64,000 nucleotides of DNA from an uncultured virus (IMG/VR IMGVR_UViG_3300028591_000186) (taxonomy: Duplodnaviria; Heunggongvirae; Uroviricota; Caudoviricetes), in the IMG/VR virus record IMGVR_UViG_3300028591_000186; one strand, given 5' to 3'. The notes under the pieces are model-generated. The model was not told the DNA's origin. It saw only the letters and a program-made list of their open reading frames with translations, and ran no database searches. The translations under genes and the position numbers were made by a program. Below are positions 1 to 64,000 of the stretch, piece by piece. Within the stretch, counting starts at the first letter, position 1; each line of letters starts with the position of its first letter.

Positions 1-137
1 GATAGATATAAAGACTGCACCTAATTATTTTGATCAGTAAACTGCTGTTGATTTATAAATTTGAAGTTTTATTAGGATAGATAACAAATATCAGCACCCA
101 ATACTCAGATAAAGGTAAAGACGAAGGGAGAACCATT

Positions 138-290
138 ATGTTAGTAGTAAGCGTAGCAGAATTAAAATTAAAATTCGAAAAGTATATAAAAGAAGCAACA
201 GAGAATGGTACAAAAATGTTAAACAAAGATTCTATTCTTGAAGAATTTGATGATGCTGTTGAGTCTTTAGATACATGGGAGATTAATTAA
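138..290 (+). CDS. small hypothetical protein (50 aa)
   Basis: ATG after GGAG RBS; open frame MLVVSVAELK...WEIN*. Confidence 0.6.
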   Translation: MLVVSVAELKLKFEKYIKEATENGTKMLNKDSILEEFDDAVESLDTWEIN

Positions 291-366
291 TGGGAAAATT
301 TCTTAACTTAATGACATTGAATAGAAGATAGTTAATAAAAAGATATTTTTATTAGAGGATAACGAT

Positions 367-723
367 ATGATTGATGTTAAAGAATTATATAAAGAAGTTG
401 AACAAGAATCAGAAAAAATGCAAAAAGCTAATCAGCAGCCCTGGCTTGTATATCTTGTATCTTCTTGTGAAATGGGATCTGAGGGATGGTCTGGATGGTG
501 TTACTATTGTGTAGCTTTTGGTGATACAGATGAAGAGATATATAATAACTGGGTTAAAAATGTAAAATTGATATATGGCGTGGATTTATCTAATGATTTA
601 AAAGAACACAATGGATATTGGAGTTGTTATTATCCTATTTATAAGAATCAGTTACCAACAAGTGTTTATGGTGATTCGCAACCATTATTGATTGAGAAAT
701 GTTTTAGGAAACATATTTTATAA
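367..723 (+). CDS. hypothetical phage protein
   Basis: 118-aa ORF with GAGG RBS, bounded by junction sites. Confidence 0.75.
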   Translation: MIDVKELYKEVEQESEKMQKANQQPWLVYLVSSCEMGSEGWSGWCYYCVAFGDTDEEIYNNWVKNVKLIYGVDLSNDLKEHNGYWSCYYPIYKNQLPTSVYGDSQPLLIEKCFRKHIL

Positions 724-753
724 ATTAAAGATAATTTTTATTGGAGAAGAGAC

Positions 754-951
754 ATGGTAACTAAAGAACAAAAAATTGAAGAAATAAATGAAAGCATTTA
801 TAAAGTTCGAGAAATATTTGATATGGCATACGATTATAATCAAAATGATAATTTTCAAACAGAATTATCTCGGAAATGTACCGATTATCTTGTTGGTGTA
901 TGGCAAACGCTCGGTGCTATTAGAGACGAGCTAATTAAAGATGACGAGTGA
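754..951 (+). CDS. hypothetical protein
   Basis: 65-aa ORF, GGAG RBS. Confidence 0.7.
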   Translation: MVTKEQKIEEINESIYKVREIFDMAYDYNQNDNFQTELSRKCTDYLVGVWQTLGAIRDELIKDDE

Positions 952-972
952 AATAAATAATTTTCTTGGGAA

Positions 973-1083
973 GATCACTTATATAGGAGGCTCGATGTGA
1001 AAACATTGTCGCAATAAATACGAGCATGTGGGAAGTGATTGAGTTTAGCTGGTGAAATAGCGACGATTTGGGTTCAGCTAAAC
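973..1083 (+). ncRNA. candidate structured RNA with pseudoknot
   Basis: Stems 973-980/1033-1040, 990-994/1021-1025, 995-998/1003-1006 (GAAA tetraloop), 1043-1052/1074-1083; loop pairing 1005-1012/1060-1067. Confidence 0.6.
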
Positions 1084-1122
1084 ATTAATAAAATAATATG
1101 TTTTTATAGGAGGAGATAAGAA

Positions 1123-1275
1123 ATGAAAAGTGCAGAAGAAATTAAAAGCAAAATAGAAGAGCTTTATGAAGATTATGCTCATGCTGATGAGTATAGTTGT
1201 GATCGTTGAGAAGAATGTCCCAAGATTTCAGCACAGATAGATATCCTTCAGTGGGTATTAAAAGAAGCAGAATAA
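1123..1275 (+). pseudogene. small ORF with one internal in-frame TGA (1207-1209)
   Basis: AGGAGG RBS; MKSAEEIK...CDR*EECPKISAQIDILQWVLKEAE*; final TAA lies in a junction site. Confidence 0.55.
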
Positions 1276-1300
1276 AATAAAACATTTATAGGAGAGTAAT

Positions 1301-1513
1301 ATGGAATATCATCATACAAAACCACAATTATTAGGTCAACTTAATTATGATAGATACATATATGCCATCTGTCAATGTCCAAAAGATCTAAGATATGGAT
1401 TGGTTATTGATCGAAATGAATTAACAGAATATGAAAAAGAAACTGGATATTGTTATATTCATTGTAATATCTGCGGTTCGGATATTGTAGTAGGTATGGG
1501 TAAAAAGTTATAA
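1301..1513 (+). CDS. hypothetical protein, Cys-rich (CxC, CxxC)
   Basis: 70-aa ORF with RBS. Confidence 0.65.
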   Translation: MEYHHTKPQLLGQLNYDRYIYAICQCPKDLRYGLVIDRNELTEYEKETGYCYIHCNICGSDIVVGMGKKL

Positions 1514-1571
1514 CAGAATACAAATATATTATCAATAACATAAAATAAACTTTTTATGGAGGTAGGATAAT

Positions 1572-1748
1572 ATGAAATTACATGTATTGATGCGAACCTT
1601 TGTAAAGGATTATGAAGAATTTACAGTAGTATTAGGTGTATATGACGATGATCATATTAAGAAAGCGACAAATATTGCTAACGAACGTTATGATCCTCGT
1701 GATATTTGGGTTGAAGATTTCGATTTGAACAATATAGATACTATATAA
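1572..1748 (+). CDS. small hypothetical protein (58 aa)
   Basis: GGAGG RBS; stop codon inside junction site 1745-1762. Confidence 0.6.
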   Translation: MKLHVLMRTFVKDYEEFTVVLGVYDDDHIKKATNIANERYDPRDIWVEDFDLNNIDTI

Positions 1749-1776
1749 AAGTACAATTTGATTAGAGGAAAAGAAA

Positions 1777-2022
1777 ATGAATAGACTTAATAATTTAGAA
1801 AATAGATTGGCAGTATCATATTTTCATTCCGTTTTTGGTGAATCATCCACGGAGAATTCTCTTATTAATAAGTACAGTTCTAAGGAAGAGTTAGAGCTAC
1901 TATCTAATTTTGAAAGAGCAGCAATAGAAGCAATAAAAGAATTTGACGGATATAGATCTTATTTATTGGGTAAAGCAGCTCAAATTGATGAGCTATATAA
2001 CCCCTCTAGGTATATTCAATAA
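1777..2022 (+). CDS. hypothetical protein
   Basis: 81-aa ORF, GAGG RBS. Confidence 0.65.
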   Translation: MNRLNNLENRLAVSYFHSVFGESSTENSLINKYSSKEELELLSNFERAAIEAIKEFDGYRSYLLGKAAQIDELYNPSRYIQ

Positions 2023-2078
2023 GAGAATACATGTGGAAAGAACAGCAAATAAATAATTAATTCATGAGGTGGTTAGAG

Positions 2079-2367
2079 ATGAAGACAACTAACTGTCCAA
2101 TTTGCGGATATAAAAATTTTATAGATGATCATTATACAGAAGAGTGCTATGGAATAATAGAGCAACATTGTTATTGTTACAGATGCGGATACACAGTTGA
2201 GCAATATCACTCCGAATCTGTTGAAGGATTTGATCTCCCAGTAAAAAAAAGGATATAAGCTTTGTGATGGTATTTATATTCCTAAGAATTGGAGAAAAAG
2301 AAAACGTGTCAAGAGGAAGTATGGAATCAAGTATGATAATAGGTCTTTGATGCTTAGATACTATTAA
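2079..2367 (+). pseudogene. Zn-ribbon protein frameshifted at an A8 tract (2243-2250)
   Basis: CPIC/CYRC motifs; removing one A extends the frame to TAA at 2365-2367. Confidence 0.5.
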
Positions 2368-2404
2368 TAGCTGTTTCACTGCGTTGGTGAAAGGGGACAT
2401 AAGT

Positions 2405-2683
2405 ATGAAAAAGATGATCGAACCACTTACAATAAAAAATATTAAGGCAGCAATACACAAATGGAATCTGATTAACAAGACGTATAACCTGTATTATCAC
2501 CCGAATGATAAAGAAGTTATTCAAGAAATAATAGCAACTCAAGTTGGTGATAATTTGTTATCAATTGAAACATCTTTAGTAAAACCTGGGCATGTGTTAC
2601 TCATAGATAGAACTAAGTTTGAAGATTATTACGAGGATATAAGAAAGGATGACAAAAATGTCACTATCAGCAGAGAACAATAG
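2405..2683 (+). CDS. hypothetical protein
   Basis: ORF track; ATG after AAAGGGG. Confidence 0.6.
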   Translation: MKKMIEPLTIKNIKAAIHKWNLINKTYNLYYHPNDKEVIQEIIATQVGDNLLSIETSLVKPGHVLLIDRTKFEDYYEDIRKDDKNVTISREQ

Positions 2684-2843
2684 GAAATCATCAGTCACAG
2701 ATGCTGTTAACAAGATTTGGAATTCGTCATCTACGGTATCAATTAAATCCATCAAGTCTTGTCCTTATTTATTGCCTTGTGGTTTCTGTGATAAAACCGG
2801 AATATTGTGCAGCCAGTATGAATCAAATAAGCTAACATTGTAA
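2649..2843 (+). CDS. hypothetical protein, Cys-rich C-terminus
   Basis: CPYLLPCGFCDKTGILC motif. Confidence 0.6.
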   Translation: MTKMSLSAENNRKSSVTDAVNKIWNSSSTVSIKSIKSCPYLLPCGFCDKTGILCSQYESNKLTL

Positions 2844-2888
2844 GATAAAAATGTTAGTGAAATTAACTAAAAATGTTAGCAGGAGAAA

Positions 2889-3458
2889 ATGAGAATGAGT
2901 CTTTCACAAGAAAACATTAATAAGCTTTGTGTGACTGGAATCTATCATTGTGATCCAGTTCTATCATGGATTGAATCTTGGAGAAGAGATAGACCTTATC
3001 ATTGTATTAATTGGAATTTTAAGGTAATAAAGCATGATAACTCGGATAAGTATTATATGAATGATACATATTGGACAGGTATTGATGGATTGAAGATCGA
3101 ACTTACAGATGAGAACTTTGACAAATTTAAACTCTTATTTGATATGAATGATGTGCATAAAGTAAGTCCTCCTGATTTCTATGATTATGATGAAGAAGAT
3201 AGATGGCATATTGCTTTGGATAGCGGCGGTTATCAGTTTAGTAAACATTATTATGTAAGAAACGGGGCTAAGAAAAATAAAGAAGTATTATTAGAAAGAT
3301 TGAATAGAGAGTTAGATACTCTGAGAAATCAAGTGAAGTGGAAAGAAGAAGAAATTCAAAAAGTATTATTACAGAGAGTTAGCAAGGTTTTGCCGCCCGT
3401 CAATCCTACAAAAAACAGGGAAGTGGATATTAATAGAAAAAGAACTATCAAGGTATAA
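2889..3458 (+). CDS. hypothetical phage protein
   Basis: 189-aa ORF, AGGAG RBS. Confidence 0.75.
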   Translation: MRMSLSQENINKLCVTGIYHCDPVLSWIESWRRDRPYHCINWNFKVIKHDNSDKYYMNDTYWTGIDGLKIELTDENFDKFKLLFDMNDVHKVSPPDFYDYDEEDRWHIALDSGGYQFSKHYYVRNGAKKNKEVLLERLNRELDTLRNQVKWKEEEIQKVLLQRVSKVLPPVNPTKNREVDINRKRTIKV

Positions 3459-3599
3459 ATGTTCCGAATGTGGAGAGATAATAAAACTTCACAAGAAAAG
3501 TGAAAATATCAAAACTTGAAAAAGATGAAACATTATCTAATTATCCGTTTAGTCATTGTGGTGCAAGAATGATTGAAGCACAGGAAGGAGTGATAAGGA

Positions 3600-3887
3600 A
3601 TGACAAAAGAACAGAAAGATAAAATCCTCAAAATAATGGCAGAGGAAAGAAATGATTATGCAAGAGAGTGTGGTGAGCGCATAGCAGAAGAACGAGGCAA
3701 GATTATAGGTGCTGATTATATGTTTCAAAGATTTCTTGATGTTCTTAACACTGAGGTTGATCCTGAAAATACTGAGGTTGAGCCACAGGGAAGTGCATAC
3801 GATAAATGTCCGATTTGCGTAAATAGAAATAAAAACTGTCAATTCGGGTCATTAGATTGCCACTTCGAAGAACAAATAAATGAGTAG
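3600..3887 (+). CDS. hypothetical protein
   Basis: 95-aa ORF. Confidence 0.65.
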   Translation: MTKEQKDKILKIMAEERNDYARECGERIAEERGKIIGADYMFQRFLDVLNTEVDPENTEVEPQGSAYDKCPICVNRNKNCQFGSLDCHFEEQINE

Positions 3888-3904
3888 AAAGTGAGGGATA
3901 AAAG

Positions 3905-4210
3905 ATGAGAGTAGTAATTGATATAGACGAAAATGTATTTGCAAGATTATTTGATAATGGTACGGAAGATTATGAGATTACGAAAGATGATTTATCTCAA
4001 ATAGCACAATCAATTCGTAAAAGCACACCTCTTACGGCATCAGTGTTAGCAGATATGTTAATGGAAGAAAGAATTAGAGGAACGCTGGATTATGATACAA
4101 CCTTTGAACAGGATATTATTGATAACGTTAGATGTAGACTAACTGTCGACATTATAGACCACAGACCTTGTTATTGCGGTGCTGGATTAAGGGAAGTGTG
4201 GAGGGAATAA
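3905..4210 (+). CDS. hypothetical protein
   Basis: 101-aa ORF, GAGG RBS. Confidence 0.7.
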   Translation: MRVVIDIDENVFARLFDNGTEDYEITKDDLSQIAQSIRKSTPLTASVLADMLMEERIRGTLDYDTTFEQDIIDNVRCRLTVDIIDHRPCYCGAGLREVWRE

Positions 4211-4212
4211 AT

Positions 4213-4590
4213 ATGTATAAAGATAGTACAACCACAATTCCATATGATGATATTGATGTAGAAATTAGACAATTGATACGAGGAATAAATAGTATAAATG
4301 GCATCGAAACTGTTGAATGTTGTTTTGGTCATTATAAATATCCTTGTTTAATCTGGGCTAAAGCAGAGTCAATAGAAGCTATGACATCTTTTCTTTTTCA
4401 CTACTTTGATTGTGAAAGACAATGGAGAGTATGTTTTGATTTAGGTGATGTTCATAAAGATTGGAAAGATATTCATTTTTATATTGATTCTATAACTGCT
4501 GAACCGAAAATTATAGATGAAATGATAGTGAACTTGACTAGTAGATTTTGTAAAGCAGAAAGCGAGGATAAGGATGACGGACGAATTTGA
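4213..4590 (+). CDS. hypothetical protein
   Basis: ATG after GGAGG; TVECCFGH motif. Confidence 0.7.
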   Translation: MYKDSTTTIPYDDIDVEIRQLIRGINSINGIETVECCFGHYKYPCLIWAKAESIEAMTSFLFHYFDCERQWRVCFDLGDVHKDWKDIHFYIDSITAEPKIIDEMIVNLTSRFCKAESEDKDDGRI

Positions 4591-4843
4591 ATTTACCTTA
4601 CACAGTCCTTTGACCAAAGAGGACTGGAATAAACTATCAGATGCAGAGCATGAAAATACAATGTTTGTTACGTTTCAAACACCACAAGGCAGACAAGTGA
4701 GATATATAAAATGCGAGGTGCTTGACAAGATAAGAGCCGAGATAATAAATCTTACTAATGGAGATATGCCTGAGAGAATTTGGAATGTTGATGTATTGGA
4801 AATCTTGGATAAGTACAAGGCAGATAAGGAGCAGGAAGAATGA
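4574..4843 (+). CDS. hypothetical protein
   Basis: 89-aa ORF overlapping its neighbours. Confidence 0.65.
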   Translation: MTDEFEFTLHSPLTKEDWNKLSDAEHENTMFVTFQTPQGRQVRYIKCEVLDKIRAEIINLTNGDMPERIWNVDVLEILDKYKADKEQEE

Positions 4844-5055
4844 CATATAAACATCCAAAAGCCTACAAAGGCATATCTAATCAGGACAGGGCAAGACAGA
4901 TGGTTGAAGAAAACTGTCTGATGTGTGAAAACTTCATGGGGCAGGAGCATGACTTTACAGAATGTAATCTCAAGAAACTATGCTTTGAAGGATTCAAACA
5001 TCCGTCAATTTTTTATGCAAAAGATTTTGTAAAAATGGAGATAGAGGGAATATAA
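4840..5055 (+). CDS. hypothetical protein
   Basis: 71-aa ORF, ATGA coupling. Confidence 0.6.
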   Translation: MTYKHPKAYKGISNQDRARQMVEENCLMCENFMGQEHDFTECNLKKLCFEGFKHPSIFYAKDFVKMEIEGI

Positions 5056-5600
5056 CAAGAGAAGTTGAAAACTCAAATATAGGAGGCATTAATATGATAA
5101 CAGATGTGTTGAGTATATGCAGGGACTGTCCGTTTCAGAAATATACTCCCCATTATAAGGAGTATGAGATAGACGATATAAGATTTTGTGTACACATCGA
5201 GTCGTGTCGTCGGGCATATCTATTATTGAAAAAGGAGAAAAATGACAATAAGAATACCAGATAATGCAACTAATGGAGATATATTGAAGTTATTATTTCC
5301 AAGTGAAGATTTTGAGAATAAAGAATATATTTGTCAATATCCTCTAGATGGAATGATCCATGATTTTAGTTGTAAATGGTGGAATAGTTCATACAAAGGA
5401 GATCATGAAAATGACTAACCTTGAAGCAAAAGAAAAGCTATATATGGAATGGCAATGCAATAAATCAACTAAAGGTTATTCTTGGGACCTGAAAGACGGT
5501 GGACAGATCCGATTGATTTTAGAAGTTGATAAAACATGATTTTTATTAAGAGGTAAAAGTAGCTTACTGTCAGTTATACAAAGAAAGGAAAACTTACAAA

Positions 5601-6137
5601 ATGGAAAATAATGTAGAGATTTGGAATGCAAAAATTACGAACGTTTCATTGTCAATGGAGGATCATGGTTGTCTAACTTGGGGATTAACTCTCGATGGAG
5701 GTGGAAAAGGTTGTGTATATGGCGGCTGGGTTATTGGAACCGGATACTTAGGTGCTGAAGAATTCAAAGGATCAGCAGAGGGAATGGAAGCCTTAATGCG
5801 GATTATGGACACCGTAGGTGTAGAAAAATGGGAAGATCTAAAAGGTCAGTATGTGCGTGTACGAAGTATAGGATGGGGAAATAGTATTACCTGTATAGGA
5901 AATTTGATAAAAGATAAATGGTTTGATGCAAAAGACTTTTTTGAAACCAAACAAAAAGAACGTCCTGCAAAACATATACCTAAGAACGTTGGTGAATTAA
6001 AACAATTTATACTTAATAAATTACGTGAGGAGTACGACGAAATATACGACAGAAAAACTGATACAGATATCATTGTTCAAGTTGAAGAAGAAAACAATGG
6101 GCGAAATGATGTTTGGATTCAATTATTTTCATTCTAA
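5601..6137 (+). CDS. hypothetical phage protein
   Basis: 178-aa ORF, AAAGGA RBS. Confidence 0.75.
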   Translation: MENNVEIWNAKITNVSLSMEDHGCLTWGLTLDGGGKGCVYGGWVIGTGYLGAEEFKGSAEGMEALMRIMDTVGVEKWEDLKGQYVRVRSIGWGNSITCIGNLIKDKWFDAKDFFETKQKERPAKHIPKNVGELKQFILNKLREEYDEIYDRKTDTDIIVQVEEENNGRNDVWIQLFSF

Positions 6138-6154
6138 ATAAGGAAGTGATAAAA

Positions 6155-6466
6155 ATGATTATAGAAACAGGAAATATCGGAATACCATTACACGAGATTA
6201 TAGCAAAATTTGGTAATAAATCGTATCCATACATTGAATGTCGATGTAAGTGGACGGATCTAGATGGAGAAAAATATGACGATTTTTGGGGCAGTTGTTC
6301 TTATGATAATGAGACTGGAGAGCTTACATCATTAGATCATGACTCATATTCGCTAGACGATTTATATAACGAATGGGAAGAATGGCAAGATCTTGATGAA
6401 AAGTATTCTGATAATGGACAGATATGTTTAACTGTATGGGAATATGGTGAAGTGGTATTTGAATAA
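6155..6466 (+). CDS. hypothetical acidic protein
   Basis: ORF track; ends at junction site 6466-6483. Confidence 0.7.
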   Translation: MIIETGNIGIPLHEIIAKFGNKSYPYIECRCKWTDLDGEKYDDFWGSCSYDNETGELTSLDHDSYSLDDLYNEWEEWQDLDEKYSDNGQICLTVWEYGEVVFE

Positions 6467-6496
6467 TAAAACTTTGATTTCATTGGGAGAGAAAAG

Positions 6497-6790
6497 ATGA
6501 GAATTAAATTTGGAAATAAAATAATAGAATTCGATCATGCGTGTCAACTTGGTGGGACAGATAGATTTGTAGAAGTATGGTCTACGAAACATAAATATAC
6601 AATTGATTGCGAAGAGAATAATTATGCTAGATGGTTAATGTCTACTTTATTGATAGATGGATATTTCGATGCATCTGGTGTAGATTACGACAATAGTAAT
6701 GATCAGACTTGGATTGATTATTGTAATAATAAAACAGATGAACAAAAAGTGTTCGTATCATGGATTAATAAACATATCATGGGTGGTTAA
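6497..6790 (+). CDS. hypothetical protein
   Basis: 97-aa ORF, GGAG RBS. Confidence 0.7.
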   Translation: MRIKFGNKIIEFDHACQLGGTDRFVEVWSTKHKYTIDCEENNYARWLMSTLLIDGYFDASGVDYDNSNDQTWIDYCNNKTDEQKVFVSWINKHIMGG

Positions 6791-6808
6791 TAAAAGCAAA
6801 TAAAAATA

Positions 6809-7114
6809 CAATGCTATTGAGTTAAGGGCAGAGACATATTGTTGTATAGGGCTACGTCAGCATACACCGACAAACGGTAGTTTGTGAACTCAACGCCCGA
6901 ACGAGAGGTAAATATCGGTTATCCACCGAGGCGTACCAATGCAGACAACGAAGATAGGCATAAGGAATGTGTCTGAAAGCTGGAATAGAAAGCCAGAGTC
7001 TTTAATAAGATATGCGCATCCGAAGGTCAGGGAAAGGCAATAAAGCAATCTGAGTACCTTTTAAACGAGTCGAGTGTGAAAATGGCTGATTCTGTCCTTA
7101 ACTTAATAGCATTG
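6809..7114 (+). mobile_element. 306-bp MITE-like element or large structured ncRNA
   Basis: 24-bp terminal inverted repeats (6809-6832/7091-7114); 10-bp direct repeat AATAAAAATA on both flanks (6799-6808, 7115-7124); many internal helices; no ORF. Confidence 0.65.
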
Positions 7115-7144
7115 AATAAAAATAATTTGATTGGAGACTATTAT

Positions 7145-7393
7145 ATGGAAAGACAACTACAAAAAACATTAGATTGTATAAATCGTATAGAAGAAGCTAT
7201 TTCAAGACTATATTCTGATTATGAAGAATATGAAAAGTTCCCTGATGAGGATAAAGCATTAATAGCAAATCCTATGTTACATCTTGCTGAAACAATTTAT
7301 ATGGAGGCTCCTGCATGGGCAGAAGATTTAGCAAAATATCTTTGTGTTCTTTGTGATATAAAGAGACTGGATGTTGAAATAAATGTAAAATAA
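7145..7393 (+). CDS. hypothetical protein
   Basis: ATG after GGAG RBS. Confidence 0.7.
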   Translation: MERQLQKTLDCINRIEEAISRLYSDYEEYEKFPDEDKALIANPMLHLAETIYMEAPAWAEDLAKYLCVLCDIKRLDVEINVK

Positions 7394-7419
7394 AAAAATA
7401 TTTTTTGGAGGAAATAATT

Positions 7420-7608
7420 ATGACAGCTATTTGTGGCCATATAGGTATTCCTGTTGGATCTGAAACATGTAAATTATGTGTATCACATGGTTGTGAAGGA
7501 TATAAACAAGCAACAAAAAAAGATAAACAATGGGAGAATTTGCAGAAAAAAGATTATACAAAAATAATTGAAGCGTTAAAAAATTTTATTGGAGACCGTT
7601 TTAATTAG
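7420..7608 (+). CDS. hypothetical Cys-containing protein
   Basis: GGAGG RBS. Confidence 0.6.
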   Translation: MTAICGHIGIPVGSETCKLCVSHGCEGYKQATKKDKQWENLQKKDYTKIIEALKNFIGDRFN

Positions 7609-7617
7609 GAGTGACAT

Positions 7618-7833
7618 ATGGAATGGAATTATAACCTAGAAAAAGCACCTTTAGACACACCATTAAAATTATTATCTGGTGATAACTGTCTTCTTCTTCT
7701 TCCTCAAAAAGAGTATATAGGAACAATAACAATGTATGGAGATGGAGAATACAGAACCAGAGGAGAATGTATTGATGGTGATCCTGAATACTTTTATCGT
7801 TCAGCAATAGTTGCTTGGAAGACTATAGAATAA
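7618..7833 (+). CDS. hypothetical protein
   Basis: 71 aa; stop codon in junction site 7830-7847. Confidence 0.7.
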   Translation: MEWNYNLEKAPLDTPLKLLSGDNCLLLLPQKEYIGTITMYGDGEYRTRGECIDGDPEYFYRSAIVAWKTIE

Positions 7834-7864
7834 AAGAATAATTTTATTAGAAAGGTGAAAAATC

Positions 7865-8077
7865 ATGGTAGAGAAAAAATTATATACATGTGAAATATGT
7901 AATACGGATTACGCAGATAAAGAAAAGGCAAAAAGATGCGAAGAAAATCATAAGTTACTTAAAGATGCTAAGATAGTTGGTGTATACAAATCATATAATA
8001 GTATCCCTGATGGTATACCTTGTAAAATACATGTTAGATTTCCTGGATTAGATAGGATAATAGAATATAGAGTGTAA
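7865..8077 (+). CDS. C2H2-like Zn-finger small protein
   Basis: YTCEIC...CEENH motif. Confidence 0.7.
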   Translation: MVEKKLYTCEICNTDYADKEKAKRCEENHKLLKDAKIVGVYKSYNSIPDGIPCKIHVRFPGLDRIIEYRV

Positions 8078-8126
8078 TTTCGTATATAATGTGCGTTTCA
8101 CTAATTTGGTGAAACCGAGGTGAACT

Positions 8127-8651
8127 ATGAAAACAAAAAGAATAACCGAAGAGGAACGGCAAATATATTATTTGCTTGCAACTAAAGAAATTCTCGAACT
8201 TTTTGCAGAGCAAGAACTTGGCAGCAGATGTGAGATTAATATTCCGGCAGTACTCGGATATATCAAATCAATAAAGTTTGTAAATGATTGTTGGGGATTA
8301 AATACTAAAGAAGAGATATATCAGCTTGTGACAGACGATATATTGTCTGGATATCCTATATGGCAGCTCCTAGATATGCCTGAATGGACTCGAAATATGG
8401 TTGAGAGAGAATTCACGCTGTCCCAAGAAGAAAAGCGTAAACAGCTTATCAAGAAATATAAATGCTATACATGTAAATATTTTGAGGAGCATGAAACTTC
8501 TTTAGGGATATTTAGAGAATGTAAGAGGCCACGAGACAAACATGATGGTTGGCTGCACAGAAGAGGATATTTTGATCCGGTAAAAAAGTGTAAATATTAT
8601 GTTTCCGACATTTATGACGGGAAGATTGGAGAGAACGATGGGGATAAATGA
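8127..8651 (+). CDS. hypothetical protein
   Basis: 174-aa ORF, GAGGTG RBS. Confidence 0.7.
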   Translation: MKTKRITEEERQIYYLLATKEILELFAEQELGSRCEINIPAVLGYIKSIKFVNDCWGLNTKEEIYQLVTDDILSGYPIWQLLDMPEWTRNMVEREFTLSQEEKRKQLIKKYKCYTCKYFEEHETSLGIFRECKRPRDKHDGWLHRRGYFDPVKKCKYYVSDIYDGKIGENDGDK

Positions 8652-8823
8652 TAATATTCCAGAAGATCCACATGTGGACAAAAGAGTATCTGATATGTTA
8701 CTTCAGATAGCGTTAGATAATACAAAGCCTTTAGAGGAACGAGATAAACTTATTAAAGAGCTGCTGGTTACGGCATTTGGAGAAGATGTGTTTGTTACAA
8801 ATGACATATTAAAAGAGGAATAG
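8638..8823 (+). CDS. hypothetical protein
   Basis: ATG after GGAG. Confidence 0.55.
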   Translation: MGINDNIPEDPHVDKRVSDMLLQIALDNTKPLEERDKLIKELLVTAFGEDVFVTNDILKEE

Positions 8824-8826
8824 ACA

Positions 8827-9579
8827 ATGAGGTATATGGGAAGTAAGTTAAGAATTTCGAAGTATATAGTACCGATTATACAAAAAGAAATAGATAATCA
8901 TGATATACATTATTATATAGAGCCGTTTTGCGGCTCTTGTTCTATCATTGATAAGATAAGATGCGATAGGAAGTTTGCATATGATATAAACAGATATCTG
9001 ATTTATCTCTTTATCCATGTTAAATTAGGTGGCGAATTACCCGAAATGATTACTAAAAGAGAATACACTGCATTAAGACGGGCTTGGTACAATGGGAATC
9101 CAGATAAATATCCTGATTGGCTTATAGGTGCCGCTATGTTTTTAGCTTCTTATAACGGTCGTGGTTTTTCAGGTGGATATGCTAGTCCGGGCTATGAAAA
9201 ATTAAAAAATGGGGGAGTTAAATACAGAAACTATTACAAAGAGGCTAAGAACAATCTCTTGGAGCAAGTTAAGCAGCCTTTGTTTCAAGATATCATGTTT
9301 GGAATATCTGATTATAGAAAATTAGACCATTTGGATAACTACATGATATATGTAGATCCACCATATCAGGGAAAAAAACGATATGAGTATTCTAAACGGT
9401 TTGATTATGAATACTTCTGGAGAAAAATGCGTGAGTGGTCACAGAATAACATTGTCCTCATATCTGAGCTTGAAGCACCGGATGATTTTGAGTGTATTTG
9501 GGAGCAGGAAGTTAGTAGAAGTATAAAAGCTACAGATAAATCTAGGGCAGTTGAGCGACTTTTTCGGCTTAGAGATTGA
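8827..9579 (+). CDS. N6-adenine DNA methyltransferase (D12/Dam-like), orphan
   Basis: YMGSK, EPFCGS (SAM-binding) and DPPY catalytic motifs. Confidence 0.9.
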   Translation: MRYMGSKLRISKYIVPIIQKEIDNHDIHYYIEPFCGSCSIIDKIRCDRKFAYDINRYLIYLFIHVKLGGELPEMITKREYTALRRAWYNGNPDKYPDWLIGAAMFLASYNGRGFSGGYASPGYEKLKNGGVKYRNYYKEAKNNLLEQVKQPLFQDIMFGISDYRKLDHLDNYMIYVDPPYQGKKRYEYSKRFDYEYFWRKMREWSQNNIVLISELEAPDDFECIWEQEVSRSIKATDKSRAVERLFRLRD

Positions 9580-9604
9580 CATATTTAAAGATAAAAGATA
9601 CAAT
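9576..9604 (+). promoter_or_regulatory. sigma-A-type promoter overlapping GACATATTTAAAG motif
   Basis: TTGACA-17bp-TACAAT. Confidence 0.7.
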
Positions 9605-9623
9605 TATCACGGAGGAATAATAT

Positions 9624-9860
9624 ATGTATGAAACAAAATTAAGTCTACCAAATCTCAACATGGTATATGCTTTCCATAAAGAGATCAGTAAGATTCCGTG
9701 CGACGTGGATCTCATGAGTGCCAATTATAATTATGTAGTTGATGCAAAATCAATCATGGGAATCTTAAGCATGGACTTGACAAGCCCAGTTATCCTAAAA
9801 GCACATACAGATGATCCTAAAATTGGCAAACGAATTTTGGAGGTAATTGACAGTCTATGA
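9624..9860 (+). CDS. HPr-family phosphocarrier-like protein
   Basis: VDAKSIMGILSM (Ser46 motif); no His15 motif visible. Confidence 0.8.
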   Translation: MYETKLSLPNLNMVYAFHKEISKIPCDVDLMSANYNYVVDAKSIMGILSMDLTSPVILKAHTDDPKIGKRILEVIDSL

Positions 9861-10426
9861 ATATTTCGCGTCATGCACAAACTAGATATGCCGAAAGAAT
9901 TATGACCAAAGACGATGAAGCAGATGTAAATCTCTTCATCTCTAATCATATTCAAAAAATCACTGAAGATATAACAAAGATGATCAAATATGGTGATTTA
10001 TTATATGAGGGACGGTCAATCAAACAAGAATGGAATAAATCTGTAGTTCAAATATATATGCGTGATAATTGGATTGTTGTAGTAGATAAAGATAAACAAA
10101 ATGTTATTACTTTGTTTACTATTGACCTTGGCGTTGGGGAAGAGATGAACCAGCTTTATTTATCGAAGCTTCGGGAACAACTTGACGCTGCAAAAGTAGT
10201 ATGCAAACAAAAGTGTGATGAAATAGAGCTTCAGAAACAGACATATCAAAGTTTGATTGAAAATAATGAAGATGTAATAGCAGAAAATAATAGGATTAAC
10301 AAATCTTTGGAAGAACAAAACGAAATGTATCGTGGATTAATTAAAGCCGAAGAAACTAATAAGGAACTTGCAGAGAAAGAAATTAGAAGGATTGTTGGAG
10401 TATTGACTTCGAAAAGTATATTTTGA
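9857..10426 (+). CDS. hypothetical protein with C-terminal coiled coil
   Basis: 189-aa ORF; ISRHAQTRYAER N-terminus. Confidence 0.75.
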   Translation: MNISRHAQTRYAERIMTKDDEADVNLFISNHIQKITEDITKMIKYGDLLYEGRSIKQEWNKSVVQIYMRDNWIVVVDKDKQNVITLFTIDLGVGEEMNQLYLSKLREQLDAAKVVCKQKCDEIELQKQTYQSLIENNEDVIAENNRINKSLEEQNEMYRGLIKAEETNKELAEKEIRRIVGVLTSKSIF

Positions 10427-10434
10427 GGTAGAAG

Positions 10435-10656
10435 ATGTTTAATAAAAATGATGTTGTGCAGTTCACAGAGAATCACAAATGGTGTGGATGTTTGGGAATT
10501 ATAGAGGAGATCAAAGAATGTAATGAAGATATCAGATACATGATTGGTGTTCCGATTCCTCAGCAGGGAGTGGCGTATATTTTTTCTATGTCTACAGACA
10601 ATGAGTTTGAGTATATTGGTCGAGCGGTAATGGTGACAAACGATGAAGACGATTGA
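10435..10656 (+). CDS. hypothetical protein
   Basis: 73-aa ORF, GAGG RBS. Confidence 0.7.
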   Translation: MFNKNDVVQFTENHKWCGCLGIIEEIKECNEDIRYMIGVPIPQQGVAYIFSMSTDNEFEYIGRAVMVTNDEDD

Positions 10657-11665
10657 GGACATAAAAAACATTATAAATTCTCCAAAATATGATTTCTTAA
10701 GAACTGATAAACATTTGGGAAATCATATTTGTATTTTAGGATTGGGCGGTTCTTATGCCTATGGTATGCAAACAGATACAAGCGATATAGATATTCGTGG
10801 TGTAGCGGTTAATTCCAAGGAGGAGATATTAACTAACAAGAATTTTGAGCAGTTTGTTAACGAAGAAACTGATACCACTATATATTCATTTAATAAAATT
10901 GTTGCTTTATTGAGTAATTGCAACCCCAATACTATTGAAATCCTCGGTCTTAGACCGGAGCATTATTTATATTTGTCCCCTATTGGCGAAATACTTGTAG
11001 CTAATAAAATTCTCTTTTTATCAAAGAAGTGCATAGGTACTTTTGGTGGTTATGCAAACTCGCAGTTACGCAGACTTGAGAGCAAAGCAGCACGAGAAAT
11101 CGGACAGGCACAGAGAGAAGAATATATTCTGAATAGTATTAAGTTTGCTGAGGAAGAATTTAGATCCAGGTATCCAGATGGCAAGTGGGAATTATATATA
11201 GATAATTCGGACAAAGAGGATTATGATACTGAAATTTTTATCAATGTAGAACTGAATCATTGGCCTCTGAGAGACTTCAAAAATCTGTGGAATGAATACC
11301 ATAGTATTGTCAGCGGATATGACAAGATCGGTAAGCGCAATCAACACGCCATGGTTCATGAAAAAATCGGAAAACATATGGCTCATCTGATTCGATTGTA
11401 TTATATGTGCTTTGATATCTTAGAAAAGGGCGAAATTATTACATACAGAGAAGATGAACATGATCTGTTAATGAGCATTAGGAACGGGGAATGGTTAGAT
11501 GAAAATAAGCAGCCAATACCCAAATTTTACAAATTGGTAGACTCACTTGAGAAGAGGTTGCAGTCTGATGCTGAAAAGACAAAACTTCCATCTAAACCAG
11601 ACTATGATGCCATTAATAAGATGCTGATGGAGATTAATGAACGAATAGTACGGGGCGATATATGA
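10643..11665 (+). CDS. predicted nucleotidyltransferase (DNA pol beta superfamily, YcgL/RlaP-like)
   Basis: GGSYAYG...SDIDIRG motif; NPNTIE; HLIRL. Confidence 0.85.
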   Translation: MKTIEDIKNIINSPKYDFLRTDKHLGNHICILGLGGSYAYGMQTDTSDIDIRGVAVNSKEEILTNKNFEQFVNEETDTTIYSFNKIVALLSNCNPNTIEILGLRPEHYLYLSPIGEILVANKILFLSKKCIGTFGGYANSQLRRLESKAAREIGQAQREEYILNSIKFAEEEFRSRYPDGKWELYIDNSDKEDYDTEIFINVELNHWPLRDFKNLWNEYHSIVSGYDKIGKRNQHAMVHEKIGKHMAHLIRLYYMCFDILEKGEIITYREDEHDLLMSIRNGEWLDENKQPIPKFYKLVDSLEKRLQSDAEKTKLPSKPDYDAINKMLMEINERIVRGDI

Positions 11666-12204
11666 TAGCGACTTTATATGATACATTTAAACATTGGAGT
11701 GATGGTGGCAGTGTTTGGTTGTACTCTGATCCTCATTTTGATGATCCTGATTGTAAGTTTATGGATCCTGATTGGCCTAGTGTAAAAGATCAGGTCAAGA
11801 AGATCAACCATGTGGTTAAAAAACTTGATACATTGGTTATCCTTGGAGATATTGGTAATCCGGAACCGGTTAAGTGGTTAGATGGACGCATAAAGGTACT
11901 TATCTTAGGAAATCATGACGAAACAGCTACTAAGTTTAAGCCATATTTTGACGAGATATTTATTGGGCCATTATTCATATCTCAAAAGATTTTATTGTCT
12001 CATGAACCGATAATTTTGCCGTATTGCGTAAATATCCATGGACACGATCATGGTAATTGGTATAAGGATGAGCCGAATCATGTGAATGTGTGTTCTAATG
12101 TTGTAAATTTCGAACCACAGAATTTGAAGGAATTGATTAAATCTGGAATAATGAGCGATATTCCAAATATACATAGATATTTCATTGACAAGGAAAGAGG
12201 GTAG
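11662..12204 (+). CDS. calcineurin-like metallophosphoesterase
   Basis: SDPHF, LGD, GNHD, SHEP, HGHDH motifs. Confidence 0.85.
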   Translation: MIATLYDTFKHWSDGGSVWLYSDPHFDDPDCKFMDPDWPSVKDQVKKINHVVKKLDTLVILGDIGNPEPVKWLDGRIKVLILGNHDETATKFKPYFDEIFIGPLFISQKILLSHEPIILPYCVNIHGHDHGNWYKDEPNHVNVCSNVVNFEPQNLKELIKSGIMSDIPNIHRYFIDKERG

Positions 12205-12208
12205 AGTA

Positions 12209-15200
12209 ATGTTTTCACATTTACATCTTCATACTAAATACAGTTTATTAGATGCCACAATAAAAATTGATGAACTAATGCAGTATATTAAAAAATTGGG
12301 ACAATCGGCTGTAGCTATAACAGATCATGGAAATTTATATGGAGTTGTAGAATTTTATAAAGAAGCAAAAGCCAATGATATTAAGCCAATAATAGGTTGT
12401 GAAGTATATATATGTGATGATGCATCTATATTGAAAAGAGAAAATCGGATGTATCATCTCATTTTATTGTGCAAAAATGAAACAGGAAGACAAAATTTAC
12501 AAGCTCTGGTAAGTGAATCAACAGAATATAAATTTAATAAAAGACCTCGAATAGACTTTAAAATATTGGAAAAATATCATGAAGGTCTTATTTGTATGTC
12601 GGCGTGTATGGTTGGCGAGGTTGCCTTTGCTTTAAGAGAGAATGATTATAATCGGGCAAAAAAGATTGCATTAAAATATAAAAATTTATTTGAAGAAGAT
12701 TATTATATTGAATATCAAGCTCATTCAGATGAAACGCAGCAAATATTGAATAGGCAGTTAATAGAATTAGCTGAAGATCTGAGCATAAAATATGTGGTGA
12801 CTTGTGATTCCCATTATTTGCATGAAGAAGATAAGAAATACCATAGTATTTATGTGCAAATAGGTCAAGCCAGAGAGGTCGGTGAAACATATACAGATTG
12901 TTATGTACAGTCCGAGGAAGAAGTATTAAATAAATGCTTATCAACAAAGGAGTATAATGAACAAGCTTTATTGAATATCCAAGAAATTGTCAATAAATGT
13001 AATGTTGATTATCCTTTATCGGCTCCAATCATTCCTCATGTCCATATACCTTCAGAATATACTTCTGAAGCAGACTATTTAAAAGCCTTATGTAATAATG
13101 GTATGAAGAAAAAAGGTTTTTTAAAATGGGATTTTGATCAATGGAAAAAATATTTAACGGCTGAAATTGTAGATAAAGATGGAAATAAGTCTATATATGA
13201 ATTTGTTCATTTTTCTTCTACTAAGGAAATATTGAAGAAATATAAAGATAGAGCAAAATATGAGATTGAATCTGTTGTAAAAATGGGGTTTGAGGGATAT
13301 TATTTACTTGTACATAGTTATATTTCATCCGCTAGAAAACGAGGAATAGCAAGGGGGTCTGCTGGAGGATCACTGTTAGCTTATTTATCAGGTATAGTAG
13401 ATATTGACCCAATAAAGTACAATCTTTATTTTGAACGTTTTATTGATGTAGGTGCTCTTGATTTGCTCGATAAAGGACAAATAACTAGACAGGAATTAAA
13501 AATTCCAGATGTGGATGCAGATTTCTCTACAGATGATAGAGAAAAGGTAATGCAATTTATTATTTCTAAATATCATGAAGAAAATGTAGTATGTTTGGGG
13601 CAATTTGGTTATTTGTGGGCTAAAGGTGCAATTAAAGATATTGGCAAAGTATTGGGGATTCCATTTGAAACTACCAATGAAATGACTAAAAAGTTGGATA
13701 ACGAATCTATTGATGAAGTATTAGAGATGGGAATACTTGATAAATATAAAGAAGTTTATCCGGAATTATTTGAATACGCACAGCATATTGCAGGATTACC
13801 TAAATCACATGGCACTCATCCTTGCGGCAAAGTAATAACAATGCGTGAAGCAAAATATTATAATGCTGTAGAATATGACGAAAAAAATAATGTTTGGGTA
13901 TTAGAAGGAGATATGCATACAGCTGATGATCTGGGTTTAGTTAAGATAGATTTGCTGGGGTTAAGAACATTAAATGTAATTTATGATGTTTTGGATATGA
14001 TAGGTGAAGATTATGAATATATAGCTCCACATAGAATAAATTTTAACGACCAAGACGTATGGCGTGAGTTTGAAGAAGGAAATACACAAGAAATATTCCA
14101 ATTTGAATCTCCGGGTATGAAACATATGTTAAAGCAAATGTTTTGTAATAGCATAGAGAATTTATCCGCTGCTAATGCTTTATATAGACCTGGATCAAAA
14201 GATTATATACCTAATTATATTGCTCGAAAAATTGGGGAAGAGGAAATAACATATTTACATGATGACTTAAAGCTTATATTACATAATACATACGGAATTA
14301 TAGTATATCAGGAACAGTTAATAGAAATAGGTAGGTTAGCTGGATTAACAAATCCAGATGAATTGAGAAAGGCTACAGCTAAGAAAAAACCTAAATTGAT
14401 GGCAAAAATTGAACCTGAAATGAAACAAGGACTGTTAAAAAGAGGATGGACACAAAAGCAAGTAGACCAGTTATGGGAAGATATTTTAAAATTTGCAAAG
14501 TATTCCTTCAATCGATCACATGCTGCTGCATATGCTATAACAGCATATATTACAATGTATCTTAAAGTTCATCATCCAGCCGAATTTATTACTGCTGTTA
14601 TAAATTCATATGAAGGTAGTACTAAAGACATTTCAGATACAATAATTGAAGCACAAAGGTTGAAAGTTAAATGTGTAATAGATAATATTTATAATATACC
14701 ACCAATAACAATATGTAATAATTATATTGTACATTTAGGGATTAACACATTTAAGGGGGTTGGGTCTAGTGCAGCTGAAGAATTGAACAATTTAAGAGAC
14801 AAAAAACACAAATCATTTATAGATTTGTTATTACAAATTGAACAAACAAGCTTAAACTCTAAACATTTAGATACGTTTATTAAACTTAATCTTTTTAATG
14901 AGTTTGGTGATATTAACAAACTGCTGAAGCAAGTAGAGATATTTAATAAGCTGTACGGCAAGAAGCAACTTAAAAAGGATAAACTTGCAGAATTAGACAT
15001 ACCGGAATATATAGTCGCTCGTCATGCTCAGAAACAGACAGAAAAAATATTCAAGAATTTTGATGCTATAGCGTTAATCGAGGATCTTTGTGAAAATTTA
15101 ACCTACAAAAAGACCTCAGTAGTAGCTCGTGTAGGTTACGAATTCGAATATCTTGGATATAGTACCATAACAGATGAGCGATTTGATGAAGAACATTTTT

Positions 15201-15454
15201 ACGTGGTGGACGTTTTAGGGACTTATAAAAATATGCTTTCATTATATAATCTGCGTGATGGCCATTATGAGCAGATAAAATACTCGAAAAGCAAGTTTAT
15301 CCCGATTCCTGAAAAAGGACAAGTTATTAAAGTATTAGAACGCACTGAGCGTAATAAGAAGAAACTCGATCACATAGATGGAAAAGGTAAGAAATTCTTT
15401 GTCGAATTGCCAGAACGTGAAATAGTTATCTCAAAATTTTCAGTCATAAGTTGA
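12209..15454 (+). CDS. dnaE: DNA polymerase III alpha subunit (family C)
   Basis: PHP domain HLHLHT/TDHG; RGSAGGS; PDVDAD; KIDLLGL; FNRSHA. Confidence 0.95.
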   Translation: MFSHLHLHTKYSLLDATIKIDELMQYIKKLGQSAVAITDHGNLYGVVEFYKEAKANDIKPIIGCEVYICDDASILKRENRMYHLILLCKNETGRQNLQALVSESTEYKFNKRPRIDFKILEKYHEGLICMSACMVGEVAFALRENDYNRAKKIALKYKNLFEEDYYIEYQAHSDETQQILNRQLIELAEDLSIKYVVTCDSHYLHEEDKKYHSIYVQIGQAREVGETYTDCYVQSEEEVLNKCLSTKEYNEQALLNIQEIVNKCNVDYPLSAPIIPHVHIPSEYTSEADYLKALCNNGMKKKGFLKWDFDQWKKYLTAEIVDKDGNKSIYEFVHFSSTKEILKKYKDRAKYEIESVVKMGFEGYYLLVHSYISSARKRGIARGSAGGSLLAYLSGIVDIDPIKYNLYFERFIDVGALDLLDKGQITRQELKIPDVDADFSTDDREKVMQFIISKYHEENVVCLGQFGYLWAKGAIKDIGKVLGIPFETTNEMTKKLDNESIDEVLEMGILDKYKEVYPELFEYAQHIAGLPKSHGTHPCGKVITMREAKYYNAVEYDEKNNVWVLEGDMHTADDLGLVKIDLLGLRTLNVIYDVLDMIGEDYEYIAPHRINFNDQDVWREFEEGNTQEIFQFESPGMKHMLKQMFCNSIENLSAANALYRPGSKDYIPNYIARKIGEEEITYLHDDLKLILHNTYGIIVYQEQLIEIGRLAGLTNPDELRKATAKKKPKLMAKIEPEMKQGLLKRGWTQKQVDQLWEDILKFAKYSFNRSHAAAYAITAYITMYLKVHHPAEFITAVINSYEGSTKDISDTIIEAQRLKVKCVIDNIYNIPPITICNNYIVHLGINTFKGVGSSAAEELNNLRDKKHKSFIDLLLQIEQTSLNSKHLDTFIKLNLFNEFGDINKLLKQVEIFNKLYGKKQLKKDKLAELDIPEYIVARHAQKQTEKIFKNFDAIALIEDLCENLTYKKTSVVARVGYEFEYLGYSTITDERFDEEHFYVVDVLGTYKNMLSLYNLRDGHYEQIKYSKSKFIPIPEKGQVIKVLERTERNKKKLDHIDGKGKKFFVELPEREIVISKFSVIS

Positions 15455-15479
15455 CATATTTAAAGGCAAAGAATATAAT
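15451..15479 (+). promoter_or_regulatory. consensus sigma-A promoter overlapping GACATATTTAAAG motif
   Basis: TTGACA-17bp-TATAAT. Confidence 0.8.
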
Positions 15480-15506
15480 TAAAAGATAATAAGGAGGGTT
15501 TTGTTT

Positions 15507-15920
15507 ATGAAGATTAAACTTGATAAGGGGGCTTTTGAGCCTGTTCGCGCCCATGCCACCGATGCCGGATTGGATTTAAGAACACCGATAGAGTTCACGA
15601 TCCAACCACATGACAGTTACGTGATTGATACAGGGGTACATGTGGAATTTCCGCATGGATGGTATGGAGAGTTGGCAAGCAAGTCCGGCTTAAATGTGAA
15701 ACATAGCGTGGTGAGCTGTGGTGGCATTTTGGATGAGGGATATGTCGGAAGTATAGTTGTCAAGTTATACAATTTAGGTGACGAGGAATATCACTTTAGG
15801 GAAGGTGATAAAATCGTGCAGATGATATTGAAACCATATATCGCACCTAATATAGTCTATGTGAATGAATTGGAAGATACCAAAAGAGGTAACAAGGGTT
15901 TCGGCAGTAGCGGAAGATAG
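15507..15920 (+). CDS. dut: trimeric dUTPase
   Basis: AGLDL, KSGL, GILDEGYVG, RGNKGFGSSG motifs. Confidence 0.93.
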   Translation: MKIKLDKGAFEPVRAHATDAGLDLRTPIEFTIQPHDSYVIDTGVHVEFPHGWYGELASKSGLNVKHSVVSCGGILDEGYVGSIVVKLYNLGDEEYHFREGDKIVQMILKPYIAPNIVYVNELEDTKRGNKGFGSSGR

Positions 15921-15929
15921 GAGAAAATT

Positions 15930-16208
15930 ATGACAGAGTTGTATGAGTCAAAAGATAAAATGGTAAGTCACCCATCACATTATGCACTTATTCCAGAAAA
16001 AGGTGTTGAGGTAATTGATGTAATAAAAGCTGTAACTAAAGATATGAAAGGTATAATTGCTACCGACACAGGGAATATTATTAAATATATTTGTAGATGG
16101 GATAAGAAAAATGGCAAACAGGATATTGAAAAGGTTATATATTACGCAACACATTTGCTTAGAGAATTAGAAATTATTGAAAACGAAAAGGCGATAACTC
16201 ATGTATAG
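15930..16208 (+). CDS. DUF3310-like protein (putative nucleotide kinase)
   Basis: VSHPSHY...GNIIKYICRW.KKNGKQDIEK motif. Confidence 0.8.
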   Translation: MTELYESKDKMVSHPSHYALIPEKGVEVIDVIKAVTKDMKGIIATDTGNIIKYICRWDKKNGKQDIEKVIYYATHLLRELEIIENEKAITHV

Positions 16209-16626
16209 AAAACAAATCTATCTTGCTGGCGGTATTAGCGACATCAGTTGGTCTGAGGCTACTGAGTGGCGGGATAAATTCGCAAATAATATATATGACG
16301 TAACACAAGGATCATGGCATTGCTTTGATCCTTGTGATCACATGAATGAATTTGGTGAAGTGATAAGTGATGCCGAAAGAGTAGATTTCGATCTCGACCA
16401 TTTACGCCATTCAAGACTTATGATAGTTAGTTTTGAACACACGCAAAAATCTACCGGAACACTCATAGAACTTGGTGTTGCATACGAGAACAGGATACCA
16501 ATTATAGGTTATAATCCTAATAATCTGGTTCTTCATCCGTGGATAAGGAAAATTTCCGTACATATATGCACTTCTGAAAACGGATTATATCAGTTTTTAT
16601 GCGATCAATATTTAAACGAGGTATAA
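16201..16626 (+). CDS. nucleoside 2-deoxyribosyltransferase-like protein
   Basis: IYLAGGI, FDP, STGTLIELGVA motifs. Confidence 0.8.
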   Translation: MYRKQIYLAGGISDISWSEATEWRDKFANNIYDVTQGSWHCFDPCDHMNEFGEVISDAERVDFDLDHLRHSRLMIVSFEHTQKSTGTLIELGVAYENRIPIIGYNPNNLVLHPWIRKISVHICTSENGLYQFLCDQYLNEV

Positions 16627-16638
16627 AAAGGTAATTCT

Positions 16639-16887
16639 ATGAATAATAACAGATATGCCAAAATGATTATGTATAAAACCGCTTTAGATTCCGAGTGGAA
16701 AAAGCGGGATCTTGTGAGCTTATATGAATGTAATTACGATAAAACATTATTGGAAGCCAAAACAGCAGGATTCAAAATAATGCGAAATAGTAAAGGCGAC
16801 CATAAACTAGAAGATACTTGTAGTAATCAAAGAACAGCCGAATTTATGGAATTTTTTGCAGAAGCATTGAGAGGTGCCAATCAATGA
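16639..16887 (+). CDS. hypothetical protein
   Basis: 82-aa ORF. Confidence 0.65.
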   Translation: MNNNRYAKMIMYKTALDSEWKKRDLVSLYECNYDKTLLEAKTAGFKIMRNSKGDHKLEDTCSNQRTAEFMEFFAEALRGANQ

Positions 16888-17534
16888 GATTATGGTGGAA
16901 AATAAAAAATATCCTTTGGGAAATAAAAGATCGAATACAAAATTATATATTAGTCAAAAAGTATCCGTGGCTTCATCCAATGACTTGGATTACAAACAAA
17001 AAAGGTGAATATATAGAAAAACGGGATCCAAAATATGATTATTCGTATGTTCCTATATTTAACGATTACCCTGGATGGTGGAAAACTTTTGGTAAAACAT
17101 TTTGCAATGAAATACAAGAAGAGTTTTCAAACTGTCCAGATTTGTATGTAATCGAATATAAGGAAAAATATGGTCGATTAGACATATATATGGGCGGTGC
17201 TAATGACAAAATTGTCAGAATTTGTGACAAGTATACCGTTATTTCACAAGGAGTATGCTGGTTCTGTGGTCGTCCTCATACTCATATGACCAATGTAGGA
17301 TGGATCCTCCCTATCTGTGAAAAATGTTACAAAGAGCATGATTGGTCAGCTCGTCCATATGAAGAAGTTATTTGTGATGAAGATGCTCATATACCGGATT
17401 TATATACGATTCATCACAGTAGAAATGGCAGAGAATGGGATGAATACGTTGATATTAGTAAAACAGTTAGAAAAATAGAGCAAGCATATGATAAGAACAG
17501 AAGATCCCATAAGAGACTACGCTCGCTGGGATGA
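16884..17534 (+). CDS. hypothetical phage protein (KEKYG motif, Zn ribbon)
   Basis: KEKYGRL, CWFCG, CEKC. Confidence 0.75.
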   Translation: MRLWWKIKNILWEIKDRIQNYILVKKYPWLHPMTWITNKKGEYIEKRDPKYDYSYVPIFNDYPGWWKTFGKTFCNEIQEEFSNCPDLYVIEYKEKYGRLDIYMGGANDKIVRICDKYTVISQGVCWFCGRPHTHMTNVGWILPICEKCYKEHDWSARPYEEVICDEDAHIPDLYTIHHSRNGREWDEYVDISKTVRKIEQAYDKNRRSHKRLRSLG

Positions 17535-17676
17535 AGAACAATTTGAGAAAGAACAACAGCTGCCTGTCTGCTGTGAATGTGGTAAAAGAATTTCTGATGA
17601 ATTTTACTATGAAATAGTAGGCCGTGTTCACTGCGAAAACTGCGTAGAGGCGGCTAAAAAATACAATGATTTATAA
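17488..17676 (+). CDS. small Zn-finger protein
   Basis: CCECG...HCENC. Confidence 0.65.
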   Translation: MIRTEDPIRDYARWDEEQFEKEQQLPVCCECGKRISDEFYYEIVGRVHCENCVEAAKKYNDL

Positions 17677-17704
17677 ATGACAAAATTAAAGGAGGACAAC
17701 GTTT

Positions 17705-20700
17705 ATGGTAACTAAACGTGATGGTCGTAAAACTAAATTTGATAAAGAAAAAATTATACAAGCTGTGGAAAAGGCTTTCACTGAAGTTGATGGAGAATTG
17801 GACACTTATGCAAAATCAAAAATTCAGGAAATAGCTGATAGCATAGAAGAATCTATTAAAGATAAGAAGAATGTTTCCGTTGAGGAAATACAGGATATGG
17901 TTGAAAACAAGCTTATGAATAGTAAGCGTAAAGATGTAGCAAGGGCTTATATTATCTATAGAAATGAAAGAACAAATGCCCGTGAAAATACTATAGATAA
18001 AGTTGTTTCAGAAATTGTTACGGCATCTAATGATTATTGGAATCAAGAAAATTCTAATAAAGATGAAAAACTTGCCACAACACAAAGAGATTATTTGGCT
18101 GGAGCAGTATCAGCGGATCAAACCAGAAGAAAACTTCTTCCAAAAGATATTGTTAAAGCGCATGATGAAGGATTAATTCATTTTCATGATGCTGATTATT
18201 ATCTTCAGAAAATTCATAATTGTTTTTATAAGAATGAGCGTTTTGTAACCAGTGATGGAGTAAAAGCTTTTAATGAATTCAATGACGGGCAAGAGGTTGA
18301 GGTAGTTGATTTACATGGTGTATGGAGAAAAGCTACTGTACATAAATATGGCAAACAAAAGATGAATAAGGTTACTTTTACATCTGGCAGATCTTCAAAG
18401 TCAGTTATATGTACTGCTAATCATAGATGGGTTTTGGCTGACGGAAGTGTGACTACTAATTTAACAGTTGGAGATAAATTGTATCAATTAGAAGATATGA
18501 GAATTAATATACCTGTGACTTATGAGCAAAAAAAAGCTTTTTGTATAGGATTTATTATAGGAGATGGTGTAGATCATGGTAATTATACTGAAGCTAGACT
18601 TTGCGGAAATAAAACAAGATTTAGACAGGTTTTTTACGATGCTGGATATTCTGTAAATGAATCATATGATAATGGTGATTTATCAGTTAGATGCAAAACA
18701 AGTTTTAAGCAAGACTTTTTGAATGGTAAAGCTTGGAAATACATGAGTAAAGAGTGCAAACAATATGTTATGTTAGGATATTATAGTGCAGATGGTGCAA
18801 CCAATTGCAATAAGATATGTACTACTGATAATCGTCTAGCAGAACTGATTAGGGATATTTCAGGTGTCAGTGGTATGTATATAGCTAGTGAAACATTGGA
18901 AGTTCGTGATACAGAATATAAAAAGAATTCGAAATTGATGGCATTTAGATTTAGGAAACATCAAACTGAAAAAAATTGTTGGATTGTAAATTCTATTGAG
19001 CCATACAGTGTTAGTGAAAGTGAAGCTTGGTGTGTAGAAGAACCAATAACACATACTTTTACGTTGGATGGTGGTATGGTAACGGGTAATTGTGATTTAA
19101 TAAATCTAGAAGATATGCTTCAAAATGGTACAGTAATTAGTGGTAAAACTATTGATAAGCCACATAAGTTCTCAACGGCTTGTACAATAGCAACTCAGAT
19201 TATTGCTCAGGTTGCCAGTTCTCAGTACGGAGGACAGTCTGTTTCAATGGCTCACTTATCTCCTTTTATTAATGAGTCATATAAAACATTTAAGAGAAAA
19301 TTTCCGGACTTTACAGAAGAACAAATAAATCAACTTGTAGATATGGATATATCTGATGGTGTACAGACTATACAGTATCAGATAACGACGCTCATGACAA
19401 CAAATGGGCAAGCACCGTTTATTACTTTATATCTTAATATTAATGAAGTAGAAGATGGAATAGAACGTGAAAATCTTGCAAAAGCTATAAAAGAGGTATT
19501 AATACAAAGAATTAAAGGAGTAAAGAATGAAGTTGGAGTATGGACTTCTCCTGCTTTTCCTAAAATTATTTACGCTTTAGACGAGAATAATATTACAGAA
19601 AATTCTCCCTATTGGTATTTAACGGAATTAGCTGCTGAATGTACGGCAAAGCGTATGGTGCCAGATTATATTTCTAATAAGATAATGAGAGAATATAAAA
19701 ATGGCGATGTTTATACGTGTATGGGATGTCGCAGCTTCCTTACACCTGATAGAACTACAGAAAATTATGCTCGTGCAAAAAATTATGATAAATATGCAGG
19801 ACATAAATATTGGGGAAGATTTAATCAAGGTGTCGTAACAATTAATCTTGTCGATGTAGCTTGTTCTTCTAATAGAGATTTTGATAAATTTTGGGAAATT
19901 TTCGAAGAAAGATTAGAACTATGTCATAAAGCTCTTAGATGTAGACATGATCGATTACTTGGAACGCCATCAGATATAGCTCCTATTTTGTGGCAAAATG
20001 GAGCTTTGGCAAGATTGAATAAAGGAGAAGTTATTGATGAATTGTTATATCACGGATATTCAACAATATCATTAGGTTATGCTGGATTATATGAGTGTGT
20101 TAAATATATGACAGGTAAAAGCCACACTGATGAAGAAGCAAAGCCATTTGCGTTACAAGTAATGCAGAAAATGAATGATAAGTGTAACGAATGGAAAAAG
20201 GCTGAAGATATTGATTATTCGTTATATGGCACACCAATGGAATCCACAACTTATAAATTCGCATCATGCCTAAAAAAGAGATTTGGAATTATACCAGATG
20301 TAACAGATCACGATTATATTACAAATTCTTATCATGTATGTGTTAGAGAAAAAATAAATGCTTTTGCAAAATTAAAGTTTGAAGCAGAATTTCAAAAATT
20401 AAGTCCTGGAGGTGCAATTTCTTATATAGAAGTACCGAATATGCAACATAATATTCCAGCAGTTTTAGATATAATCAAATTCATTTATGAAAATATTCTT
20501 TATGCGGAGTTAAATACGAAATCAGATTATTGTCATAAATGTGGATATAATGGCGAAATACTTATTAAAGGAAAGCAAGGAGATCCATATTGGGAATGTC
20601 CAAATTGCGGTAACGTTGATAAAAATCAAATGACAATAGTTCGTCGTACTTGTGGATATTTGGGAGAACATTACTGGAATACTGGACGTACTGAAGAAAT

Positions 20701-20752
20701 ACGAGATAGAGTGCTTCATGTATCTAATAGTGTAATAAAAGGTGGTGATTAA
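17705..20752 (+). CDS. nrdD: anaerobic (class III) ribonucleoside-triphosphate reductase with ATP cone and intein
   Basis: VTKRDG ATP cone; IHFHD; MGCRS; C-terminal Zn site CHKC/CPNC; RRTCGYLG glycyl-radical motif. Confidence 0.95.
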   Translation: MVTKRDGRKTKFDKEKIIQAVEKAFTEVDGELDTYAKSKIQEIADSIEESIKDKKNVSVEEIQDMVENKLMNSKRKDVARAYIIYRNERTNARENTIDKVVSEIVTASNDYWNQENSNKDEKLATTQRDYLAGAVSADQTRRKLLPKDIVKAHDEGLIHFHDADYYLQKIHNCFYKNERFVTSDGVKAFNEFNDGQEVEVVDLHGVWRKATVHKYGKQKMNKVTFTSGRSSKSVICTANHRWVLADGSVTTNLTVGDKLYQLEDMRINIPVTYEQKKAFCIGFIIGDGVDHGNYTEARLCGNKTRFRQVFYDAGYSVNESYDNGDLSVRCKTSFKQDFLNGKAWKYMSKECKQYVMLGYYSADGATNCNKICTTDNRLAELIRDISGVSGMYIASETLEVRDTEYKKNSKLMAFRFRKHQTEKNCWIVNSIEPYSVSESEAWCVEEPITHTFTLDGGMVTGNCDLINLEDMLQNGTVISGKTIDKPHKFSTACTIATQIIAQVASSQYGGQSVSMAHLSPFINESYKTFKRKFPDFTEEQINQLVDMDISDGVQTIQYQITTLMTTNGQAPFITLYLNINEVEDGIERENLAKAIKEVLIQRIKGVKNEVGVWTSPAFPKIIYALDENNITENSPYWYLTELAAECTAKRMVPDYISNKIMREYKNGDVYTCMGCRSFLTPDRTTENYARAKNYDKYAGHKYWGRFNQGVVTINLVDVACSSNRDFDKFWEIFEERLELCHKALRCRHDRLLGTPSDIAPILWQNGALARLNKGEVIDELLYHGYSTISLGYAGLYECVKYMTGKSHTDEEAKPFALQVMQKMNDKCNEWKKAEDIDYSLYGTPMESTTYKFASCLKKRFGIIPDVTDHDYITNSYHVCVREKINAFAKLKFEAEFQKLSPGGAISYIEVPNMQHNIPAVLDIIKFIYENILYAELNTKSDYCHKCGYNGEILIKGKQGDPYWECPNCGNVDKNQMTIVRRTCGYLGEHYWNTGRTEEIRDRVLHVSNSVIKGGD
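18221..19090 (+). mobile_element. intein (290 aa) with LAGLIDADG homing endonuclease
   Basis: Starts CFYKNERFVT; block B TANHRW; IGFIIGDG and LGYYSADG; ends VTGN/C; removal restores IHN-CDLINLEDML. Confidence 0.92.
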
Positions 20753-20754
20753 TT

Positions 20755-21311
20755 ATGGAATTTAGAAAAATCCCATCTTTGGATTATAAATACGAAATAA
20801 ATGAAGATGGCACAATATTTCGCAATGTTGAAACTGGTAAAAATTTAAAGATAAAGTTGGATATGCATCATTCCAAAATAGGATACTATACGACTTTTGT
20901 TCATTTCGGAGGCCGTAGAATTGGTAATTATATAAAAAGGGTTATGATTCATAAAGTTGTTGCCGAATGTTGGCTAGGAGAATGCCCAGATGGTTATGAA
21001 GTTGATCATATTGATCGTAATACACATAATAACCATTATTCAAATTTGAGATACGTAACTAAGAGCGAACAAATGAAGAATCGGGATCATTCAAATATTT
21101 CTAAAAAGGAAGTAAAAATCTTGAAATAGCAAGAAAGAATAGAATGAAGCCAGTTAAAGTTAGAAACGAAGATGGTGAAATCAAATTTGAATCCTATGCT
21201 TCATGCTCAAGGTATTTGAGTAAAGAATTAGGGAAAACGTTTGACAGTATTAGATATAAATTAAAACATCATAGATTAGATATTGATGGATACGAAATAA
21301 TTTATAGTTGA
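20755..21311 (+). pseudogene. HNH homing endonuclease, frameshifted before its C-terminal DNA-binding domain
   Basis: HKVVAECW...VDHIDRNTHNNHYSNL; adding one A at 21103-21107 extends the frame to TGA 21309-21311. Confidence 0.75.
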
Positions 21312-21409
21312 AATGAGATGTAAACATTCAAAGCAATTAAAAGAATGGAATAGATAATACTATTAACATGACAAATTTAAAGGAAAACTTGACAAGATAG
21401 GAGGCCATA

Positions 21410-21790
21410 ATGTATTATAAAGGCATAGATACATTGCACGTTGACAAATATACTAAATATTATATGAAGGGATCAAAAGTCCGAGACTTAGAATCACTAG
21501 GATTTAAATATAAACACAATATGAGTGATTCTGAAAATACCGTTTATGATTATATCTTTCCGGTATATAGGTATCATGCAATAATCAGTCTTGAGGCCAG
21601 ATTTTTATTACACAGAGAATCAGGAATAGTTGTAATCGATGTTTTTGATACCAATACTCATGGAATATACGGCCCTTGGTATTATGATCCTAGCGGAATA
21701 TATAATAAAATTATAAGAATAATAAACCGGAATATTCTTAAAGAAATGAAAAAAATGCATATTGTCAAGTATAAAGAAAGACAAATTTAA
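21410..21790 (+). CDS. hypothetical protein
   Basis: 126-aa ORF, AGGAGG RBS. Confidence 0.7.
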   Translation: MYYKGIDTLHVDKYTKYYMKGSKVRDLESLGFKYKHNMSDSENTVYDYIFPVYRYHAIISLEARFLLHRESGIVVIDVFDTNTHGIYGPWYYDPSGIYNKIIRIINRNILKEMKKMHIVKYKERQI

Positions 21791-21883
21791 AGGTAGACAT
21801 ATTCTATTATTTGTTTCTCTTATCATAAAGGAGCGAGGAAAAGTGCCACCTCGCTCCCTCCTTTCCTAATTTTGAGGTGAAAA

Positions 21884-22147
21884 ATGAATGAAAATGTAAT
21901 TGAATGGCTTAGAGGTCAAAAAGTAGCGGCGGTAACATTTACCGCTGGATCAAAATTTGCAAAAAAATTATTGAGACTCAGTAAAACACATGATGAAGTT
22001 CAAATCAAAGTTAATCAAGATAAGTCTATATTCGCCCACATTCCATTGAGCTGGATCAAAGTTAATCCACCTAAAAAAGTGTCAGAAGAACAACGTGAAG
22101 CAGCAAGATTACGGTTGAAGAAATATCAGGAGGAGAAAAGAAAATGA
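21884..22147 (+). CDS. hypothetical phage protein
   Basis: 87 aa; GAGGTG RBS. Confidence 0.75.
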   Translation: MNENVIEWLRGQKVAAVTFTAGSKFAKKLLRLSKTHDEVQIKVNQDKSIFAHIPLSWIKVNPPKKVSEEQREAARLRLKKYQEEKRK

Positions 22148-22359
22148 TAGTTTGTTTGGATTTACCGGATACAACTTGTATGGTATCTGCAACTTTTGTA
22201 ACTGAAAGTCCTATTAGGAGCGACAATCAGGATTTCACAGCTATCCAAGCGTTGTTTGATCCAAGGAATATAGTTGATTATAAACTTGAATATGAATGGG
22301 ATGGGAACAAAGTAGCTCGTACTATAATCACCGAAAATGGAACGTATGTTAACCAATAA
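22144..22359 (+). CDS. hypothetical protein
   Basis: 71 aa; stop codon in junction site 22356-22373. Confidence 0.65.
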   Translation: MIVCLDLPDTTCMVSATFVTESPIRSDNQDFTAIQALFDPRNIVDYKLEYEWDGNKVARTIITENGTYVNQ

Positions 22360-22373
22360 AATCGGTCTTTTAT
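22356..22373. repeat. ATAAAA-N6-TTTTAT junction site
   Basis: ATAAAA tcggtc TTTTAT, perfect copy. Confidence 0.75.
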
Positions 22374-22435
22374 TTTGAGGGAATTGAATAAGAGGGTAAG
22401 GGATGAGTAAGTGCAGATATGGCGAGGAGTAAGAA

Positions 22436-22867
22436 ATGACAGAGCAGTGGCAAGAATTAAAAGAAACTATCATTGAAATGCGCGATAATAATGGAACAGG
22501 AACACAACAGGAAGTGTGTAAGTTTCTCGCCAATTACATGGAGGTACTTGAAAAGCAGACGCAAGAGCCTTGTGCTGATGCTGTAAGCAGACAATGGCTC
22601 ATGGAATGTGTGAATGAAGGATGGATTAAGTTTGACACAGAAAAAGACAGAAACAGATTCATACATCTTGTTAGAGACATAGCACCACCCGTAACACCAC
22701 AGCCGAAGATCGGGCATTGGATTGATGAGGGCATTTATGCTGATGGACAAAATTATCACGCTTTTAGGTGTTCGGAGTGTGAATGGCACTATATAGGAAA
22801 TAAAAGTGAGCTTGTAGATTTTAAATATTGCCCTTTTTGTAGAGCAAAGATGCAGGAGGTAATATGA
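22436..22867 (+). CDS. hypothetical protein with Zn ribbon
   Basis: CSEC...YCPFC. Confidence 0.75.
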   Translation: MTEQWQELKETIIEMRDNNGTGTQQEVCKFLANYMEVLEKQTQEPCADAVSRQWLMECVNEGWIKFDTEKDRNRFIHLVRDIAPPVTPQPKIGHWIDEGIYADGQNYHAFRCSECEWHYIGNKSELVDFKYCPFCRAKMQEVI

Positions 22868-23259
22868 GTTTAATAACAGAGCGAATTAAGCGATTAAGAG
22901 AGCTTTCCACAAGCTACGAAACGGCAGGAGACGTTATTACAAAGGAATTGCTTAGAGAAGCCGCAGACACTATAGAAATGCTCTCAAAAAAGGCAAAACA
23001 GAGAGAGTGGATATTGTGCAGCGAGAGAATGCCAGAAGAGCATGAATGGATGGGTACAAAAAAATTTGGAACAACAATTTCCGATGAGGTTTATGTCATG
23101 CTTGAAAATTCAGAAGGTAGAAGGTACACGCAGCATTTGAGTTTCCAAAATGGGAAATTATCGACCGCCGATCAAAGCAGGTTAGATGCAATTTTTAAAG
23201 GCGGAACGCCGATAGCATGGATGCCTTTACCGAAACCATATGAGGAAAGTGAAGAATAA
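22864..23259 (+). CDS. DUF551-like phage protein
   Basis: WILCSERMPE...AWMPLPKPY. Confidence 0.75.
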   Translation: MSLITERIKRLRELSTSYETAGDVITKELLREAADTIEMLSKKAKQREWILCSERMPEEHEWMGTKKFGTTISDEVYVMLENSEGRRYTQHLSFQNGKLSTADQSRLDAIFKGGTPIAWMPLPKPYEESEE

Positions 23260-23622
23260 AGAATGAGTACATCAGATATTATATCAATAATTATCATATC
23301 AATAATTGAAGGAATTTCGTTGTTTCTTGCCTATTTGATTTGTTGCCTATTTGAAAGGTTTCGAAAAAGGTCTCAAAATGGGAAATAAATAGGAAAGATT
23401 GATGCACAGGCAGAAAGTGAGGACACATGATATATAAATATATCTTTGAAGATGGAACAGTATTAAAACTTCTTGATATCGGTTTAAGTGTTGAGGAAAT
23501 ATGGGCGTTAGAGAAGTTACACGGCAAATGCGACATGGAATGAGAGTATAAGGAATTACGACAAAAGAAGAAGCTATCGACAAGTACAAAGCATGAGGAG
23601 TGTAAAAAGTCGAGGTGTAAAC

Positions 23623-23811
23623 ATGATACCAATATGGGAAAAAGTGACGCTGACAATAAAAGAAGCATCGGAGTATTCAAACATAGGACAGAATCGACTT
23701 TATGAAATAACAGATAATCCCATGTGTCCTTTTGTGCTGTGGAGCGGAAAGAAGCGGCTAATAAAAAGAGAGGAATTTGAAAAATATATAAAGAAAAATA
23801 AAGTAATTTGA
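23623..23811 (+). CDS. xis: excisionase (Tn916 Xis-like HTH)
   Basis: IPIWEKVTLTIKEASEYSNIG...KRLIKR; immediately upstream of integrase. Confidence 0.85.
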   Translation: MIPIWEKVTLTIKEASEYSNIGQNRLYEITDNPMCPFVLWSGKKRLIKREEFEKYIKKNKVI

Positions 23812-23875
23812 TAACAATGCCTTGATATGGTAAAGTGAAAATATCAAGGCTCTTTTCTATCGGAAAGGAGTAATA

Positions 23876-24949
23876 ATGGGAAAGGATTTAAAGGGAAGAG
23901 AGATAGGAGAGGGGGTGTATCAACTTCCTTCAAAAAGGTATTGTGCAAGGGTAAGCGGTTTTGGTAAGAGGATATCGAAAACATTTGATAACCTTCAGGA
24001 AGCTCGATTATGGATAGCTAAAAAACAAATAAGAGAAAATCCATCTGATTTTTCACAAGATATGACTCTTAATGAATGGTATGAGTACTGGATAGTAGAG
24101 ATAAAAAGTCCTAGTGTAAAAATAAGTACGTTAGCAGGATATAAAGATATCTATGAAAAACATATAAAGCAGCAATTGGGGTATATGCGATTAAAAGAAA
24201 TCAAACTAATTGACTGTCAGGCTCTTATCAACAATGAGTTAAAGAAAAATAAATGGGGAACAGTTAAACATACACTTGTGTGTCTGAATCAAATGTTTAA
24301 TTCTGCTGTAGACTTTGAACTCATAGATCGCTCACCATCAGAAAAGGTTAAACATACGACAGATATTATAGAAGAACGCCGGGTTATGACCGTAGAAGAA
24401 CAGAAGTTATTTGTTAATTATATCAAGAATAACAGCTATAAATACCGTGATGAAAGTCTTTTCATACTAGAAACAGGATTGAGGATAGGGGAATTATTAG
24501 GCTTAAAGTGGTCTGATATACAAGATAAAAAGATAACTGTATCACGGTCAATGTTCTGGGATAGGCATGAGAAAAAATATTATGAGACAACACCAAAAAC
24601 ACAGGCGGGGAAAAGAATAATACCGCTGACTAATACAGCTTATTCAATCCTCAAAAATAGAAAATTAACAAGAATGGATTACATTTTTCTTGATCCTGAC
24701 CACAATACTAAAGGTAGCATGTGTTCATCTATGAAATATGTCTGTCAAAAAATAGGGATAGAAAAGATATCTCCGCATGGTTTAAGGCATACATTTGCAA
24801 CAAGGTGTATCGAAGCAGGAATGCAACCTAAAACATTACAAAAGATTCTAGGCCACGCAAAAATTACAATGACAATGGATTTATATGTCCATGTTACGGA
24901 TGATACTTTAATACAGGAGATTAAAAAATTAGAATCCCTTGCTTGGTAA
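23876..24949 (+). CDS. int: tyrosine integrase
   Basis: TGLRIGE, PKT, HGLRHTF, LGHAKITMTMDLY catalytic motifs; N-terminal arm-binding region. Confidence 0.95.
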   Translation: MGKDLKGREIGEGVYQLPSKRYCARVSGFGKRISKTFDNLQEARLWIAKKQIRENPSDFSQDMTLNEWYEYWIVEIKSPSVKISTLAGYKDIYEKHIKQQLGYMRLKEIKLIDCQALINNELKKNKWGTVKHTLVCLNQMFNSAVDFELIDRSPSEKVKHTTDIIEERRVMTVEEQKLFVNYIKNNSYKYRDESLFILETGLRIGELLGLKWSDIQDKKITVSRSMFWDRHEKKYYETTPKTQAGKRIIPLTNTAYSILKNRKLTRMDYIFLDPDHNTKGSMCSSMKYVCQKIGIEKISPHGLRHTFATRCIEAGMQPKTLQKILGHAKITMTMDLYVHVTDDTLIQEIKKLESLAW

Positions 24950-25190
24950 CTACTGGTAATAAGCTGGTAATAAAATCTTTATAAAACACCGCAAATGCCA
25001 TAAAATAGGGGGTTTCAGGAATTATATGATTATCACGATGAGATAATTCGCTGAAAATTCATAACATCAGTATTTATGCGTATTTGCAGTATTTACAAGG
25101 GTTTGCAAACTTTATAAAAAGTCTTAAAATGTCTTAAATTTTACCGAAAACTGGTAACACAACGGTCTTTCTGGTAATGAATTGGCAATG
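24944..25190. other. attP-like region with arm-type repeats
   Basis: TGGTAA at 24944, 24954, 24965, 25152, 25172 and TGGCAA at 25183 flank a central segment just downstream of int. Confidence 0.65.
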
Positions 25191-25295
25191 AAATGATCGA
25201 AAAGAGCCTTGATATTTTTCCGACATTTCATCTATAATCGTAAAAAAAGGATCACACGTATGATCGCATGATCCTAATCTTTCTCTTTATACCTT

Positions 25296-25853
25296 TTAAT
25301 CTTTAATAGGTAACGCTTCAACTTCCGGAATAATCTTATTCTTAAATACAGAATTTCCGCCACATGCTAGATATTCAGCTGAAACAGCATCAAACATCTG
25401 TCTTTCGGCCAAAGTTATACTTTCTTTCTTCATGAATTCACGATGAAGCTGATATAAAGTAGAACGATTAGCGATCACAGATCTTCTTTTACTATTCTTA
25501 TCAATTTCTTCAAAATGTTTCTTGGTACTCTCTTGTAAATCATCTAAACGTTTTGCTGTTTCATTAGATATAACCTCTAATGTAGCTGTAACGTTTTGCA
25601 ATGTAGCGTCAATACTTTCAAGTTTTTCAAATTGTCTATTATTATCTTCTTCCAGTTTATCTATTCTCTCTTCAAGAGTTTGATCCTTTTCTTCCGCAGT
25701 ATGCTTATTTTGATACCATGTATTTAACTCACCTTTAACCCATTTTATCATTTCATAGATACCCCGTATGGCAGCTATGAATAAAATAATTGTGATAATT
25801 GAATTAAGCGGAGATTCAAATGCGGTTTGTACAAAAGCCATTAAATCGCTCAT
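25296..25853 (-). CDS. holin-like protein (N-terminal TM, coiled coil)
   Basis: single TM segment; YLACGGNS C-terminal motif; last gene of lysis/tail arm. Confidence 0.6.
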   Translation of the reverse strand: MSDLMAFVQTAFESPLNSIITIILFIAAIRGIYEMIKWVKGELNTWYQNKHTAEEKDQTLEERIDKLEEDNNRQFEKLESIDATLQNVTATLEVISNETAKRLDDLQESTKKHFEEIDKNSKRRSVIANRSTLYQLHREFMKKESITLAERQMFDAVSAEYLACGGNSVFKNKIIPEVEALPIKD

Positions 25854-26017
25854 TTTGACCCCTTCGTTTCTATATTTTCTTGTGTATCTTCATTTAATTT
25901 ATATTTATACAAATCGTATAACAAAAGTGAGATTTTATCGTCTCGGAGCTTTAATCTATCCCGAAATTCCTTATAATCGACTATTTGTTCTTCCACGATA
26001 ATCCTCCCTAAAAAATA

Positions 26018-26038
26018 GGAGAGGGAAAATCCCTCTCC
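26018..26038 (-). terminator. intrinsic terminator
   Basis: GGAGAGGG-aaaat-CCCTCTCC hairpin followed by a T-run on the minus strand. Confidence 0.65.
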
Positions 26039-26063
26039 ATTAATTCATACTAATCCTATATGA

Positions 26064-27683
26064 TTAGATTTCAGTCCAAGAAAGGCGAGAGGCGATCTCA
26101 GCCAGTGCGGCCTCAACATTGTCAGTAGTAAAGTTGTTACCTGTATCAGTAAGAGCAACATCAGCGGCTGCACCTGTTGAAGCAACAGCGGCAAGCGTGA
26201 TATCACTAGCAGAGCTATTAGAGATAACACCGTCAGCCTCTACAACTCCTGCCTTAAGCGTTACAACATCACCACTCTTTGAAGCTATTGCAGCAGAACC
26301 ATCAAGCTCATTGATAGCATTCTCTATCTGCTGTTCAACACTTCCACCCTCACCAATCTGAGTATAGATATCATCAAGGGCATCCTTAACAGATACAGCA
26401 GGATCAGCACCAGCAGCTGCCTTGTACTCTACATCCTCAGCAGCACCAGTAGAAGCTACATCTGCCAGAGTAATGTCAGAAGCACTTCCATCTCCAACAA
26501 TACCGTTAGACTCAGCAATAGATCCTGTTATTGTAACAGCATTTCCGCTCTTAGAAGCGATTGTAACATCAGATGCTGTGTCAAGAGCCTCAACTGCATC
26601 CTTTATCTTCTTGCTAACAGAGCCATTAACAGTATCAGCACCATCGAGACGGGTAAGAGCCTGCTTAACAGTCTCGCCATCTCCTGCACCAGCAGAAGTC
26701 TCGGCCTTGTATATAACCTTAGAACCATCAACTGCTACGATGCTTGCGCTAATCTCGTGATTATTGATAGCGATCTGAACTTCTGTTGCACCTGAAGCTG
26801 CTGTATAAACATCAACGAATGTCTGAAGATTTACATACAGAGGATTAGAAACATTCTGCATCTCCATCTTGAGATACTTACCAGCGTCAGCAGCAGTTGC
26901 AGTTTCACCCGCACCAACTATAAGCTCAGTCACATCAACAGAATCATCATACAGATGTCCATTACTGAAAGTGATAGTCACAATGTCAGCATCCTGAAGA
27001 ACCTTATCCTTCGGAATGTTGATCGTTCCCTTCAGAACCGCAGGATTAGTCTCAGCATCGGGAGCGTTTGCACCCTGATAAATCTTATAAACCTTTGCAT
27101 AATCTGACTGTCCAGATGTGTTATCTGTAAACCAAATCGTCTTGCTGTCAACACCGCCCGCTGAAGCAGAAGCTACCTCGTCGATAGCTGCCTTAACATC
27201 AGTAGCTGTCAGACCAGAAGTTGTATTATCATAAGCCACATCCCCAGCTGCTCCTGTTTTAGCAACGGCTGCAAGCTGAACAGCATTCGCACCCTTCTCA
27301 ATCTTACCATCTACTTCCTTAACACCGTAGATAGAAACCTTGTTAGCATCAGCACCTGTGCCGACCTCAGCTACAGCGAACTCTGCAACATCAAGACCCT
27401 CAAGATAACTCTTTATGATAGCCCTGATTGAACCAGCAGTCTCCTCAGTGTTCTCAAGTTTCGTAAGAGTAGTATTGATAGTTGCAATATCAGCAGCATT
27501 CTGAGCTATATTAGCTACAGCTACAGACAGATCAGCAGCATTCGACAGTTTGATCTCGCCAAGGTACAGATCTGATCCTACAGTATAGAATGAATCAGCA
27601 TCCTTAGTCATTCCTGCAAATCTCTCAGCGGGAGTCTGACCGTCTTTTGCAATAACATCATAAAAATCTACATTCATAGCCAT
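26064..27683 (-). CDS. virion fibre/decoration protein with internal repeats
   Basis: Ala/Asp-rich, 539 aa; repeated ASKSG...ASDITLA.VASTGAA.DV units. Confidence 0.65.
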   Translation of the reverse strand: MAMNVDFYDVIAKDGQTPAERFAGMTKDADSFYTVGSDLYLGEIKLSNAADLSVAVANIAQNAADIATINTTLTKLENTEETAGSIRAIIKSYLEGLDVAEFAVAEVGTGADANKVSIYGVKEVDGKIEKGANAVQLAAVAKTGAAGDVAYDNTTSGLTATDVKAAIDEVASASAGGVDSKTIWFTDNTSGQSDYAKVYKIYQGANAPDAETNPAVLKGTINIPKDKVLQDADIVTITFSNGHLYDDSVDVTELIVGAGETATAADAGKYLKMEMQNVSNPLYVNLQTFVDVYTAASGATEVQIAINNHEISASIVAVDGSKVIYKAETSAGAGDGETVKQALTRLDGADTVNGSVSKKIKDAVEALDTASDVTIASKSGNAVTITGSIAESNGIVGDGSASDITLADVASTGAAEDVEYKAAAGADPAVSVKDALDDIYTQIGEGGSVEQQIENAINELDGSAAIASKSGDVVTLKAGVVEADGVISNSSASDITLAAVASTGAAADVALTDTGNNFTTDNVEAALAEIASRLSWTEI

Positions 27684-27758
27684 GATTTTGATTTCCTTTC
27701 TGCATTTTTATGCATTTAAATAAAAAAATAGGAGCTTACGCTCCTTAGTTACCTTTGG

Positions 27759-28178
27759 TTATATCTCAATCCAAATGGAACCGCCTCCACTTGAATTCAT
27801 CAATACATATTGATCGTTGAGATAGCGGTACATAGCTGTACCGTCTACATATATAGTTTGAAAATCCCCAATTTCGGGAAAATTATCCTTGTCATCAAAG
27901 ACTATCTGTTTTTCTGGCGATTGAGTAAGCTGATGCCAACCTGAATCGTATTCCCAGAGAATTTTAGTTTCCTCTACAAAGTAGAAGCCATGTAAAGGAA
28001 TGGGAAGAGATTCTCTTTGAGCCTCAGTACCTAAAAAGATAATCTGTTGATAGCACGTCCTTTGAGTGCCATCTACATAGATTGCTCTTTCATCTTGCAC
28101 GAATATTATCTGTCCCGGATTAAATGGGATAGTATCGAGCTTTTCAGAGGAAGAGCAAATAAACTTAACTGTAGCCAT
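27759..28178 (-). CDS. putative tail-fibre-associated protein
   Basis: N-terminus similar to 35730-36245 (LxTIPxxxGQxIF). Confidence 0.6.
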   Translation of the reverse strand: MATVKFICSSSEKLDTIPFNPGQIIFVQDERAIYVDGTQRTCYQQIIFLGTEAQRESLPIPLHGFYFVEETKILWEYDSGWHQLTQSPEKQIVFDDKDNFPEIGDFQTIYVDGTAMYRYLNDQYVLMNSSGGGSIWIEI

Positions 28179-28188
28179 AGCTTCCCCC

Positions 28189-29058
28189 TCAGAAAATAAA
28201 TTCCATACTTATCTGTTCTTGAATATCTGATATACTGTTTTCTGCTGTTTCTGTGCGCTGTGCCAAATCTGTAACATCTTCTTGCATTGATGATATATCT
28301 TTATTTAATGTGCTTATATCTTGGGAAATATTCTGTGTATCATTCTGAAGATTAGAAATATTATTTTCTGCATTATTAACACGAGTTTCCAAATTACCAA
28401 GATCCGTAGAAATATTACTAACTGAAGTCTGTAAATCAGATACATCTGCTTCTAAATTTACAGTTCGATTACTCAAATCTAAAACTGATCCTGATATAGA
28501 ATTAATCCTAGTAGTATGCTCTGATAACTCGGTATTTATATCACCAAATGATGATTTTATTTCCGCAATATCCGCACTATATCCTTGAGTCTCTTGTTCT
28601 ACAGCTGCAATACGATCATCAAAACCACCGACGGTATCAGATAAACTTGAAACATCAGATTGAATTAAACTAATCTGAGCAGCATGTTCTGACACAAGCA
28701 ATGATAAATCAGATACATCTTTTTGATCAAAAATCTTAATGTACTCTATACCATTGAAATAAAAGCCAGATTTTTCTACTATATACAGAATCCCTTCTTG
28801 GGCTGATATTGTATCAGGAAGTTCATTAACAATTCGGACATATTCAGGATTATCGCCAACCATAAATTCAGTCACAAACTGACCCTTATTTGATGCAGGA
28901 GGAGTAGTAAATGCTAGTTTTCCAGCATCTTCTCCCTCTGTTATATAAGTCCAAATAATTCGATCACAATCATGTAACTTACCACCTTCAGCTAATGCAG
29001 CTTGTAATCCGGCCTTTGTACCTCTGGCAAATACAGGTATTTTTTGATTTATCGCCAT
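28189..29058 (-). CDS. coiled-coil fibre-like structural protein
   Basis: long heptad-repeat C-terminal half. Confidence 0.65.
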   Translation of the reverse strand: MAINQKIPVFARGTKAGLQAALAEGGKLHDCDRIIWTYITEGEDAGKLAFTTPPASNKGQFVTEFMVGDNPEYVRIVNELPDTISAQEGILYIVEKSGFYFNGIEYIKIFDQKDVSDLSLLVSEHAAQISLIQSDVSSLSDTVGGFDDRIAAVEQETQGYSADIAEIKSSFGDINTELSEHTTRINSISGSVLDLSNRTVNLEADVSDLQTSVSNISTDLGNLETRVNNAENNISNLQNDTQNISQDISTLNKDISSMQEDVTDLAQRTETAENSISDIQEQISMEFIF

Positions 29059-29076
29059 ATTTTCACCTCCTTTCCA

Positions 29077-29763
29077 TCATAATTCAACGACAGCTATTGC
29101 ATCGTCGTCATCATCAGAATCGGAGTCGCCATCTCCATTAAGATCAATTACGCCATCCTCAGAACCATCCTGATCGTCTATCCATCCGGTTGGTATTTCT
29201 ACTCCTTCGCCTATCTTTTCGCCTTTAGCAGTAAGTTGAAGCTGAGAACCTGTCAAAGCAAGATCATCAACCTGATTTTCTGCATAAGTCTCTGCAATAG
29301 CGGCGAGTTTATCAGATTCTGCCTGAAGCGCGAGTATCTTATTATCAATGACATTAAGAGAAGAGTCATCAGTATAAGCAAAATAATCATTAAGCTTAAG
29401 GATTTCGATTTCTAATTCTCCTGTACGCAGTACATATGATTTATTATCTGTCTCATCAAAATATGTCAAAGTTAGTTTCATAATGACAATACCCGCCATA
29501 TAAGTAAATTTACTATCCAATGGCATTGTATAGCGGATAAATAAATCTTTATATACTTCACTGTCTGCAATTAAAGATTCAGTATGTGCAACATTAGCAG
29601 GATCTAAGTATTCTAAAGTCGCATTAAAATCAAAAAGATTTATCCCGTCGTACTCCATAGGGATCAAAATTTGCATGTTATCTACAAGACTTTCGCGTTG
29701 GTATAATCTTGAATTAGTTGTTACAACTAAATTTTTATTAGATAACATTTTTACTGTCAGCAT
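29077..29763 (-). CDS. putative baseplate/fibre adaptor protein
   Basis: 228 aa; BppU-like N-terminal pattern; location in tail module. Confidence 0.55.
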   Translation of the reverse strand: MLTVKMLSNKNLVVTTNSRLYQRESLVDNMQILIPMEYDGINLFDFNATLEYLDPANVAHTESLIADSEVYKDLFIRYTMPLDSKFTYMAGIVIMKLTLTYFDETDNKSYVLRTGELEIEILKLNDYFAYTDDSSLNVIDNKILALQAESDKLAAIAETYAENQVDDLALTGSQLQLTAKGEKIGEGVEIPTGWIDDQDGSEDGVIDLNGDGDSDSDDDDDAIAVVEL

Positions 29764-29779
29764 TTCAACACCCCCTTTC

Positions 29780-31168
29780 CTAAATAATTGTTATATATTT
29801 ATTCGATACATATCTGTTTTCATCCAACTTATACCATCCGGAAGCCGGATCTATACCTAAGATATGCACTATCTCTCCCTTTTTGAGGGCTGCGACAATC
29901 TTCCCTTTCGTAGAGGGTAAGTCTCTTACATTTAAAACATTTGCAGATACAATTCCCCATGAAACTCCTGTTGGCTTTTCAGTTTTAATAGGAGAATAGA
30001 GGATATTTGCATCCAATCTGCCTGATGAACCTGACACAACCAAAGAAGAAGTATATTGCCAAGCTATTAAATTCGGTATATTAGGCTTATAAGATTCATT
30101 TGGATTCTGAGAAATAGACATTTCGTTATATTTATTATAATATCTCGCAATCCAATTATTTTTACTGTGCAATTTTGACTGATATGGCTTGATATAGCTA
30201 TTCCAAAAACTTTGACCCGTATATAATACAAATGGAAGACCTGCGTCTTCCACTACCTTCTGATAACCATTTATTATATCTATGAGTCTTTCTCCTAACC
30301 CTTGTAAAACTTTATCTTCTATATCTGCACAAACCGGAATTTTTCGGCCATTAAGAATCTTAATAACCTTTTGAGCCATGATTTTAGCTGATTCTACGTT
30401 CACAGTATACAAGTAATTGTAAACACCTAAGACAGGAATCCCCGCTTTAGTGAACCCGTTATAATGATTTTCAAACTGTTCATCAGGATTTCCATCTTTG
30501 CGTATCACCTTGATGATACCAAACTGCACTCCTGCATTTTTAAGTTTATTATAATCTAATCCCTTTTGCCATGCCGCTACATCTATTCCTTTACAAGGAT
30601 ATGTTAAAGAAATATTAGATTGTTTCTGAGGAATCGCAGTATCCGCTTCAGAACCATTCTCTAAACTCATAACCGTATGAGAACCCGGCTTTACGAGAAT
30701 ATCTCCACGTTTTAAGTATTTATCAGTTGTTAAGTATTTTGAATCTGTATATTTCTTATACTTTCCTGTTTTTACAAAAGCATCAACCATAGTGGATGTA
30801 GTTGGAGCATTGCCAGAATATTCAAGTTCTGTGACTCCTGCTGCAATAGCGCATAAAGTCATAAAAGCAGAACAATCTGTTTCACAAGGTACTGATATCT
30901 TAGAGAGGTCATATCCCACTTTTTTCGCTTGAGTATGAGCTGTATTTCTAGTTGATTGATTATAACCTATATTGTCATTTGCGCATCCTTTTTCACAAGC
31001 TTGTGCAGATTTTTCAGCAACTTCATCTGATATAGGACGTAACATAACTGACCAAGGTTTGCTATACCACTGACGAGTAGTTACTTCTTTTTTGTTCTGA
31101 TCTCCGGCAATATCTCCATTGATCTTTCCATTAGAACCTAAAGAAGCATGTCCAATTTTTACCGCCAT
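29780..31168 (-). CDS. endolysin: NlpC/P60-like + GH25 muramidase + SH3
   Basis: GYNQ...DCSAF...GDILV...SHT; GIDVAAWQ...DIED...WQYTS; LNVRDLPS; AAAGGAGG RBS. Confidence 0.88.
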   Translation of the reverse strand: MAVKIGHASLGSNGKINGDIAGDQNKKEVTTRQWYSKPWSVMLRPISDEVAEKSAQACEKGCANDNIGYNQSTRNTAHTQAKKVGYDLSKISVPCETDCSAFMTLCAIAAGVTELEYSGNAPTTSTMVDAFVKTGKYKKYTDSKYLTTDKYLKRGDILVKPGSHTVMSLENGSEADTAIPQKQSNISLTYPCKGIDVAAWQKGLDYNKLKNAGVQFGIIKVIRKDGNPDEQFENHYNGFTKAGIPVLGVYNYLYTVNVESAKIMAQKVIKILNGRKIPVCADIEDKVLQGLGERLIDIINGYQKVVEDAGLPFVLYTGQSFWNSYIKPYQSKLHSKNNWIARYYNKYNEMSISQNPNESYKPNIPNLIAWQYTSSLVVSGSSGRLDANILYSPIKTEKPTGVSWGIVSANVLNVRDLPSTKGKIVAALKKGEIVHILGIDPASGWYKLDENRYVSNKYITII

Positions 31169-31182
31169 GACATCACCTCCTT

Positions 31183-32760
31183 TTATAATGAAACATCTCC
31201 GTCTGAACAATGTACAACTTTTGTTGCAATTTGATTAAAAGCTCCCGAATATACAGTTACTTGTCCCCATTGAGTTTTTGTTCCCGCATAGTAAATCATT
31301 GAAACAGGAATAGCATAAAATGCCCGAGTATTAACTACTTTTAATGAAGCAGGAAGATATACAAGATTTAAATTATTATCTGAAGTACAAATATTACGTT
31401 CTAATGTTTCTATTCCCTCTGGAAAAACAAGTGACGGTAATTTTGAACATCCATAAAAAGCACTTTCAGCTATTGTTTTAATATTAGGAGATAATCTTAT
31501 AGACTTCATTGCTGTACACCACAAAAAGGCATGACTACCCATATTAGACACTGAATCCGGTATATATACGTCAGTAAGTTGATTACAATTACTAAATCCA
31601 TCTGCTCCAATTGCCTTGGCATCATTAGGTAAAATTAAAGAACCAATTAAAGTATACTTGGATGTATTAGAAGTCCCGGAAGTATAATTAGTCTTTATTG
31701 TACCGTTATCATTATGAACAACTCCTTGTGCTAATAATTCTTCCCAAGAATATTTCATATTTCCATTTTCATCATATAAACCTGGGGCAGTAGTTATTGG
31801 TATTATTTTTTTTGTTCGACTTAATTCTCTACCGCAATCTGCACAATATATTACTTCATCACAGGAACCATCAGTTATAAACGATGGCTCTATTACATTT
31901 TCATAAACTATTTCTCCCGGAATATGTACATATACTCCACTACCATCATCAACAACATTACAATCAATCTCAGCATGTTTCTTAATTCCAAGCTGAGTAA
32001 TATATGTACCTGATATAACTGCGTGACCTTTATCTACGGCTCTCAGTAAACAATCAGGAATGAAAAGAACTATATTTTCATCCGAAGATACAATAGTAGA
32101 TTCTCCTGTTACGTCATCATTAAAGTTATATAATGCAACAATTTGGTATACATAACCCTTTTCAAGAGTAACACTCGCAGAATCTGCATTTTCCAAATCT
32201 ATAACAATTGGCTGAATCGGATGTCCTGCCATATAGATTCTGTTATTTTCAGCAGCGGGAGTATCAGCAAAAGCGTCTACTGCAACTCTGGTAGAAGAGG
32301 GTATATTTGCTTGTGTAGTTCCCGTTCCACCAAAAGCATTACTGCCTATAGAAGCTGTATTACTCGGAATACTTACATTTCCATTCGGAACATGTCCATT
32401 ATCAGGACTTGTCATACCTGTTAATCCTTGACAATTGGCAAACGCATTATCTCCAATTTTTGAAATATTATTTGGCACTACAAGTTCGCCGGATAGATTA
32501 TTGCTATCTAAAACATTTGCGGCAGAGCCACTATTCGGTGCTAAATAATAATTTTCGTCATTTGGATCAGTAGAATAATCTTGTGTTATATCTAATCCCA
32601 ACGCTTCAAGTTCTTCCCATGTTTTAAGTATTACTCCATCTTTATAAAGACCAATCTCTAAAGTGTAGCTACTATTATCATATACACGGTAAAAACAAAA
32701 TGGGTCTTTGACCATACTACCATATTGGTCTGCCGTAACCATTTTAAATGCAACATTCAT
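31183..32760 (-). CDS. BspA-type leucine-rich-repeat/Ig-like virion protein
   Basis: repeated IPxxVxxIGxxAFxxC units. Confidence 0.8.
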   Translation of the reverse strand: MNVAFKMVTADQYGSMVKDPFCFYRVYDNSSYTLEIGLYKDGVILKTWEELEALGLDITQDYSTDPNDENYYLAPNSGSAANVLDSNNLSGELVVPNNISKIGDNAFANCQGLTGMTSPDNGHVPNGNVSIPSNTASIGSNAFGGTGTTQANIPSSTRVAVDAFADTPAAENNRIYMAGHPIQPIVIDLENADSASVTLEKGYVYQIVALYNFNDDVTGESTIVSSDENIVLFIPDCLLRAVDKGHAVISGTYITQLGIKKHAEIDCNVVDDGSGVYVHIPGEIVYENVIEPSFITDGSCDEVIYCADCGRELSRTKKIIPITTAPGLYDENGNMKYSWEELLAQGVVHNDNGTIKTNYTSGTSNTSKYTLIGSLILPNDAKAIGADGFSNCNQLTDVYIPDSVSNMGSHAFLWCTAMKSIRLSPNIKTIAESAFYGCSKLPSLVFPEGIETLERNICTSDNNLNLVYLPASLKVVNTRAFYAIPVSMIYYAGTKTQWGQVTVYSGAFNQIATKVVHCSDGDVSL

Positions 32761-32839
32761 AATTATTTTCCTCTATATTTAATTAATGTGATACTATTCA
32801 GAATAAATTGTTCTATAATTAACATTCATATCTTTTACC

Positions 32840-33241
32840 TTATTCTGAATAGTTAAAATACCATGTAGTTTCAAGACTATGACCTTGTGGGTCTACAACA
32901 TCTTCTTGAGGCCACCATATATGAACCGGATTTGGAGTATTTTCGTCAAGAATTGTTCCTTGAGGAATACTAAAATCACACTGAGTATAAGGAACAATAT
33001 CACCAATCGTGCCATATGGATTAACATGATCGTATTTCAAGAAAATAGTCATTCCTGTATAATCTATAGGCTCGCCTTTATGGAAGAATTGTTTATCAGG
33101 TGGAGTATTGACTTCTATAGCAACTATAGTATGTTCATCTGGGATATCTCCGTCTATAATTTGATAAAAAGTATACGGATCTTTGATAACAAGATTATCA
33201 TACTGTTCTCGTGTTAATTTAACAAAATCAAAAACTTTCAT
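32840..33241 (-). CDS. bacterial Ig-like domain protein
   Basis: IEVNTPPDK.FF.KGEPIDYTGM motif. Confidence 0.7.
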   Translation of the reverse strand: MKVFDFVKLTREQYDNLVIKDPYTFYQIIDGDIPDEHTIVAIEVNTPPDKQFFHKGEPIDYTGMTIFLKYDHVNPYGTIGDIVPYTQCDFSIPQGTILDENTPNPVHIWWPQEDVVDPQGHSLETTWYFNYSE

Positions 33242-33251
33242 TTTTCTCCTT

Positions 33252-33635
33252 TTAGCCAACAGCTTCATCTTGATTTATTTCCGAAATTTGATGAAACTTA
33301 TTTTTCATTTCTTCCATTGCTGATTCGTATACAATCCCACCCGTTTTGTTTTCAAAAGTTGCTTTAATAAAATATCCAAATAACGCAACACATTCTCCAA
33401 CAATAGCTGTTATCAGAGCAGGAAGAGCAGTTAAGTCTCTTATAAACCACATGACGATCAAACTATATATTTCAACTACGGTGCAATTGATCATAATAAA
33501 AGCCATGACTGTTTTCGTATAAGTCCATGGCTTTTTAGGTTTATCATTTTCATGTTTAATTTCTTGAATTATCTGTTTTTCTTTTACTTTATCAGCATAT
33601 TCTTGTGCCTTTTTCTTTCTTGTCTCAAAATCCAT
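33252..33635 (-). CDS. membrane protein (holin-like, 2 TM)
   Basis: two hydrophobic helices; KATFENKTGGIVYE. Confidence 0.65.
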   Translation of the reverse strand: MDFETRKKKAQEYADKVKEKQIIQEIKHENDKPKKPWTYTKTVMAFIMINCTVVEIYSLIVMWFIRDLTALPALITAIVGECVALFGYFIKATFENKTGGIVYESAMEEMKNKFHQISEINQDEAVG

Positions 33636-33808
33636 GATTAATACCTCCAATAGAAACAAGCGGAACTATCTACGACATACGTATCTAGCTCCGCTTATTA
33701 AGACGAGAATCAACAAGACACTTAATATCTTGTTAAGCATTTAGGATCTTAGTCCTCTCTATCTTTCAAATCTTTACTTGCAAAATCTGTTTTACTCACT
33801 TTTTCACC

Positions 33809-33885
33809 TCTCTATATCTTGTGCTTATTTTTTAGTTTAACCCCAATATGTTGTAGTCAATTTCCTAATAAAATGTTTGTTTTAT
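33809..33885. promoter_or_regulatory. composite site A: two NrdR-box-like motifs plus ATAAAA-N6-TTTTAT core
   Basis: TCTCTATATCTTGTGC (33809-33824), CCCCAATATGTTGTAG (33841-33856), core 33868-33885. Confidence 0.75.
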
Positions 33886-33973
33886 CACCGCCGATATAGC
33901 CACGATACCACCGCAGACCGCCAGAATTATATTCCAGAGGTCGTGCGGGGGTTAGCATTATTGGTGTGTCCAT
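33880..33973 (-). pseudogene. truncated holin-like N-terminal fragment
   Basis: MDTPIMLTP/HDLWNIILAVCGGIVAISAVIK with one frameshift in G5 (33947-33951); ends at the core site; GC-richer than its flank. Confidence 0.55.
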
Positions 33974-34089
33974 GTTTAGTTTCCTTAGTTATTTGTACTT
34001 TTTACTAAAACTTTCACTTTCTTACCATAACAAGCCCTGATGCCGTCCTCAGCGTACCGGATCCGTAAAGGATCCCAACCACGCGAAAC

Positions 34090-35586
34090 TTATGCTAATA
34101 ACAGGGGTATTGACTTATTAAAATATTGGTTGCCCATATAAAATCTTATGATATTATTTTTTGCTACACTCTCCGCTGTTGTTGTATCGATATCCTTAAA
34201 CATGATGTAAAGATCCTGATTATATACGCTGAGCTCGACTACAACTTTAATATAGTTAGGATTATCATACAGCCATCCGGTATATTCACCCAATATCAAA
34301 TAAGATCCTGTCTGTATTGGTCGCACAAATGCTGTAGGCATTTCTCCTAACTTATATCTATGGAATGTTAAGATCTGTACTGCTGCACTAAATATAAATG
34401 TATAGCTGCTTATGAGCGTGATACTGCCAATTGTATTTGCAGTATTTTCCAAAAGATTAATATTACCGCTGGATAATGTAAACTCTCCCTTGCTTAAATC
34501 AACACTTCCGCTATTTATCAAAGAACATTCACTAGCACCATAATTAAGGAAATTAGCTACATTATGTGCAATTCGTCTGGATCCTGCAGGTAGCGGGTGA
34601 TCATCACTCTGGTATTCGTTGTAATTATGATAAAACGTATAGGCATTATCAATATGTCTGTAGTTAGGTGCTGAGTAACTGTTGTAATAGTCAACAATGC
34701 TCATAAGCCTCTGTTTACCTACCCAATTTCTAGTCCCGGATATCATCCCGACTGTGATCATAGCATTAGGATAGTTAGCTGCAGCATAATCTGCAAAACT
34801 GATTATTCCATTAATAATAGCACTATAGCTCTTGTCTCCGTCATTAACACCCCCTAAGACTACAATGTCAGTTATCTTATCTTTATCGCTGATAGTCGCT
34901 GATAGGTCAACTAACTGATCAAGGAATGTTTTGGTTCCGCTTGCAAAGCCTGATCCGCTTACTCCGCTATGATACTTAACACCGCTAAGATAGTTATCAA
35001 GGTAACTGCTCCAAGGTACAATCTGTGTGCCTCCGCTAGGTGTGTCTGTAGTATTGTAGGAATCACCTATAAATATATATCTTTTTTCTGTTAGCAAATC
35101 CGTTTTATCCTGTAGGCCGATTATATCATCCTCTACCGTATCCAACCGTCCATCAAGAGCATTATTTATATTATCTATCTTATTACTACTCCAAGTGGTA
35201 TTTTCACTAACTTGATTATCATTTATTTGGTTATCGTAAAGTGTTTCATACTGAGTACCATTCCAGAAAAACATACGTTCTTTCCCACCTACAAGAACTC
35301 TATAGATATCTTCAGCTTGAGGAGTAAGAACAACTCCGTCCTTCATAAGCCAATTAGCACCGTATTCGGTTCCATTCGGATTTACTACCGCAACATGCAC
35401 TAATCCCTCTATGTCTGTATTCATTGCACAAAACCAATCTGTTGTTACGGTAGGAAGAACACCTGTTGTAGTTTTTCTTGCTATATATGTAGCATTTCGA
35501 TAATAAACTACATCTAAAAATTCATATGTAGTAGAAGAGGAGTAGTCGCCTTTGATGACGAATCCTATTCTTCCTGCATCATTCAT
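34090..35586 (-). CDS. tail fibre/receptor-binding protein with SGNH hydrolase domain
   Basis: FIGDSY, GVSGSG, LGGVND, DDHP motifs; fibre-like N-terminus. Confidence 0.8.
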   Translation of the reverse strand: MNDAGRIGFVIKGDYSSSTTYEFLDVVYYRNATYIARKTTTGVLPTVTTDWFCAMNTDIEGLVHVAVVNPNGTEYGANWLMKDGVVLTPQAEDIYRVLVGGKERMFFWNGTQYETLYDNQINDNQVSENTTWSSNKIDNINNALDGRLDTVEDDIIGLQDKTDLLTEKRYIFIGDSYNTTDTPSGGTQIVPWSSYLDNYLSGVKYHSGVSGSGFASGTKTFLDQLVDLSATISDKDKITDIVVLGGVNDGDKSYSAIINGIISFADYAAANYPNAMITVGMISGTRNWVGKQRLMSIVDYYNSYSAPNYRHIDNAYTFYHNYNEYQSDDHPLPAGSRRIAHNVANFLNYGASECSLINSGSVDLSKGEFTLSSGNINLLENTANTIGSITLISSYTFIFSAAVQILTFHRYKLGEMPTAFVRPIQTGSYLILGEYTGWLYDNPNYIKVVVELSVYNQDLYIMFKDIDTTTAESVAKNNIIRFYMGNQYFNKSIPLLLA

Positions 35587-35656
35587 GATGAAATTCTCCT
35601 TCCTTTAAAATTAAAAAAATATGTCCGATGGACATATTAAAAACGCTTGTTATTTA

Positions 35657-35733
35657 TAACAATATATAGTATTTATGAATTTATAAAACCACTACATATT
35701 GTGGTCAAAACATCAATAAAACTAGAATTTTAT
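35657..35733. promoter_or_regulatory. composite site B: two NrdR-box-like motifs plus ATAAAA-N6-TTTTAT core
   Basis: TAACAATATATAGTAT (35657-35672), CCACTACATATTGTGG (35689-35704), core 35716-35733; same spacing as site A. Confidence 0.75.
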
Positions 35734-36245
35734 ATTGAATTTGCTGAAAAATCGTAATACAAATGTCCATCAGTTAAATTAACTGACATATCAAGATCCG
35801 GTGAAAAATCAAATAGATTCACCATCTCATAATAAGTACCATTATATAAAACCTGATACGGTACTCCTGTAATCAAATGGGAGCCTATATTCTCGCCATT
35901 ATATTTAACAAACTTAGCACCCGTATTACTGATATTCAACGAGATAGCAGCGGATGTATTACCATAAGTAAATTTAACAAATGCCCACGCTCCTGTAGTA
36001 AGCACAAAATTCTCAATCTGTACTTCCTTTGCGGCAATATCTGCTGCTGTAGAACATATGCCATAAAATAATGCCGATTTCTTTGTTAAAGGATAACGAA
36101 CAACATTTTGAGTTACTGGGTCTAAAAAGTCGGCATATATATCATTATCGTTTATCTGAGCGTCAGTAATGAATATTACTTGTCCATGTACTAACGGTAT
36201 TGTAGATAATTTAGATTTTGTACTATGTGTATGTGAGATATCCAT
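35730..36245 (-). CDS. tail fibre-associated protein
   Basis: YGICSTAA..AAK.V...NF.L.TG...VKFT..NT fibre-type motif. Confidence 0.7.
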   Translation of the reverse strand: MDISHTHSTKSKLSTIPLVHGQVIFITDAQINDNDIYADFLDPVTQNVVRYPLTKKSALFYGICSTAADIAAKEVQIENFVLTTGAWAFVKFTYGNTSAAISLNISNTGAKFVKYNGENIGSHLITGVPYQVLYNGTYYEMVNLFDFSPDLDMSVNLTDGHLYYDFSANSI

Positions 36246-36258
36246 TTATTCCTCCTTC

Positions 36259-37287
36259 CTAAACCGTAAGTCCCCACATTAAATGTCCGTTACTATGAAC
36301 TTCAAAATTAAATCGACCACCTTCATATTTCAGATGGCCTGTTTCAAGATCCATAACAAAATTTGGAGCATCAATATCTAATGCTTCTTGTATGGCCTTC
36401 ACTGCATCTTCTCCTGCCTTAATGGTATTTTCAAGAATCTGTTCTGCTGAAATTGCACTATTCCGAGATTGTCTGGAATAGTATTCACTATTGTCAGTAG
36501 CATCACCTTCTCGATAAATACCGTTTGTTCCAACAGCATATGATTTTGAACGCTCTGACATATCTTCTGACTGATCACGGTAGGTTTTTGACTGAACAGC
36601 CGAATTAGCAGAATTTATGCTATATTCTCTAGATCTTTCTGAATAAGACTTACTATTATCAGTTGCATCCCCTTCACGAACTGTACCATTCGTACCAACA
36701 GCATAGGATTTAGATAAATTTGCCCAATTTTTAGTTACTGTTTCGGATGCTTTAGCCGCCTGTTCTGAAGCTTTCGCAGCATTCTCAGAAGCTTTTGCAT
36801 GTTGTTCTGACACCAACGCTTTAGCCGCTGACTGTTCGGCTTCTTCAGCATATTTTTCTGAGGTATCAATAACAGCAACCAATCTTTGGAATTCATCTGT
36901 AGATTCGATATACAACGGATCATAAGGTGCTTTAACAGTTATCAGAATAAAAGGAAATGATTTTAACTGCCTGTTGTTTAGTTTATGTATTAAATTGATA
37001 ACATAGTCTCCACGACCAGGTACAGCAAGCATCTGTTGAGTAATTTCAACAAGTATATATCCCTCGCTTGTTAAAGTACACTCGTTCCATACTTCCTTTG
37101 TATCAGGTTTTGTTCCCATGATATCTATATACACTTCATTAGGATCTGGAATATATCTGACACCATTTTGTATCAGTTCAATTTCAGCATATCTGACTTG
37201 ATATCCATCACCTTGCATACCAGAAATTTGAACAAAATTATTATTGGATGATAAGTCTACAATATAATGTTGTTTTATAATATCCAA
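36259..37287 (-). CDS. BppU-like upper baseplate protein
   Basis: QGD...KPDTK N-terminal motif; duplicated SKSYAVGTNG..REGDATDNS repeat. Confidence 0.75.
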   Translation of the reverse strand: MDIIKQHYIVDLSSNNNFVQISGMQGDGYQVRYAEIELIQNGVRYIPDPNEVYIDIMGTKPDTKEVWNECTLTSEGYILVEITQQMLAVPGRGDYVINLIHKLNNRQLKSFPFILITVKAPYDPLYIESTDEFQRLVAVIDTSEKYAEEAEQSAAKALVSEQHAKASENAAKASEQAAKASETVTKNWANLSKSYAVGTNGTVREGDATDNSKSYSERSREYSINSANSAVQSKTYRDQSEDMSERSKSYAVGTNGIYREGDATDNSEYYSRQSRNSAISAEQILENTIKAGEDAVKAIQEALDIDAPNFVMDLETGHLKYEGGRFNFEVHSNGHLMWGLTV

Positions 37288-37331
37288 TTATAGGTTCCTC
37301 CTTTCTTATAGAATATAGAGAGGTTTCACCC

Positions 37332-37496
37332 TCATGAATCTAACTCTGTATCCTCTTGATCCAATTCATCCATTATTACTAATCCAGTCTCTGACTGAAT
37401 TGCCACTATAAGACCACCTTTTTCAAGTGCATCCTTAACTTTATCACGCAGCTCCAAATTGTTAGCGTAAGCATCACCGATTTTTCTAAGTGTCAT
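37332..37496 (-). CDS. small hypothetical protein (54 aa)
   Basis: AGGAG RBS; open frame MTLRKIGDAY... Confidence 0.55.
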   Translation of the reverse strand: MTLRKIGDAYANNLELRDKVKDALEKGGLIVAIQSETGLVIMDELDQEDTELDS

Positions 37497-37501
37497 CTTA
37501 A

Positions 37502-37867
37502 TCACTCCTTATCCTCAATCATAAACAAAAGTTGCATGGTTTCCTGTCCATTAAGCCCAAGTTCATATATGTCTTCCGGGGAAACCATAGTTAAATGTAC
37601 TTCTGATTCAATGTCATCAAATGGTTTCATCTCCGTAACGTATGACTTAAATTCTTCTGAGTCTATTCTTATCTGATAAGTACCATCATTACCTGATGTG
37701 CCATATTTTCTTAAGGCTTCATCCTTTATCTTATAATACTCAATCAATTCATTTTGCATTACTCGCATATTCTTAGCTATTGCATACGCAAGTTTACCTT
37801 TTGTCTTTGTTGATATCTCATTTAATGCATATAAATATTCATCCATTTCTCTATTTGTAAGTTTCAT
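37502..37867 (-). CDS. hypothetical tail-region protein
   Basis: 121-aa ORF after Tal. Confidence 0.7.
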   Translation of the reverse strand: MKLTNREMDEYLYALNEISTKTKGKLAYAIAKNMRVMQNELIEYYKIKDEALRKYGTSGNDGTYQIRIDSEEFKSYVTEMKPFDDIESEVHLTMVSPEDIYELGLNGQETMQLLFMIEDKE

Positions 37868-37879
37868 TTTAGTCTCCTT

Positions 37880-40800
37880 TTAATCCCATTCAAATCCACA
37901 AAATTGAACTGCGGCTTTAATAACATCGGAATGTGCTCCAACATCAGCAATATCTACCCAATCTGCATCAGTTCTAACTTCTAAACCTCTTTGGGCAGTT
38001 AATCTGACTGGCCCAAATTCCATATTATGCGTACTATCAAATTCTATATGAAAAGCATCATGTCCGGTTTCGCTTTTCTTTGCATACATAAATATTTGTC
38101 CATTATAAAGTTTAACAAGACCCTGAGAATCGTCACTTTTAACTTCCAAATGTCCGCAATAAGTATCTCCTGATTTATTTACTCCGAAATTTTTACCTAC
38201 TGCAATACGCAAATCACCATGATACGTATTATTTATACTTCTGCCAAAATCAGCATTACCAATTGTTACGGCTCCATCAGCAATACTATCCCTTCCCTCT
38301 TTTCGAAGAAAGTTGTCTTCAATTTGGAAGCCACCTATAAGTCCTCTATTTGCTGAAATTGTTCCTGTAAAATATCCGTTGTTAGCATATAGTTGTCCAT
38401 TAGCATCTACTTCGAATTTTCCTTTGTTTCCAATATATGTTCCACCTATACTTCCGTAATCTACAACGGGGCCTAAAGACATACCAGCATTACCTATATA
38501 TATTCCACTATTTACATTGGTTTGTATTGTTTTCTTATCATTTGTATAGATTGCAGTTTCTGCTATAGTGAATGCAGCAATTTTTCCACCATTAGCATAA
38601 ATCTGACCTGAAAGATATGCTGTACCATCAGGCGCAACACCAAAATTTTGTCCAATAGCAAATACTAAATCTTTGACTCCGTAACTCTTTAAATTTCTTT
38701 GGAAATTTGCAGTAGACATACCTATAGCATTATTTTTTGTATCTTGTAAACTGCTGCCAGAATAGATAGAACTACTTGAAAGAGTAAAACCACCTATTCT
38801 GCCACTATTCGCTGTCATACTACCATCTAGGAATACACTAAAAGGCGTAGACCCTTTATTTCCATCAGGTCTAATATAACTAGCATTGTATGCACCTAAT
38901 TGAATACCATCAGTACCTAAATATATGCCATCTTTATCAGAATTTAATTTATTCTTAGCTCCTGAATATATACGTCCTACATTCGCACTTTGGTCATACA
39001 TAATCGTAAATCCTGTATTATCAGGATTGTTTTGACTACAACCTATTTTCCCGGCTTCAGCGTATATTGTTCCATATAATTTGAGATTTCCATCAGTACC
39101 TAATACTAAACGTTTTTTCTGATTATTCCCCGAACCACTCATATTAAATTCAAATGTACCGTCATCTAAATTTATATGACTCCCAGCATTTCCAGTAAGA
39201 ACAGCACTATTTGTTTTATAATTTGCTGAATATATCTGTCCTCCAACAATTGTAGAACTACCAACATATCCAGCGACTACAAAGTCAGCAAAAACACCGA
39301 ATTTAGATTGTTCACTCCAATTCATTCCGGTACTATTTGGAACAGGCATTTTTACGATACCACGGCCTACACTCATTTTGACTGTAGCCCAATTATCATT
39401 GGTAAACAGAATACGTCCACCGCCTATGTATATAGAATCCCTATTAGCATACGAACCACTTGTAGTAGTTACAAATAATCCTCGGCTATCCATGACAAGT
39501 TCTGAATCGTCACCATTTTTTAGATAATCTCCTTGAGATAGAAGACCTTCTGCAAGATGCTGACTAATCGTATCTGCCTTTTTAGCCTGTTCAGTTATAT
39601 ATGACTTTGCAAATGAAACAGAAGTACTTACACTATGAGCTTCATTTAATACCTCTTGTACATCAGACCAAAAATATGAAGTTTTCTTGAGTATATTACT
39701 GAATGTTAAAGAGAAATCAGATTCATCATAAAAATTATAATGAATTCCAATTATTCTAGGTTTAACAATATAGTCATCACGCAGATATACCGTAATAAGA
39801 TTACCAAGTTCAATATAACCCGAATATCTGTCAAACTCTGGCATACCAAACAGATTTATAACATCTGCCGTAAATGTCATTTGTGGCTGTGCAACCTTTT
39901 CAAGTTCTGTCTCTCCATACTTCAACAGTTCATTAAGCATTTCAAAACGCTCTGTTTCAGTCATAATATCTGTCAATATGAAATTAGAAGAATTGACTTC
40001 ATCTTCACGAACAAATGTATATAATTCCTTCAACTGAGCAGTCGTGAAATTCTTGATCATAGAAGTCAAGTTAGAAATACCTTGCATTGCACGACTATAT
40101 CTATTCTGATAACTTGTGTAATTATTAACGTTAGTCTGACAAGTATTAATATACTGTTTTAGTTTTACAATAGAGTAGTAGTACGGCAAATAATAGGTAT
40201 TATAATTCTTAATCTGGGCTTCTTTCTGAGCTTGTGTAGCATTAGCACCATCAGGTGGAAGAGTAGAGCCATAACCCTTTTTCATAGCAACAGCCTGATT
40301 ATTTTCTGCGCTCTTTAACTTTTCATTCAAAGGTGAAAAAGCTATATTATCCCAAAGATTAGTATTAATCCATCTTCCATTATAATAGCGGTACATACCA
40401 TATGATCCATCGGATCTCAGATATAATACAGCAGAATTGCCTGTAGATGGGAGAGAAGAGCCTACTATTACAGAAGTGTACTTATCTATTGTAAATGTAC
40501 TCTTACTCTTATTTGTGGGATAATCAGATGGATATGTTCCATATCCAAAATATCTTGCATTGTTTCCTGCTGGAATTTTTGTACTGCTCCACTCAGACAG
40601 AGTAGTGAAGTACGACTGATATTTATTAAGCAAGAATGCATACAAATTATTATAGTTATTTGCTAATCCTTTTTGAGATAAGAATGTAGAATACTGAGAT
40701 TGAATAGTGGCAAAATTCATAACGTATTGACCATCCAAATCTTTAGTATTATCAAAAACAAAGTATGGCTGACCATTTGAATCCTTTAAGTTTCTTACTA

Positions 40801-41659
40801 CATTCCAATCAACAGGTGTATTATATGTTAATCTTTGCCATGCATTATAAGCGTTATATAATGACTCAGACATATAGTCTAACGAATTATAATAAGAGAA
40901 GTTGTATATGGTATCAAATGATCTATTGACTTCCCTTATATCCATATCATCAGCTCCGGTAACTCTTAATGCAGTCTTAATCTCGTCTACATTTAAGTCC
41001 ATTGTAGTAGTCTTAAGTAGGTTTTCATACGAAACCATAACACCAGAATCCACACCAAAAGATGATTTAGCTTGCACATTTATAGTCTTTGCGTAACTGT
41101 TAAATATGAATATTACTTCAAATGCTTCAGAAACTTCTGTCATTAAAAAGTCATAAACACTTGTTCTTGACACTTCAAAGCTTCTTTGCATTGTAGCTAT
41201 ATTTGCAGGAATTGTTCCAATCATCCATTCTGGAAACAGTTCATCAATACAAAGGCTCAAGAGCGTTCTGAAATTTACACCGTCAATAGATTCTACTTCA
41301 CCTGTGTTAATATAAAAATCTTGAAGAAATCTTGTACTAAGCATCCACTCGTAAGATTTAGCTAATACCGTTTTCTTCTCGTTTCTTGAACCTTCACTTG
41401 AAATATTTACGGTACTGATGACATATCTGGAATCTCCCGGTATTTCAATATACATCATTTCTTGTATATATTCATAATATGGACACCTTGCCTCGTCCTG
41501 ATATAACATCACCGTAAAATTCAATTCATTTGGTTCATTAAGTTTCTCGTCAAGAGTCAACTGAATAAGATTTAATACACCGATTCTTTCTCCACTTGCT
41601 TTGCATAATATGACTTCTGGAGGAGTAATACGGTTATATATATCTTTATCAAAATACAT
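37880..41659 (-). CDS. Tal-like baseplate hub/tail spike protein
   Basis: 1259 aa after Dit; Gly-rich GxIGGF beta-repeat C-terminus. Confidence 0.8.
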   Translation of the reverse strand: MYFDKDIYNRITPPEVILCKASGERIGVLNLIQLTLDEKLNEPNELNFTVMLYQDEARCPYYEYIQEMMYIEIPGDSRYVISTVNISSEGSRNEKKTVLAKSYEWMLSTRFLQDFYINTGEVESIDGVNFRTLLSLCIDELFPEWMIGTIPANIATMQRSFEVSRTSVYDFLMTEVSEAFEVIFIFNSYAKTINVQAKSSFGVDSGVMVSYENLLKTTTMDLNVDEIKTALRVTGADDMDIREVNRSFDTIYNFSYYNSLDYMSESLYNAYNAWQRLTYNTPVDWNVVRNLKDSNGQPYFVFDNTKDLDGQYVMNFATIQSQYSTFLSQKGLANNYNNLYAFLLNKYQSYFTTLSEWSSTKIPAGNNARYFGYGTYPSDYPTNKSKSTFTIDKYTSVIVGSSLPSTGNSAVLYLRSDGSYGMYRYYNGRWINTNLWDNIAFSPLNEKLKSAENNQAVAMKKGYGSTLPPDGANATQAQKEAQIKNYNTYYLPYYYSIVKLKQYINTCQTNVNNYTSYQNRYSRAMQGISNLTSMIKNFTTAQLKELYTFVREDEVNSSNFILTDIMTETERFEMLNELLKYGETELEKVAQPQMTFTADVINLFGMPEFDRYSGYIELGNLITVYLRDDYIVKPRIIGIHYNFYDESDFSLTFSNILKKTSYFWSDVQEVLNEAHSVSTSVSFAKSYITEQAKKADTISQHLAEGLLSQGDYLKNGDDSELVMDSRGLFVTTTSGSYANRDSIYIGGGRILFTNDNWATVKMSVGRGIVKMPVPNSTGMNWSEQSKFGVFADFVVAGYVGSSTIVGGQIYSANYKTNSAVLTGNAGSHINLDDGTFEFNMSGSGNNQKKRLVLGTDGNLKLYGTIYAEAGKIGCSQNNPDNTGFTIMYDQSANVGRIYSGAKNKLNSDKDGIYLGTDGIQLGAYNASYIRPDGNKGSTPFSVFLDGSMTANSGRIGGFTLSSSSIYSGSSLQDTKNNAIGMSTANFQRNLKSYGVKDLVFAIGQNFGVAPDGTAYLSGQIYANGGKIAAFTIAETAIYTNDKKTIQTNVNSGIYIGNAGMSLGPVVDYGSIGGTYIGNKGKFEVDANGQLYANNGYFTGTISANRGLIGGFQIEDNFLRKEGRDSIADGAVTIGNADFGRSINNTYHGDLRIAVGKNFGVNKSGDTYCGHLEVKSDDSQGLVKLYNGQIFMYAKKSETGHDAFHIEFDSTHNMEFGPVRLTAQRGLEVRTDADWVDIADVGAHSDVIKAAVQFCGFEWD

Positions 41660-41671
41660 ACCGCCCTCCTT

Positions 41672-42508
41672 TTACATCCTAGCAAAAGCAACTCTTCTTG
41701 GAGTACGAAAAGTAAATGTGTATCTAGCGGCTATATTTGAAACGTATTCATTTTTCCCATCTACCATACGGGGAAAATGACAATTGCTGTAATCTAAAAA
41801 TTTTGTAACCGCTTGACCTGAAGCATTACGAGATCCATCAATAACTTGTTTTTTAGAATCATATGTTATTGTTTCTCCGTTTCGAACTCCTGTTAATGTT
41901 ACTGCCCAATTGTTATCAGATCTGTTCACCAACGACAGATTTCCATTGACTTTCGGAACAATCGTAACAAATGGTTTTATATAATTATATAAATCATCAG
42001 TTTGTATATATATGCAAAATGGAGTATTTGCTAACGCATCAACTGTTATGTTTTTCTCTGTACTCCATGCAAATTGACTGTCACATTCCATATCAAGAAT
42101 AATTCCAGTTACGAATCCATTAACCCTTTGATATTTTACGCTTACAATCCTACTTCTATACCACAAATCTTCATCCGGTTCGTCTGATACTACCTTCATC
42201 CATTGATATCCACGTTGTCCTATCAACTGACGTAATATAGCTCGACAATCATGTTCCGAAAAATATTCGTCATCCGTTATGCATGAATCCTTTGTAAGAC
42301 ATATTGTAGGCTTCAATTTATCGGAATATTTCTGACCAATATATACCGGAATAGGATTGTCAGAAATGTATTCTTCGGTGGTTTCAATGCCAATGCCTGT
42401 TTCTTCTTCATCATTGGCTGTAACAGAAAAAGATGCAGGATATAACTGATAATCAGAAGCACGAAAAGTGTCTCCGAATAAAAAGTCCCTGCCATAAATG
42501 ATAGCCAT
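41672..42508 (-). CDS. distal tail protein (Dit)
   Basis: directly after TMP; size; FPRMVDGKNE C-terminal pattern. Confidence 0.75.
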   Translation of the reverse strand: MAIIYGRDFLFGDTFRASDYQLYPASFSVTANDEEETGIGIETTEEYISDNPIPVYIGQKYSDKLKPTICLTKDSCITDDEYFSEHDCRAILRQLIGQRGYQWMKVVSDEPDEDLWYRSRIVSVKYQRVNGFVTGIILDMECDSQFAWSTEKNITVDALANTPFCIYIQTDDLYNYIKPFVTIVPKVNGNLSLVNRSDNNWAVTLTGVRNGETITYDSKKQVIDGSRNASGQAVTKFLDYSNCHFPRMVDGKNEYVSNIAARYTFTFRTPRRVAFARM

Positions 42509-42592
42509 TGGCTCCACTTCCTTTCTGGTATTAAAAATACCTGTTTTTTGCATCAAAATAGGAGAGGGTAGTAACACCCTCTCCAAACTTAT

Positions 42593-45500
42593 TTAACGGA
42601 GTAAACCGCTATTGATATTTCTGAATGTCTTTTTAAGTTCCTCTTGAATCGTTTGTTTCACATCAGTTAAATTATCATCAGATATACTACCCTCGACATT
42701 CACAAGTGTACCTATCTGTACAGAAGAATTATTTGACTGTATCTGAGGTGCAGATATGTTAGCTCCGTTACCTTCTAATAACTGCTTAGGATCTACCTTT
42801 GCAAGTTCCCAAAGATTCTTTGTCATACTCGCTGTTAAAATGCTATCATTTTTCTTGATAGGAGTCAAAATACTATTTCTCGTAGGAGACACAATTACCT
42901 CATCTCCAAGTTCCTGCGTCCACATCAATTCATTTTGATCAGCTTTCCTTAAACCTTTAGCTTTTTTCTTATAATGACCACCTATACTATCCCACTGAAC
43001 TCCAGAATAAGGAGCATTATATACAGATGTATAGTGTGTTTTATAAGGAGGCTCGTAAGCTGTACCGGATTTCCAACTGGAATCATTGGCTTTTGCTTCT
43101 AAAGCATTTAAATCACTAATAGCACTTCTGGCCGCACTTCCTGCTGCACTAGCACTATCTGCCATATCATTAAATGCATCAGCAGCAGATTCAGCAGCGT
43201 CTTTGACAGCATCAGTTGCCGCTTCAGCTTCTGCCATATTGGATGCTACAATTTCACCAATATGTCCTGCTGTATCAATAGTATGAACAAAAGAATCCTC
43301 TAAAGCTTTTGTCATCTCATTAAGATTAGCTTCAGAATCCCACGAATGCTGTAACTCATCAACAAGATTATCCGCACGATTGGCAAACATTGCCGCTAAC
43401 TGCACAGAAGTTACATCAGCTTGTTCTTGCAGTTCCCAAGTATGTTCTTCAACATCTTCAAGTTGAGCTATAAACTCTGAGGTTGCAGGAGTTAATACTT
43501 CACCATAAGAAGCAATAGCATCAGATCCCGCTTTCCATGCGGCAGTTAAACTCTCAGAAACTTGAATTCCATGCTCTTGAGCTGTCTGTGCAATAGTCTG
43601 CCCAATTTCAAGCGCACGAGCTTTAACTGCTTCAAATGTATCAGACAAAACTTGGGTTTCATTCTCAAGATATTCATTGAGTTTATCAATTTCAGCTTGA
43701 CGAGCCGTTTCATACTGCTCCGCTTGCTGATCAAGGGCATCCTGTTGACTCGTTATACTATGGTCATATTCGGTTTCTTCAAGCTCCATTCTTGCGTCAG
43801 AAAGCTCTTTTTCAAGTGCTTTCCGTTTAGCTATGGCCGAAGCCGTGTTGTCCCCACTCATAGCCGCTAAACGACGCTCTATATCTGAAATATTACGATT
43901 TTGACCAGCAATATTCTTTTCATAATCATGTAAATCTTTAGAAGCCTGAAGACTTTTCTTTTGGGCATCTATAAGTTTTTTATACTCTTCAACATCCTTT
44001 TGAATAGCCGTAATCTCTATATCTATACGTGCTTTATTAAGCGATATCAAAGACTTTTTAGCATCTTCAGCAGCTTTAGCGGAACTTCTCTGTTGAGAAG
44101 TAAGGTCGGCTAATCTTTCAGTATATTCTGTTGTAGAATACTTACCAGAATTGTATTGAGAATTCAGATAAGCAATTTCTTCACTCAAAGATTTAGTCTG
44201 TTTATTTGCTAATTCATATTGCTGTGCGAGTAATCCTGCCTGGGCAATCCCTTCTTTTGTCCAATTACCAAAATCATCGCCCGGTTCAACATCTTCTAAA
44301 AGACTCACTAAATCAGATATTTCACTATCAAGATTGTCAAACTGATCTTGAATGCGCTCGAATACCTCAGTATGTATATTGAGAATGGAGTTATCATATT
44401 CCTCGATTGCCTTCTTACAATCCAAAATCTGACCTTCTACTTCTTGTAAAAGACCAACTTCTTCGAGCCATTCATCCGAGCCTATTTCTATAGTGCCATT
44501 ACTAAGGCCACGGTTAAGCTCGTCAGAAAGTTCTCTGCGTGCCTGTTCCATAGCTCGAAGTTGACCTTCAGTCTGAGAACGTTGTTGCTCATAGAACGCT
44601 CTTCCAACAAGATTTCCGGTTTCTTCGATCAAGTCAATCTGCTTATCAATAAGGTCAATAGCATTACTTTGACGCAAATCAAATACATCCTGCCAATCCT
44701 GAAGTATATTCTTCATTTTTGTAAGCTCAAGCTGTCTGATCTCCTCACGAAGCTCAGCAAGCTGTTGTTTACAATCAGCAACTTTGTCTGCCCATTTGGT
44801 ATAATCATTAATAGCCTCGACAACTTCCTCGTTGCCTTTGCCAATAAACTCGTCAATAGCTACTGCACCATTCTTGATTTTTTCAACAATATCAGAATCA
44901 TCAATCTTAGCAAGCGCACGGTCAGCCATCTCCTGATACATATCCTGAGCACCCGCATACTCATCCTGTTGCATCTTATAAATGCGCATCTGAGCATCGA
45001 GAAGTGTATTTTTTGTCTTAGATCCGACCACGTTTTCAAGATTTGCATCGAGAAGTGAAATAGCGTCGGAAATTACCTTTAAACGACGCTCGAAGTAGTC
45101 AAAGAATTCATCGTAAGTATCTTCGAGTTCTTCTTCGTCCTTCTTCGCTTCTTCGGTAGGATCTTCGGTTTTATCTTTGCTTGAACTAGGAGACGAACTG
45201 CCACCGCCTCCGCCGCCAGAACCGCCAGATTTTTGTGAAGGTTTATAGTTAGAACCGGAAGAGGATGTTGGTTTGGAAATACGAGGAGCGGTAGTTGTCG
45301 TCCCTGATCCTTTTGGTGTAAACCGAATATTTGTCGGAACATCTATCATATCATAACGCCAACCACCACTAGCATTTAGATATTTTGCCTTTTGAGAAGC
45401 CGACATTTTATTTAATTCAGATGTAGGGATTTGAGTAAATGATTTTCCATTGCTATTTAGCGAAGGAACTTTCATTGGCTTGGTATCCCACGTAATATCC

Positions 45501-48500
45501 CAGCCAAGACTTGCAAATAATTTCTTTAATGTTGCTGCTGCTTCCCCACCTTGAATAATTACTGCTTTTAACTTTTCTATAAACGGGCTTTCATTTAAAT
45601 AAGTTTGAGCTTCTAGCGTTCCTAAATCCGTATTATTCAACCAATCGATAAATGAATTAAATTCTAAATCAAAATTTGTAGTATCTAATCCAGCATTTGC
45701 AAAAATATCTATCATTATTGGAGATGCGGCATTCATACGAAGTCTATTTAATGCATCATTGTCTCCGTCTAATGCCTGACGTAACAATTCAAGATTAGCT
45801 TGATCGGCTGCAAAATTCTGTGCATCAGTAATACTAAAATCAATACCAGTTAACCCTGAAAGATCCTGAGCAAGAGCTTTAACAGAATTTGCATATTCAA
45901 CACTAGACGAATCAAGTGTTTCAAGATTTTCTACATAATCATTTAAATGGCTTCGAAGATCTTCAACAGACTGATCAAATGCCATGTTAGCGACTGCTAT
46001 TTGTTCTAATAATTCAGGAGTTGCCTCTAACTCTGGGTTAAGCTCTCTAAAAGTTTCAAGATATTTGTCAAAAGCGGCTTCGTCAATATCGAATTTGGCA
46101 AGAGCTTCAGATTTATTCCACGTATCAACAAGGCTCTCTGCTCCATCAGCAACATCATCCTGCGTATGATTAAGTTTAGCCAGAGCTTCCTCGCCTAGCC
46201 GAACGGCTTCAGAATATGAATTGGCATTTTTAACAGCATCAAACCATACCGCTTTCTCTTCATTTGAAAAATCTTTAGTAAGATTAATCAAATTACGATA
46301 AGTGTTTTCTGTATCTCCTCCGTATGACACATTCGAAGCAATGCCCCGAAGTTTTTCTTCTGTAAAATCATCATACGTGCCCAAAGCCTTTTGTACGTCT
46401 CGGATAACTGCTAAATCTTCTTGAACCCATCGAGAGTAAGACTGAATCATTTCAACAGCATTAGCATACTGACTCGAATCGGGGCTAAACACACCGGAAG
46501 CAATTGCTTCTTTAGCATCTAAAATTTTTTGATTATAGTCTAGCACTTCGTCAGAGTATTTTTTCTCTTCATCTCGTAAGGATGCTTCGACCTGCTTAAC
46601 ACCTTCTAGAGCTTTCGCTCGCTTATTATCTTCTGCTTTGGCATCAGCCACACGCTTTCGATACTCGTCTAGTAAGGCTATGCTGCCAGCGATACTTTCT
46701 TTATTAACATCAACATATTCCTCGCCATTAAATTCTAACGCACGCCCAGCCATATCATTTTGATACTGAGTGTAAGCATTATCAGAATCAAATTGATCAG
46801 AAAATTTATTTCCATATTTTTCAAGTAGGTATGTCTCACGAGCAGATTCGAGAATTTGATTTTGTAACTCTAAAGCAGATTCGAGATATTTTAGTCTTTG
46901 CTGCTGACCGTCAGTACGTAATTCTATCGCGTTCAGTTCATCTATCTCTGACTGTAACTCTGAAACTTTTGACTCAGATTCTTGAATAGCTTGTTGAGCC
47001 TCTTTAACTGTAACAGTAAAAGTATCCCAAGCAATTACTGCCCCTGCAATTAAAACCGCAGCAGCAGCAAAAGCTCCTAATGCAGCAGTAGAAATTCCTA
47101 ATGTACTCGCAAGTCCAGAAATTATGCCTGAAAGACCTCCAGCAGCACCTGTAGCTTCGCCCATAGCAGCTCCGGCGGTTCCCATGGATTGAGCCATTTC
47201 CAATCCAGCAGATCCACCTTCAAGTATTGTTTCTGTCACTTGGGTCATGGCAGGAGCCGCTTTCGATGCACCGGAAATAAATTTTGAGAAATCTCCAAGT
47301 TTAGAGAACATTTCTATTGCCGATTTAACTTGACCGCCTTTTAAAATTCCCAAGATGCTAATTAATACACCTAATACACCAGGCGTACCAAGTTTATCAA
47401 CAATTTCAGTAAGTATTTGAATAAAATCTGTCCCAAAATCTATGAGATCTTTTAGAATTCCAGAATCAATTAATGTAAAAATCAATTCTTGTGTAGCATT
47501 TTGGAATTCCTTTACATGCCCTTCTAAACTGTCAAGATATTTATCTAATTCTTTTTGAGCAGAACCCGCACTATCTTGTGCAGAACTATAAACATCTTTA
47601 AGCATCTGAGGATTTAATAAAATAGAAGCGGCTATATTACTTCGATTTTTCCCTGCTATTGCTTCAATCAAAGCTTGCCCACGGTTGGCTCCTGCACGTT
47701 TGTCTTCATCAAGAATTTCTTGATAAATTTCCGAAATGTCAAGTAAAATATCATAGGTATTACGAAGATTACCGTTGGCATCTAGTATATCAATACCTTC
47801 ATATGCGTTAGACGCAACAGCAGTATAATCTTTAATAAGACCTTGCATTTTAGCATGTGTGCCAACAATCATATCATCAACATCTTCGCCAAGTTGTATT
47901 AATTCATCCTTAGCTTCTTCTGTGCCAGCAATACGAAGAGCGATAGTACGAATACCGGCAGAAGTCTTACTCATATCTTGAGTTATGGCATTACCAGCCG
48001 TTAACAAAGCAACCGCCTCATTAAGATCGTTGCCCTGCGTTTTTAATACTGCGGCTGCATTCTGAAGACCTTGTGCTAATTGATCTGTTGAAACACTAAA
48101 ATTATTACCAATGTTATTTAGAACATCAACGATATTCATTTTGTCAAGTTCTTTATAAGCTTGACTTGCAGATACCAATGCTTGCGTAGCATCTTCTATA
48201 TTTTGAAATTCAGATACATTTAATAGTACCGTAGCATCATGAGCGGATTTTGCTGCATCTGTTGCGCTTTCCCCTAAACGCATCCAGTCTGCGGTAGCAT
48301 TTTGTAATTCTAACGCCGTAGATCCTACTGTGCTTGCAACATTAAAAGATTCTTTCTGATAAGCTACTAACGATTCTCGTGAATCATCACTAACTTTCAT
48401 CATTTCAGTAAGTGCCGTATCATATTGCTTTACTACTTCAAAAGCTTCTCTTGCATATCGAATCCAATCTTGCCAAGAAAAATATTGAGCAAGAAACTTC

Positions 48501-51500
48501 GCATTCATATCATCCAAACGATTTTTAACAGAATCGAAGAAACCCCGCCCCTCTTGATTGGCATCTCTAGCAGCTATTTTTATCCTGTTGAATTCAGTAA
48601 CAATATCGGCAAGACCATCAGACGGAAGATCATCTTTCAATCTATTGCGTAATTCTATTAACTGATCACGAAATTCTTTTGAAAGCTTAGTATTTTTTGC
48701 TAAATACTGAGAAATATCATTATCAACCTTACTGATAGATACAGATTTAGCTGCTTTTTCAAGATTATTCTTTAATTTTTCAGCTTGATTTATCAGATCG
48801 TCTAATTCTGCTTTGTCTTCCTCGTTAGTAATATCTAATTGATTGGAATTAATCTTGTCAATTACTTCTTTTAATTGATTTACCTTGATTTCTAATTGAT
48901 CAACATAATCAGATACTAAATCATCACCCTTTAAATCTATCGTTTTACTAATTTTGTTTTGTAACGACTCAAGCTGTTTTATATAAGAATTGACATATGC
49001 TTCAGTTTCAGCCTGAGTTTTTTGTTCGCTTCTAACCTGAGCAACTTTTTTTGCCCCTTTTTCTTCAGCGTCATATCTTTCCTGAATAGCCTTCTTTTCG
49101 GCATTTATCATATCACGATACTGTTGACTGGTTTTTATACCGTTCTTCGCACGTTGTTTTTCTAAATCAATCTGCTTTTTAAGCATTTCAATTATAGGGG
49201 TATTTTTAGCTTCAACTTCTTTAGCTTTATCAGAACCGGTTATTTTAGCCATTTCTATTTCATGTTGAAGTTTAAGCTGTTCTTTTAGAAGAGATAATTC
49301 TTTTTCATAAGAAGCTTTGCTTTCCTTATCTTTTTTGCTTACAGCAGCAGTTTTTGCGGTATCAATTTGCTTCTTCGAAGATGTAAGGATTTTTACAAGA
49401 TTTTCTAATTCTTTTCCTTTACTTAAGATTTCCTGAATAGATGACAAGAACCCTGTATCCTTGATCTTTAGATTTTTTATTGCACTGCCAATATCTTCAG
49501 TCACTTTAACAAATTGACTGCTATCAACATCCAAGGATACGGGAATGGATCCCATAGATTTTATCTGACCAGAGATTCCTTCGAGGGTAGAAGAGAGTCG
49601 GAATAAATTACCGATTTCATTACTAATAACACTGTCTACCGCAACATCTTCCTCTCTGAAAGCTTGAGTTTTTCTTTCGATTAAGTCAATTACTTCTAAT
49701 AATGGCTGATTAAGTCTTTGAATATTGTCAAGTTCCTGAGACTGTTCAACTTGATTATTTTCTCGCTTTGCCTCTGTGTTCTTTTCAACAGCTGAAGTTT
49801 GTTCTTGTAAAGCAGTTGTTTCCTTTTCGGTAATATCAACGGATGAAACTGGAGTTTTATTAGATGCTTCTTTGACTATGTTTAGTATATTACGTGCAGA
49901 TTCAATGTCCTCATCTGTAACTATATGAATCCCTTCTGCGATGTCTCGAATCTCTCGTAATTCTTTTTCTACTTGAGAAGCATTGGTGAAAGCATCTGAC
50001 AGATGGAAGAATTTTCCATCAGGAAGTAAAGAAAAAACATCTGAAAATTTAGCCTTGATAACAGTTAATTGATCCTCTGTTAAATCAAGTTGAGAAACTA
50101 AATCTTGCAAAAATAATGCATTGACTTTTTGCTCACAAAATCCTTCTGCTTCTTGGTCCAATTCCTTGAATTTGCCGCCGAGAACATCTAATACTTCACT
50201 TATGTTGGCAAAATAATTTGCATCCAACGCCTCGGTAGGAGTGCCATAAGAAAAGTAAAACTTCTGAACATTCGACATTATTTCTTGTTGTTCTTTTAGT
50301 TTTGAATTCAAATGATCTATTTGATCTTCGGCATCAAACAAAGTATCTCTTACAGCATCATACTGCCATGAACTAACGGAATTGACTAGTGATGTAGATA
50401 AAGAGTCTACAGAATCTTGAAGTTCCTCTATACGTCCTTGCGCTTTTTCTAATTCAGCAACATCTACTACCTGACCATTATCTAAATCAGTTTGTTGAAT
50501 AGATTTTACAGATTCTTTGACAGCACTTACTCCTTGACTTGTTGATTGAACAATATCATGAATACGATTTTCAAAAGAATCAATTTTTGCTACGCCAGAT
50601 AAGTCACCTAGTTCTTCATAGAAATCTCGAATAGTCCCGGTTATTCCACCAAGCAAGTCATCTAAAGCGTCGGCGTCATCTTTATATTGCGCAGGATTAA
50701 GATCTAAATCAATAAAAGAAAATCCTTTTTCTTTATTATATAGAATATTGGATACATTTGCGTCTACGCCAATACCTAATTCATTTAATAACTTAAAATC
50801 CTGAATGAGCTTTTGTATTTGTGCGTCTGTTGCTTCATATATCTCAGGATTTACCCAGCTGTTTTCATAGTCACCTATATTCTTTCCAAATGCCTTTTCT
50901 TGTAATTCTAAAAAGACTTTTTTCTCACTATCGGCTACTATGTCAAGTATTCTTGCAACATTAATTCCTGCATCAGCGGCTTCATTTAATTTATCTTTTA
51001 ACTTAATAGTTTCTGTTAACCTGTCAGAGCCATTAGATAATTCCCTATTTTTTGTTGCCAACAAAACAGAATTATCACCAATAATACCGCCACTCTTGAC
51101 CATGCCAGAATTAACTAGTTTAATATCTCCAGTTTTATCATCAATTAAATTAAGTGTTTTAAGTAATTCTTTGGCTTCCTGATTACCTTCTTCTATAGAA
51201 CGTCTATACTCTTCCCAGAACGAAGAAACTTTATTATAATCATGAGCCTTTGAATACTCACCAAATTGTTTAACTAGTTCTTCAAGACTACTTTTTGTAT
51301 CATTAGCTTCTTTTGCTATATTTGAAAAACCATTATTATTCTTTGTTTGGTCATCAACAGATTTGAGCTGAGAAGACAATTCTTTAATTTTGTCTTGAAA
51401 TTTTTGTACTATTGTTCTCTGCTTTTTGATTTCTGATTCAGAAAAAACTTTCAGAGGCTCAACATCTTCAAGATCTTCTAATTGCTCTTGTAAATCCTTT

Positions 51501-51934
51501 GGTAACTTTTCTAATGCTTCAAAACCATTTGCACAATTTAGAATTGTCGAATACAGCTGAGCCATCTCATGCTCAATAGCATCTAATTCTTCATTAGACG
51601 CACTTGTAAATATTTGCGTATATTGTTTATGTAATTCTTGAAGTTTATTAGTCAGCTTAGAAGTATCCGCAGTCATTTCCATATCAGATAGCTTTGCTAT
51701 CTCATGTTCTAAAGCTGCTTTATTAAGCTGATATTGAATATCTACAGTAATCTCTGGATTCTTATCAATAATTTTTTTGATAATAGAATTTAATTCTTGT
51801 TCATTACTGTCATAATTTAGTTTTAATATTATCTCATTATCATTTAGGCGCTCTAAATGACCTTGAGCCTTTTTTAATGCATTTTCAAGACTACTAGTGT
51901 CGCCTTTAATTTTTGCAATATATTCTGTTGTCAT
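42593..51934 (-). CDS. tape measure protein (TP901-like core) with N-terminal kinase-like insert
   Basis: about 3110 aa, helical; DVLNNIGNNFSVST...GIRTIALRIAG core; start after GGAGAGGTG RBS. Confidence 0.92.
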   Translation of the reverse strand: MTTEYIAKIKGDTSSLENALKKAQGHLERLNDNEIILKLNYDSNEQELNSIIKKIIDKNPEITVDIQYQLNKAALEHEIAKLSDMEMTADTSKLTNKLQELHKQYTQIFTSASNEELDAIEHEMAQLYSTILNCANGFEALEKLPKDLQEQLEDLEDVEPLKVFSESEIKKQRTIVQKFQDKIKELSSQLKSVDDQTKNNNGFSNIAKEANDTKSSLEELVKQFGEYSKAHDYNKVSSFWEEYRRSIEEGNQEAKELLKTLNLIDDKTGDIKLVNSGMVKSGGIIGDNSVLLATKNRELSNGSDRLTETIKLKDKLNEAADAGINVARILDIVADSEKKVFLELQEKAFGKNIGDYENSWVNPEIYEATDAQIQKLIQDFKLLNELGIGVDANVSNILYNKEKGFSFIDLDLNPAQYKDDADALDDLLGGITGTIRDFYEELGDLSGVAKIDSFENRIHDIVQSTSQGVSAVKESVKSIQQTDLDNGQVVDVAELEKAQGRIEELQDSVDSLSTSLVNSVSSWQYDAVRDTLFDAEDQIDHLNSKLKEQQEIMSNVQKFYFSYGTPTEALDANYFANISEVLDVLGGKFKELDQEAEGFCEQKVNALFLQDLVSQLDLTEDQLTVIKAKFSDVFSLLPDGKFFHLSDAFTNASQVEKELREIRDIAEGIHIVTDEDIESARNILNIVKEASNKTPVSSVDITEKETTALQEQTSAVEKNTEAKRENNQVEQSQELDNIQRLNQPLLEVIDLIERKTQAFREEDVAVDSVISNEIGNLFRLSSTLEGISGQIKSMGSIPVSLDVDSSQFVKVTEDIGSAIKNLKIKDTGFLSSIQEILSKGKELENLVKILTSSKKQIDTAKTAAVSKKDKESKASYEKELSLLKEQLKLQHEIEMAKITGSDKAKEVEAKNTPIIEMLKKQIDLEKQRAKNGIKTSQQYRDMINAEKKAIQERYDAEEKGAKKVAQVRSEQKTQAETEAYVNSYIKQLESLQNKISKTIDLKGDDLVSDYVDQLEIKVNQLKEVIDKINSNQLDITNEEDKAELDDLINQAEKLKNNLEKAAKSVSISKVDNDISQYLAKNTKLSKEFRDQLIELRNRLKDDLPSDGLADIVTEFNRIKIAARDANQEGRGFFDSVKNRLDDMNAKFLAQYFSWQDWIRYAREAFEVVKQYDTALTEMMKVSDDSRESLVAYQKESFNVASTVGSTALELQNATADWMRLGESATDAAKSAHDATVLLNVSEFQNIEDATQALVSASQAYKELDKMNIVDVLNNIGNNFSVSTDQLAQGLQNAAAVLKTQGNDLNEAVALLTAGNAITQDMSKTSAGIRTIALRIAGTEEAKDELIQLGEDVDDMIVGTHAKMQGLIKDYTAVASNAYEGIDILDANGNLRNTYDILLDISEIYQEILDEDKRAGANRGQALIEAIAGKNRSNIAASILLNPQMLKDVYSSAQDSAGSAQKELDKYLDSLEGHVKEFQNATQELIFTLIDSGILKDLIDFGTDFIQILTEIVDKLGTPGVLGVLISILGILKGGQVKSAIEMFSKLGDFSKFISGASKAAPAMTQVTETILEGGSAGLEMAQSMGTAGAAMGEATGAAGGLSGIISGLASTLGISTAALGAFAAAAVLIAGAVIAWDTFTVTVKEAQQAIQESESKVSELQSEIDELNAIELRTDGQQQRLKYLESALELQNQILESARETYLLEKYGNKFSDQFDSDNAYTQYQNDMAGRALEFNGEEYVDVNKESIAGSIALLDEYRKRVADAKAEDNKRAKALEGVKQVEASLRDEEKKYSDEVLDYNQKILDAKEAIASGVFSPDSSQYANAVEMIQSYSRWVQEDLAVIRDVQKALGTYDDFTEEKLRGIASNVSYGGDTENTYRNLINLTKDFSNEEKAVWFDAVKNANSYSEAVRLGEEALAKLNHTQDDVADGAESLVDTWNKSEALAKFDIDEAAFDKYLETFRELNPELEATPELLEQIAVANMAFDQSVEDLRSHLNDYVENLETLDSSSVEYANSVKALAQDLSGLTGIDFSITDAQNFAADQANLELLRQALDGDNDALNRLRMNAASPIMIDIFANAGLDTTNFDLEFNSFIDWLNNTDLGTLEAQTYLNESPFIEKLKAVIIQGGEAAATLKKLFASLGWDITWDTKPMKVPSLNSNGKSFTQIPTSELNKMSASQKAKYLNASGGWRYDMIDVPTNIRFTPKGSGTTTTAPRISKPTSSSGSNYKPSQKSGGSGGGGGGSSSPSSSKDKTEDPTEEAKKDEEELEDTYDEFFDYFERRLKVISDAISLLDANLENVVGSKTKNTLLDAQMRIYKMQQDEYAGAQDMYQEMADRALAKIDDSDIVEKIKNGAVAIDEFIGKGNEEVVEAINDYTKWADKVADCKQQLAELREEIRQLELTKMKNILQDWQDVFDLRQSNAIDLIDKQIDLIEETGNLVGRAFYEQQRSQTEGQLRAMEQARRELSDELNRGLSNGTIEIGSDEWLEEVGLLQEVEGQILDCKKAIEEYDNSILNIHTEVFERIQDQFDNLDSEISDLVSLLEDVEPGDDFGNWTKEGIAQAGLLAQQYELANKQTKSLSEEIAYLNSQYNSGKYSTTEYTERLADLTSQQRSSAKAAEDAKKSLISLNKARIDIEITAIQKDVEEYKKLIDAQKKSLQASKDLHDYEKNIAGQNRNISDIERRLAAMSGDNTASAIAKRKALEKELSDARMELEETEYDHSITSQQDALDQQAEQYETARQAEIDKLNEYLENETQVLSDTFEAVKARALEIGQTIAQTAQEHGIQVSESLTAAWKAGSDAIASYGEVLTPATSEFIAQLEDVEEHTWELQEQADVTSVQLAAMFANRADNLVDELQHSWDSEANLNEMTKALEDSFVHTIDTAGHIGEIVASNMAEAEAATDAVKDAAESAADAFNDMADSASAAGSAARSAISDLNALEAKANDSSWKSGTAYEPPYKTHYTSVYNAPYSGVQWDSIGGHYKKKAKGLRKADQNELMWTQELGDEVIVSPTRNSILTPIKKNDSILTASMTKNLWELAKVDPKQLLEGNGANISAPQIQSNNSSVQIGTLVNVEGSISDDNLTDVKQTIQEELKKTFRNINSGLLR

Positions 51935-52011
51935 ATAGATCACCTCTCCGACAAAAAAAAAAGAAGACATATTGTCTTCTTTAGTTTCACACTATATAAA
52001 ATATAAACTAA

Positions 52012-52776
52012 TTACACATAATATATTTCACCATCATCGATTCTATAACACGCTAATTTTGCATCAGGATATTTATTCCGATAAACAGAACCACAATCTA
52101 TATTATGATAAATACAACGATTATCACGGTTGTATTTAGTAAAAACTTTACCCCTTTTATAAACTAATTCTGATTCAAAAATGGTAGGTGTGTGTCCCGC
52201 TATAATGGTATAACCCTTTAAGTCTTTGGCAGAATATACACATTCTCCCCTAGCATACAAATTATAATCATGTAAACTAGTATAACCATACTCTTTATAT
52301 AGTTTTGAATAACCAGCATGAACCAAAATGAATTTTTGATTATTATGCTTAATATGTAATCTTGCATAATATTTCATATTACTAAATAAATCTTTCCACT
52401 CATTTAATTGCTCTAAATCAAAATGATAAATCTTAATTAAATTGCGGATTGTATCATACATATCAAAATATCGATATACATTACTAATTTCCGTACATAT
52501 ATCAATTAGTGATTTTGCTGAATTGATTGAATTTAAGATATTTATATTTTCTATAAATTCTTGTTCATGATTGCCACGCAAATATACAAACGGCTTTTCT
52601 GTATGACTTTTTATCCATTCTATCATATCATAACTACACATACCACGATCTATGTAATCACCTAAAAAGAATATTTGGTCTTCATCATAATCAAAATGAA
52701 TCATATCAAATAATTCTATAAATTCTTGATAACATCCATGAATATCACTAATAGCATATGTGCTCATATTATTCAC
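52012..52776 (-). CDS. Ser/Thr protein phosphatase-like metallophosphoesterase (PPP family)
   Basis: SDIHG, GDYIDRG, RGNHE, VHAG, GHT motifs. Confidence 0.9.
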   Translation of the reverse strand: MNNMSTYAISDIHGCYQEFIELFDMIHFDYDEDQIFFLGDYIDRGMCSYDMIEWIKSHTEKPFVYLRGNHEQEFIENINILNSINSAKSLIDICTEISNVYRYFDMYDTIRNLIKIYHFDLEQLNEWKDLFSNMKYYARLHIKHNNQKFILVHAGYSKLYKEYGYTSLHDYNLYARGECVYSAKDLKGYTIIAGHTPTIFESELVYKRGKVFTKYNRDNRCIYHNIDCGSVYRNKYPDAKLACYRIDDGEIYYV

Positions 52777-52816
52777 CTCTTTATAGAAGTAGCATAATAC
52801 TCGCTCATCCTTTTTG

Positions 52817-53359
52817 TCAATTAAATGCTTTACTCAACGCGTCGCTAAACATTTTATCCATATTTGACTTTTTCATAATTCTTCCAAATTCTCTATCCAT
52901 TAGTGTTTTAGGAGCCGGAGACATATTTTTGATAGTTTTTACTCTGATTAATTCCTTACCATATCCGGAACCTCTATATTTGTTCATCTTGCCTTTGTCT
53001 TTTTTATTAATTCCATGTATTCCTTTAACAAATGTTCTATCAAATACCCAGCCTTTATATGCTCTATATGGATTACCAGGAATGTTTGAACTTGAAACAT
53101 TGATGCCTGCAAAATAAGAATCTCCAAATTGTTGGATACCTTGTCCGAACACGTCGTTATATGCATTAGATCCTAAATAAGTACTATAAGTTCTTTCGTA
53201 ACTTTTTGGATTGGGGTAGTCTTCGTAAAATTGTTCAATGAACGTTTCGTATGCGTTTTCAATTTTAAAGGCAACTTCATCTGCTAATTCTTTAACCGCT
53301 TTATTATATTTGCTTTTAATATCATTTTCTATTCCTTTTAATCCTTGATTTTTTGTCAT
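52817..53359 (-). CDS. hypothetical tail-region protein
   Basis: 180 aa; YERTY motif. Confidence 0.7.
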   Translation of the reverse strand: MTKNQGLKGIENDIKSKYNKAVKELADEVAFKIENAYETFIEQFYEDYPNPKSYERTYSTYLGSNAYNDVFGQGIQQFGDSYFAGINVSSSNIPGNPYRAYKGWVFDRTFVKGIHGINKKDKGKMNKYRGSGYGKELIRVKTIKNMSPAPKTLMDREFGRIMKKSNMDKMFSDALSKAFN

Positions 53360-53504
53360 AATTCACACCTTTCCGGCGCAAATTACGCCAAAAATAATAC
53401 TCCCTCCGGCTATGACCCCGAAGAGAGTTGTGCTATAATCCTCATGTACGTACTGCAACTATTAACATAGGTAGCTGCCGCCTTAATCCGAAAGGAGGCT
53501 TGCT

Positions 53505-53675
53505 GTGAAAGCAATGGTAATAACTACAGCATTAGCCTCTTGCTTATCACAAATCTTTCAGAGAATAGCATTAGCAATATTATTACTAAAAGAAAGTGAT
53601 CAGATAACGGCTTTGAAAACCTCAAAAGAAGGATACAAGGTCTTATTTGGCAAGAACTGTGAACCGCTTTTATAA
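53505..53675 (+). CDS. small hydrophobic peptide (56 aa), type I toxin-like
   Basis: AAAGGAGG RBS; GTG start; TGCTATAAT at 53431-53439; antisense to the late operon. Confidence 0.5.
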   Translation: MKAMVITTALASCLSQIFQRIALAILLLKESDQITALKTSKEGYKVLFGKNCEPLL

Positions 53676-53718
53676 TAGTTCACATGAGGATTGGAAGGAT
53701 ATCATACACATGTGTACA

Positions 53719-53747
53719 GAAAGAGCAAGGACTATCCTTGCTCTTTC
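53719..53747. terminator. bidirectional hairpin terminator
   Basis: GAAAGAGCAAGG-actat-CCTTGCTCTTTC. Confidence 0.7.
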
Positions 53748-53793
53748 GTTATTACCCCCATAGGTTATGACCCCTACGACACCGCTGGCATAA

Positions 53794-54231
53794 TTAATTA
53801 TTATCAAGTTTAGCCATTACTTGACGAATTGCTTCTCTTTCCTTTTCAGTAGATGCTTCCTGCATTGCCTGTTCTAAATGATCAAACATCATAGCTTTTC
53901 CGCTATAGCCACCATTATAATTCATACCACGACCATTCATAGCATAGCTATTCCCATCACGATACATAATTCTACCATTATAACCATAGCTATTCATGCC
54001 ACGATAACTATTACCATCACGAGGCATTACGCCGTCATCATAATAACCATACATGGTTCTCATGGAATTGCCATTCATACCCATTTCTTTTTCCATAGAT
54101 TCAGCCAAATCCTTACGAACATCAGCCAATTTATAGAGATTAGAAAGAGATGCATCATTAAGCTCAGGTTGCGTTGTAATCTTATCAATCTCACAATCAA
54201 CAAGTTTTAAAGCTTTTTCATAATCGAACAT
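53794..54231 (-). CDS. hypothetical Gly/Tyr/Met-rich protein
   Basis: RDGNSY repeats; member of the 53.8-56.7 kb cluster. Confidence 0.75.
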   Translation of the reverse strand: MFDYEKALKLVDCEIDKITTQPELNDASLSNLYKLADVRKDLAESMEKEMGMNGNSMRTMYGYYDDGVMPRDGNSYRGMNSYGYNGRIMYRDGNSYAMNGRGMNYNGGYSGKAMMFDHLEQAMQEASTEKEREAIRQVMAKLDNN

Positions 54232-54245
54232 TTTTATCTCCTTTC

Positions 54246-54722
54246 TTACCTTGTCATGAACAGATCAGGGCGGGAGAATATAATATTCGTATTCTGTACC
54301 TGAATAGGTTGATCTGATGTATTCCGAACAGTAACTGTTTCACAACACCCACGCCAAATATCAACGTTGATTGAACGAGAAACATTGAAATATTGATCAA
54401 CCGCAGCAGGAGTAACGATCATATTACTTGCCGGGACAGTCGCACCATCTACTGAAATAGCGACTGAAATCGGCCCTACTGTGCCGCCTGTAGGTATAGA
54501 TATGTTTGCTCCAAAATCTACAAGATATTCCGCAGAATTGTTACCGCATCCACATCCACAATTACATCCACCGAAAAACGGAACATATCCACTCAGCAGA
54601 AAATTGCCAGTACCATCCCTATGACGTACAAAACCTCGCCTACAAGGACTTGTAGACTCAGTAAACACGATTGATTCTCCGGGATTGACAATCTGAATGG
54701 CATTTGCACTATACTCAGCCAT
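54246..54722 (-). CDS. beta-sandwich protein (BclA-C-like), Cys-rich
   Basis: 158 aa; beta-rich pattern. Confidence 0.7.
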   Translation of the reverse strand: MAEYSANAIQIVNPGESIVFTESTSPCRRGFVRHRDGTGNFLLSGYVPFFGGCNCGCGCGNNSAEYLVDFGANISIPTGGTVGPISVAISVDGATVPASNMIVTPAAVDQYFNVSRSINVDIWRGCCETVTVRNTSDQPIQVQNTNIIFSRPDLFMTR

Positions 54723-54736
54723 TATGCCACCTCCCT

Positions 54737-55468
54737 TCAGTTAGAACCACATCCGCAACCGTAACCATAACCCTGATTGCAGCAATACGGTGAAGGTACA
54801 ACGTATGCCGGACGAGGAGTAGGAGCAAGATACTGCTCAAGAGCAGCTGTCTGAGCCTCATTATTTGCAAGAATAGCGGCTGTCTGTGCATTCTGTGATG
54901 CTGCAAGCTGTGACATTGTAAGCTGTTGCTGAAGAGCTGCAATTTGCTCATTTTTAGCATCAATCTTATCCTGACACATTTGATCTTTAATATTCTGAAT
55001 GCCCGAATTAACAGTATTAAGAACACTTTGAAGAGCATCAGTAACCGCTGCACGATCTGCACATGCTTCAGTAGCAACCGTATACTTCAAATCTGCAACT
55101 GCTGCACGATTTTCACAACTATTAGTTGCCTGATTCATAGCAAGATTACTTATCTGATTAGTCAGATTAGCAAGTTGGTTACAGCGAGATACTTCTGCAT
55201 TTGCAAGAGAAGTGTTGATACCGCTGATACCACTCATGATAGCCGCCTGATCAAAACCATTTTGCACATCGTTTACAACATAGGGAACAGATCCGCCATT
55301 ACCACCGAATCCATTACCCCAACCGCCAAATCCACCATTCATAAAAGCGAAAATGAATAAGACGATTATCCAGAAAGACCCGCCGTCGTTCCATCCGAAA
55401 CCATTACTACCATTACCTACCACTGCTGCTACATCTGCCGCAGACAGATCACCATTTGAAAGTGCCAT
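54737..55468 (-). CDS. Gly-rich TM plus coiled-coil protein
   Basis: WIIVLFIFAF TM; Cys/Gly-rich tail. Confidence 0.8.
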   Translation of the reverse strand: MALSNGDLSAADVAAVVGNGSNGFGWNDGGSFWIIVLFIFAFMNGGFGGWGNGFGGNGGSVPYVVNDVQNGFDQAAIMSGISGINTSLANAEVSRCNQLANLTNQISNLAMNQATNSCENRAAVADLKYTVATEACADRAAVTDALQSVLNTVNSGIQNIKDQMCQDKIDAKNEQIAALQQQLTMSQLAASQNAQTAAILANNEAQTAALEQYLAPTPRPAYVVPSPYCCNQGYGYGCGCGSN

Positions 55469-55597
55469 TTGGAAACTCCTTTCGTTAAAAAAACATTAAT
55501 AAGTTATTTATTACTATCATGCGCATGAATTAGTAATCGAAATTAAAAAAGCCGTGTATATAAATACACGACGGAGTTCCTTTTAATCCTAAAAAAC

Positions 55598-55819
55598 CTA
55601 TTTCAAAATTCCCTGTAATTGTCTCGCCATACCTTGAATTTGATTGAATTGCTGTTGTGTCATTTTTCCAGAATTCAATAAATCCTGTACTTGTTGTTTT
55701 GCATCACCCTTAAAATTTTGCTTAAATTGATTAAAGCTGTTTATGAAATTTGCCATATTCCCAAATGGGCCGTTATTTTGATTATTACCACCCATTTGAT
55801 TAAATATTGGATTTCCCAT
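55598..55819 (-). CDS. small Gln/Asn-rich protein
   Basis: LLNSGKMTQQQFNQ motif. Confidence 0.75.
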   Translation of the reverse strand: MGNPIFNQMGGNNQNNGPFGNMANFINSFNQFKQNFKGDAKQQVQDLLNSGKMTQQQFNQIQGMARQLQGILK

Positions 55820-56328
55820 TATTTGTTCCTCCGTCTTGATGTTGTACTAATATCAGATTCTTCTTTGTTTTCACTTGATAATTGTTTTCTAAGAGAATCT
55901 AATTCTTCAAGAACTAAATTAAAATCTTCCTGTTTTACAAATCCTTTTAGATCTTCTTTTTTTGCAAAATCAACATTTTCCACAACTTCTGGTACTATTT
56001 CTTCATCATCGGTTTCTTCAATCAAACGGTAAGTACGCATCTTTTGTGGCTTTCCATCTTTATCTGCTGATTTCATATAGATGTATGGATTTTCACTATC
56101 CATAAGTAAAAGAGAGTGTCCCGGAGCAACAAGATAAGCTTTTGCAGCCTCTTTCCCTTCAACCCATATGAAACTATTATTTTCCTGACTTTGTTGTTCT
56201 TGCTGTTGAGGTTGCATCATAGGTTGTTGCGGGACATACTGCATTTGTGGTTGCTGAACCATAGGTATATTCTGTTGAGCAGGCCATATAAATTGCTGTT
56301 GAGGCAAATATGGATTTTGATAAATCAT
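55819..56328 (-). CDS. Gln/Pro-rich protein
   Basis: WVEG...AKAYLVAPG...LMDSE...YMKSAD motif. Confidence 0.75.
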   Translation of the reverse strand: MIYQNPYLPQQQFIWPAQQNIPMVQQPQMQYVPQQPMMQPQQQEQQSQENNSFIWVEGKEAAKAYLVAPGHSLLLMDSENPYIYMKSADKDGKPQKMRTYRLIEETDDEEIVPEVVENVDFAKKEDLKGFVKQEDFNLVLEELDSLRKQLSSENKEESDISTTSRRRNK

Positions 56329-56329
56329 A

Positions 56330-56701
56330 TTAATATTTCCTTTCATATATCCAAATTATCTGTTCAGATCCCGAATCCCATGAATCGAAATAGACCCCGT
56401 TTTTTACTCCAACCACATGATCTCCGGTTCCCAATAAAAAAATCCCGGATGGATACATATCAGTAAATTGCTTGACTGTATAACATCCGGGACATGAACT
56501 AAATCTTTCGAACCCATTTTCCCTTAATAATTTATCGTGAATATAATTGGTCGAAGGCATCATTTTTTCTTCAAAACCATATAACATAAGTTTTATATAA
56601 GCTTCATCCCAACTACAATTCAATACAACAGTTAAAGCCCTTGGAACACAATCTCCAGTAGATCGGTTCAAAGGATTGGGGTTATATTTTTTCCATGACA
56701 T
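56330..56701 (-). CDS. putative papain-like Cys peptidase fold protein
   Basis: GDCVPRAL...HVV...DSWD (Cys-His-Asp order). Confidence 0.6.
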   Translation of the reverse strand: MSWKKYNPNPLNRSTGDCVPRALTVVLNCSWDEAYIKLMLYGFEEKMMPSTNYIHDKLLRENGFERFSSCPGCYTVKQFTDMYPSGIFLLGTGDHVVGVKNGVYFDSWDSGSEQIIWIYERKY

Positions 56702-57246
56702 TATTTTTCCTTTATGAATTGTGTAATTTTATTTTTGATTTCTGGAGTTTGAAGAGCCTGTTCAAATGTGTTTAGCAACATAGAAACAGCTTCAAACTTA
56801 GTTTCAAAGAATGGAATAATAGAACGATTAAGATCTACTTCATCATCTACAACTATATTTAAAACAGTTGTAAATTTAGTAACATCGTCTCCAATTGCAT
56901 TCATAATCGATTCAATAAGACCATTTTGTTCAAGAATATCAAAATCTTTACTAATATCATACTGAACAATAAATCCATCTATTTCTTTTTCTTTCTCAAA
57001 TTTATCCCATTCCAAATCCGTATATAACTCAATTACAGCCCGCACAAATAGAAAATATCTCAATGGGGAATTGATAACAAAAGTATCTTTACCATTAATA
57101 TTCTTATACATAGTTGCTTTCACTATTTGTCGAACAGAATCAATTTTTTGATAATACGGAATATATGTGGTTTTAATATGCTTCTTCACAAAAGCATCTT
57201 TCTGTTTTGAAGTGTTGTATTTTTTTGCAAATTCTGAAATTAACAT
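56701..57246 (-). CDS. hypothetical protein (possible tail assembly chaperone)
   Basis: 181 aa; lies between tail tube and TMP. Confidence 0.6.
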   Translation of the reverse strand: MLISEFAKKYNTSKQKDAFVKKHIKTTYIPYYQKIDSVRQIVKATMYKNINGKDTFVINSPLRYFLFVRAVIELYTDLEWDKFEKEKEIDGFIVQYDISKDFDILEQNGLIESIMNAIGDDVTKFTTVLNIVVDDEVDLNRSIIPFFETKFEAVSMLLNTFEQALQTPEIKNKITQFIKEK

Positions 57247-57258
57247 TTTTCTTCCCTT

Positions 57259-57444
57259 TTAGTCCTTTCTTACTTCAAACTCCCACTCATAACCATCGTC
57301 CGTATATATTCGAAATTTATCTGAATATGCATCATAATGAACATGTGTTATCTGAGGAGAAGATGAGCAAATATTGAAATAATCTGTCCTTTTAATCATG
57401 TAACCATTATCAGCTAACAGCTGGGATATTTCTGTTGAATACAT
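57259..57444 (-). CDS. small hypothetical protein
   Basis: 61-aa ORF. Confidence 0.6.
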   Translation of the reverse strand: MYSTEISQLLADNGYMIKRTDYFNICSSSPQITHVHYDAYSDKFRIYTDDGYEWEFEVRKD

Positions 57445-57479
57445 GATTGTATACCTATGTGTTAAATAAACTTTAAGAT

Positions 57480-58478
57480 TTAATTACCTTTTATACCTTC
57501 TGAGGTAAAGAATTTTCCAAAGGAATCTGAAGCCTCCGAGTCATTGTAGACGGAAAGCATATCTGCACTAGACCAATTGAAGTATGCTTGAATAACATCA
57601 CTTGGAACACCAAGCTTAAATAGTCTTGTGCATAATTGATGTCTTAATGCATGAAAATAAAATGGTTTTCCAAGATATCTTGTTATTGTTTGAGCATAAG
57701 AATCTAAAGTTCCAATAGTATACACTTTTCCATCAGCATTAGAAAATATATATTCACTTTCCTTAAAATGCTTTTCGTTCTTTTCTTTAATCCATAAATC
57801 TAAATATTTCTTAAAATCCAAAAGTGTATATTTAATAGAGGGCTTTCCCTGAACTCCTCGCCCTTTGGTTTGGATTGTTTCAGGAGTTCTATATAATGCA
57901 GCGTCCGACATAATATTTTCGTCATCGAAAAACGCAGTCTTAAAACGTAACAGTTCAGATTTTCTCGCTCCGCTAAACGCTGCAAGAGCAAAAGCACATG
58001 CTATAGAATATTTCTTATCTTCAACTAACTGTTTTAAAACATTATCAACTTCTTGATCAGTTATAATTGTTTTTTCTCTAACAGTTTGTTTAACAGGAGA
58101 TTCAATCTTGTAGATAATAGAACGATAATTCTTAATCTCATCATCAAGTATATTTTCAATATAATTTGAAAGACTACTTAAACATGATTTTACTCTAGCT
58201 AATCTATTTGAGCTCCATTTCCATTCTGTCATTGCGTATTTTTGAAATTTCGCTACTTCACGTTTTGTTAGATCAACAAAATATTTATTATCATTATTAT
58301 CTATATTCCAACAAAAGAAGATATACAAATCGTTTTTATATCCCGCGATTGTATTGGGGCTTCGGTCTACTGATACAAGATAATCGAGAAAATCATTTAT
58401 AAGTTCTATATTTTTTGGATTTATTCTAGCAATTTTTTCTGAACTTGTTATTTCATTATATACGGTTGTACGTCCCAT
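57480..58478 (-). CDS. XerC/D-like tyrosine recombinase (second recombinase, in tail module)
   Basis: GARKSEL, TKG, HALRH, NWSS...VYND catalytic pattern; no arm-binding domain. Confidence 0.9.
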   Translation of the reverse strand: MGRTTVYNEITSSEKIARINPKNIELINDFLDYLVSVDRSPNTIAGYKNDLYIFFCWNIDNNDNKYFVDLTKREVAKFQKYAMTEWKWSSNRLARVKSCLSSLSNYIENILDDEIKNYRSIIYKIESPVKQTVREKTIITDQEVDNVLKQLVEDKKYSIACAFALAAFSGARKSELLRFKTAFFDDENIMSDAALYRTPETIQTKGRGVQGKPSIKYTLLDFKKYLDLWIKEKNEKHFKESEYIFSNADGKVYTIGTLDSYAQTITRYLGKPFYFHALRHQLCTRLFKLGVPSDVIQAYFNWSSADMLSVYNDSEASDSFGKFFTSEGIKGN

Positions 58479-58514
58479 GATCCCCTCCTCTCAGACAAAA
58501 CCTCTATATATAAA

Positions 58515-58581
58515 AAACGTGGGCAGAAGAGTAGAGGTTCTCTTCTCAACAGGCTCATGACTTCCTGTTGTTCCCACGTTT
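58515..58581 (-). ncRNA. three-way-junction leader RNA upstream of the recombinase
   Basis: stems 58515-58523/58573-58581, 58525-58531/58540-58546, 58547-58553/58564-58570. Confidence 0.55.
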
Positions 58582-58716
58582 AATACCAAATTTATAAAAA
58601 ACCAAATAACTACATTGACAATTTTACATCATTTTCGTCGTTTTCTAGTCCACGTGGACAATTTACCACCCGCCACATGAAAACTAGAAATTGATTATTT
58701 TTTACAAATGTCATCT

Positions 58717-59199
58717 TTATTTCGTTAGCGAATCATAATATTCAATGACGGCTAACCCTATATTAATTGCATCAGCCTCATCGTCCGTAACATCTAATCC
58801 AAGCCTATCTTTTATATATCTAACGCTTTCTTCCTTAAGTTCATTCCGAGTTTTCTTTCCTTGTTCAAATTTCGGCAACCATTTCCGCCACTCAGACGGA
58901 TTTATCTCATGATATTCACGGCTCTTACATACACACCAACAACGAACTGCTCCAAGTATTTCGGAAAGCTTATTAACCATCATTACATTCCTACCATGTC
59001 CTTGTGGATGTTCAATCCATACTATATCTGGATTTTCTTTTTGAAGTAATTTAATAATATCTCTAATCATATTATCTATTCGTTCATTTACATCTTTATT
59101 TTTGCGATGGTCAAATAAAATATGATAAACATATTTCCCATTAATAAAAAAAGAGACCCCTGTAGCGGTGGTACTTGAGTCTATACTGCATAATTTCAT
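58717..59199 (-). CDS. RuvC-like Holliday junction resolvase
   Basis: SIDSST..TG, WIE, PSEWRK, DDEADAI motifs. Confidence 0.85.
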   Translation of the reverse strand: MKLCSIDSSTTATGVSFFINGKYVYHILFDHRKNKDVNERIDNMIRDIIKLLQKENPDIVWIEHPQGHGRNVMMVNKLSEILGAVRCWCVCKSREYHEINPSEWRKWLPKFEQGKKTRNELKEESVRYIKDRLGLDVTDDEADAINIGLAVIEYYDSLTK

Positions 59200-59228
59200 A
59201 AATATGCTCCATTTTATCCTATTAATCG

Positions 59229-59444
59229 TTAACTAATTTCTCGGTTTCTCCATTTTTTATATAATTCCTTAGTTTTTTCATTCTTAGGGAATATCATTAT
59301 TACATCTCCTTGAGATTCATAAACATCTAAAGGAAAAATACCTTCTCTTAACCAAATATATTGTTGGTATCTATCTCTACATCTCATTACTTCATGTGTT
59401 CTATACTCTTTTGTTTGAAATGCTGGCTTTATCAAATTATTCAT
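59229..59444 (-). CDS. small hypothetical protein
   Basis: 71-aa ORF; start codon abuts the IS left end. Confidence 0.7.
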   Translation of the reverse strand: MNNLIKPAFQTKEYRTHEVMRCRDRYQQYIWLREGIFPLDVYESQGDVIMIFPKNEKTKELYKKWRNREIS

Positions 59445-60916
59445 AAATAAAATCCTTTCGGTTTCGTAGGCGGAAACCCACCGCCCTTGGGCGGTGGGAG
59501 GAGTCTTGTAAATTCGTAGCCATTAACCTTGGCTTTTGATGTACTTTTATATAGTAGCTAATGATATCTTGAATTAACCGCTTGACTTTCACTAATAAAT
59601 ATTATAATATATATTTAGTGAAATAACAATGAGGTACATTATGGAACAGATGATAGTCACAGCTAAAATTCAGATATCCGTTAGTGCAGACAATAAGGTT
59701 CTACTTGATAAAACCATGTCTGTTTATTCTGATGCATGTAATTTTGTATCTGAATATGTGTTCCGTACTCATGACCTTAAACAGTTTTCTCTTAATAAGG
59801 TTTTGTACTCCACACTCCGAGAGAGATTTGGACTCAAATCACAGATGGCTCAGTCTGTATTTAAAACTGTTATCGCAAGATATAAGACCATTCTTGAAAA
59901 TCAGAAAGAGTGGATTCAGCCATCTTTCAAGAAGCCACAGTATGACCTTGTATGGAACAGGGATTATTCCCTTACACAAAACTGTTTCTCGGTTAATACT
60001 CTGAATGGTCGTGTTAAACTTACTTATTTCGCTGAGGGTATGTCTAAATATTTTGACCACACAATCTATAAGTTCGGCACAGCTAAGCTCGTAAACAAGT
60101 ATGGCAAATATTTTTTGCATATCCCTGTTTCTTATGATATCGAGGAAAGTAATATCTCTGATATCTGCAATGTTGTAGGCATTGACAGAGGTATTAACTT
60201 TGTTGCTGCCACTTATGATAGTAAGCACAAGTCTGGTTTTGTAAGCGGTAAAGCCATCAAGCAGAAACGTGCAAGCTACGCCAAACTTCGCAAGGAACTC
60301 CAAATGCGTCAGACTCCATCATCAAGACGTAGGCTCAAAGCTATCGGTCAGCGAGAAAACCGTTGGATGCAGGATGTAAACCATCAAGTATCAAAGGCAC
60401 TCGTTGAAAGCAATCCGAAGCATACGCTCTTTGTTCTTGAAGATTTGTCCGGTGTCCGTAATGCTACAGAGCGTGTCAGAACCAAAGACCGCTATGTTTC
60501 TGTATCGTGGTCTTTCTACGACCTTGAACAGAAGCTAATTTACAAAGCAAAACAGAATCAATCAACTGTTATTAAGGTTGACCCTCGTTATACAAGTCAG
60601 TGCTGCCCTGTATGCGGACACATTGAAAAAGCCAATCGTGATAAGAAGATACATCTGTTTACTTGTAAGAACTGTGGCTATAAATCAAACGATGACCGCG
60701 TTGGAGCTATGAATCTGTACCGCATGGGAATCAACTATCTCGAAGATAGACAAGTACCTGATACAGTTACGGCAGAGTAAATCTTTGTCGTAAGGGGCGG
60801 TGTCAACCGTCCCATGATGCGACCCCACGGAAGTTACACCGACAAAATGTAGGAGTTATTGCAACGAACTACAGGGGAGTCGCAAGCCCATTACCTTTAG
60901 GTGATGGGTAGTTGAC
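59445..60916 (+). mobile_element. non-autonomous IS200/IS605-family (IS1341-type) element
   Basis: LE hairpin 59477-59498; RE hairpin 60887-60908 ending TTGAC; tnpB only, no tnpA. Confidence 0.85.
59641..60780 (+). CDS. tnpB: TnpB RNA-guided endonuclease
   Basis: RuvC GIDRG, LEDL, NDDRVGAMN; Zn finger CPVC/CKNC. Confidence 0.93.
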   Translation: MEQMIVTAKIQISVSADNKVLLDKTMSVYSDACNFVSEYVFRTHDLKQFSLNKVLYSTLRERFGLKSQMAQSVFKTVIARYKTILENQKEWIQPSFKKPQYDLVWNRDYSLTQNCFSVNTLNGRVKLTYFAEGMSKYFDHTIYKFGTAKLVNKYGKYFLHIPVSYDIEESNISDICNVVGIDRGINFVAATYDSKHKSGFVSGKAIKQKRASYAKLRKELQMRQTPSSRRRLKAIGQRENRWMQDVNHQVSKALVESNPKHTLFVLEDLSGVRNATERVRTKDRYVSVSWSFYDLEQKLIYKAKQNQSTVIKVDPRYTSQCCPVCGHIEKANRDKKIHLFTCKNCGYKSNDDRVGAMNLYRMGINYLEDRQVPDTVTAE

Positions 60917-60936
60917 AATACTTTTCACCTTTTAAT
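60780..60936 (+). ncRNA. TnpB omega/reRNA (scaffold plus ~20-nt guide AATACTTTTCACCTTTTAAT)
   Basis: structured RE region after tnpB; guide is the flank beyond TTGAC; 5' end uncertain. Confidence 0.65.
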
Positions 60937-60957
60937 CCTTAATCAGATCCCTAAAAA

Positions 60958-60993
60958 AAGGGATACCCGTGTATTTCTACATGGATATCCCTT
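60958..60993. terminator. hairpin terminator
   Basis: AAGGGATACCCGTGTA/TACATGGATATCCCTT inverted repeat. Confidence 0.6.
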
Positions 60994-61020
60994 TTGTCAA
61001 GAATTAATTCAATATCCATG

Positions 61021-61317
61021 TTAATATAATTTTCTTTTTCTCCTGCCTCTTGGTTTAATTTCTGGTTTAACCATTATTTCTTGTAAAACAGATGCTATTT
61101 CAGATTTATAACTAGAACAATCCTTCATCGGAATCTTTTCAAGAATAGAAGATGCCTTATCTTTATTCAATAATTTCATATTATAAGCAGATATTGTATT
61201 CGCTATCTCTTTACAACTCTCAGTATCATATAACATCTTCCAAGATGGCCCATTACTACAATGCGGGCAGAATTTATATTTATTTCCACAAACCGGACAT
61301 TCTCTTATTTCGGACAT
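61021..61317 (-). CDS. hypothetical Zn-binding protein
   Basis: CPVC...CPHC. Confidence 0.75.
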   Translation of the reverse strand: MSEIRECPVCGNKYKFCPHCSNGPSWKMLYDTESCKEIANTISAYNMKLLNKDKASSILEKIPMKDCSSYKSEIASVLQEIMVKPEIKPRGRRKRKLY

Positions 61318-61379
61318 AATATTTACCTCATACTAAAATAAAGGCCGCCTTGTAATAAAGCGGCCTATTATTATCTATA

Positions 61380-62624
61380 TTATGCCTCAAGAGTAAGTCC
61401 GGAGAGACTAAACTTCTGAGTCTTCTCACCATCAGGAGTAGTCGTAACAACAACAAACTTCTGAGCGTCCTTATCTGTAACTTTAAATGCTCCATTTCTA
61501 TCAGGATCATTGATAATCTCAACAAGACCAGAACCTTGTGAAGGATCAAGTCCGACTTTTACGGAGGTAGCATTTGCATCTATATCAGTAAACTTCAGAG
61601 CAATAAAGTGTCCTTCACCCCAAGAATCTACAAGAGCACCAGACTCAAGCTTCTTAAGAGTACCTGTTATTGCACCATCAGCTACAACTACATCATTCGC
61701 CTGAAGATCACTTACAGGAGTTCCAAACATTGAAAATGTAGGAACCTCAGCCGCTACGGTAACATCGCTTATCTCATCCTCAGTCTCAGCTCCGGGAAGA
61801 TTTATATCCTGATTGATTTTTGCATCATATTCATCTGAATCCTCTGCAATAGCAATGTAAAACAGAAGCTGATTCTTAGCGCAATAATCCTTGAACGCCT
61901 GAGCCGTAAAACTCTGTGCTGATTCAGTATCTACTGTCCAATCGAAATCAGGTGCCATCTGGAAACGAGGGAATACAGCGTAAAGAGCCAAAGTTGTCTC
62001 AGCGTCACAAACATCAGAGCAAAGTATACGGAATGTAGCCTTGCACTCCTTCGGGAACGAAGATCCATCCTGATTAACTCTAACTGCAACGTTGCCCTCA
62101 GCAACCTGATAGTCATATTTAATCTGTACAGAAGGTGTTGCATCCGTAGGAAGCATAATTGAAGTTACACCATCTACAGTAGATATAGCATATGTACCAG
62201 CTCCTGCAACGGTGCCTCTTGTATACCTCAAATCTATATTTGGAAGGCCATTGTCATATGTGCCGTAAACAGACAGAGTTCCCTCAATAGGAGTATCCGG
62301 CAGCTTAAGAGCAGAGTCTGACTTAGCAACCTGAAGAATACGAGGAAGTACTACATCAGCATTCTTTATAATATCAGAACCTGTCTGAAGAGACATAAGG
62401 TTCAGAGAAAGAACTGCATTCTCGCCTGTTATCTCAACATTCTTCGCCGTATAGAATCTCTTTATAATATTACCAACCGCATCTGTCTTATCTTTAGTTT
62501 CAGAAGTCGTATTAATCGAGAAATTCTGAACCTGGTCAAGAACAGCCAGAAGCTTATTATTCTTATCCTCAAACTGTCCGTCAACCACACGGTCGATAAC
62601 CAGCTTATCAAGATTAAGTTCCAT
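61380..62624 (-). CDS. major tail tube protein with C-terminal accessory domain
   Basis: 414 aa; position in tail module; followed by hairpin 61343-61365. Confidence 0.7.
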   Translation of the reverse strand: MELNLDKLVIDRVVDGQFEDKNNKLLAVLDQVQNFSINTTSETKDKTDAVGNIIKRFYTAKNVEITGENAVLSLNLMSLQTGSDIIKNADVVLPRILQVAKSDSALKLPDTPIEGTLSVYGTYDNGLPNIDLRYTRGTVAGAGTYAISTVDGVTSIMLPTDATPSVQIKYDYQVAEGNVAVRVNQDGSSFPKECKATFRILCSDVCDAETTLALYAVFPRFQMAPDFDWTVDTESAQSFTAQAFKDYCAKNQLLFYIAIAEDSDEYDAKINQDINLPGAETEDEISDVTVAAEVPTFSMFGTPVSDLQANDVVVADGAITGTLKKLESGALVDSWGEGHFIALKFTDIDANATSVKVGLDPSQGSGLVEIINDPDRNGAFKVTDKDAQKFVVVTTTPDGEKTQKFSLSGLTLEA

Positions 62625-62639
62625 AATCTAAAACCCCTT

Positions 62640-63428
62640 TCATTTAGTTTTATTATTTATTAGTTTCTTGCCTTTCGGCTTGTATTTATCATCACTGTAT
62701 GTCCATGTCATATCTGTGCTAGATATATCTTTAGTGTCTACAAAACCAGACATACTGCCTTGCATAAGAGCAACAGCAGCTTTCTTACCTTGTATTTGTG
62801 TAAAAGATTTCATAAGCTGATATAACGTAAGGCCATATACAGTTTCATATGTATATGAAAATTCCTCGGTATTCACCAAGGAAACAATTATGTCGAATAT
62901 CATCGACTCAGATTCATCTTGTTTTTTTGCATTGCGTTTTCGTTCTTTTCTATCATCTATTATCATGATTTTAGCGGTAGCTTTATTTGCGGCTTTCTTG
63001 TTCTTGTGTTGAAAACCAATTAATTCTCTTAAATAAGCTATGAATACTTTATATAGTTCTTCATCGAATACAGCTTGATCTGAAGGTCTATATAAGACAG
63101 TTCTTTTGTCTCCATCTTGAGTTTGTTCTTCCATAAGCCGAAACTCACGGAAATCGAAATCGCCCATAATGATTTTTAATTTGCTTGGATCTATTACAGA
63201 TAAAAGAATACGGAAAAAATCCCATTCAGAAATTTCCATAAAATTAATTCCTAAATCGTCAAGCATACTAGGCATATCCCAAGGAGAAGAGCAAAGTGTC
63301 CATGCCGTACTGTAAAAATCATCTTCTCCAAACTCTTCAATTTCATCTATTGTAGGCTGCTGTAAAATAAGCCAATCGGTTATCTCAATCGGCTTACCTC
63401 TAAGAATTCGATTTTTATTAAGTACCAA
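62640..63428 (-). CDS. hypothetical tail-region protein
   Basis: 262-aa ORF. Confidence 0.7.
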   Translation of the reverse strand: MVLNKNRILRGKPIEITDWLILQQPTIDEIEEFGEDDFYSTAWTLCSSPWDMPSMLDDLGINFMEISEWDFFRILLSVIDPSKLKIIMGDFDFREFRLMEEQTQDGDKRTVLYRPSDQAVFDEELYKVFIAYLRELIGFQHKNKKAANKATAKIMIIDDRKERKRNAKKQDESESMIFDIIVSLVNTEEFSYTYETVYGLTLYQLMKSFTQIQGKKAAVALMQGSMSGFVDTKDISSTDMTWTYSDDKYKPKGKKLINNKTK

Positions 63429-63975
63429 TTCTTAAGCCCATCGTTCTTCCATTTTTAGTAATAGAGTTTGTAGTATGATTTTCGAATATAAGGGTGCGGC
63501 TAGGATAGTCGTTATCTACTATACTAGGTTTGTTAGACACCAATTTTAACTGTGTGCCAAAATCATTACAACCGTTAAATTTGTCAATCAAGACTGCGCT
63601 AATTAAGTCGTGACGTGGTACACTAACCTCAGCAACATTCATATCATCCTTATGACAAAGAATATAAAAAATAATTTGCTGATACTTGATAATCGAATTA
63701 TCGCGTGACACGTAGTCAAAAGATGTTTCAAAACAAAGGTAATTTCTTACTTTCGTTTGAACACCGGGTACTAGGAAGTACGGTAAAATAATCTGATTAA
63801 TATATTCTTCCGGTTCCGCTTCTGAGCTTTCAAGCTCCTGATCATGAAGAAGATACGCAATTACATTATCTTCTATAAGTTTTTCTTTGATGATCTGTTT
63901 ATATCTAATATCATCCTCATCCGGTATATTACGATAATCTCGGAGTTTTCGAAGTTCCTTATCACTAAGTTTCAT
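63418..63975 (-). CDS. putative tail completion/terminator protein
   Basis: position upstream of tail tube; start uncertain near window edge. Confidence 0.55.
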   Translation of the reverse strand: MKLSDKELRKLRDYRNIPDEDDIRYKQIIKEKLIEDNVIAYLLHDQELESSEAEPEEYINQIILPYFLVPGVQTKVRNYLCFETSFDYVSRDNSIIKYQQIIFYILCHKDDMNVAEVSVPRHDLISAVLIDKFNGCNDFGTQLKLVSNKPSIVDNDYPSRTLIFENHTTNSITKNGRTMGLRIGT

Positions 63976-64000
63976 AACGACCTCCTTAATTTCCCGCAAT

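Follow-up and report, generated by a model that had tools for sequence, protein, structure and literature searches.

A Dispersed Palindrome between Early Genes of a Ruminant-gut Phage Better Fits Protein Docking Than Integron-like Recombination

Dispersed palindromes that are bound by proteins have a precedent in SPbeta itself, where MrpR, a protein with a tyrosine-recombinase fold, binds the element SPBRE; in the excerpted account of the ChAP-seq analysis of MrpR, ten peaks are given, all at SPBRE promoters (PMC10516654). The stoperators and the Cluster O palindromes, as described in an excerpt of PMC4351075, are further precedents for protein-bound repeats scattered through phage genomes. 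Repeats of another type, the PeSLs of T4-type phages, recombine with each other to yield indels and mini-circles, according to the excerpted text of PMC2839356. The palindrome considered here lies dispersed between the small early genes of a ruminant-gut phage, and this observation is confirmed. The original prediction took it for the core site of an integron-like cassette system; the motif does mark the junctions between genes, and module boundaries are associated with it, but a recombinase-driven cassette system of this kind is unsupported, and a protein docking site is more likely than an integron-like recombination site.

Copies of the palindrome in the window

The window, which is the whole stretch of DNA that was analyzed (64,000 bases), contains eight perfect copies of ATAAAA-N6-TTTTAT, as compared with a mean of 0.10 and a maximum of 1 in 100 dinucleotide shuffles. 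When one mismatch is allowed, the count is 19, as compared with a mean of 2.45 and a maximum of 6 in the same shuffles. Taken singly, ATAAAA is present 104 times and TTTTAT 63; the two are paired eight times at N6 and 0–1 times at each other spacing from 0 to 30. No two of the eight perfect copies share a spacer. In a de novo dyad scan, the motif ranked first in the window, SPbeta, an Oceanobacillus prophage, and the phages E3, phi6255, and Perkons. The copies in the window are the following.

55..72, plus strand: non-coding one-mismatch copy (ATAAAT..TTTTAT) that precedes the first small ORFs
335..352, plus strand: perfect copy, with TAGAGGA immediately after it and the ATG of ORF 367-723 14 nt on
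724..741, plus strand: one-mismatch copy adjoining the stop of ORF 367-723, 12 nt ahead of the ATG of ORF 754-951
1272..1289, plus strand: one-mismatch copy 11 nt ahead of the ATG of ORF 1301-1513; no ORF of at least 20 aa ends in its left arm
1540..1557, plus strand: perfect copy, with the ATG of ORF 1572-1748 14 nt downstream
1745..1762, plus strand: one-mismatch copy whose left arm holds the TAA of ORF 1572-1748, with the ATG of ORF 1777-2022 14 nt on; a 99%-identical metagenome contig, which is without ORF 1777-2022, begins to diverge within the right arm
5529..5546, plus strand: perfect copy whose spacer holds the TGA of ORF 5360-5539, followed by TAAGAGG
6466..6483, plus strand: one-mismatch copy adjoining the stop of ORF 6113-6466, with the ATG of ORF 6497-6790 13 nt on; homology with one related contig stops 9 nt ahead of it
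7830..7847, plus strand: perfect copy whose left arm holds the TAA of ORF 7618-7833, with the ATG of ORF 7865-8077 17 nt on
10893..10910, no strand assigned: one-mismatch copy within ORF 10643-11665, possibly chance
11004..11021, no strand assigned: perfect copy within the nucleotidyltransferase gene 10643-11665
15225..15242, no strand assigned: one-mismatch copy, possibly a chance one, within the DNA polymerase gene 12185-15454
16623..16640, plus strand: one-mismatch copy whose left arm holds the TAA of ORF 16201-16626 and whose right arm is overlapped by the ATG of ORF 16639-16887; its spacer, aggtaa, resembles a ribosome-binding site
22356..22373, plus strand: perfect copy whose left arm holds the TAA of ORF 22144-22359, with ORF 22436-22867 62 nt on
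25921..25938, no strand assigned: one-mismatch copy in a 210-nt gap beside a strand-switch region, about 68 nt upstream of the minus-strand ORF 25296-25853
33868..33885, minus strand: perfect copy 7 nt upstream of TTGACT, the −35-like hexamer in a promoter-like element with a palindrome of its own
35716..35733, minus strand: perfect copy with the TAA of the minus-strand ORF 35730-36245 in one arm, 7 nt upstream of TTGACC-N17-TATAAA, which precedes ORF 34090-35586
49843..49860, no strand assigned: one-mismatch copy within the tape-measure gene 42593-51970, possibly chance
56579..56596, no strand assigned: one-mismatch copy within ORF 56330-56701, possibly chance

Every coordinate in the earlier list of seven perfect and seven one-mismatch copies is correct, but five more had been overlooked, a perfect one at 11004-11021 and one-mismatch ones at 10893, 15225, 49843, and 56579. 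Because these five all lie within ORFs, the perfect one being a counter-example, the statement that all copies found sit at gene junctions is valid just for those listed at the time. Non-coding DNA by the ORF map of the analysis amounts to 5,462 of the 64,000 bases (8.5% of the window), and 14 of the 19 copies include at least 7 non-coding bases; in junction sequence alone (6,249 nt), perfect copies number seven versus 0.01 in 500 shuffles, and copies that are perfect or have a single mismatch number 13 versus 0.36. The placement of the upstream gene's TAA in the left arm is confirmed at 1746, 7831, 16624, 22357, and 35730 but not at 1273, where no plus-strand ORF of at least 20 aa ends. A ribosome-binding site does follow the right arm ahead of the genes starting at 367, 754, 1301, 1572, 1777, 6497, and 7865, in which the ATG is 11–17 nt from the end of the motif.

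Spread among SPbeta-like phages

The palindrome is a hallmark common to the large temperate phages of the SPbeta group, and one that has apparently not been described before. When the family-wide core, TAAAA-N6-TTTTA, was counted with the reversed pattern as control, the numbers were 34 versus 2 in Bacillus phage SPbeta, 30 versus 2 in phi3T, 34 versus 1 in Goe11, 35 versus 0 in SPR, 30 versus 7 in Geobacillus E3, 17 versus 2 in Psychrobacillus Perkons, and 36 versus 3 in Mammaliicoccus phi6255. In the Oceanobacillus genome (3.9 Mb), 11 of the 13 perfect 18-mers fall inside the prophage, and within the 160-kb stretch that includes it (about 130 kb of prophage) the core is present 37 times at N6 and 0–3 times at other spacings. 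Across six phages, in which non-coding DNA makes up 7–11% of each genome, 133 of 162 core copies include at least 6 non-coding bases. Enrichment of the motif was not found in host chromosomes, in G001–G004, which form the closest clade by polymerase (54–63% identity), or in phage Sundance, which has 0 copies. The element is thus patchy among the phages compared, and its origin in the window could therefore be transfer instead of descent. The polymerases of motif-bearing phages share 25–43% identity, and the preservation of the arms despite this divergence implies direct selection on their sequence.

A DNA site for a protein or an RNA element

We tentatively favor the view that the palindrome is a distributed recognition site on double-stranded DNA for a dimeric protein encoded by the phage. 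The core of the site is a dyad composed of T(A/G)AAA, 6 free bases, and TTT(T/C)A, with its arm centers about one helical turn apart, and the site is a hallmark of large, temperate, SPbeta-like siphoviruses of Firmicutes. Across the long co-directional early and accessory cluster, it occupies the minimal gap that separates the stop codon of one cistron from the Shine-Dalgarno sequence of the next, and it is occasionally placed just upstream of a promoter. The protein at these sites would most likely be a dimeric DNA-binding protein of the phage other than MrpR; the possibility that the motif is the MrpR operator was rejected, as SPBRE has a different sequence and 11 copies in SPbeta. A search by tblastn and Pfam identified no binding protein for the motif: of the 82 window proteins, just 7 had a tblastn match in SPbeta and 4 in the Oceanobacillus prophage, none of these shared proteins (among them polymerase, HNH endonuclease, and tape measure) is an evident regulator, and Pfam detected no helix-turn-helix regulator in the window besides the excisionase.

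The close tie of the motif to stop codons and ribosome-binding sites is also compatible with a role at the RNA level. An intercistronic element, AUAAAA-N6-UUUUAU, transcribed after the stop codon and ahead of the Shine-Dalgarno sequence could act in translational coupling, in ribosome-binding site accessibility, or as the site bound or cleaved by a phage RNA-binding protein or nuclease that processes the long polycistronic early transcripts, and we consider it unlikely, although several features fit it. In 107 copies at co-directional junctions, the motif follows the stop codon at a median of 0 nt and precedes the start codon at a median of 24 nt, and purine-rich, Shine-Dalgarno-like positions begin 3–5 nt past the motif; the ribosome-binding site is within the spacer in two copies (window 16623 and L040 7652), and in L015 and L042 the site is in the 5′ UTR, 16 nt past TATAAT. 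The outer positions are asymmetric when read in the orientation of transcription (the left one is A in 85 and the right one T in 62 of the 107 copies), and in the Oceanobacillus prophage they covary (A..T 11, T..A 13, A..A 5, T..T 4; Fisher P 0.015), for which base pairing could be the cause; in SPbeta, the non-complementary form A..A is frequent. However, the 101 one-mismatch junction copies have no bias toward wobble pairs, with 22 changes that would keep RNA wobble pairing versus 17 that are their DNA mirror images (P 0.52), and A>G at core position 2, which is the most frequent change with 13 copies, is matched by its mirror, T>C at position 15, with 12. Predicted folding is also marginal, perfect copies reaching just −2.3 to −4.7 kcal/mol with an arm hairpin in 6 of 8, and the four one-mismatch copies that were folded giving 0 to −1.5 kcal/mol with a hairpin in none. 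Some copies are without a downstream ribosome-binding site, namely those at 33868 and 35716 of the window, ahead of −35 hexamers, and those of SPbeta at 73669, with a terminator directly after it, and at 76171, which has a terminator on one side and the aimR promoter on the other. Moreover, no Rfam family matches the motif and host genes do not use it. The mirror symmetry of the mismatches, together with the weak or absent RNA hairpins, thus favors a double-stranded DNA site for a dimeric phage protein.

Breakpoints, module exchange, and recombinases

Mosaic breakpoints are enriched about 2–3-fold at the motif junctions of SPbeta relatives. In whole-genome comparisons, 8 of 52 homology breakpoints in SPbeta, 9 of 68 in phi3T, and 8 of 65 in Goe11 are within 25 nt of a copy, the expectation from junction positions as the null being 2.9–3.9 (P 0.005–0.024), but most breakpoints are elsewhere. 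Breakpoints occur at 14 of 27 motif junctions versus 44 of 172 others in SPbeta (odds ratio 3.1, P 0.0066) and at 9 of 25 versus 31 of 172 in phi3T (odds ratio 2.6, P 0.039), but 44 of the 58 breakpoint-carrying SPbeta junctions are without the motif, and within the early cluster the odds ratio is down to 1.4–3.7 (P 0.018–0.32).

We propose that the recurrence of the same 16–20 bp at many junctions may provide short identical sequence for module exchange, in the manner of PeSLs, and that this exchange would account for the modest excess of breakpoints. It is improbable that the motif is solely such a boundary, with no dedicated protein, at which short identity enables general or short-homology recombination to shuffle accessory genes intact. 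The breakpoint excess supports this as well as it supports site-specific recombination, the crossovers are in either arm or just outside as opposed to at one fixed bond, and the PeSLs provide a precedent; nevertheless, an arm identity of 5–7 bp is very short for homologous exchange, which needs neither strict N6 spacing nor dyad symmetry, the excess is small, and the arms appear to be under direct selection.

The following genes bear on site-specific recombination.

23593..24949, plus strand: lysogeny module, composed of a Tn916-type excisionase gene (23593-23811) and a phage integrase gene (23876-24949)
57480..58478, minus strand: tyrosine-recombinase-family gene without an arm-binding domain, homologous with the SPbeta late-cluster gene 40301-41335

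Slightly less probable again is a set of tyrosine-recombinase core sites, with inverted arms flanking a 6-bp exchange spacer and the small genes as integron-style cassettes. The geometry suits such a core, MrpR exemplifies a protein of this fold that binds another dispersed SPbeta palindrome, and the window and the SPbeta relatives carry extra tyrosine-recombinase genes of unclear role (57480-58478, matching the 40301-41335 region of SPbeta, and yopP). The motif junctions are enriched for breakpoints, homology blocks commonly end 0–7 nt outside the motif, and a copy with the spacer AGACTG has swapped neighbors on both sides in three phages. Between related ruminant-gut contigs and the window, 6 of the 15 listed joints touch a copy, but 5 of these 6 have sides of just 20–26 letters, a class that calls for caution. 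On the other hand, 276 motif pairs in SPbeta, phi3T, and Goe11 include 0 clean single-site joints, in which the left flank of one copy meets the right flank of another. In phi3T, the right arm of one site is truncated, the gene replacement between L015 and L042 begins past the motif and ribosome-binding site and finishes at a motif-less start codon, and right ends in the window-related contigs are at 2079, within an ORF, or at 7618, at an ATG that has no motif. The conserved arms are a mere 5–7 bp, and the spacers of the eight perfect copies in the window are all unlike. No link was found between the motif and the recombinase gene 57480-58478, which the original prediction had named as the most plausible agent of cassette insertion and excision; its homologues are present in G001–G003 and in Sundance, which are unenriched, and Sundance also has homologues of YopP and MrpR. 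The location of most breakpoints away from the motif, the lack of clean cassette deletions among the 276 pairs, and the presence of the recombinase in motif-poor relatives make the integron-like reading weak, and neither the cassette mechanism nor the proposed recombinase is upheld.

Least probable is a feature of DNA shape without a specific protein, in which an A-tract and a T-tract one turn apart form a bend serving as an UP-element-like or HU-like-protein site: the arms are such tracts with centers 11 bp apart and three copies (window 33868 and 35716; L040 2656) precede a −35 hexamer by exactly 7 nt, but most copies are without a downstream promoter (a scan of 1–20000 gave 107 promoter-like sites versus 106 in shuffles, the strong ones not at motif copies), the invariant T and A that flank the arms in the family consensus are not required by curvature alone, and host genomes are unenriched.

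The sites in the window are simple dyads of 18 bp, unlike integron attC. As dispersed docking sites, they would place the bound protein as a distributed operator or roadblock governing transcription of the early cluster, an action that we liken to that of the stoperators of Cluster A mycobacteriophages.

The window and its inverted repeat

The window is part of a large temperate siphovirus. Its gene content is as follows.

1-25 kb, plus strand: small ORFs without assigned function, followed by genes for a Dam-type methylase, a dUTPase, NrdD and an HNH endonuclease
within 1-25 kb, plus strand: Tn916-type excisionase and integrase genes
12185-15454, plus strand: DnaE-like polymerase gene
25-64 kb, minus strand: lysis, tail and head genes and a RuvC-like resolvase gene
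42593-51970, minus strand: tape-measure gene (3125 aa), of which only residues 1211-1427 match a Pfam tail domain
57480-58478, minus strand: tyrosine-recombinase gene, the second in the window
59629-60780, plus strand: TnpB/IS605 OrfB-like gene with Cas12f1-like TNB and OrfB_IS605 domains

The public runs that hold 31-mers of the window are ruminant-gut metagenomes, with no RNA run among those listed. The nearest genome match is a prophage in a Lachnospiraceae MAG (62% polymerase identity), and the best polymerase identities were 46.6% for isolates, 63% for IMG/VR, 62% for genomes, and 69% for metagenomes. For positions 1-12000, no near-identical relative was found by megablast in the phage collection. 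In tblastn comparisons, 7 of 82 window proteins are shared with SPbeta and 4 of 82 with an Oceanobacillus prophage; Rfam and tRNA scans of the window gave no match. The TnpB-like gene runs counter to the minus-strand head-tail cluster that surrounds it, with no TnpA seen. NrdD (1015 aa; 17705-21129 region, plus strand) matches its PHROG family in two stretches, only from residue 450 on, and is directly followed by the HNH endonuclease gene, an arrangement that may be an insertion or homing element.

The repeat is the 18-mer ATAAAA-N6-TTTTAT, with two inverted arms around a 6-bp spacer and a core of TAAAA-N6-TTTTA; copies are named here by their start coordinates. The window holds eight perfect matches, against a mean of 0.10 and a maximum of 1 in 100 dinucleotide-preserving shuffles, and the seven perfect copies of the original prediction, held there to exceed chance, were all recovered together with an eighth at 11004-11021. 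When one mismatch is allowed there are 19 matches (shuffle mean 2.45, maximum 6), which include all fourteen copies previously listed and five that had been missed (10893, 11004, 15225, 49843, and 56579). The half-sites alone are frequent (104 ATAAAA and 63 TTTTAT); as ATAAAA/TTTTAT pairs they occur eight times at N6 and 0-1 times at each other spacing from 0 to 30, and the reverse arrangement, TTTTAT followed by ATAAAA, occurs at most once at any spacing. The spacer varies freely, as had been noted, being different in all eight perfect copies. In a de novo scan of all 5-mer dyads the motif ranks first in the window (as ATAAA-N8, 13 against 1.0 expected).

By our ORF map, only 5462 of the 64,000 bases are non-coding, and 14 of the 19 copies lie in them or straddle a gene end. 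In the junction sequence alone (6249 nt), 7 copies are perfect and 13 have no more than one mismatch, against means of 0.01 and 0.36 in 500 shuffles. The assertion that every copy sits at a gene junction is correct for those originally listed but not for the five others, all of which are inside ORFs; the perfect copy 11004-11021 is within a nucleotidyltransferase gene that is well backed by PHROGs and Pfam.

Motif copies are present at 8 of 25 junctions among the small ORFs of 290-8127 as compared with only 2 of 24 junctions of 8651-23876. In the plus-strand copies 335, 724, 1272, 1540, 1745, 6466, and 7830 a GGAG-type ribosome-binding site begins 0-2 nt behind the motif, in agreement with the original description, and an ATG comes 11-17 nt past the motif; in copy 16623 the spacer itself resembles a ribosome-binding site, with the ATG overlapping the right arm. 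The upstream TAA was found in the left arm at five of the six sites for which this had been claimed, 1273 being the exception. The minus-strand copies 33868 and 35716 precede, by exactly 7 nt in each case, a TTGAC(T/C) hexamer in a promoter-like element that has its own palindrome. This element, TTGACC-N17-TATAAA with the palindrome ACCACAATATGTWGTGGT in its spacer, occurs twice in the window (35689-35708, minus strand, and 33837-33856) against 0.02 expected, and is kept in distant relatives, at the loci L040 (~2680-2700) and L018 (~20790-20810), each time beside a motif copy. The element may resemble an NrdR box.

Distribution among phages and hosts

A survey of 46 loci around relatives of the polymerase, several of them duplicates and with gene maps drawn from our own longest-ORF calls, showed the motif in the same context as in the window in L040 (five perfect copies in 23 kb) and in an Oceanobacillus prophage locus (two perfect and three one-mismatch copies). 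Across entire host genomes the 18-mer does not rise above background, with 7-15 copies compared with 7-22 for the reversed pattern used as a control, and the copies are concentrated in prophages: 11 of 13 in Oceanobacillus, and 6 of 11 in a single 120-kb stretch in Virgibacillus. A host regulon is rejected on these observations. A 160-kb stretch of the Oceanobacillus genome, of which ~130 kb is prophage, holds 35 copies with at most one mismatch, 31 of them with at least 7 non-coding bases, and the core has 37 copies there with the N6 spacing, compared with 0-3 for each other spacing. This prophage (within G006:C1:755001-915000, loci L047-L054) encodes ThyA, AimR, a large serine recombinase, an MrpR-type protein, and a homologue of YopP, and has an intein in the large subunit of ribonucleotide reductase; it is therefore SPbeta-like, on the basis of AimR, the MrpR-type protein, the serine recombinase, the intein-bearing reductase, and ThyA.

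Core copies (TAAAA-N6-TTTTA) and counts of the reversed control in motif-bearing phages
Phage: core; reversed control
SPbeta: 34; 2
phi3T: 30; 2
Goe11: 34; 1
SPR: 35; 0
Geobacillus E3: 30; 7
Perkons: 17; 2
phi6255: 36; 3

In SPbeta, 27 of the 34 core copies are in the yop-yot cluster, from 69 kb onward. The de novo dyad scan also places the motif first in SPbeta, the Oceanobacillus prophage, E3, phi6255, and Perkons. In Perkons (L100-L106) a TGAAA-N6-TTTCA variant is enriched as well (10 against 1.6 expected), in keeping with a tolerance for mirror-symmetric changes at positions 2 and 15 of the core. The motif is patchy in its occurrence: the core is absent from Brevibacillus phage Sundance (control 4), Moorella MTATph1 has two copies (control 1), and the four IMG/VR relatives closest by polymerase have core/control counts of 7/4, 5/4, 1/3, and 0/0. 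The top dyad of the Sundance genome (L107-L113) is AATAC-N2-GTATT, present 8 times against 0.34 expected, which may be a dispersed operator of its own. TAAAA-N6-TTTTA is a hallmark of the SPbeta-like phage family, and its reach is what gives it significance: in the window, SPbeta, phi3T, Goe11, SPR, Geobacillus E3, Mammaliicoccus phi6255, Psychrobacillus Perkons, and the Oceanobacillus prophage, no palindrome is more over-represented than this 16-bp dyad. The hosts of the phages that bear it include Bacilli and, probably, Clostridia. No description of the motif was found in the accessible parts of the literature, including those of an SPbeta review (PMC8270828) and a comparative preprint (10.1101/2021.11.22.469490), a search that did not extend to the 1999 SPbeta genome paper, where an earlier notice is possible. 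Because SPbeta is a genetic model for which ChAP-seq, reporter, and deletion tools exist, the binder and function should be quickly findable there, and what is learned there would also apply to uncultured gut phages like that of the window.

Possible functions of the repeat

The most likely reading, put forward tentatively, is that a dimeric phage protein would bind the dispersed motif copies as double-stranded DNA and thereby control transcription through the early cluster. The sites would, as a side effect, be mild hot spots for module exchange.

The position of the motif was defined from 107 copies between co-directional genes of six phages. The median distance is 0 nt from the upstream stop to the 18-mer and 24 nt from the 18-mer to the next start; positions -3 to -1 carry a stop-codon signature (T, purine, purine), the sequence is purine-rich from 3-5 nt past the motif, and the distance to the ribosome-binding site ranges from 0 to 20 nt. 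In gaps of at least 70 nt the motif tends toward the ends: of 41 copies, 17 are no more than 8 nt from the stop and 14 no more than 28 nt from the start, figures that may be blurred by unannotated small ORFs. Since a compact genome packs any element that avoids coding sequence into the gap between stop and ribosome-binding site, the resulting unit of site, ribosome-binding site, ORF, and site does not itself imply cassettes. The TAA of the arm is a real stop codon in 13 of 34 copies in SPbeta and 13 of 37 in the Oceanobacillus prophage, and a share of about one-third is close to the expectation if genes simply run into the motif.

The main rival, which we regard as unlikely, is an intercistronic role at the RNA level. 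In 101 one-mismatch junction copies, changes that preserve pairing by RNA wobble number 22 versus 17 for DNA mirror images (P 0.52), the commonest change, A to G at core position 2 (13 cases), being mirrored by T to C at position 15 (12 cases). When folded as RNA, the perfect copies have energies of -2.3 to -4.7 kcal/mol, with an arm hairpin predicted in six of eight, and four one-mismatch copies folded in the same way have energies of 0 to -1.5 kcal/mol, with an arm hairpin predicted in none. The mirror-symmetric mismatches and weak folding together favor recognition of two equivalent half-sites on duplex DNA. Covariation of the outermost positions in the Oceanobacillus prophage (A..T 11, T..A 13, A..A 5, T..T 4; P 0.015) counts against duplex-DNA recognition, but the non-complementary A..A is frequent in SPbeta. 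Over the 107 copies only the outermost positions are biased, with A on the left in 85 and T on the right in 62, and the core itself is dyad-symmetric.

Several known regulators were considered as the protein of the preferred reading. MrpR (YopR) has a tyrosine-recombinase fold and represses SPbeta, and ChAP-seq has located it at its operator, SPBRE, in ten promoters, according to the accessible text of PMC10516654. An SPBRE-like 18-mer derived from the aimR and yopV upstream regions recovers 11 SPbeta copies in the expected places, including those upstream of aimR, yopM, and yopV; MrpR and SPBRE are rejected as binder and site of the motif because the SPBRE sequence differs and the ChAP-seq peaks, in the portion of PMC10516654 available, are at SPBRE with the motif not among them. 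PamR, a MarR regulator that affects SPbeta expression, is likewise rejected, its site, TAATAAG-N4-CTTATTA, being unrelated in the part of the report that could be consulted (PMC5730154). A role of the motif as promoter for the YonO RNA polymerase is rejected because, as described in the accessible part of PMC5467207, YonO starts the late operon from one site. No regulator-like protein common to the window, which represents part of its phage, and the motif-rich phages was detected. When proteins present in motif-rich but not in motif-poor phages were sought, only an SprA-like protein, a YopQ-like protein, and three late-cluster proteins fitted, none of them encoded in the window.

A role like that of the PeSLs of T4-type phages, without a binding protein, is a distinctly improbable reading. 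In the first 20,000 nt of the window promoter-like sites show no excess (107, compared with 106 in shuffles), none of five terminator-like sites overlaps a motif copy, and the consensus plus-strand promoters at 9576 and 15451 are away from the copies. These two promoters (9576-9604 and 15451-15479) are near-identical and of the sigma-A type, TTGACAtatttaaag...TA(C/T)AAT; they precede ORF 9624 and the dUTPase gene, respectively, and may represent a single early or middle promoter in two copies.

The original prediction envisaged an integron-like array of cassettes, moved most plausibly by the recombinase at 57480-58478. This reading is given a lower probability again, as is a version of it in which TAAAA-N6-TTTTA would be the core site of an orphan tyrosine recombinase (the yomM-like 57480-58478 protein or YopP) that tolerates unlike spacers as Tn916 Int does and swaps the flanking genes. 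If true, that version would provide a phage counterpart of the integron built on 18-bp double-stranded sites. Arms of 5-7 bp around exactly 6 bp have the geometry of a tyrosine-recombinase core; in Cre- or Xer-type sites the arms are typically longer, at 9-13 bp. Partner sites of tyrosine recombinases share a spacer, which the perfect copies do not, but Tn916-type enzymes tolerate unlike spacers. Both tyrosine-recombinase genes in the window (23876-24949 and 57480-58478) give ordinary Phage_integrase and SAM-like domain matches, and PHROGs puts the 57480-58478, MrpR-like, and YopP-like proteins in one generic integrase family. The 57480-58478 protein, whose catalytic residues appear intact as judged by eye from alignments, is a homologue of the product of SPbeta 40301-41335 (E ~1e-13), with further homologues in three of the closest IMG/VR relatives (G001-G003; 27-31% identity) and in Sundance, none of which is enriched in the motif; Sundance also has YopP-like and MrpR-like genes. 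A sequence search with it matched no solved structure; it resembles YopP-like proteins only weakly (E 4e-4 and 0.024) and the MrpR-like protein of Oceanobacillus not at all (E 0.45). A gene of this type is conserved inside the structural (late) cluster of the window, SPbeta, G001-G003, and Sundance, large siphoviruses that are otherwise distant.

Breakpoints were examined in contigs from four public metagenome runs placed on window 1-12000 at 85% likeness, by which the accessory region is highly mosaic. Among 15 joints listed, six end within 10 nt of a motif copy and nine touch none, five of the six being in a class flagged as doubtful because their sides are just 20-26 letters long; among 24 loose ends listed, only two are at a motif copy, and many are at motif-less gene boundaries such as 3605-3619, 3905, 4207, 4829, and 7406. 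One 99%-identical contig tracks the window to 1759, in the right arm of copy 1745, and after 18 other letters resumes at 2079, which is 15 nt inside ORF 2064 and without a motif; this relative therefore lacks ORF 1777-2022. In another contig, 6458-7617 is replaced, from 9 nt before copy 6466 to a motif-less ATG at 7618. Similarly, the polymerase-bearing loci L015 and L042 share 89% identity as far as 9 nt beyond a motif copy and its ribosome-binding site, after which ~750 bp in one and 617 bp in the other are unrelated, and homology returns at the next ATG, again without a motif.

The corresponding comparison of SPbeta, phi3T, and Goe11 used the ends of megablast blocks, with a few nt of slack and with the three pairings not independent. 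Block ends within 25 nt of a core copy number 8 of 52 (SPbeta/phi3T), 9 of 68 (SPbeta/Goe11), and 8 of 65 (phi3T/Goe11), against ~1 for random positions and 2.9-3.9 for junction positions (P 0.005, 0.024, and 0.016). A breakpoint is present at 14 of 27 motif junctions versus 44 of 172 others in SPbeta (odds ratio 3.1, P 0.0066) and at 9 of 25 versus 31 of 172 in phi3T (odds ratio 2.6, P 0.039); with the early cluster only, the odds ratios are 1.4-3.7 (P 0.018-0.32). The expectation that breakpoints in relatives coincide with the motif is borne out in part, as an enrichment that is weaker in the early cluster and accompanied by many motif-less ends. Homology blocks often span the whole motif and stop 0-7 nt beyond; one stops where the left arm meets the spacer, and in phi3T one site is cut short within its right arm. 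At the copy with an AGACTG spacer, the right neighbor in Goe11 differs from that in SPbeta, and phi3T has the right neighbor of Goe11 together with a different left neighbor. These alignment patterns fit exchange within or beside the arms, and do not separate a recombinase from short-homology exchange with selection. A more specific test, using blastn-short, was for joints at which, in another genome and over 12-20 nt, the left flank of one copy runs into the right flank of a copy farther along: none was found for 276 motif pairs, or for 590 motif-less control pairs, in SPbeta, phi3T, and Goe11. Together with the motif-less right ends in L015/L042 and in the window contigs, this speaks against the gain and loss of cassettes as site-bounded units.

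A pure DNA-shape element is the least probable reading. The motif is also a measurable handle on the question of whether mosaic exchange in temperate phages is directed by short conserved sequences at junctions, or whether such sequences are simply located where exchange is tolerated.

Comparison with known repeats

The motif lacks defining features of integron attC sites, PeSLs, stoperators, SPBRE, and intrinsic terminators. Integron cassettes are like the motif array in having a site at the 3' end of small promoterless ORFs, in one orientation and in an array. The attC sites are imperfect palindromes of 57-141 bp, with paired core sites and extrahelical bases, and it is as folded single strands that an adjacent IntI recombines them at attI; neither this size, nor single-strand recombination, nor an adjacent IntI/attI was seen for the motif. 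The copies are simple 18-bp dyads and no IntI-type integrase gene is at the head of the 1-8 kb array. An intrinsic terminator has a G+C-rich stem and a U run, and the stems of the motif contain A and U only.

The PeSLs, in the accessible text of PMC2839356, resemble the motif as repeated junction elements beside small ORFan genes in hyperplastic regions, tied to insertion, deletion, and replacement breakpoints, but are ~100 bp long and combine a sigma-70 promoter with a stable G/C stem-loop terminator (PMC2839356). The motif has neither, strong plus-strand promoters and terminators being off the motif and its hairpins being -4.7 kcal/mol or weaker. SPBRE is, like the motif, a dispersed palindrome, from the same phage family, and is bound by a repressor of tyrosine-recombinase fold (PMC10516654, available portion). 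It differs in its AATACAAANAATATGTAT-like sequence, its length of 15 bp, and its ~11 copies at promoters, in contrast to the 34 copies of the motif in SPbeta, mostly between cistrons.

The stoperators of Cluster A phages, as described in the accessible parts of PMC9283540, PMC4351075, and PMC3203893, are present in many copies in short intergenic gaps in the early regions of temperate phages, and their bound repressor stops elongating RNA polymerase, the manner of working proposed here for the motif. Copies in short gaps are likewise numerous for the motif, with 14 junction copies in the window, 24 of 34 core copies in SPbeta, and 32 of 37 in the Oceanobacillus prophage. In those same texts (PMC9283540, PMC4351075, PMC3203893) a stoperator is an asymmetric site of 13 bp that follows the direction of transcription and is recognized by an immunity repressor acting as a monomer, whereas the motif is a putative binding site with a dyad-symmetric core. 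The SAS/ESAS elements of Cluster K are found, in the available text of PMC3203893, in non-structural genes only, just upstream of the ribosome-binding site and sometimes with the upstream stop, and inverted repeats with a variable spacer occur among them, all as in the motif; their authors, too, favored DNA-binding proteins, on the grounds that pairing is not maintained where there are mismatches. The SAS differs in being asymmetric and in including the Shine-Dalgarno sequence, and the ESAS in its 17-bp arms and 4-13 bp spacers (PMC3203893, same portion), compared with 5-7 bp arms and a fixed 6-bp spacer in the motif.

The Cluster O phages, actinobacteriophages without detected lysogeny in the accessible sections of PMC4351075, have a 17-bp repeat, TGTTCGG-N3-CCGAACA, that differs from the motif in sequence, in its 7-bp arms and 3-bp spacer, in having about one-third of its copies in coding DNA, and in having no tie to stop or start codons. 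Like the motif, this repeat (PMC4351075) has invariant inverted arms around a free center and is present in tens of copies in each genome, most of them between genes and with a higher density in the non-structural region; no binding protein or function has been assigned to either. The motif belongs with the dispersed junction repeats of phages, a group that includes the Cluster O palindromes, stoperators, SAS/ESAS, PeSLs, and SPBRE.
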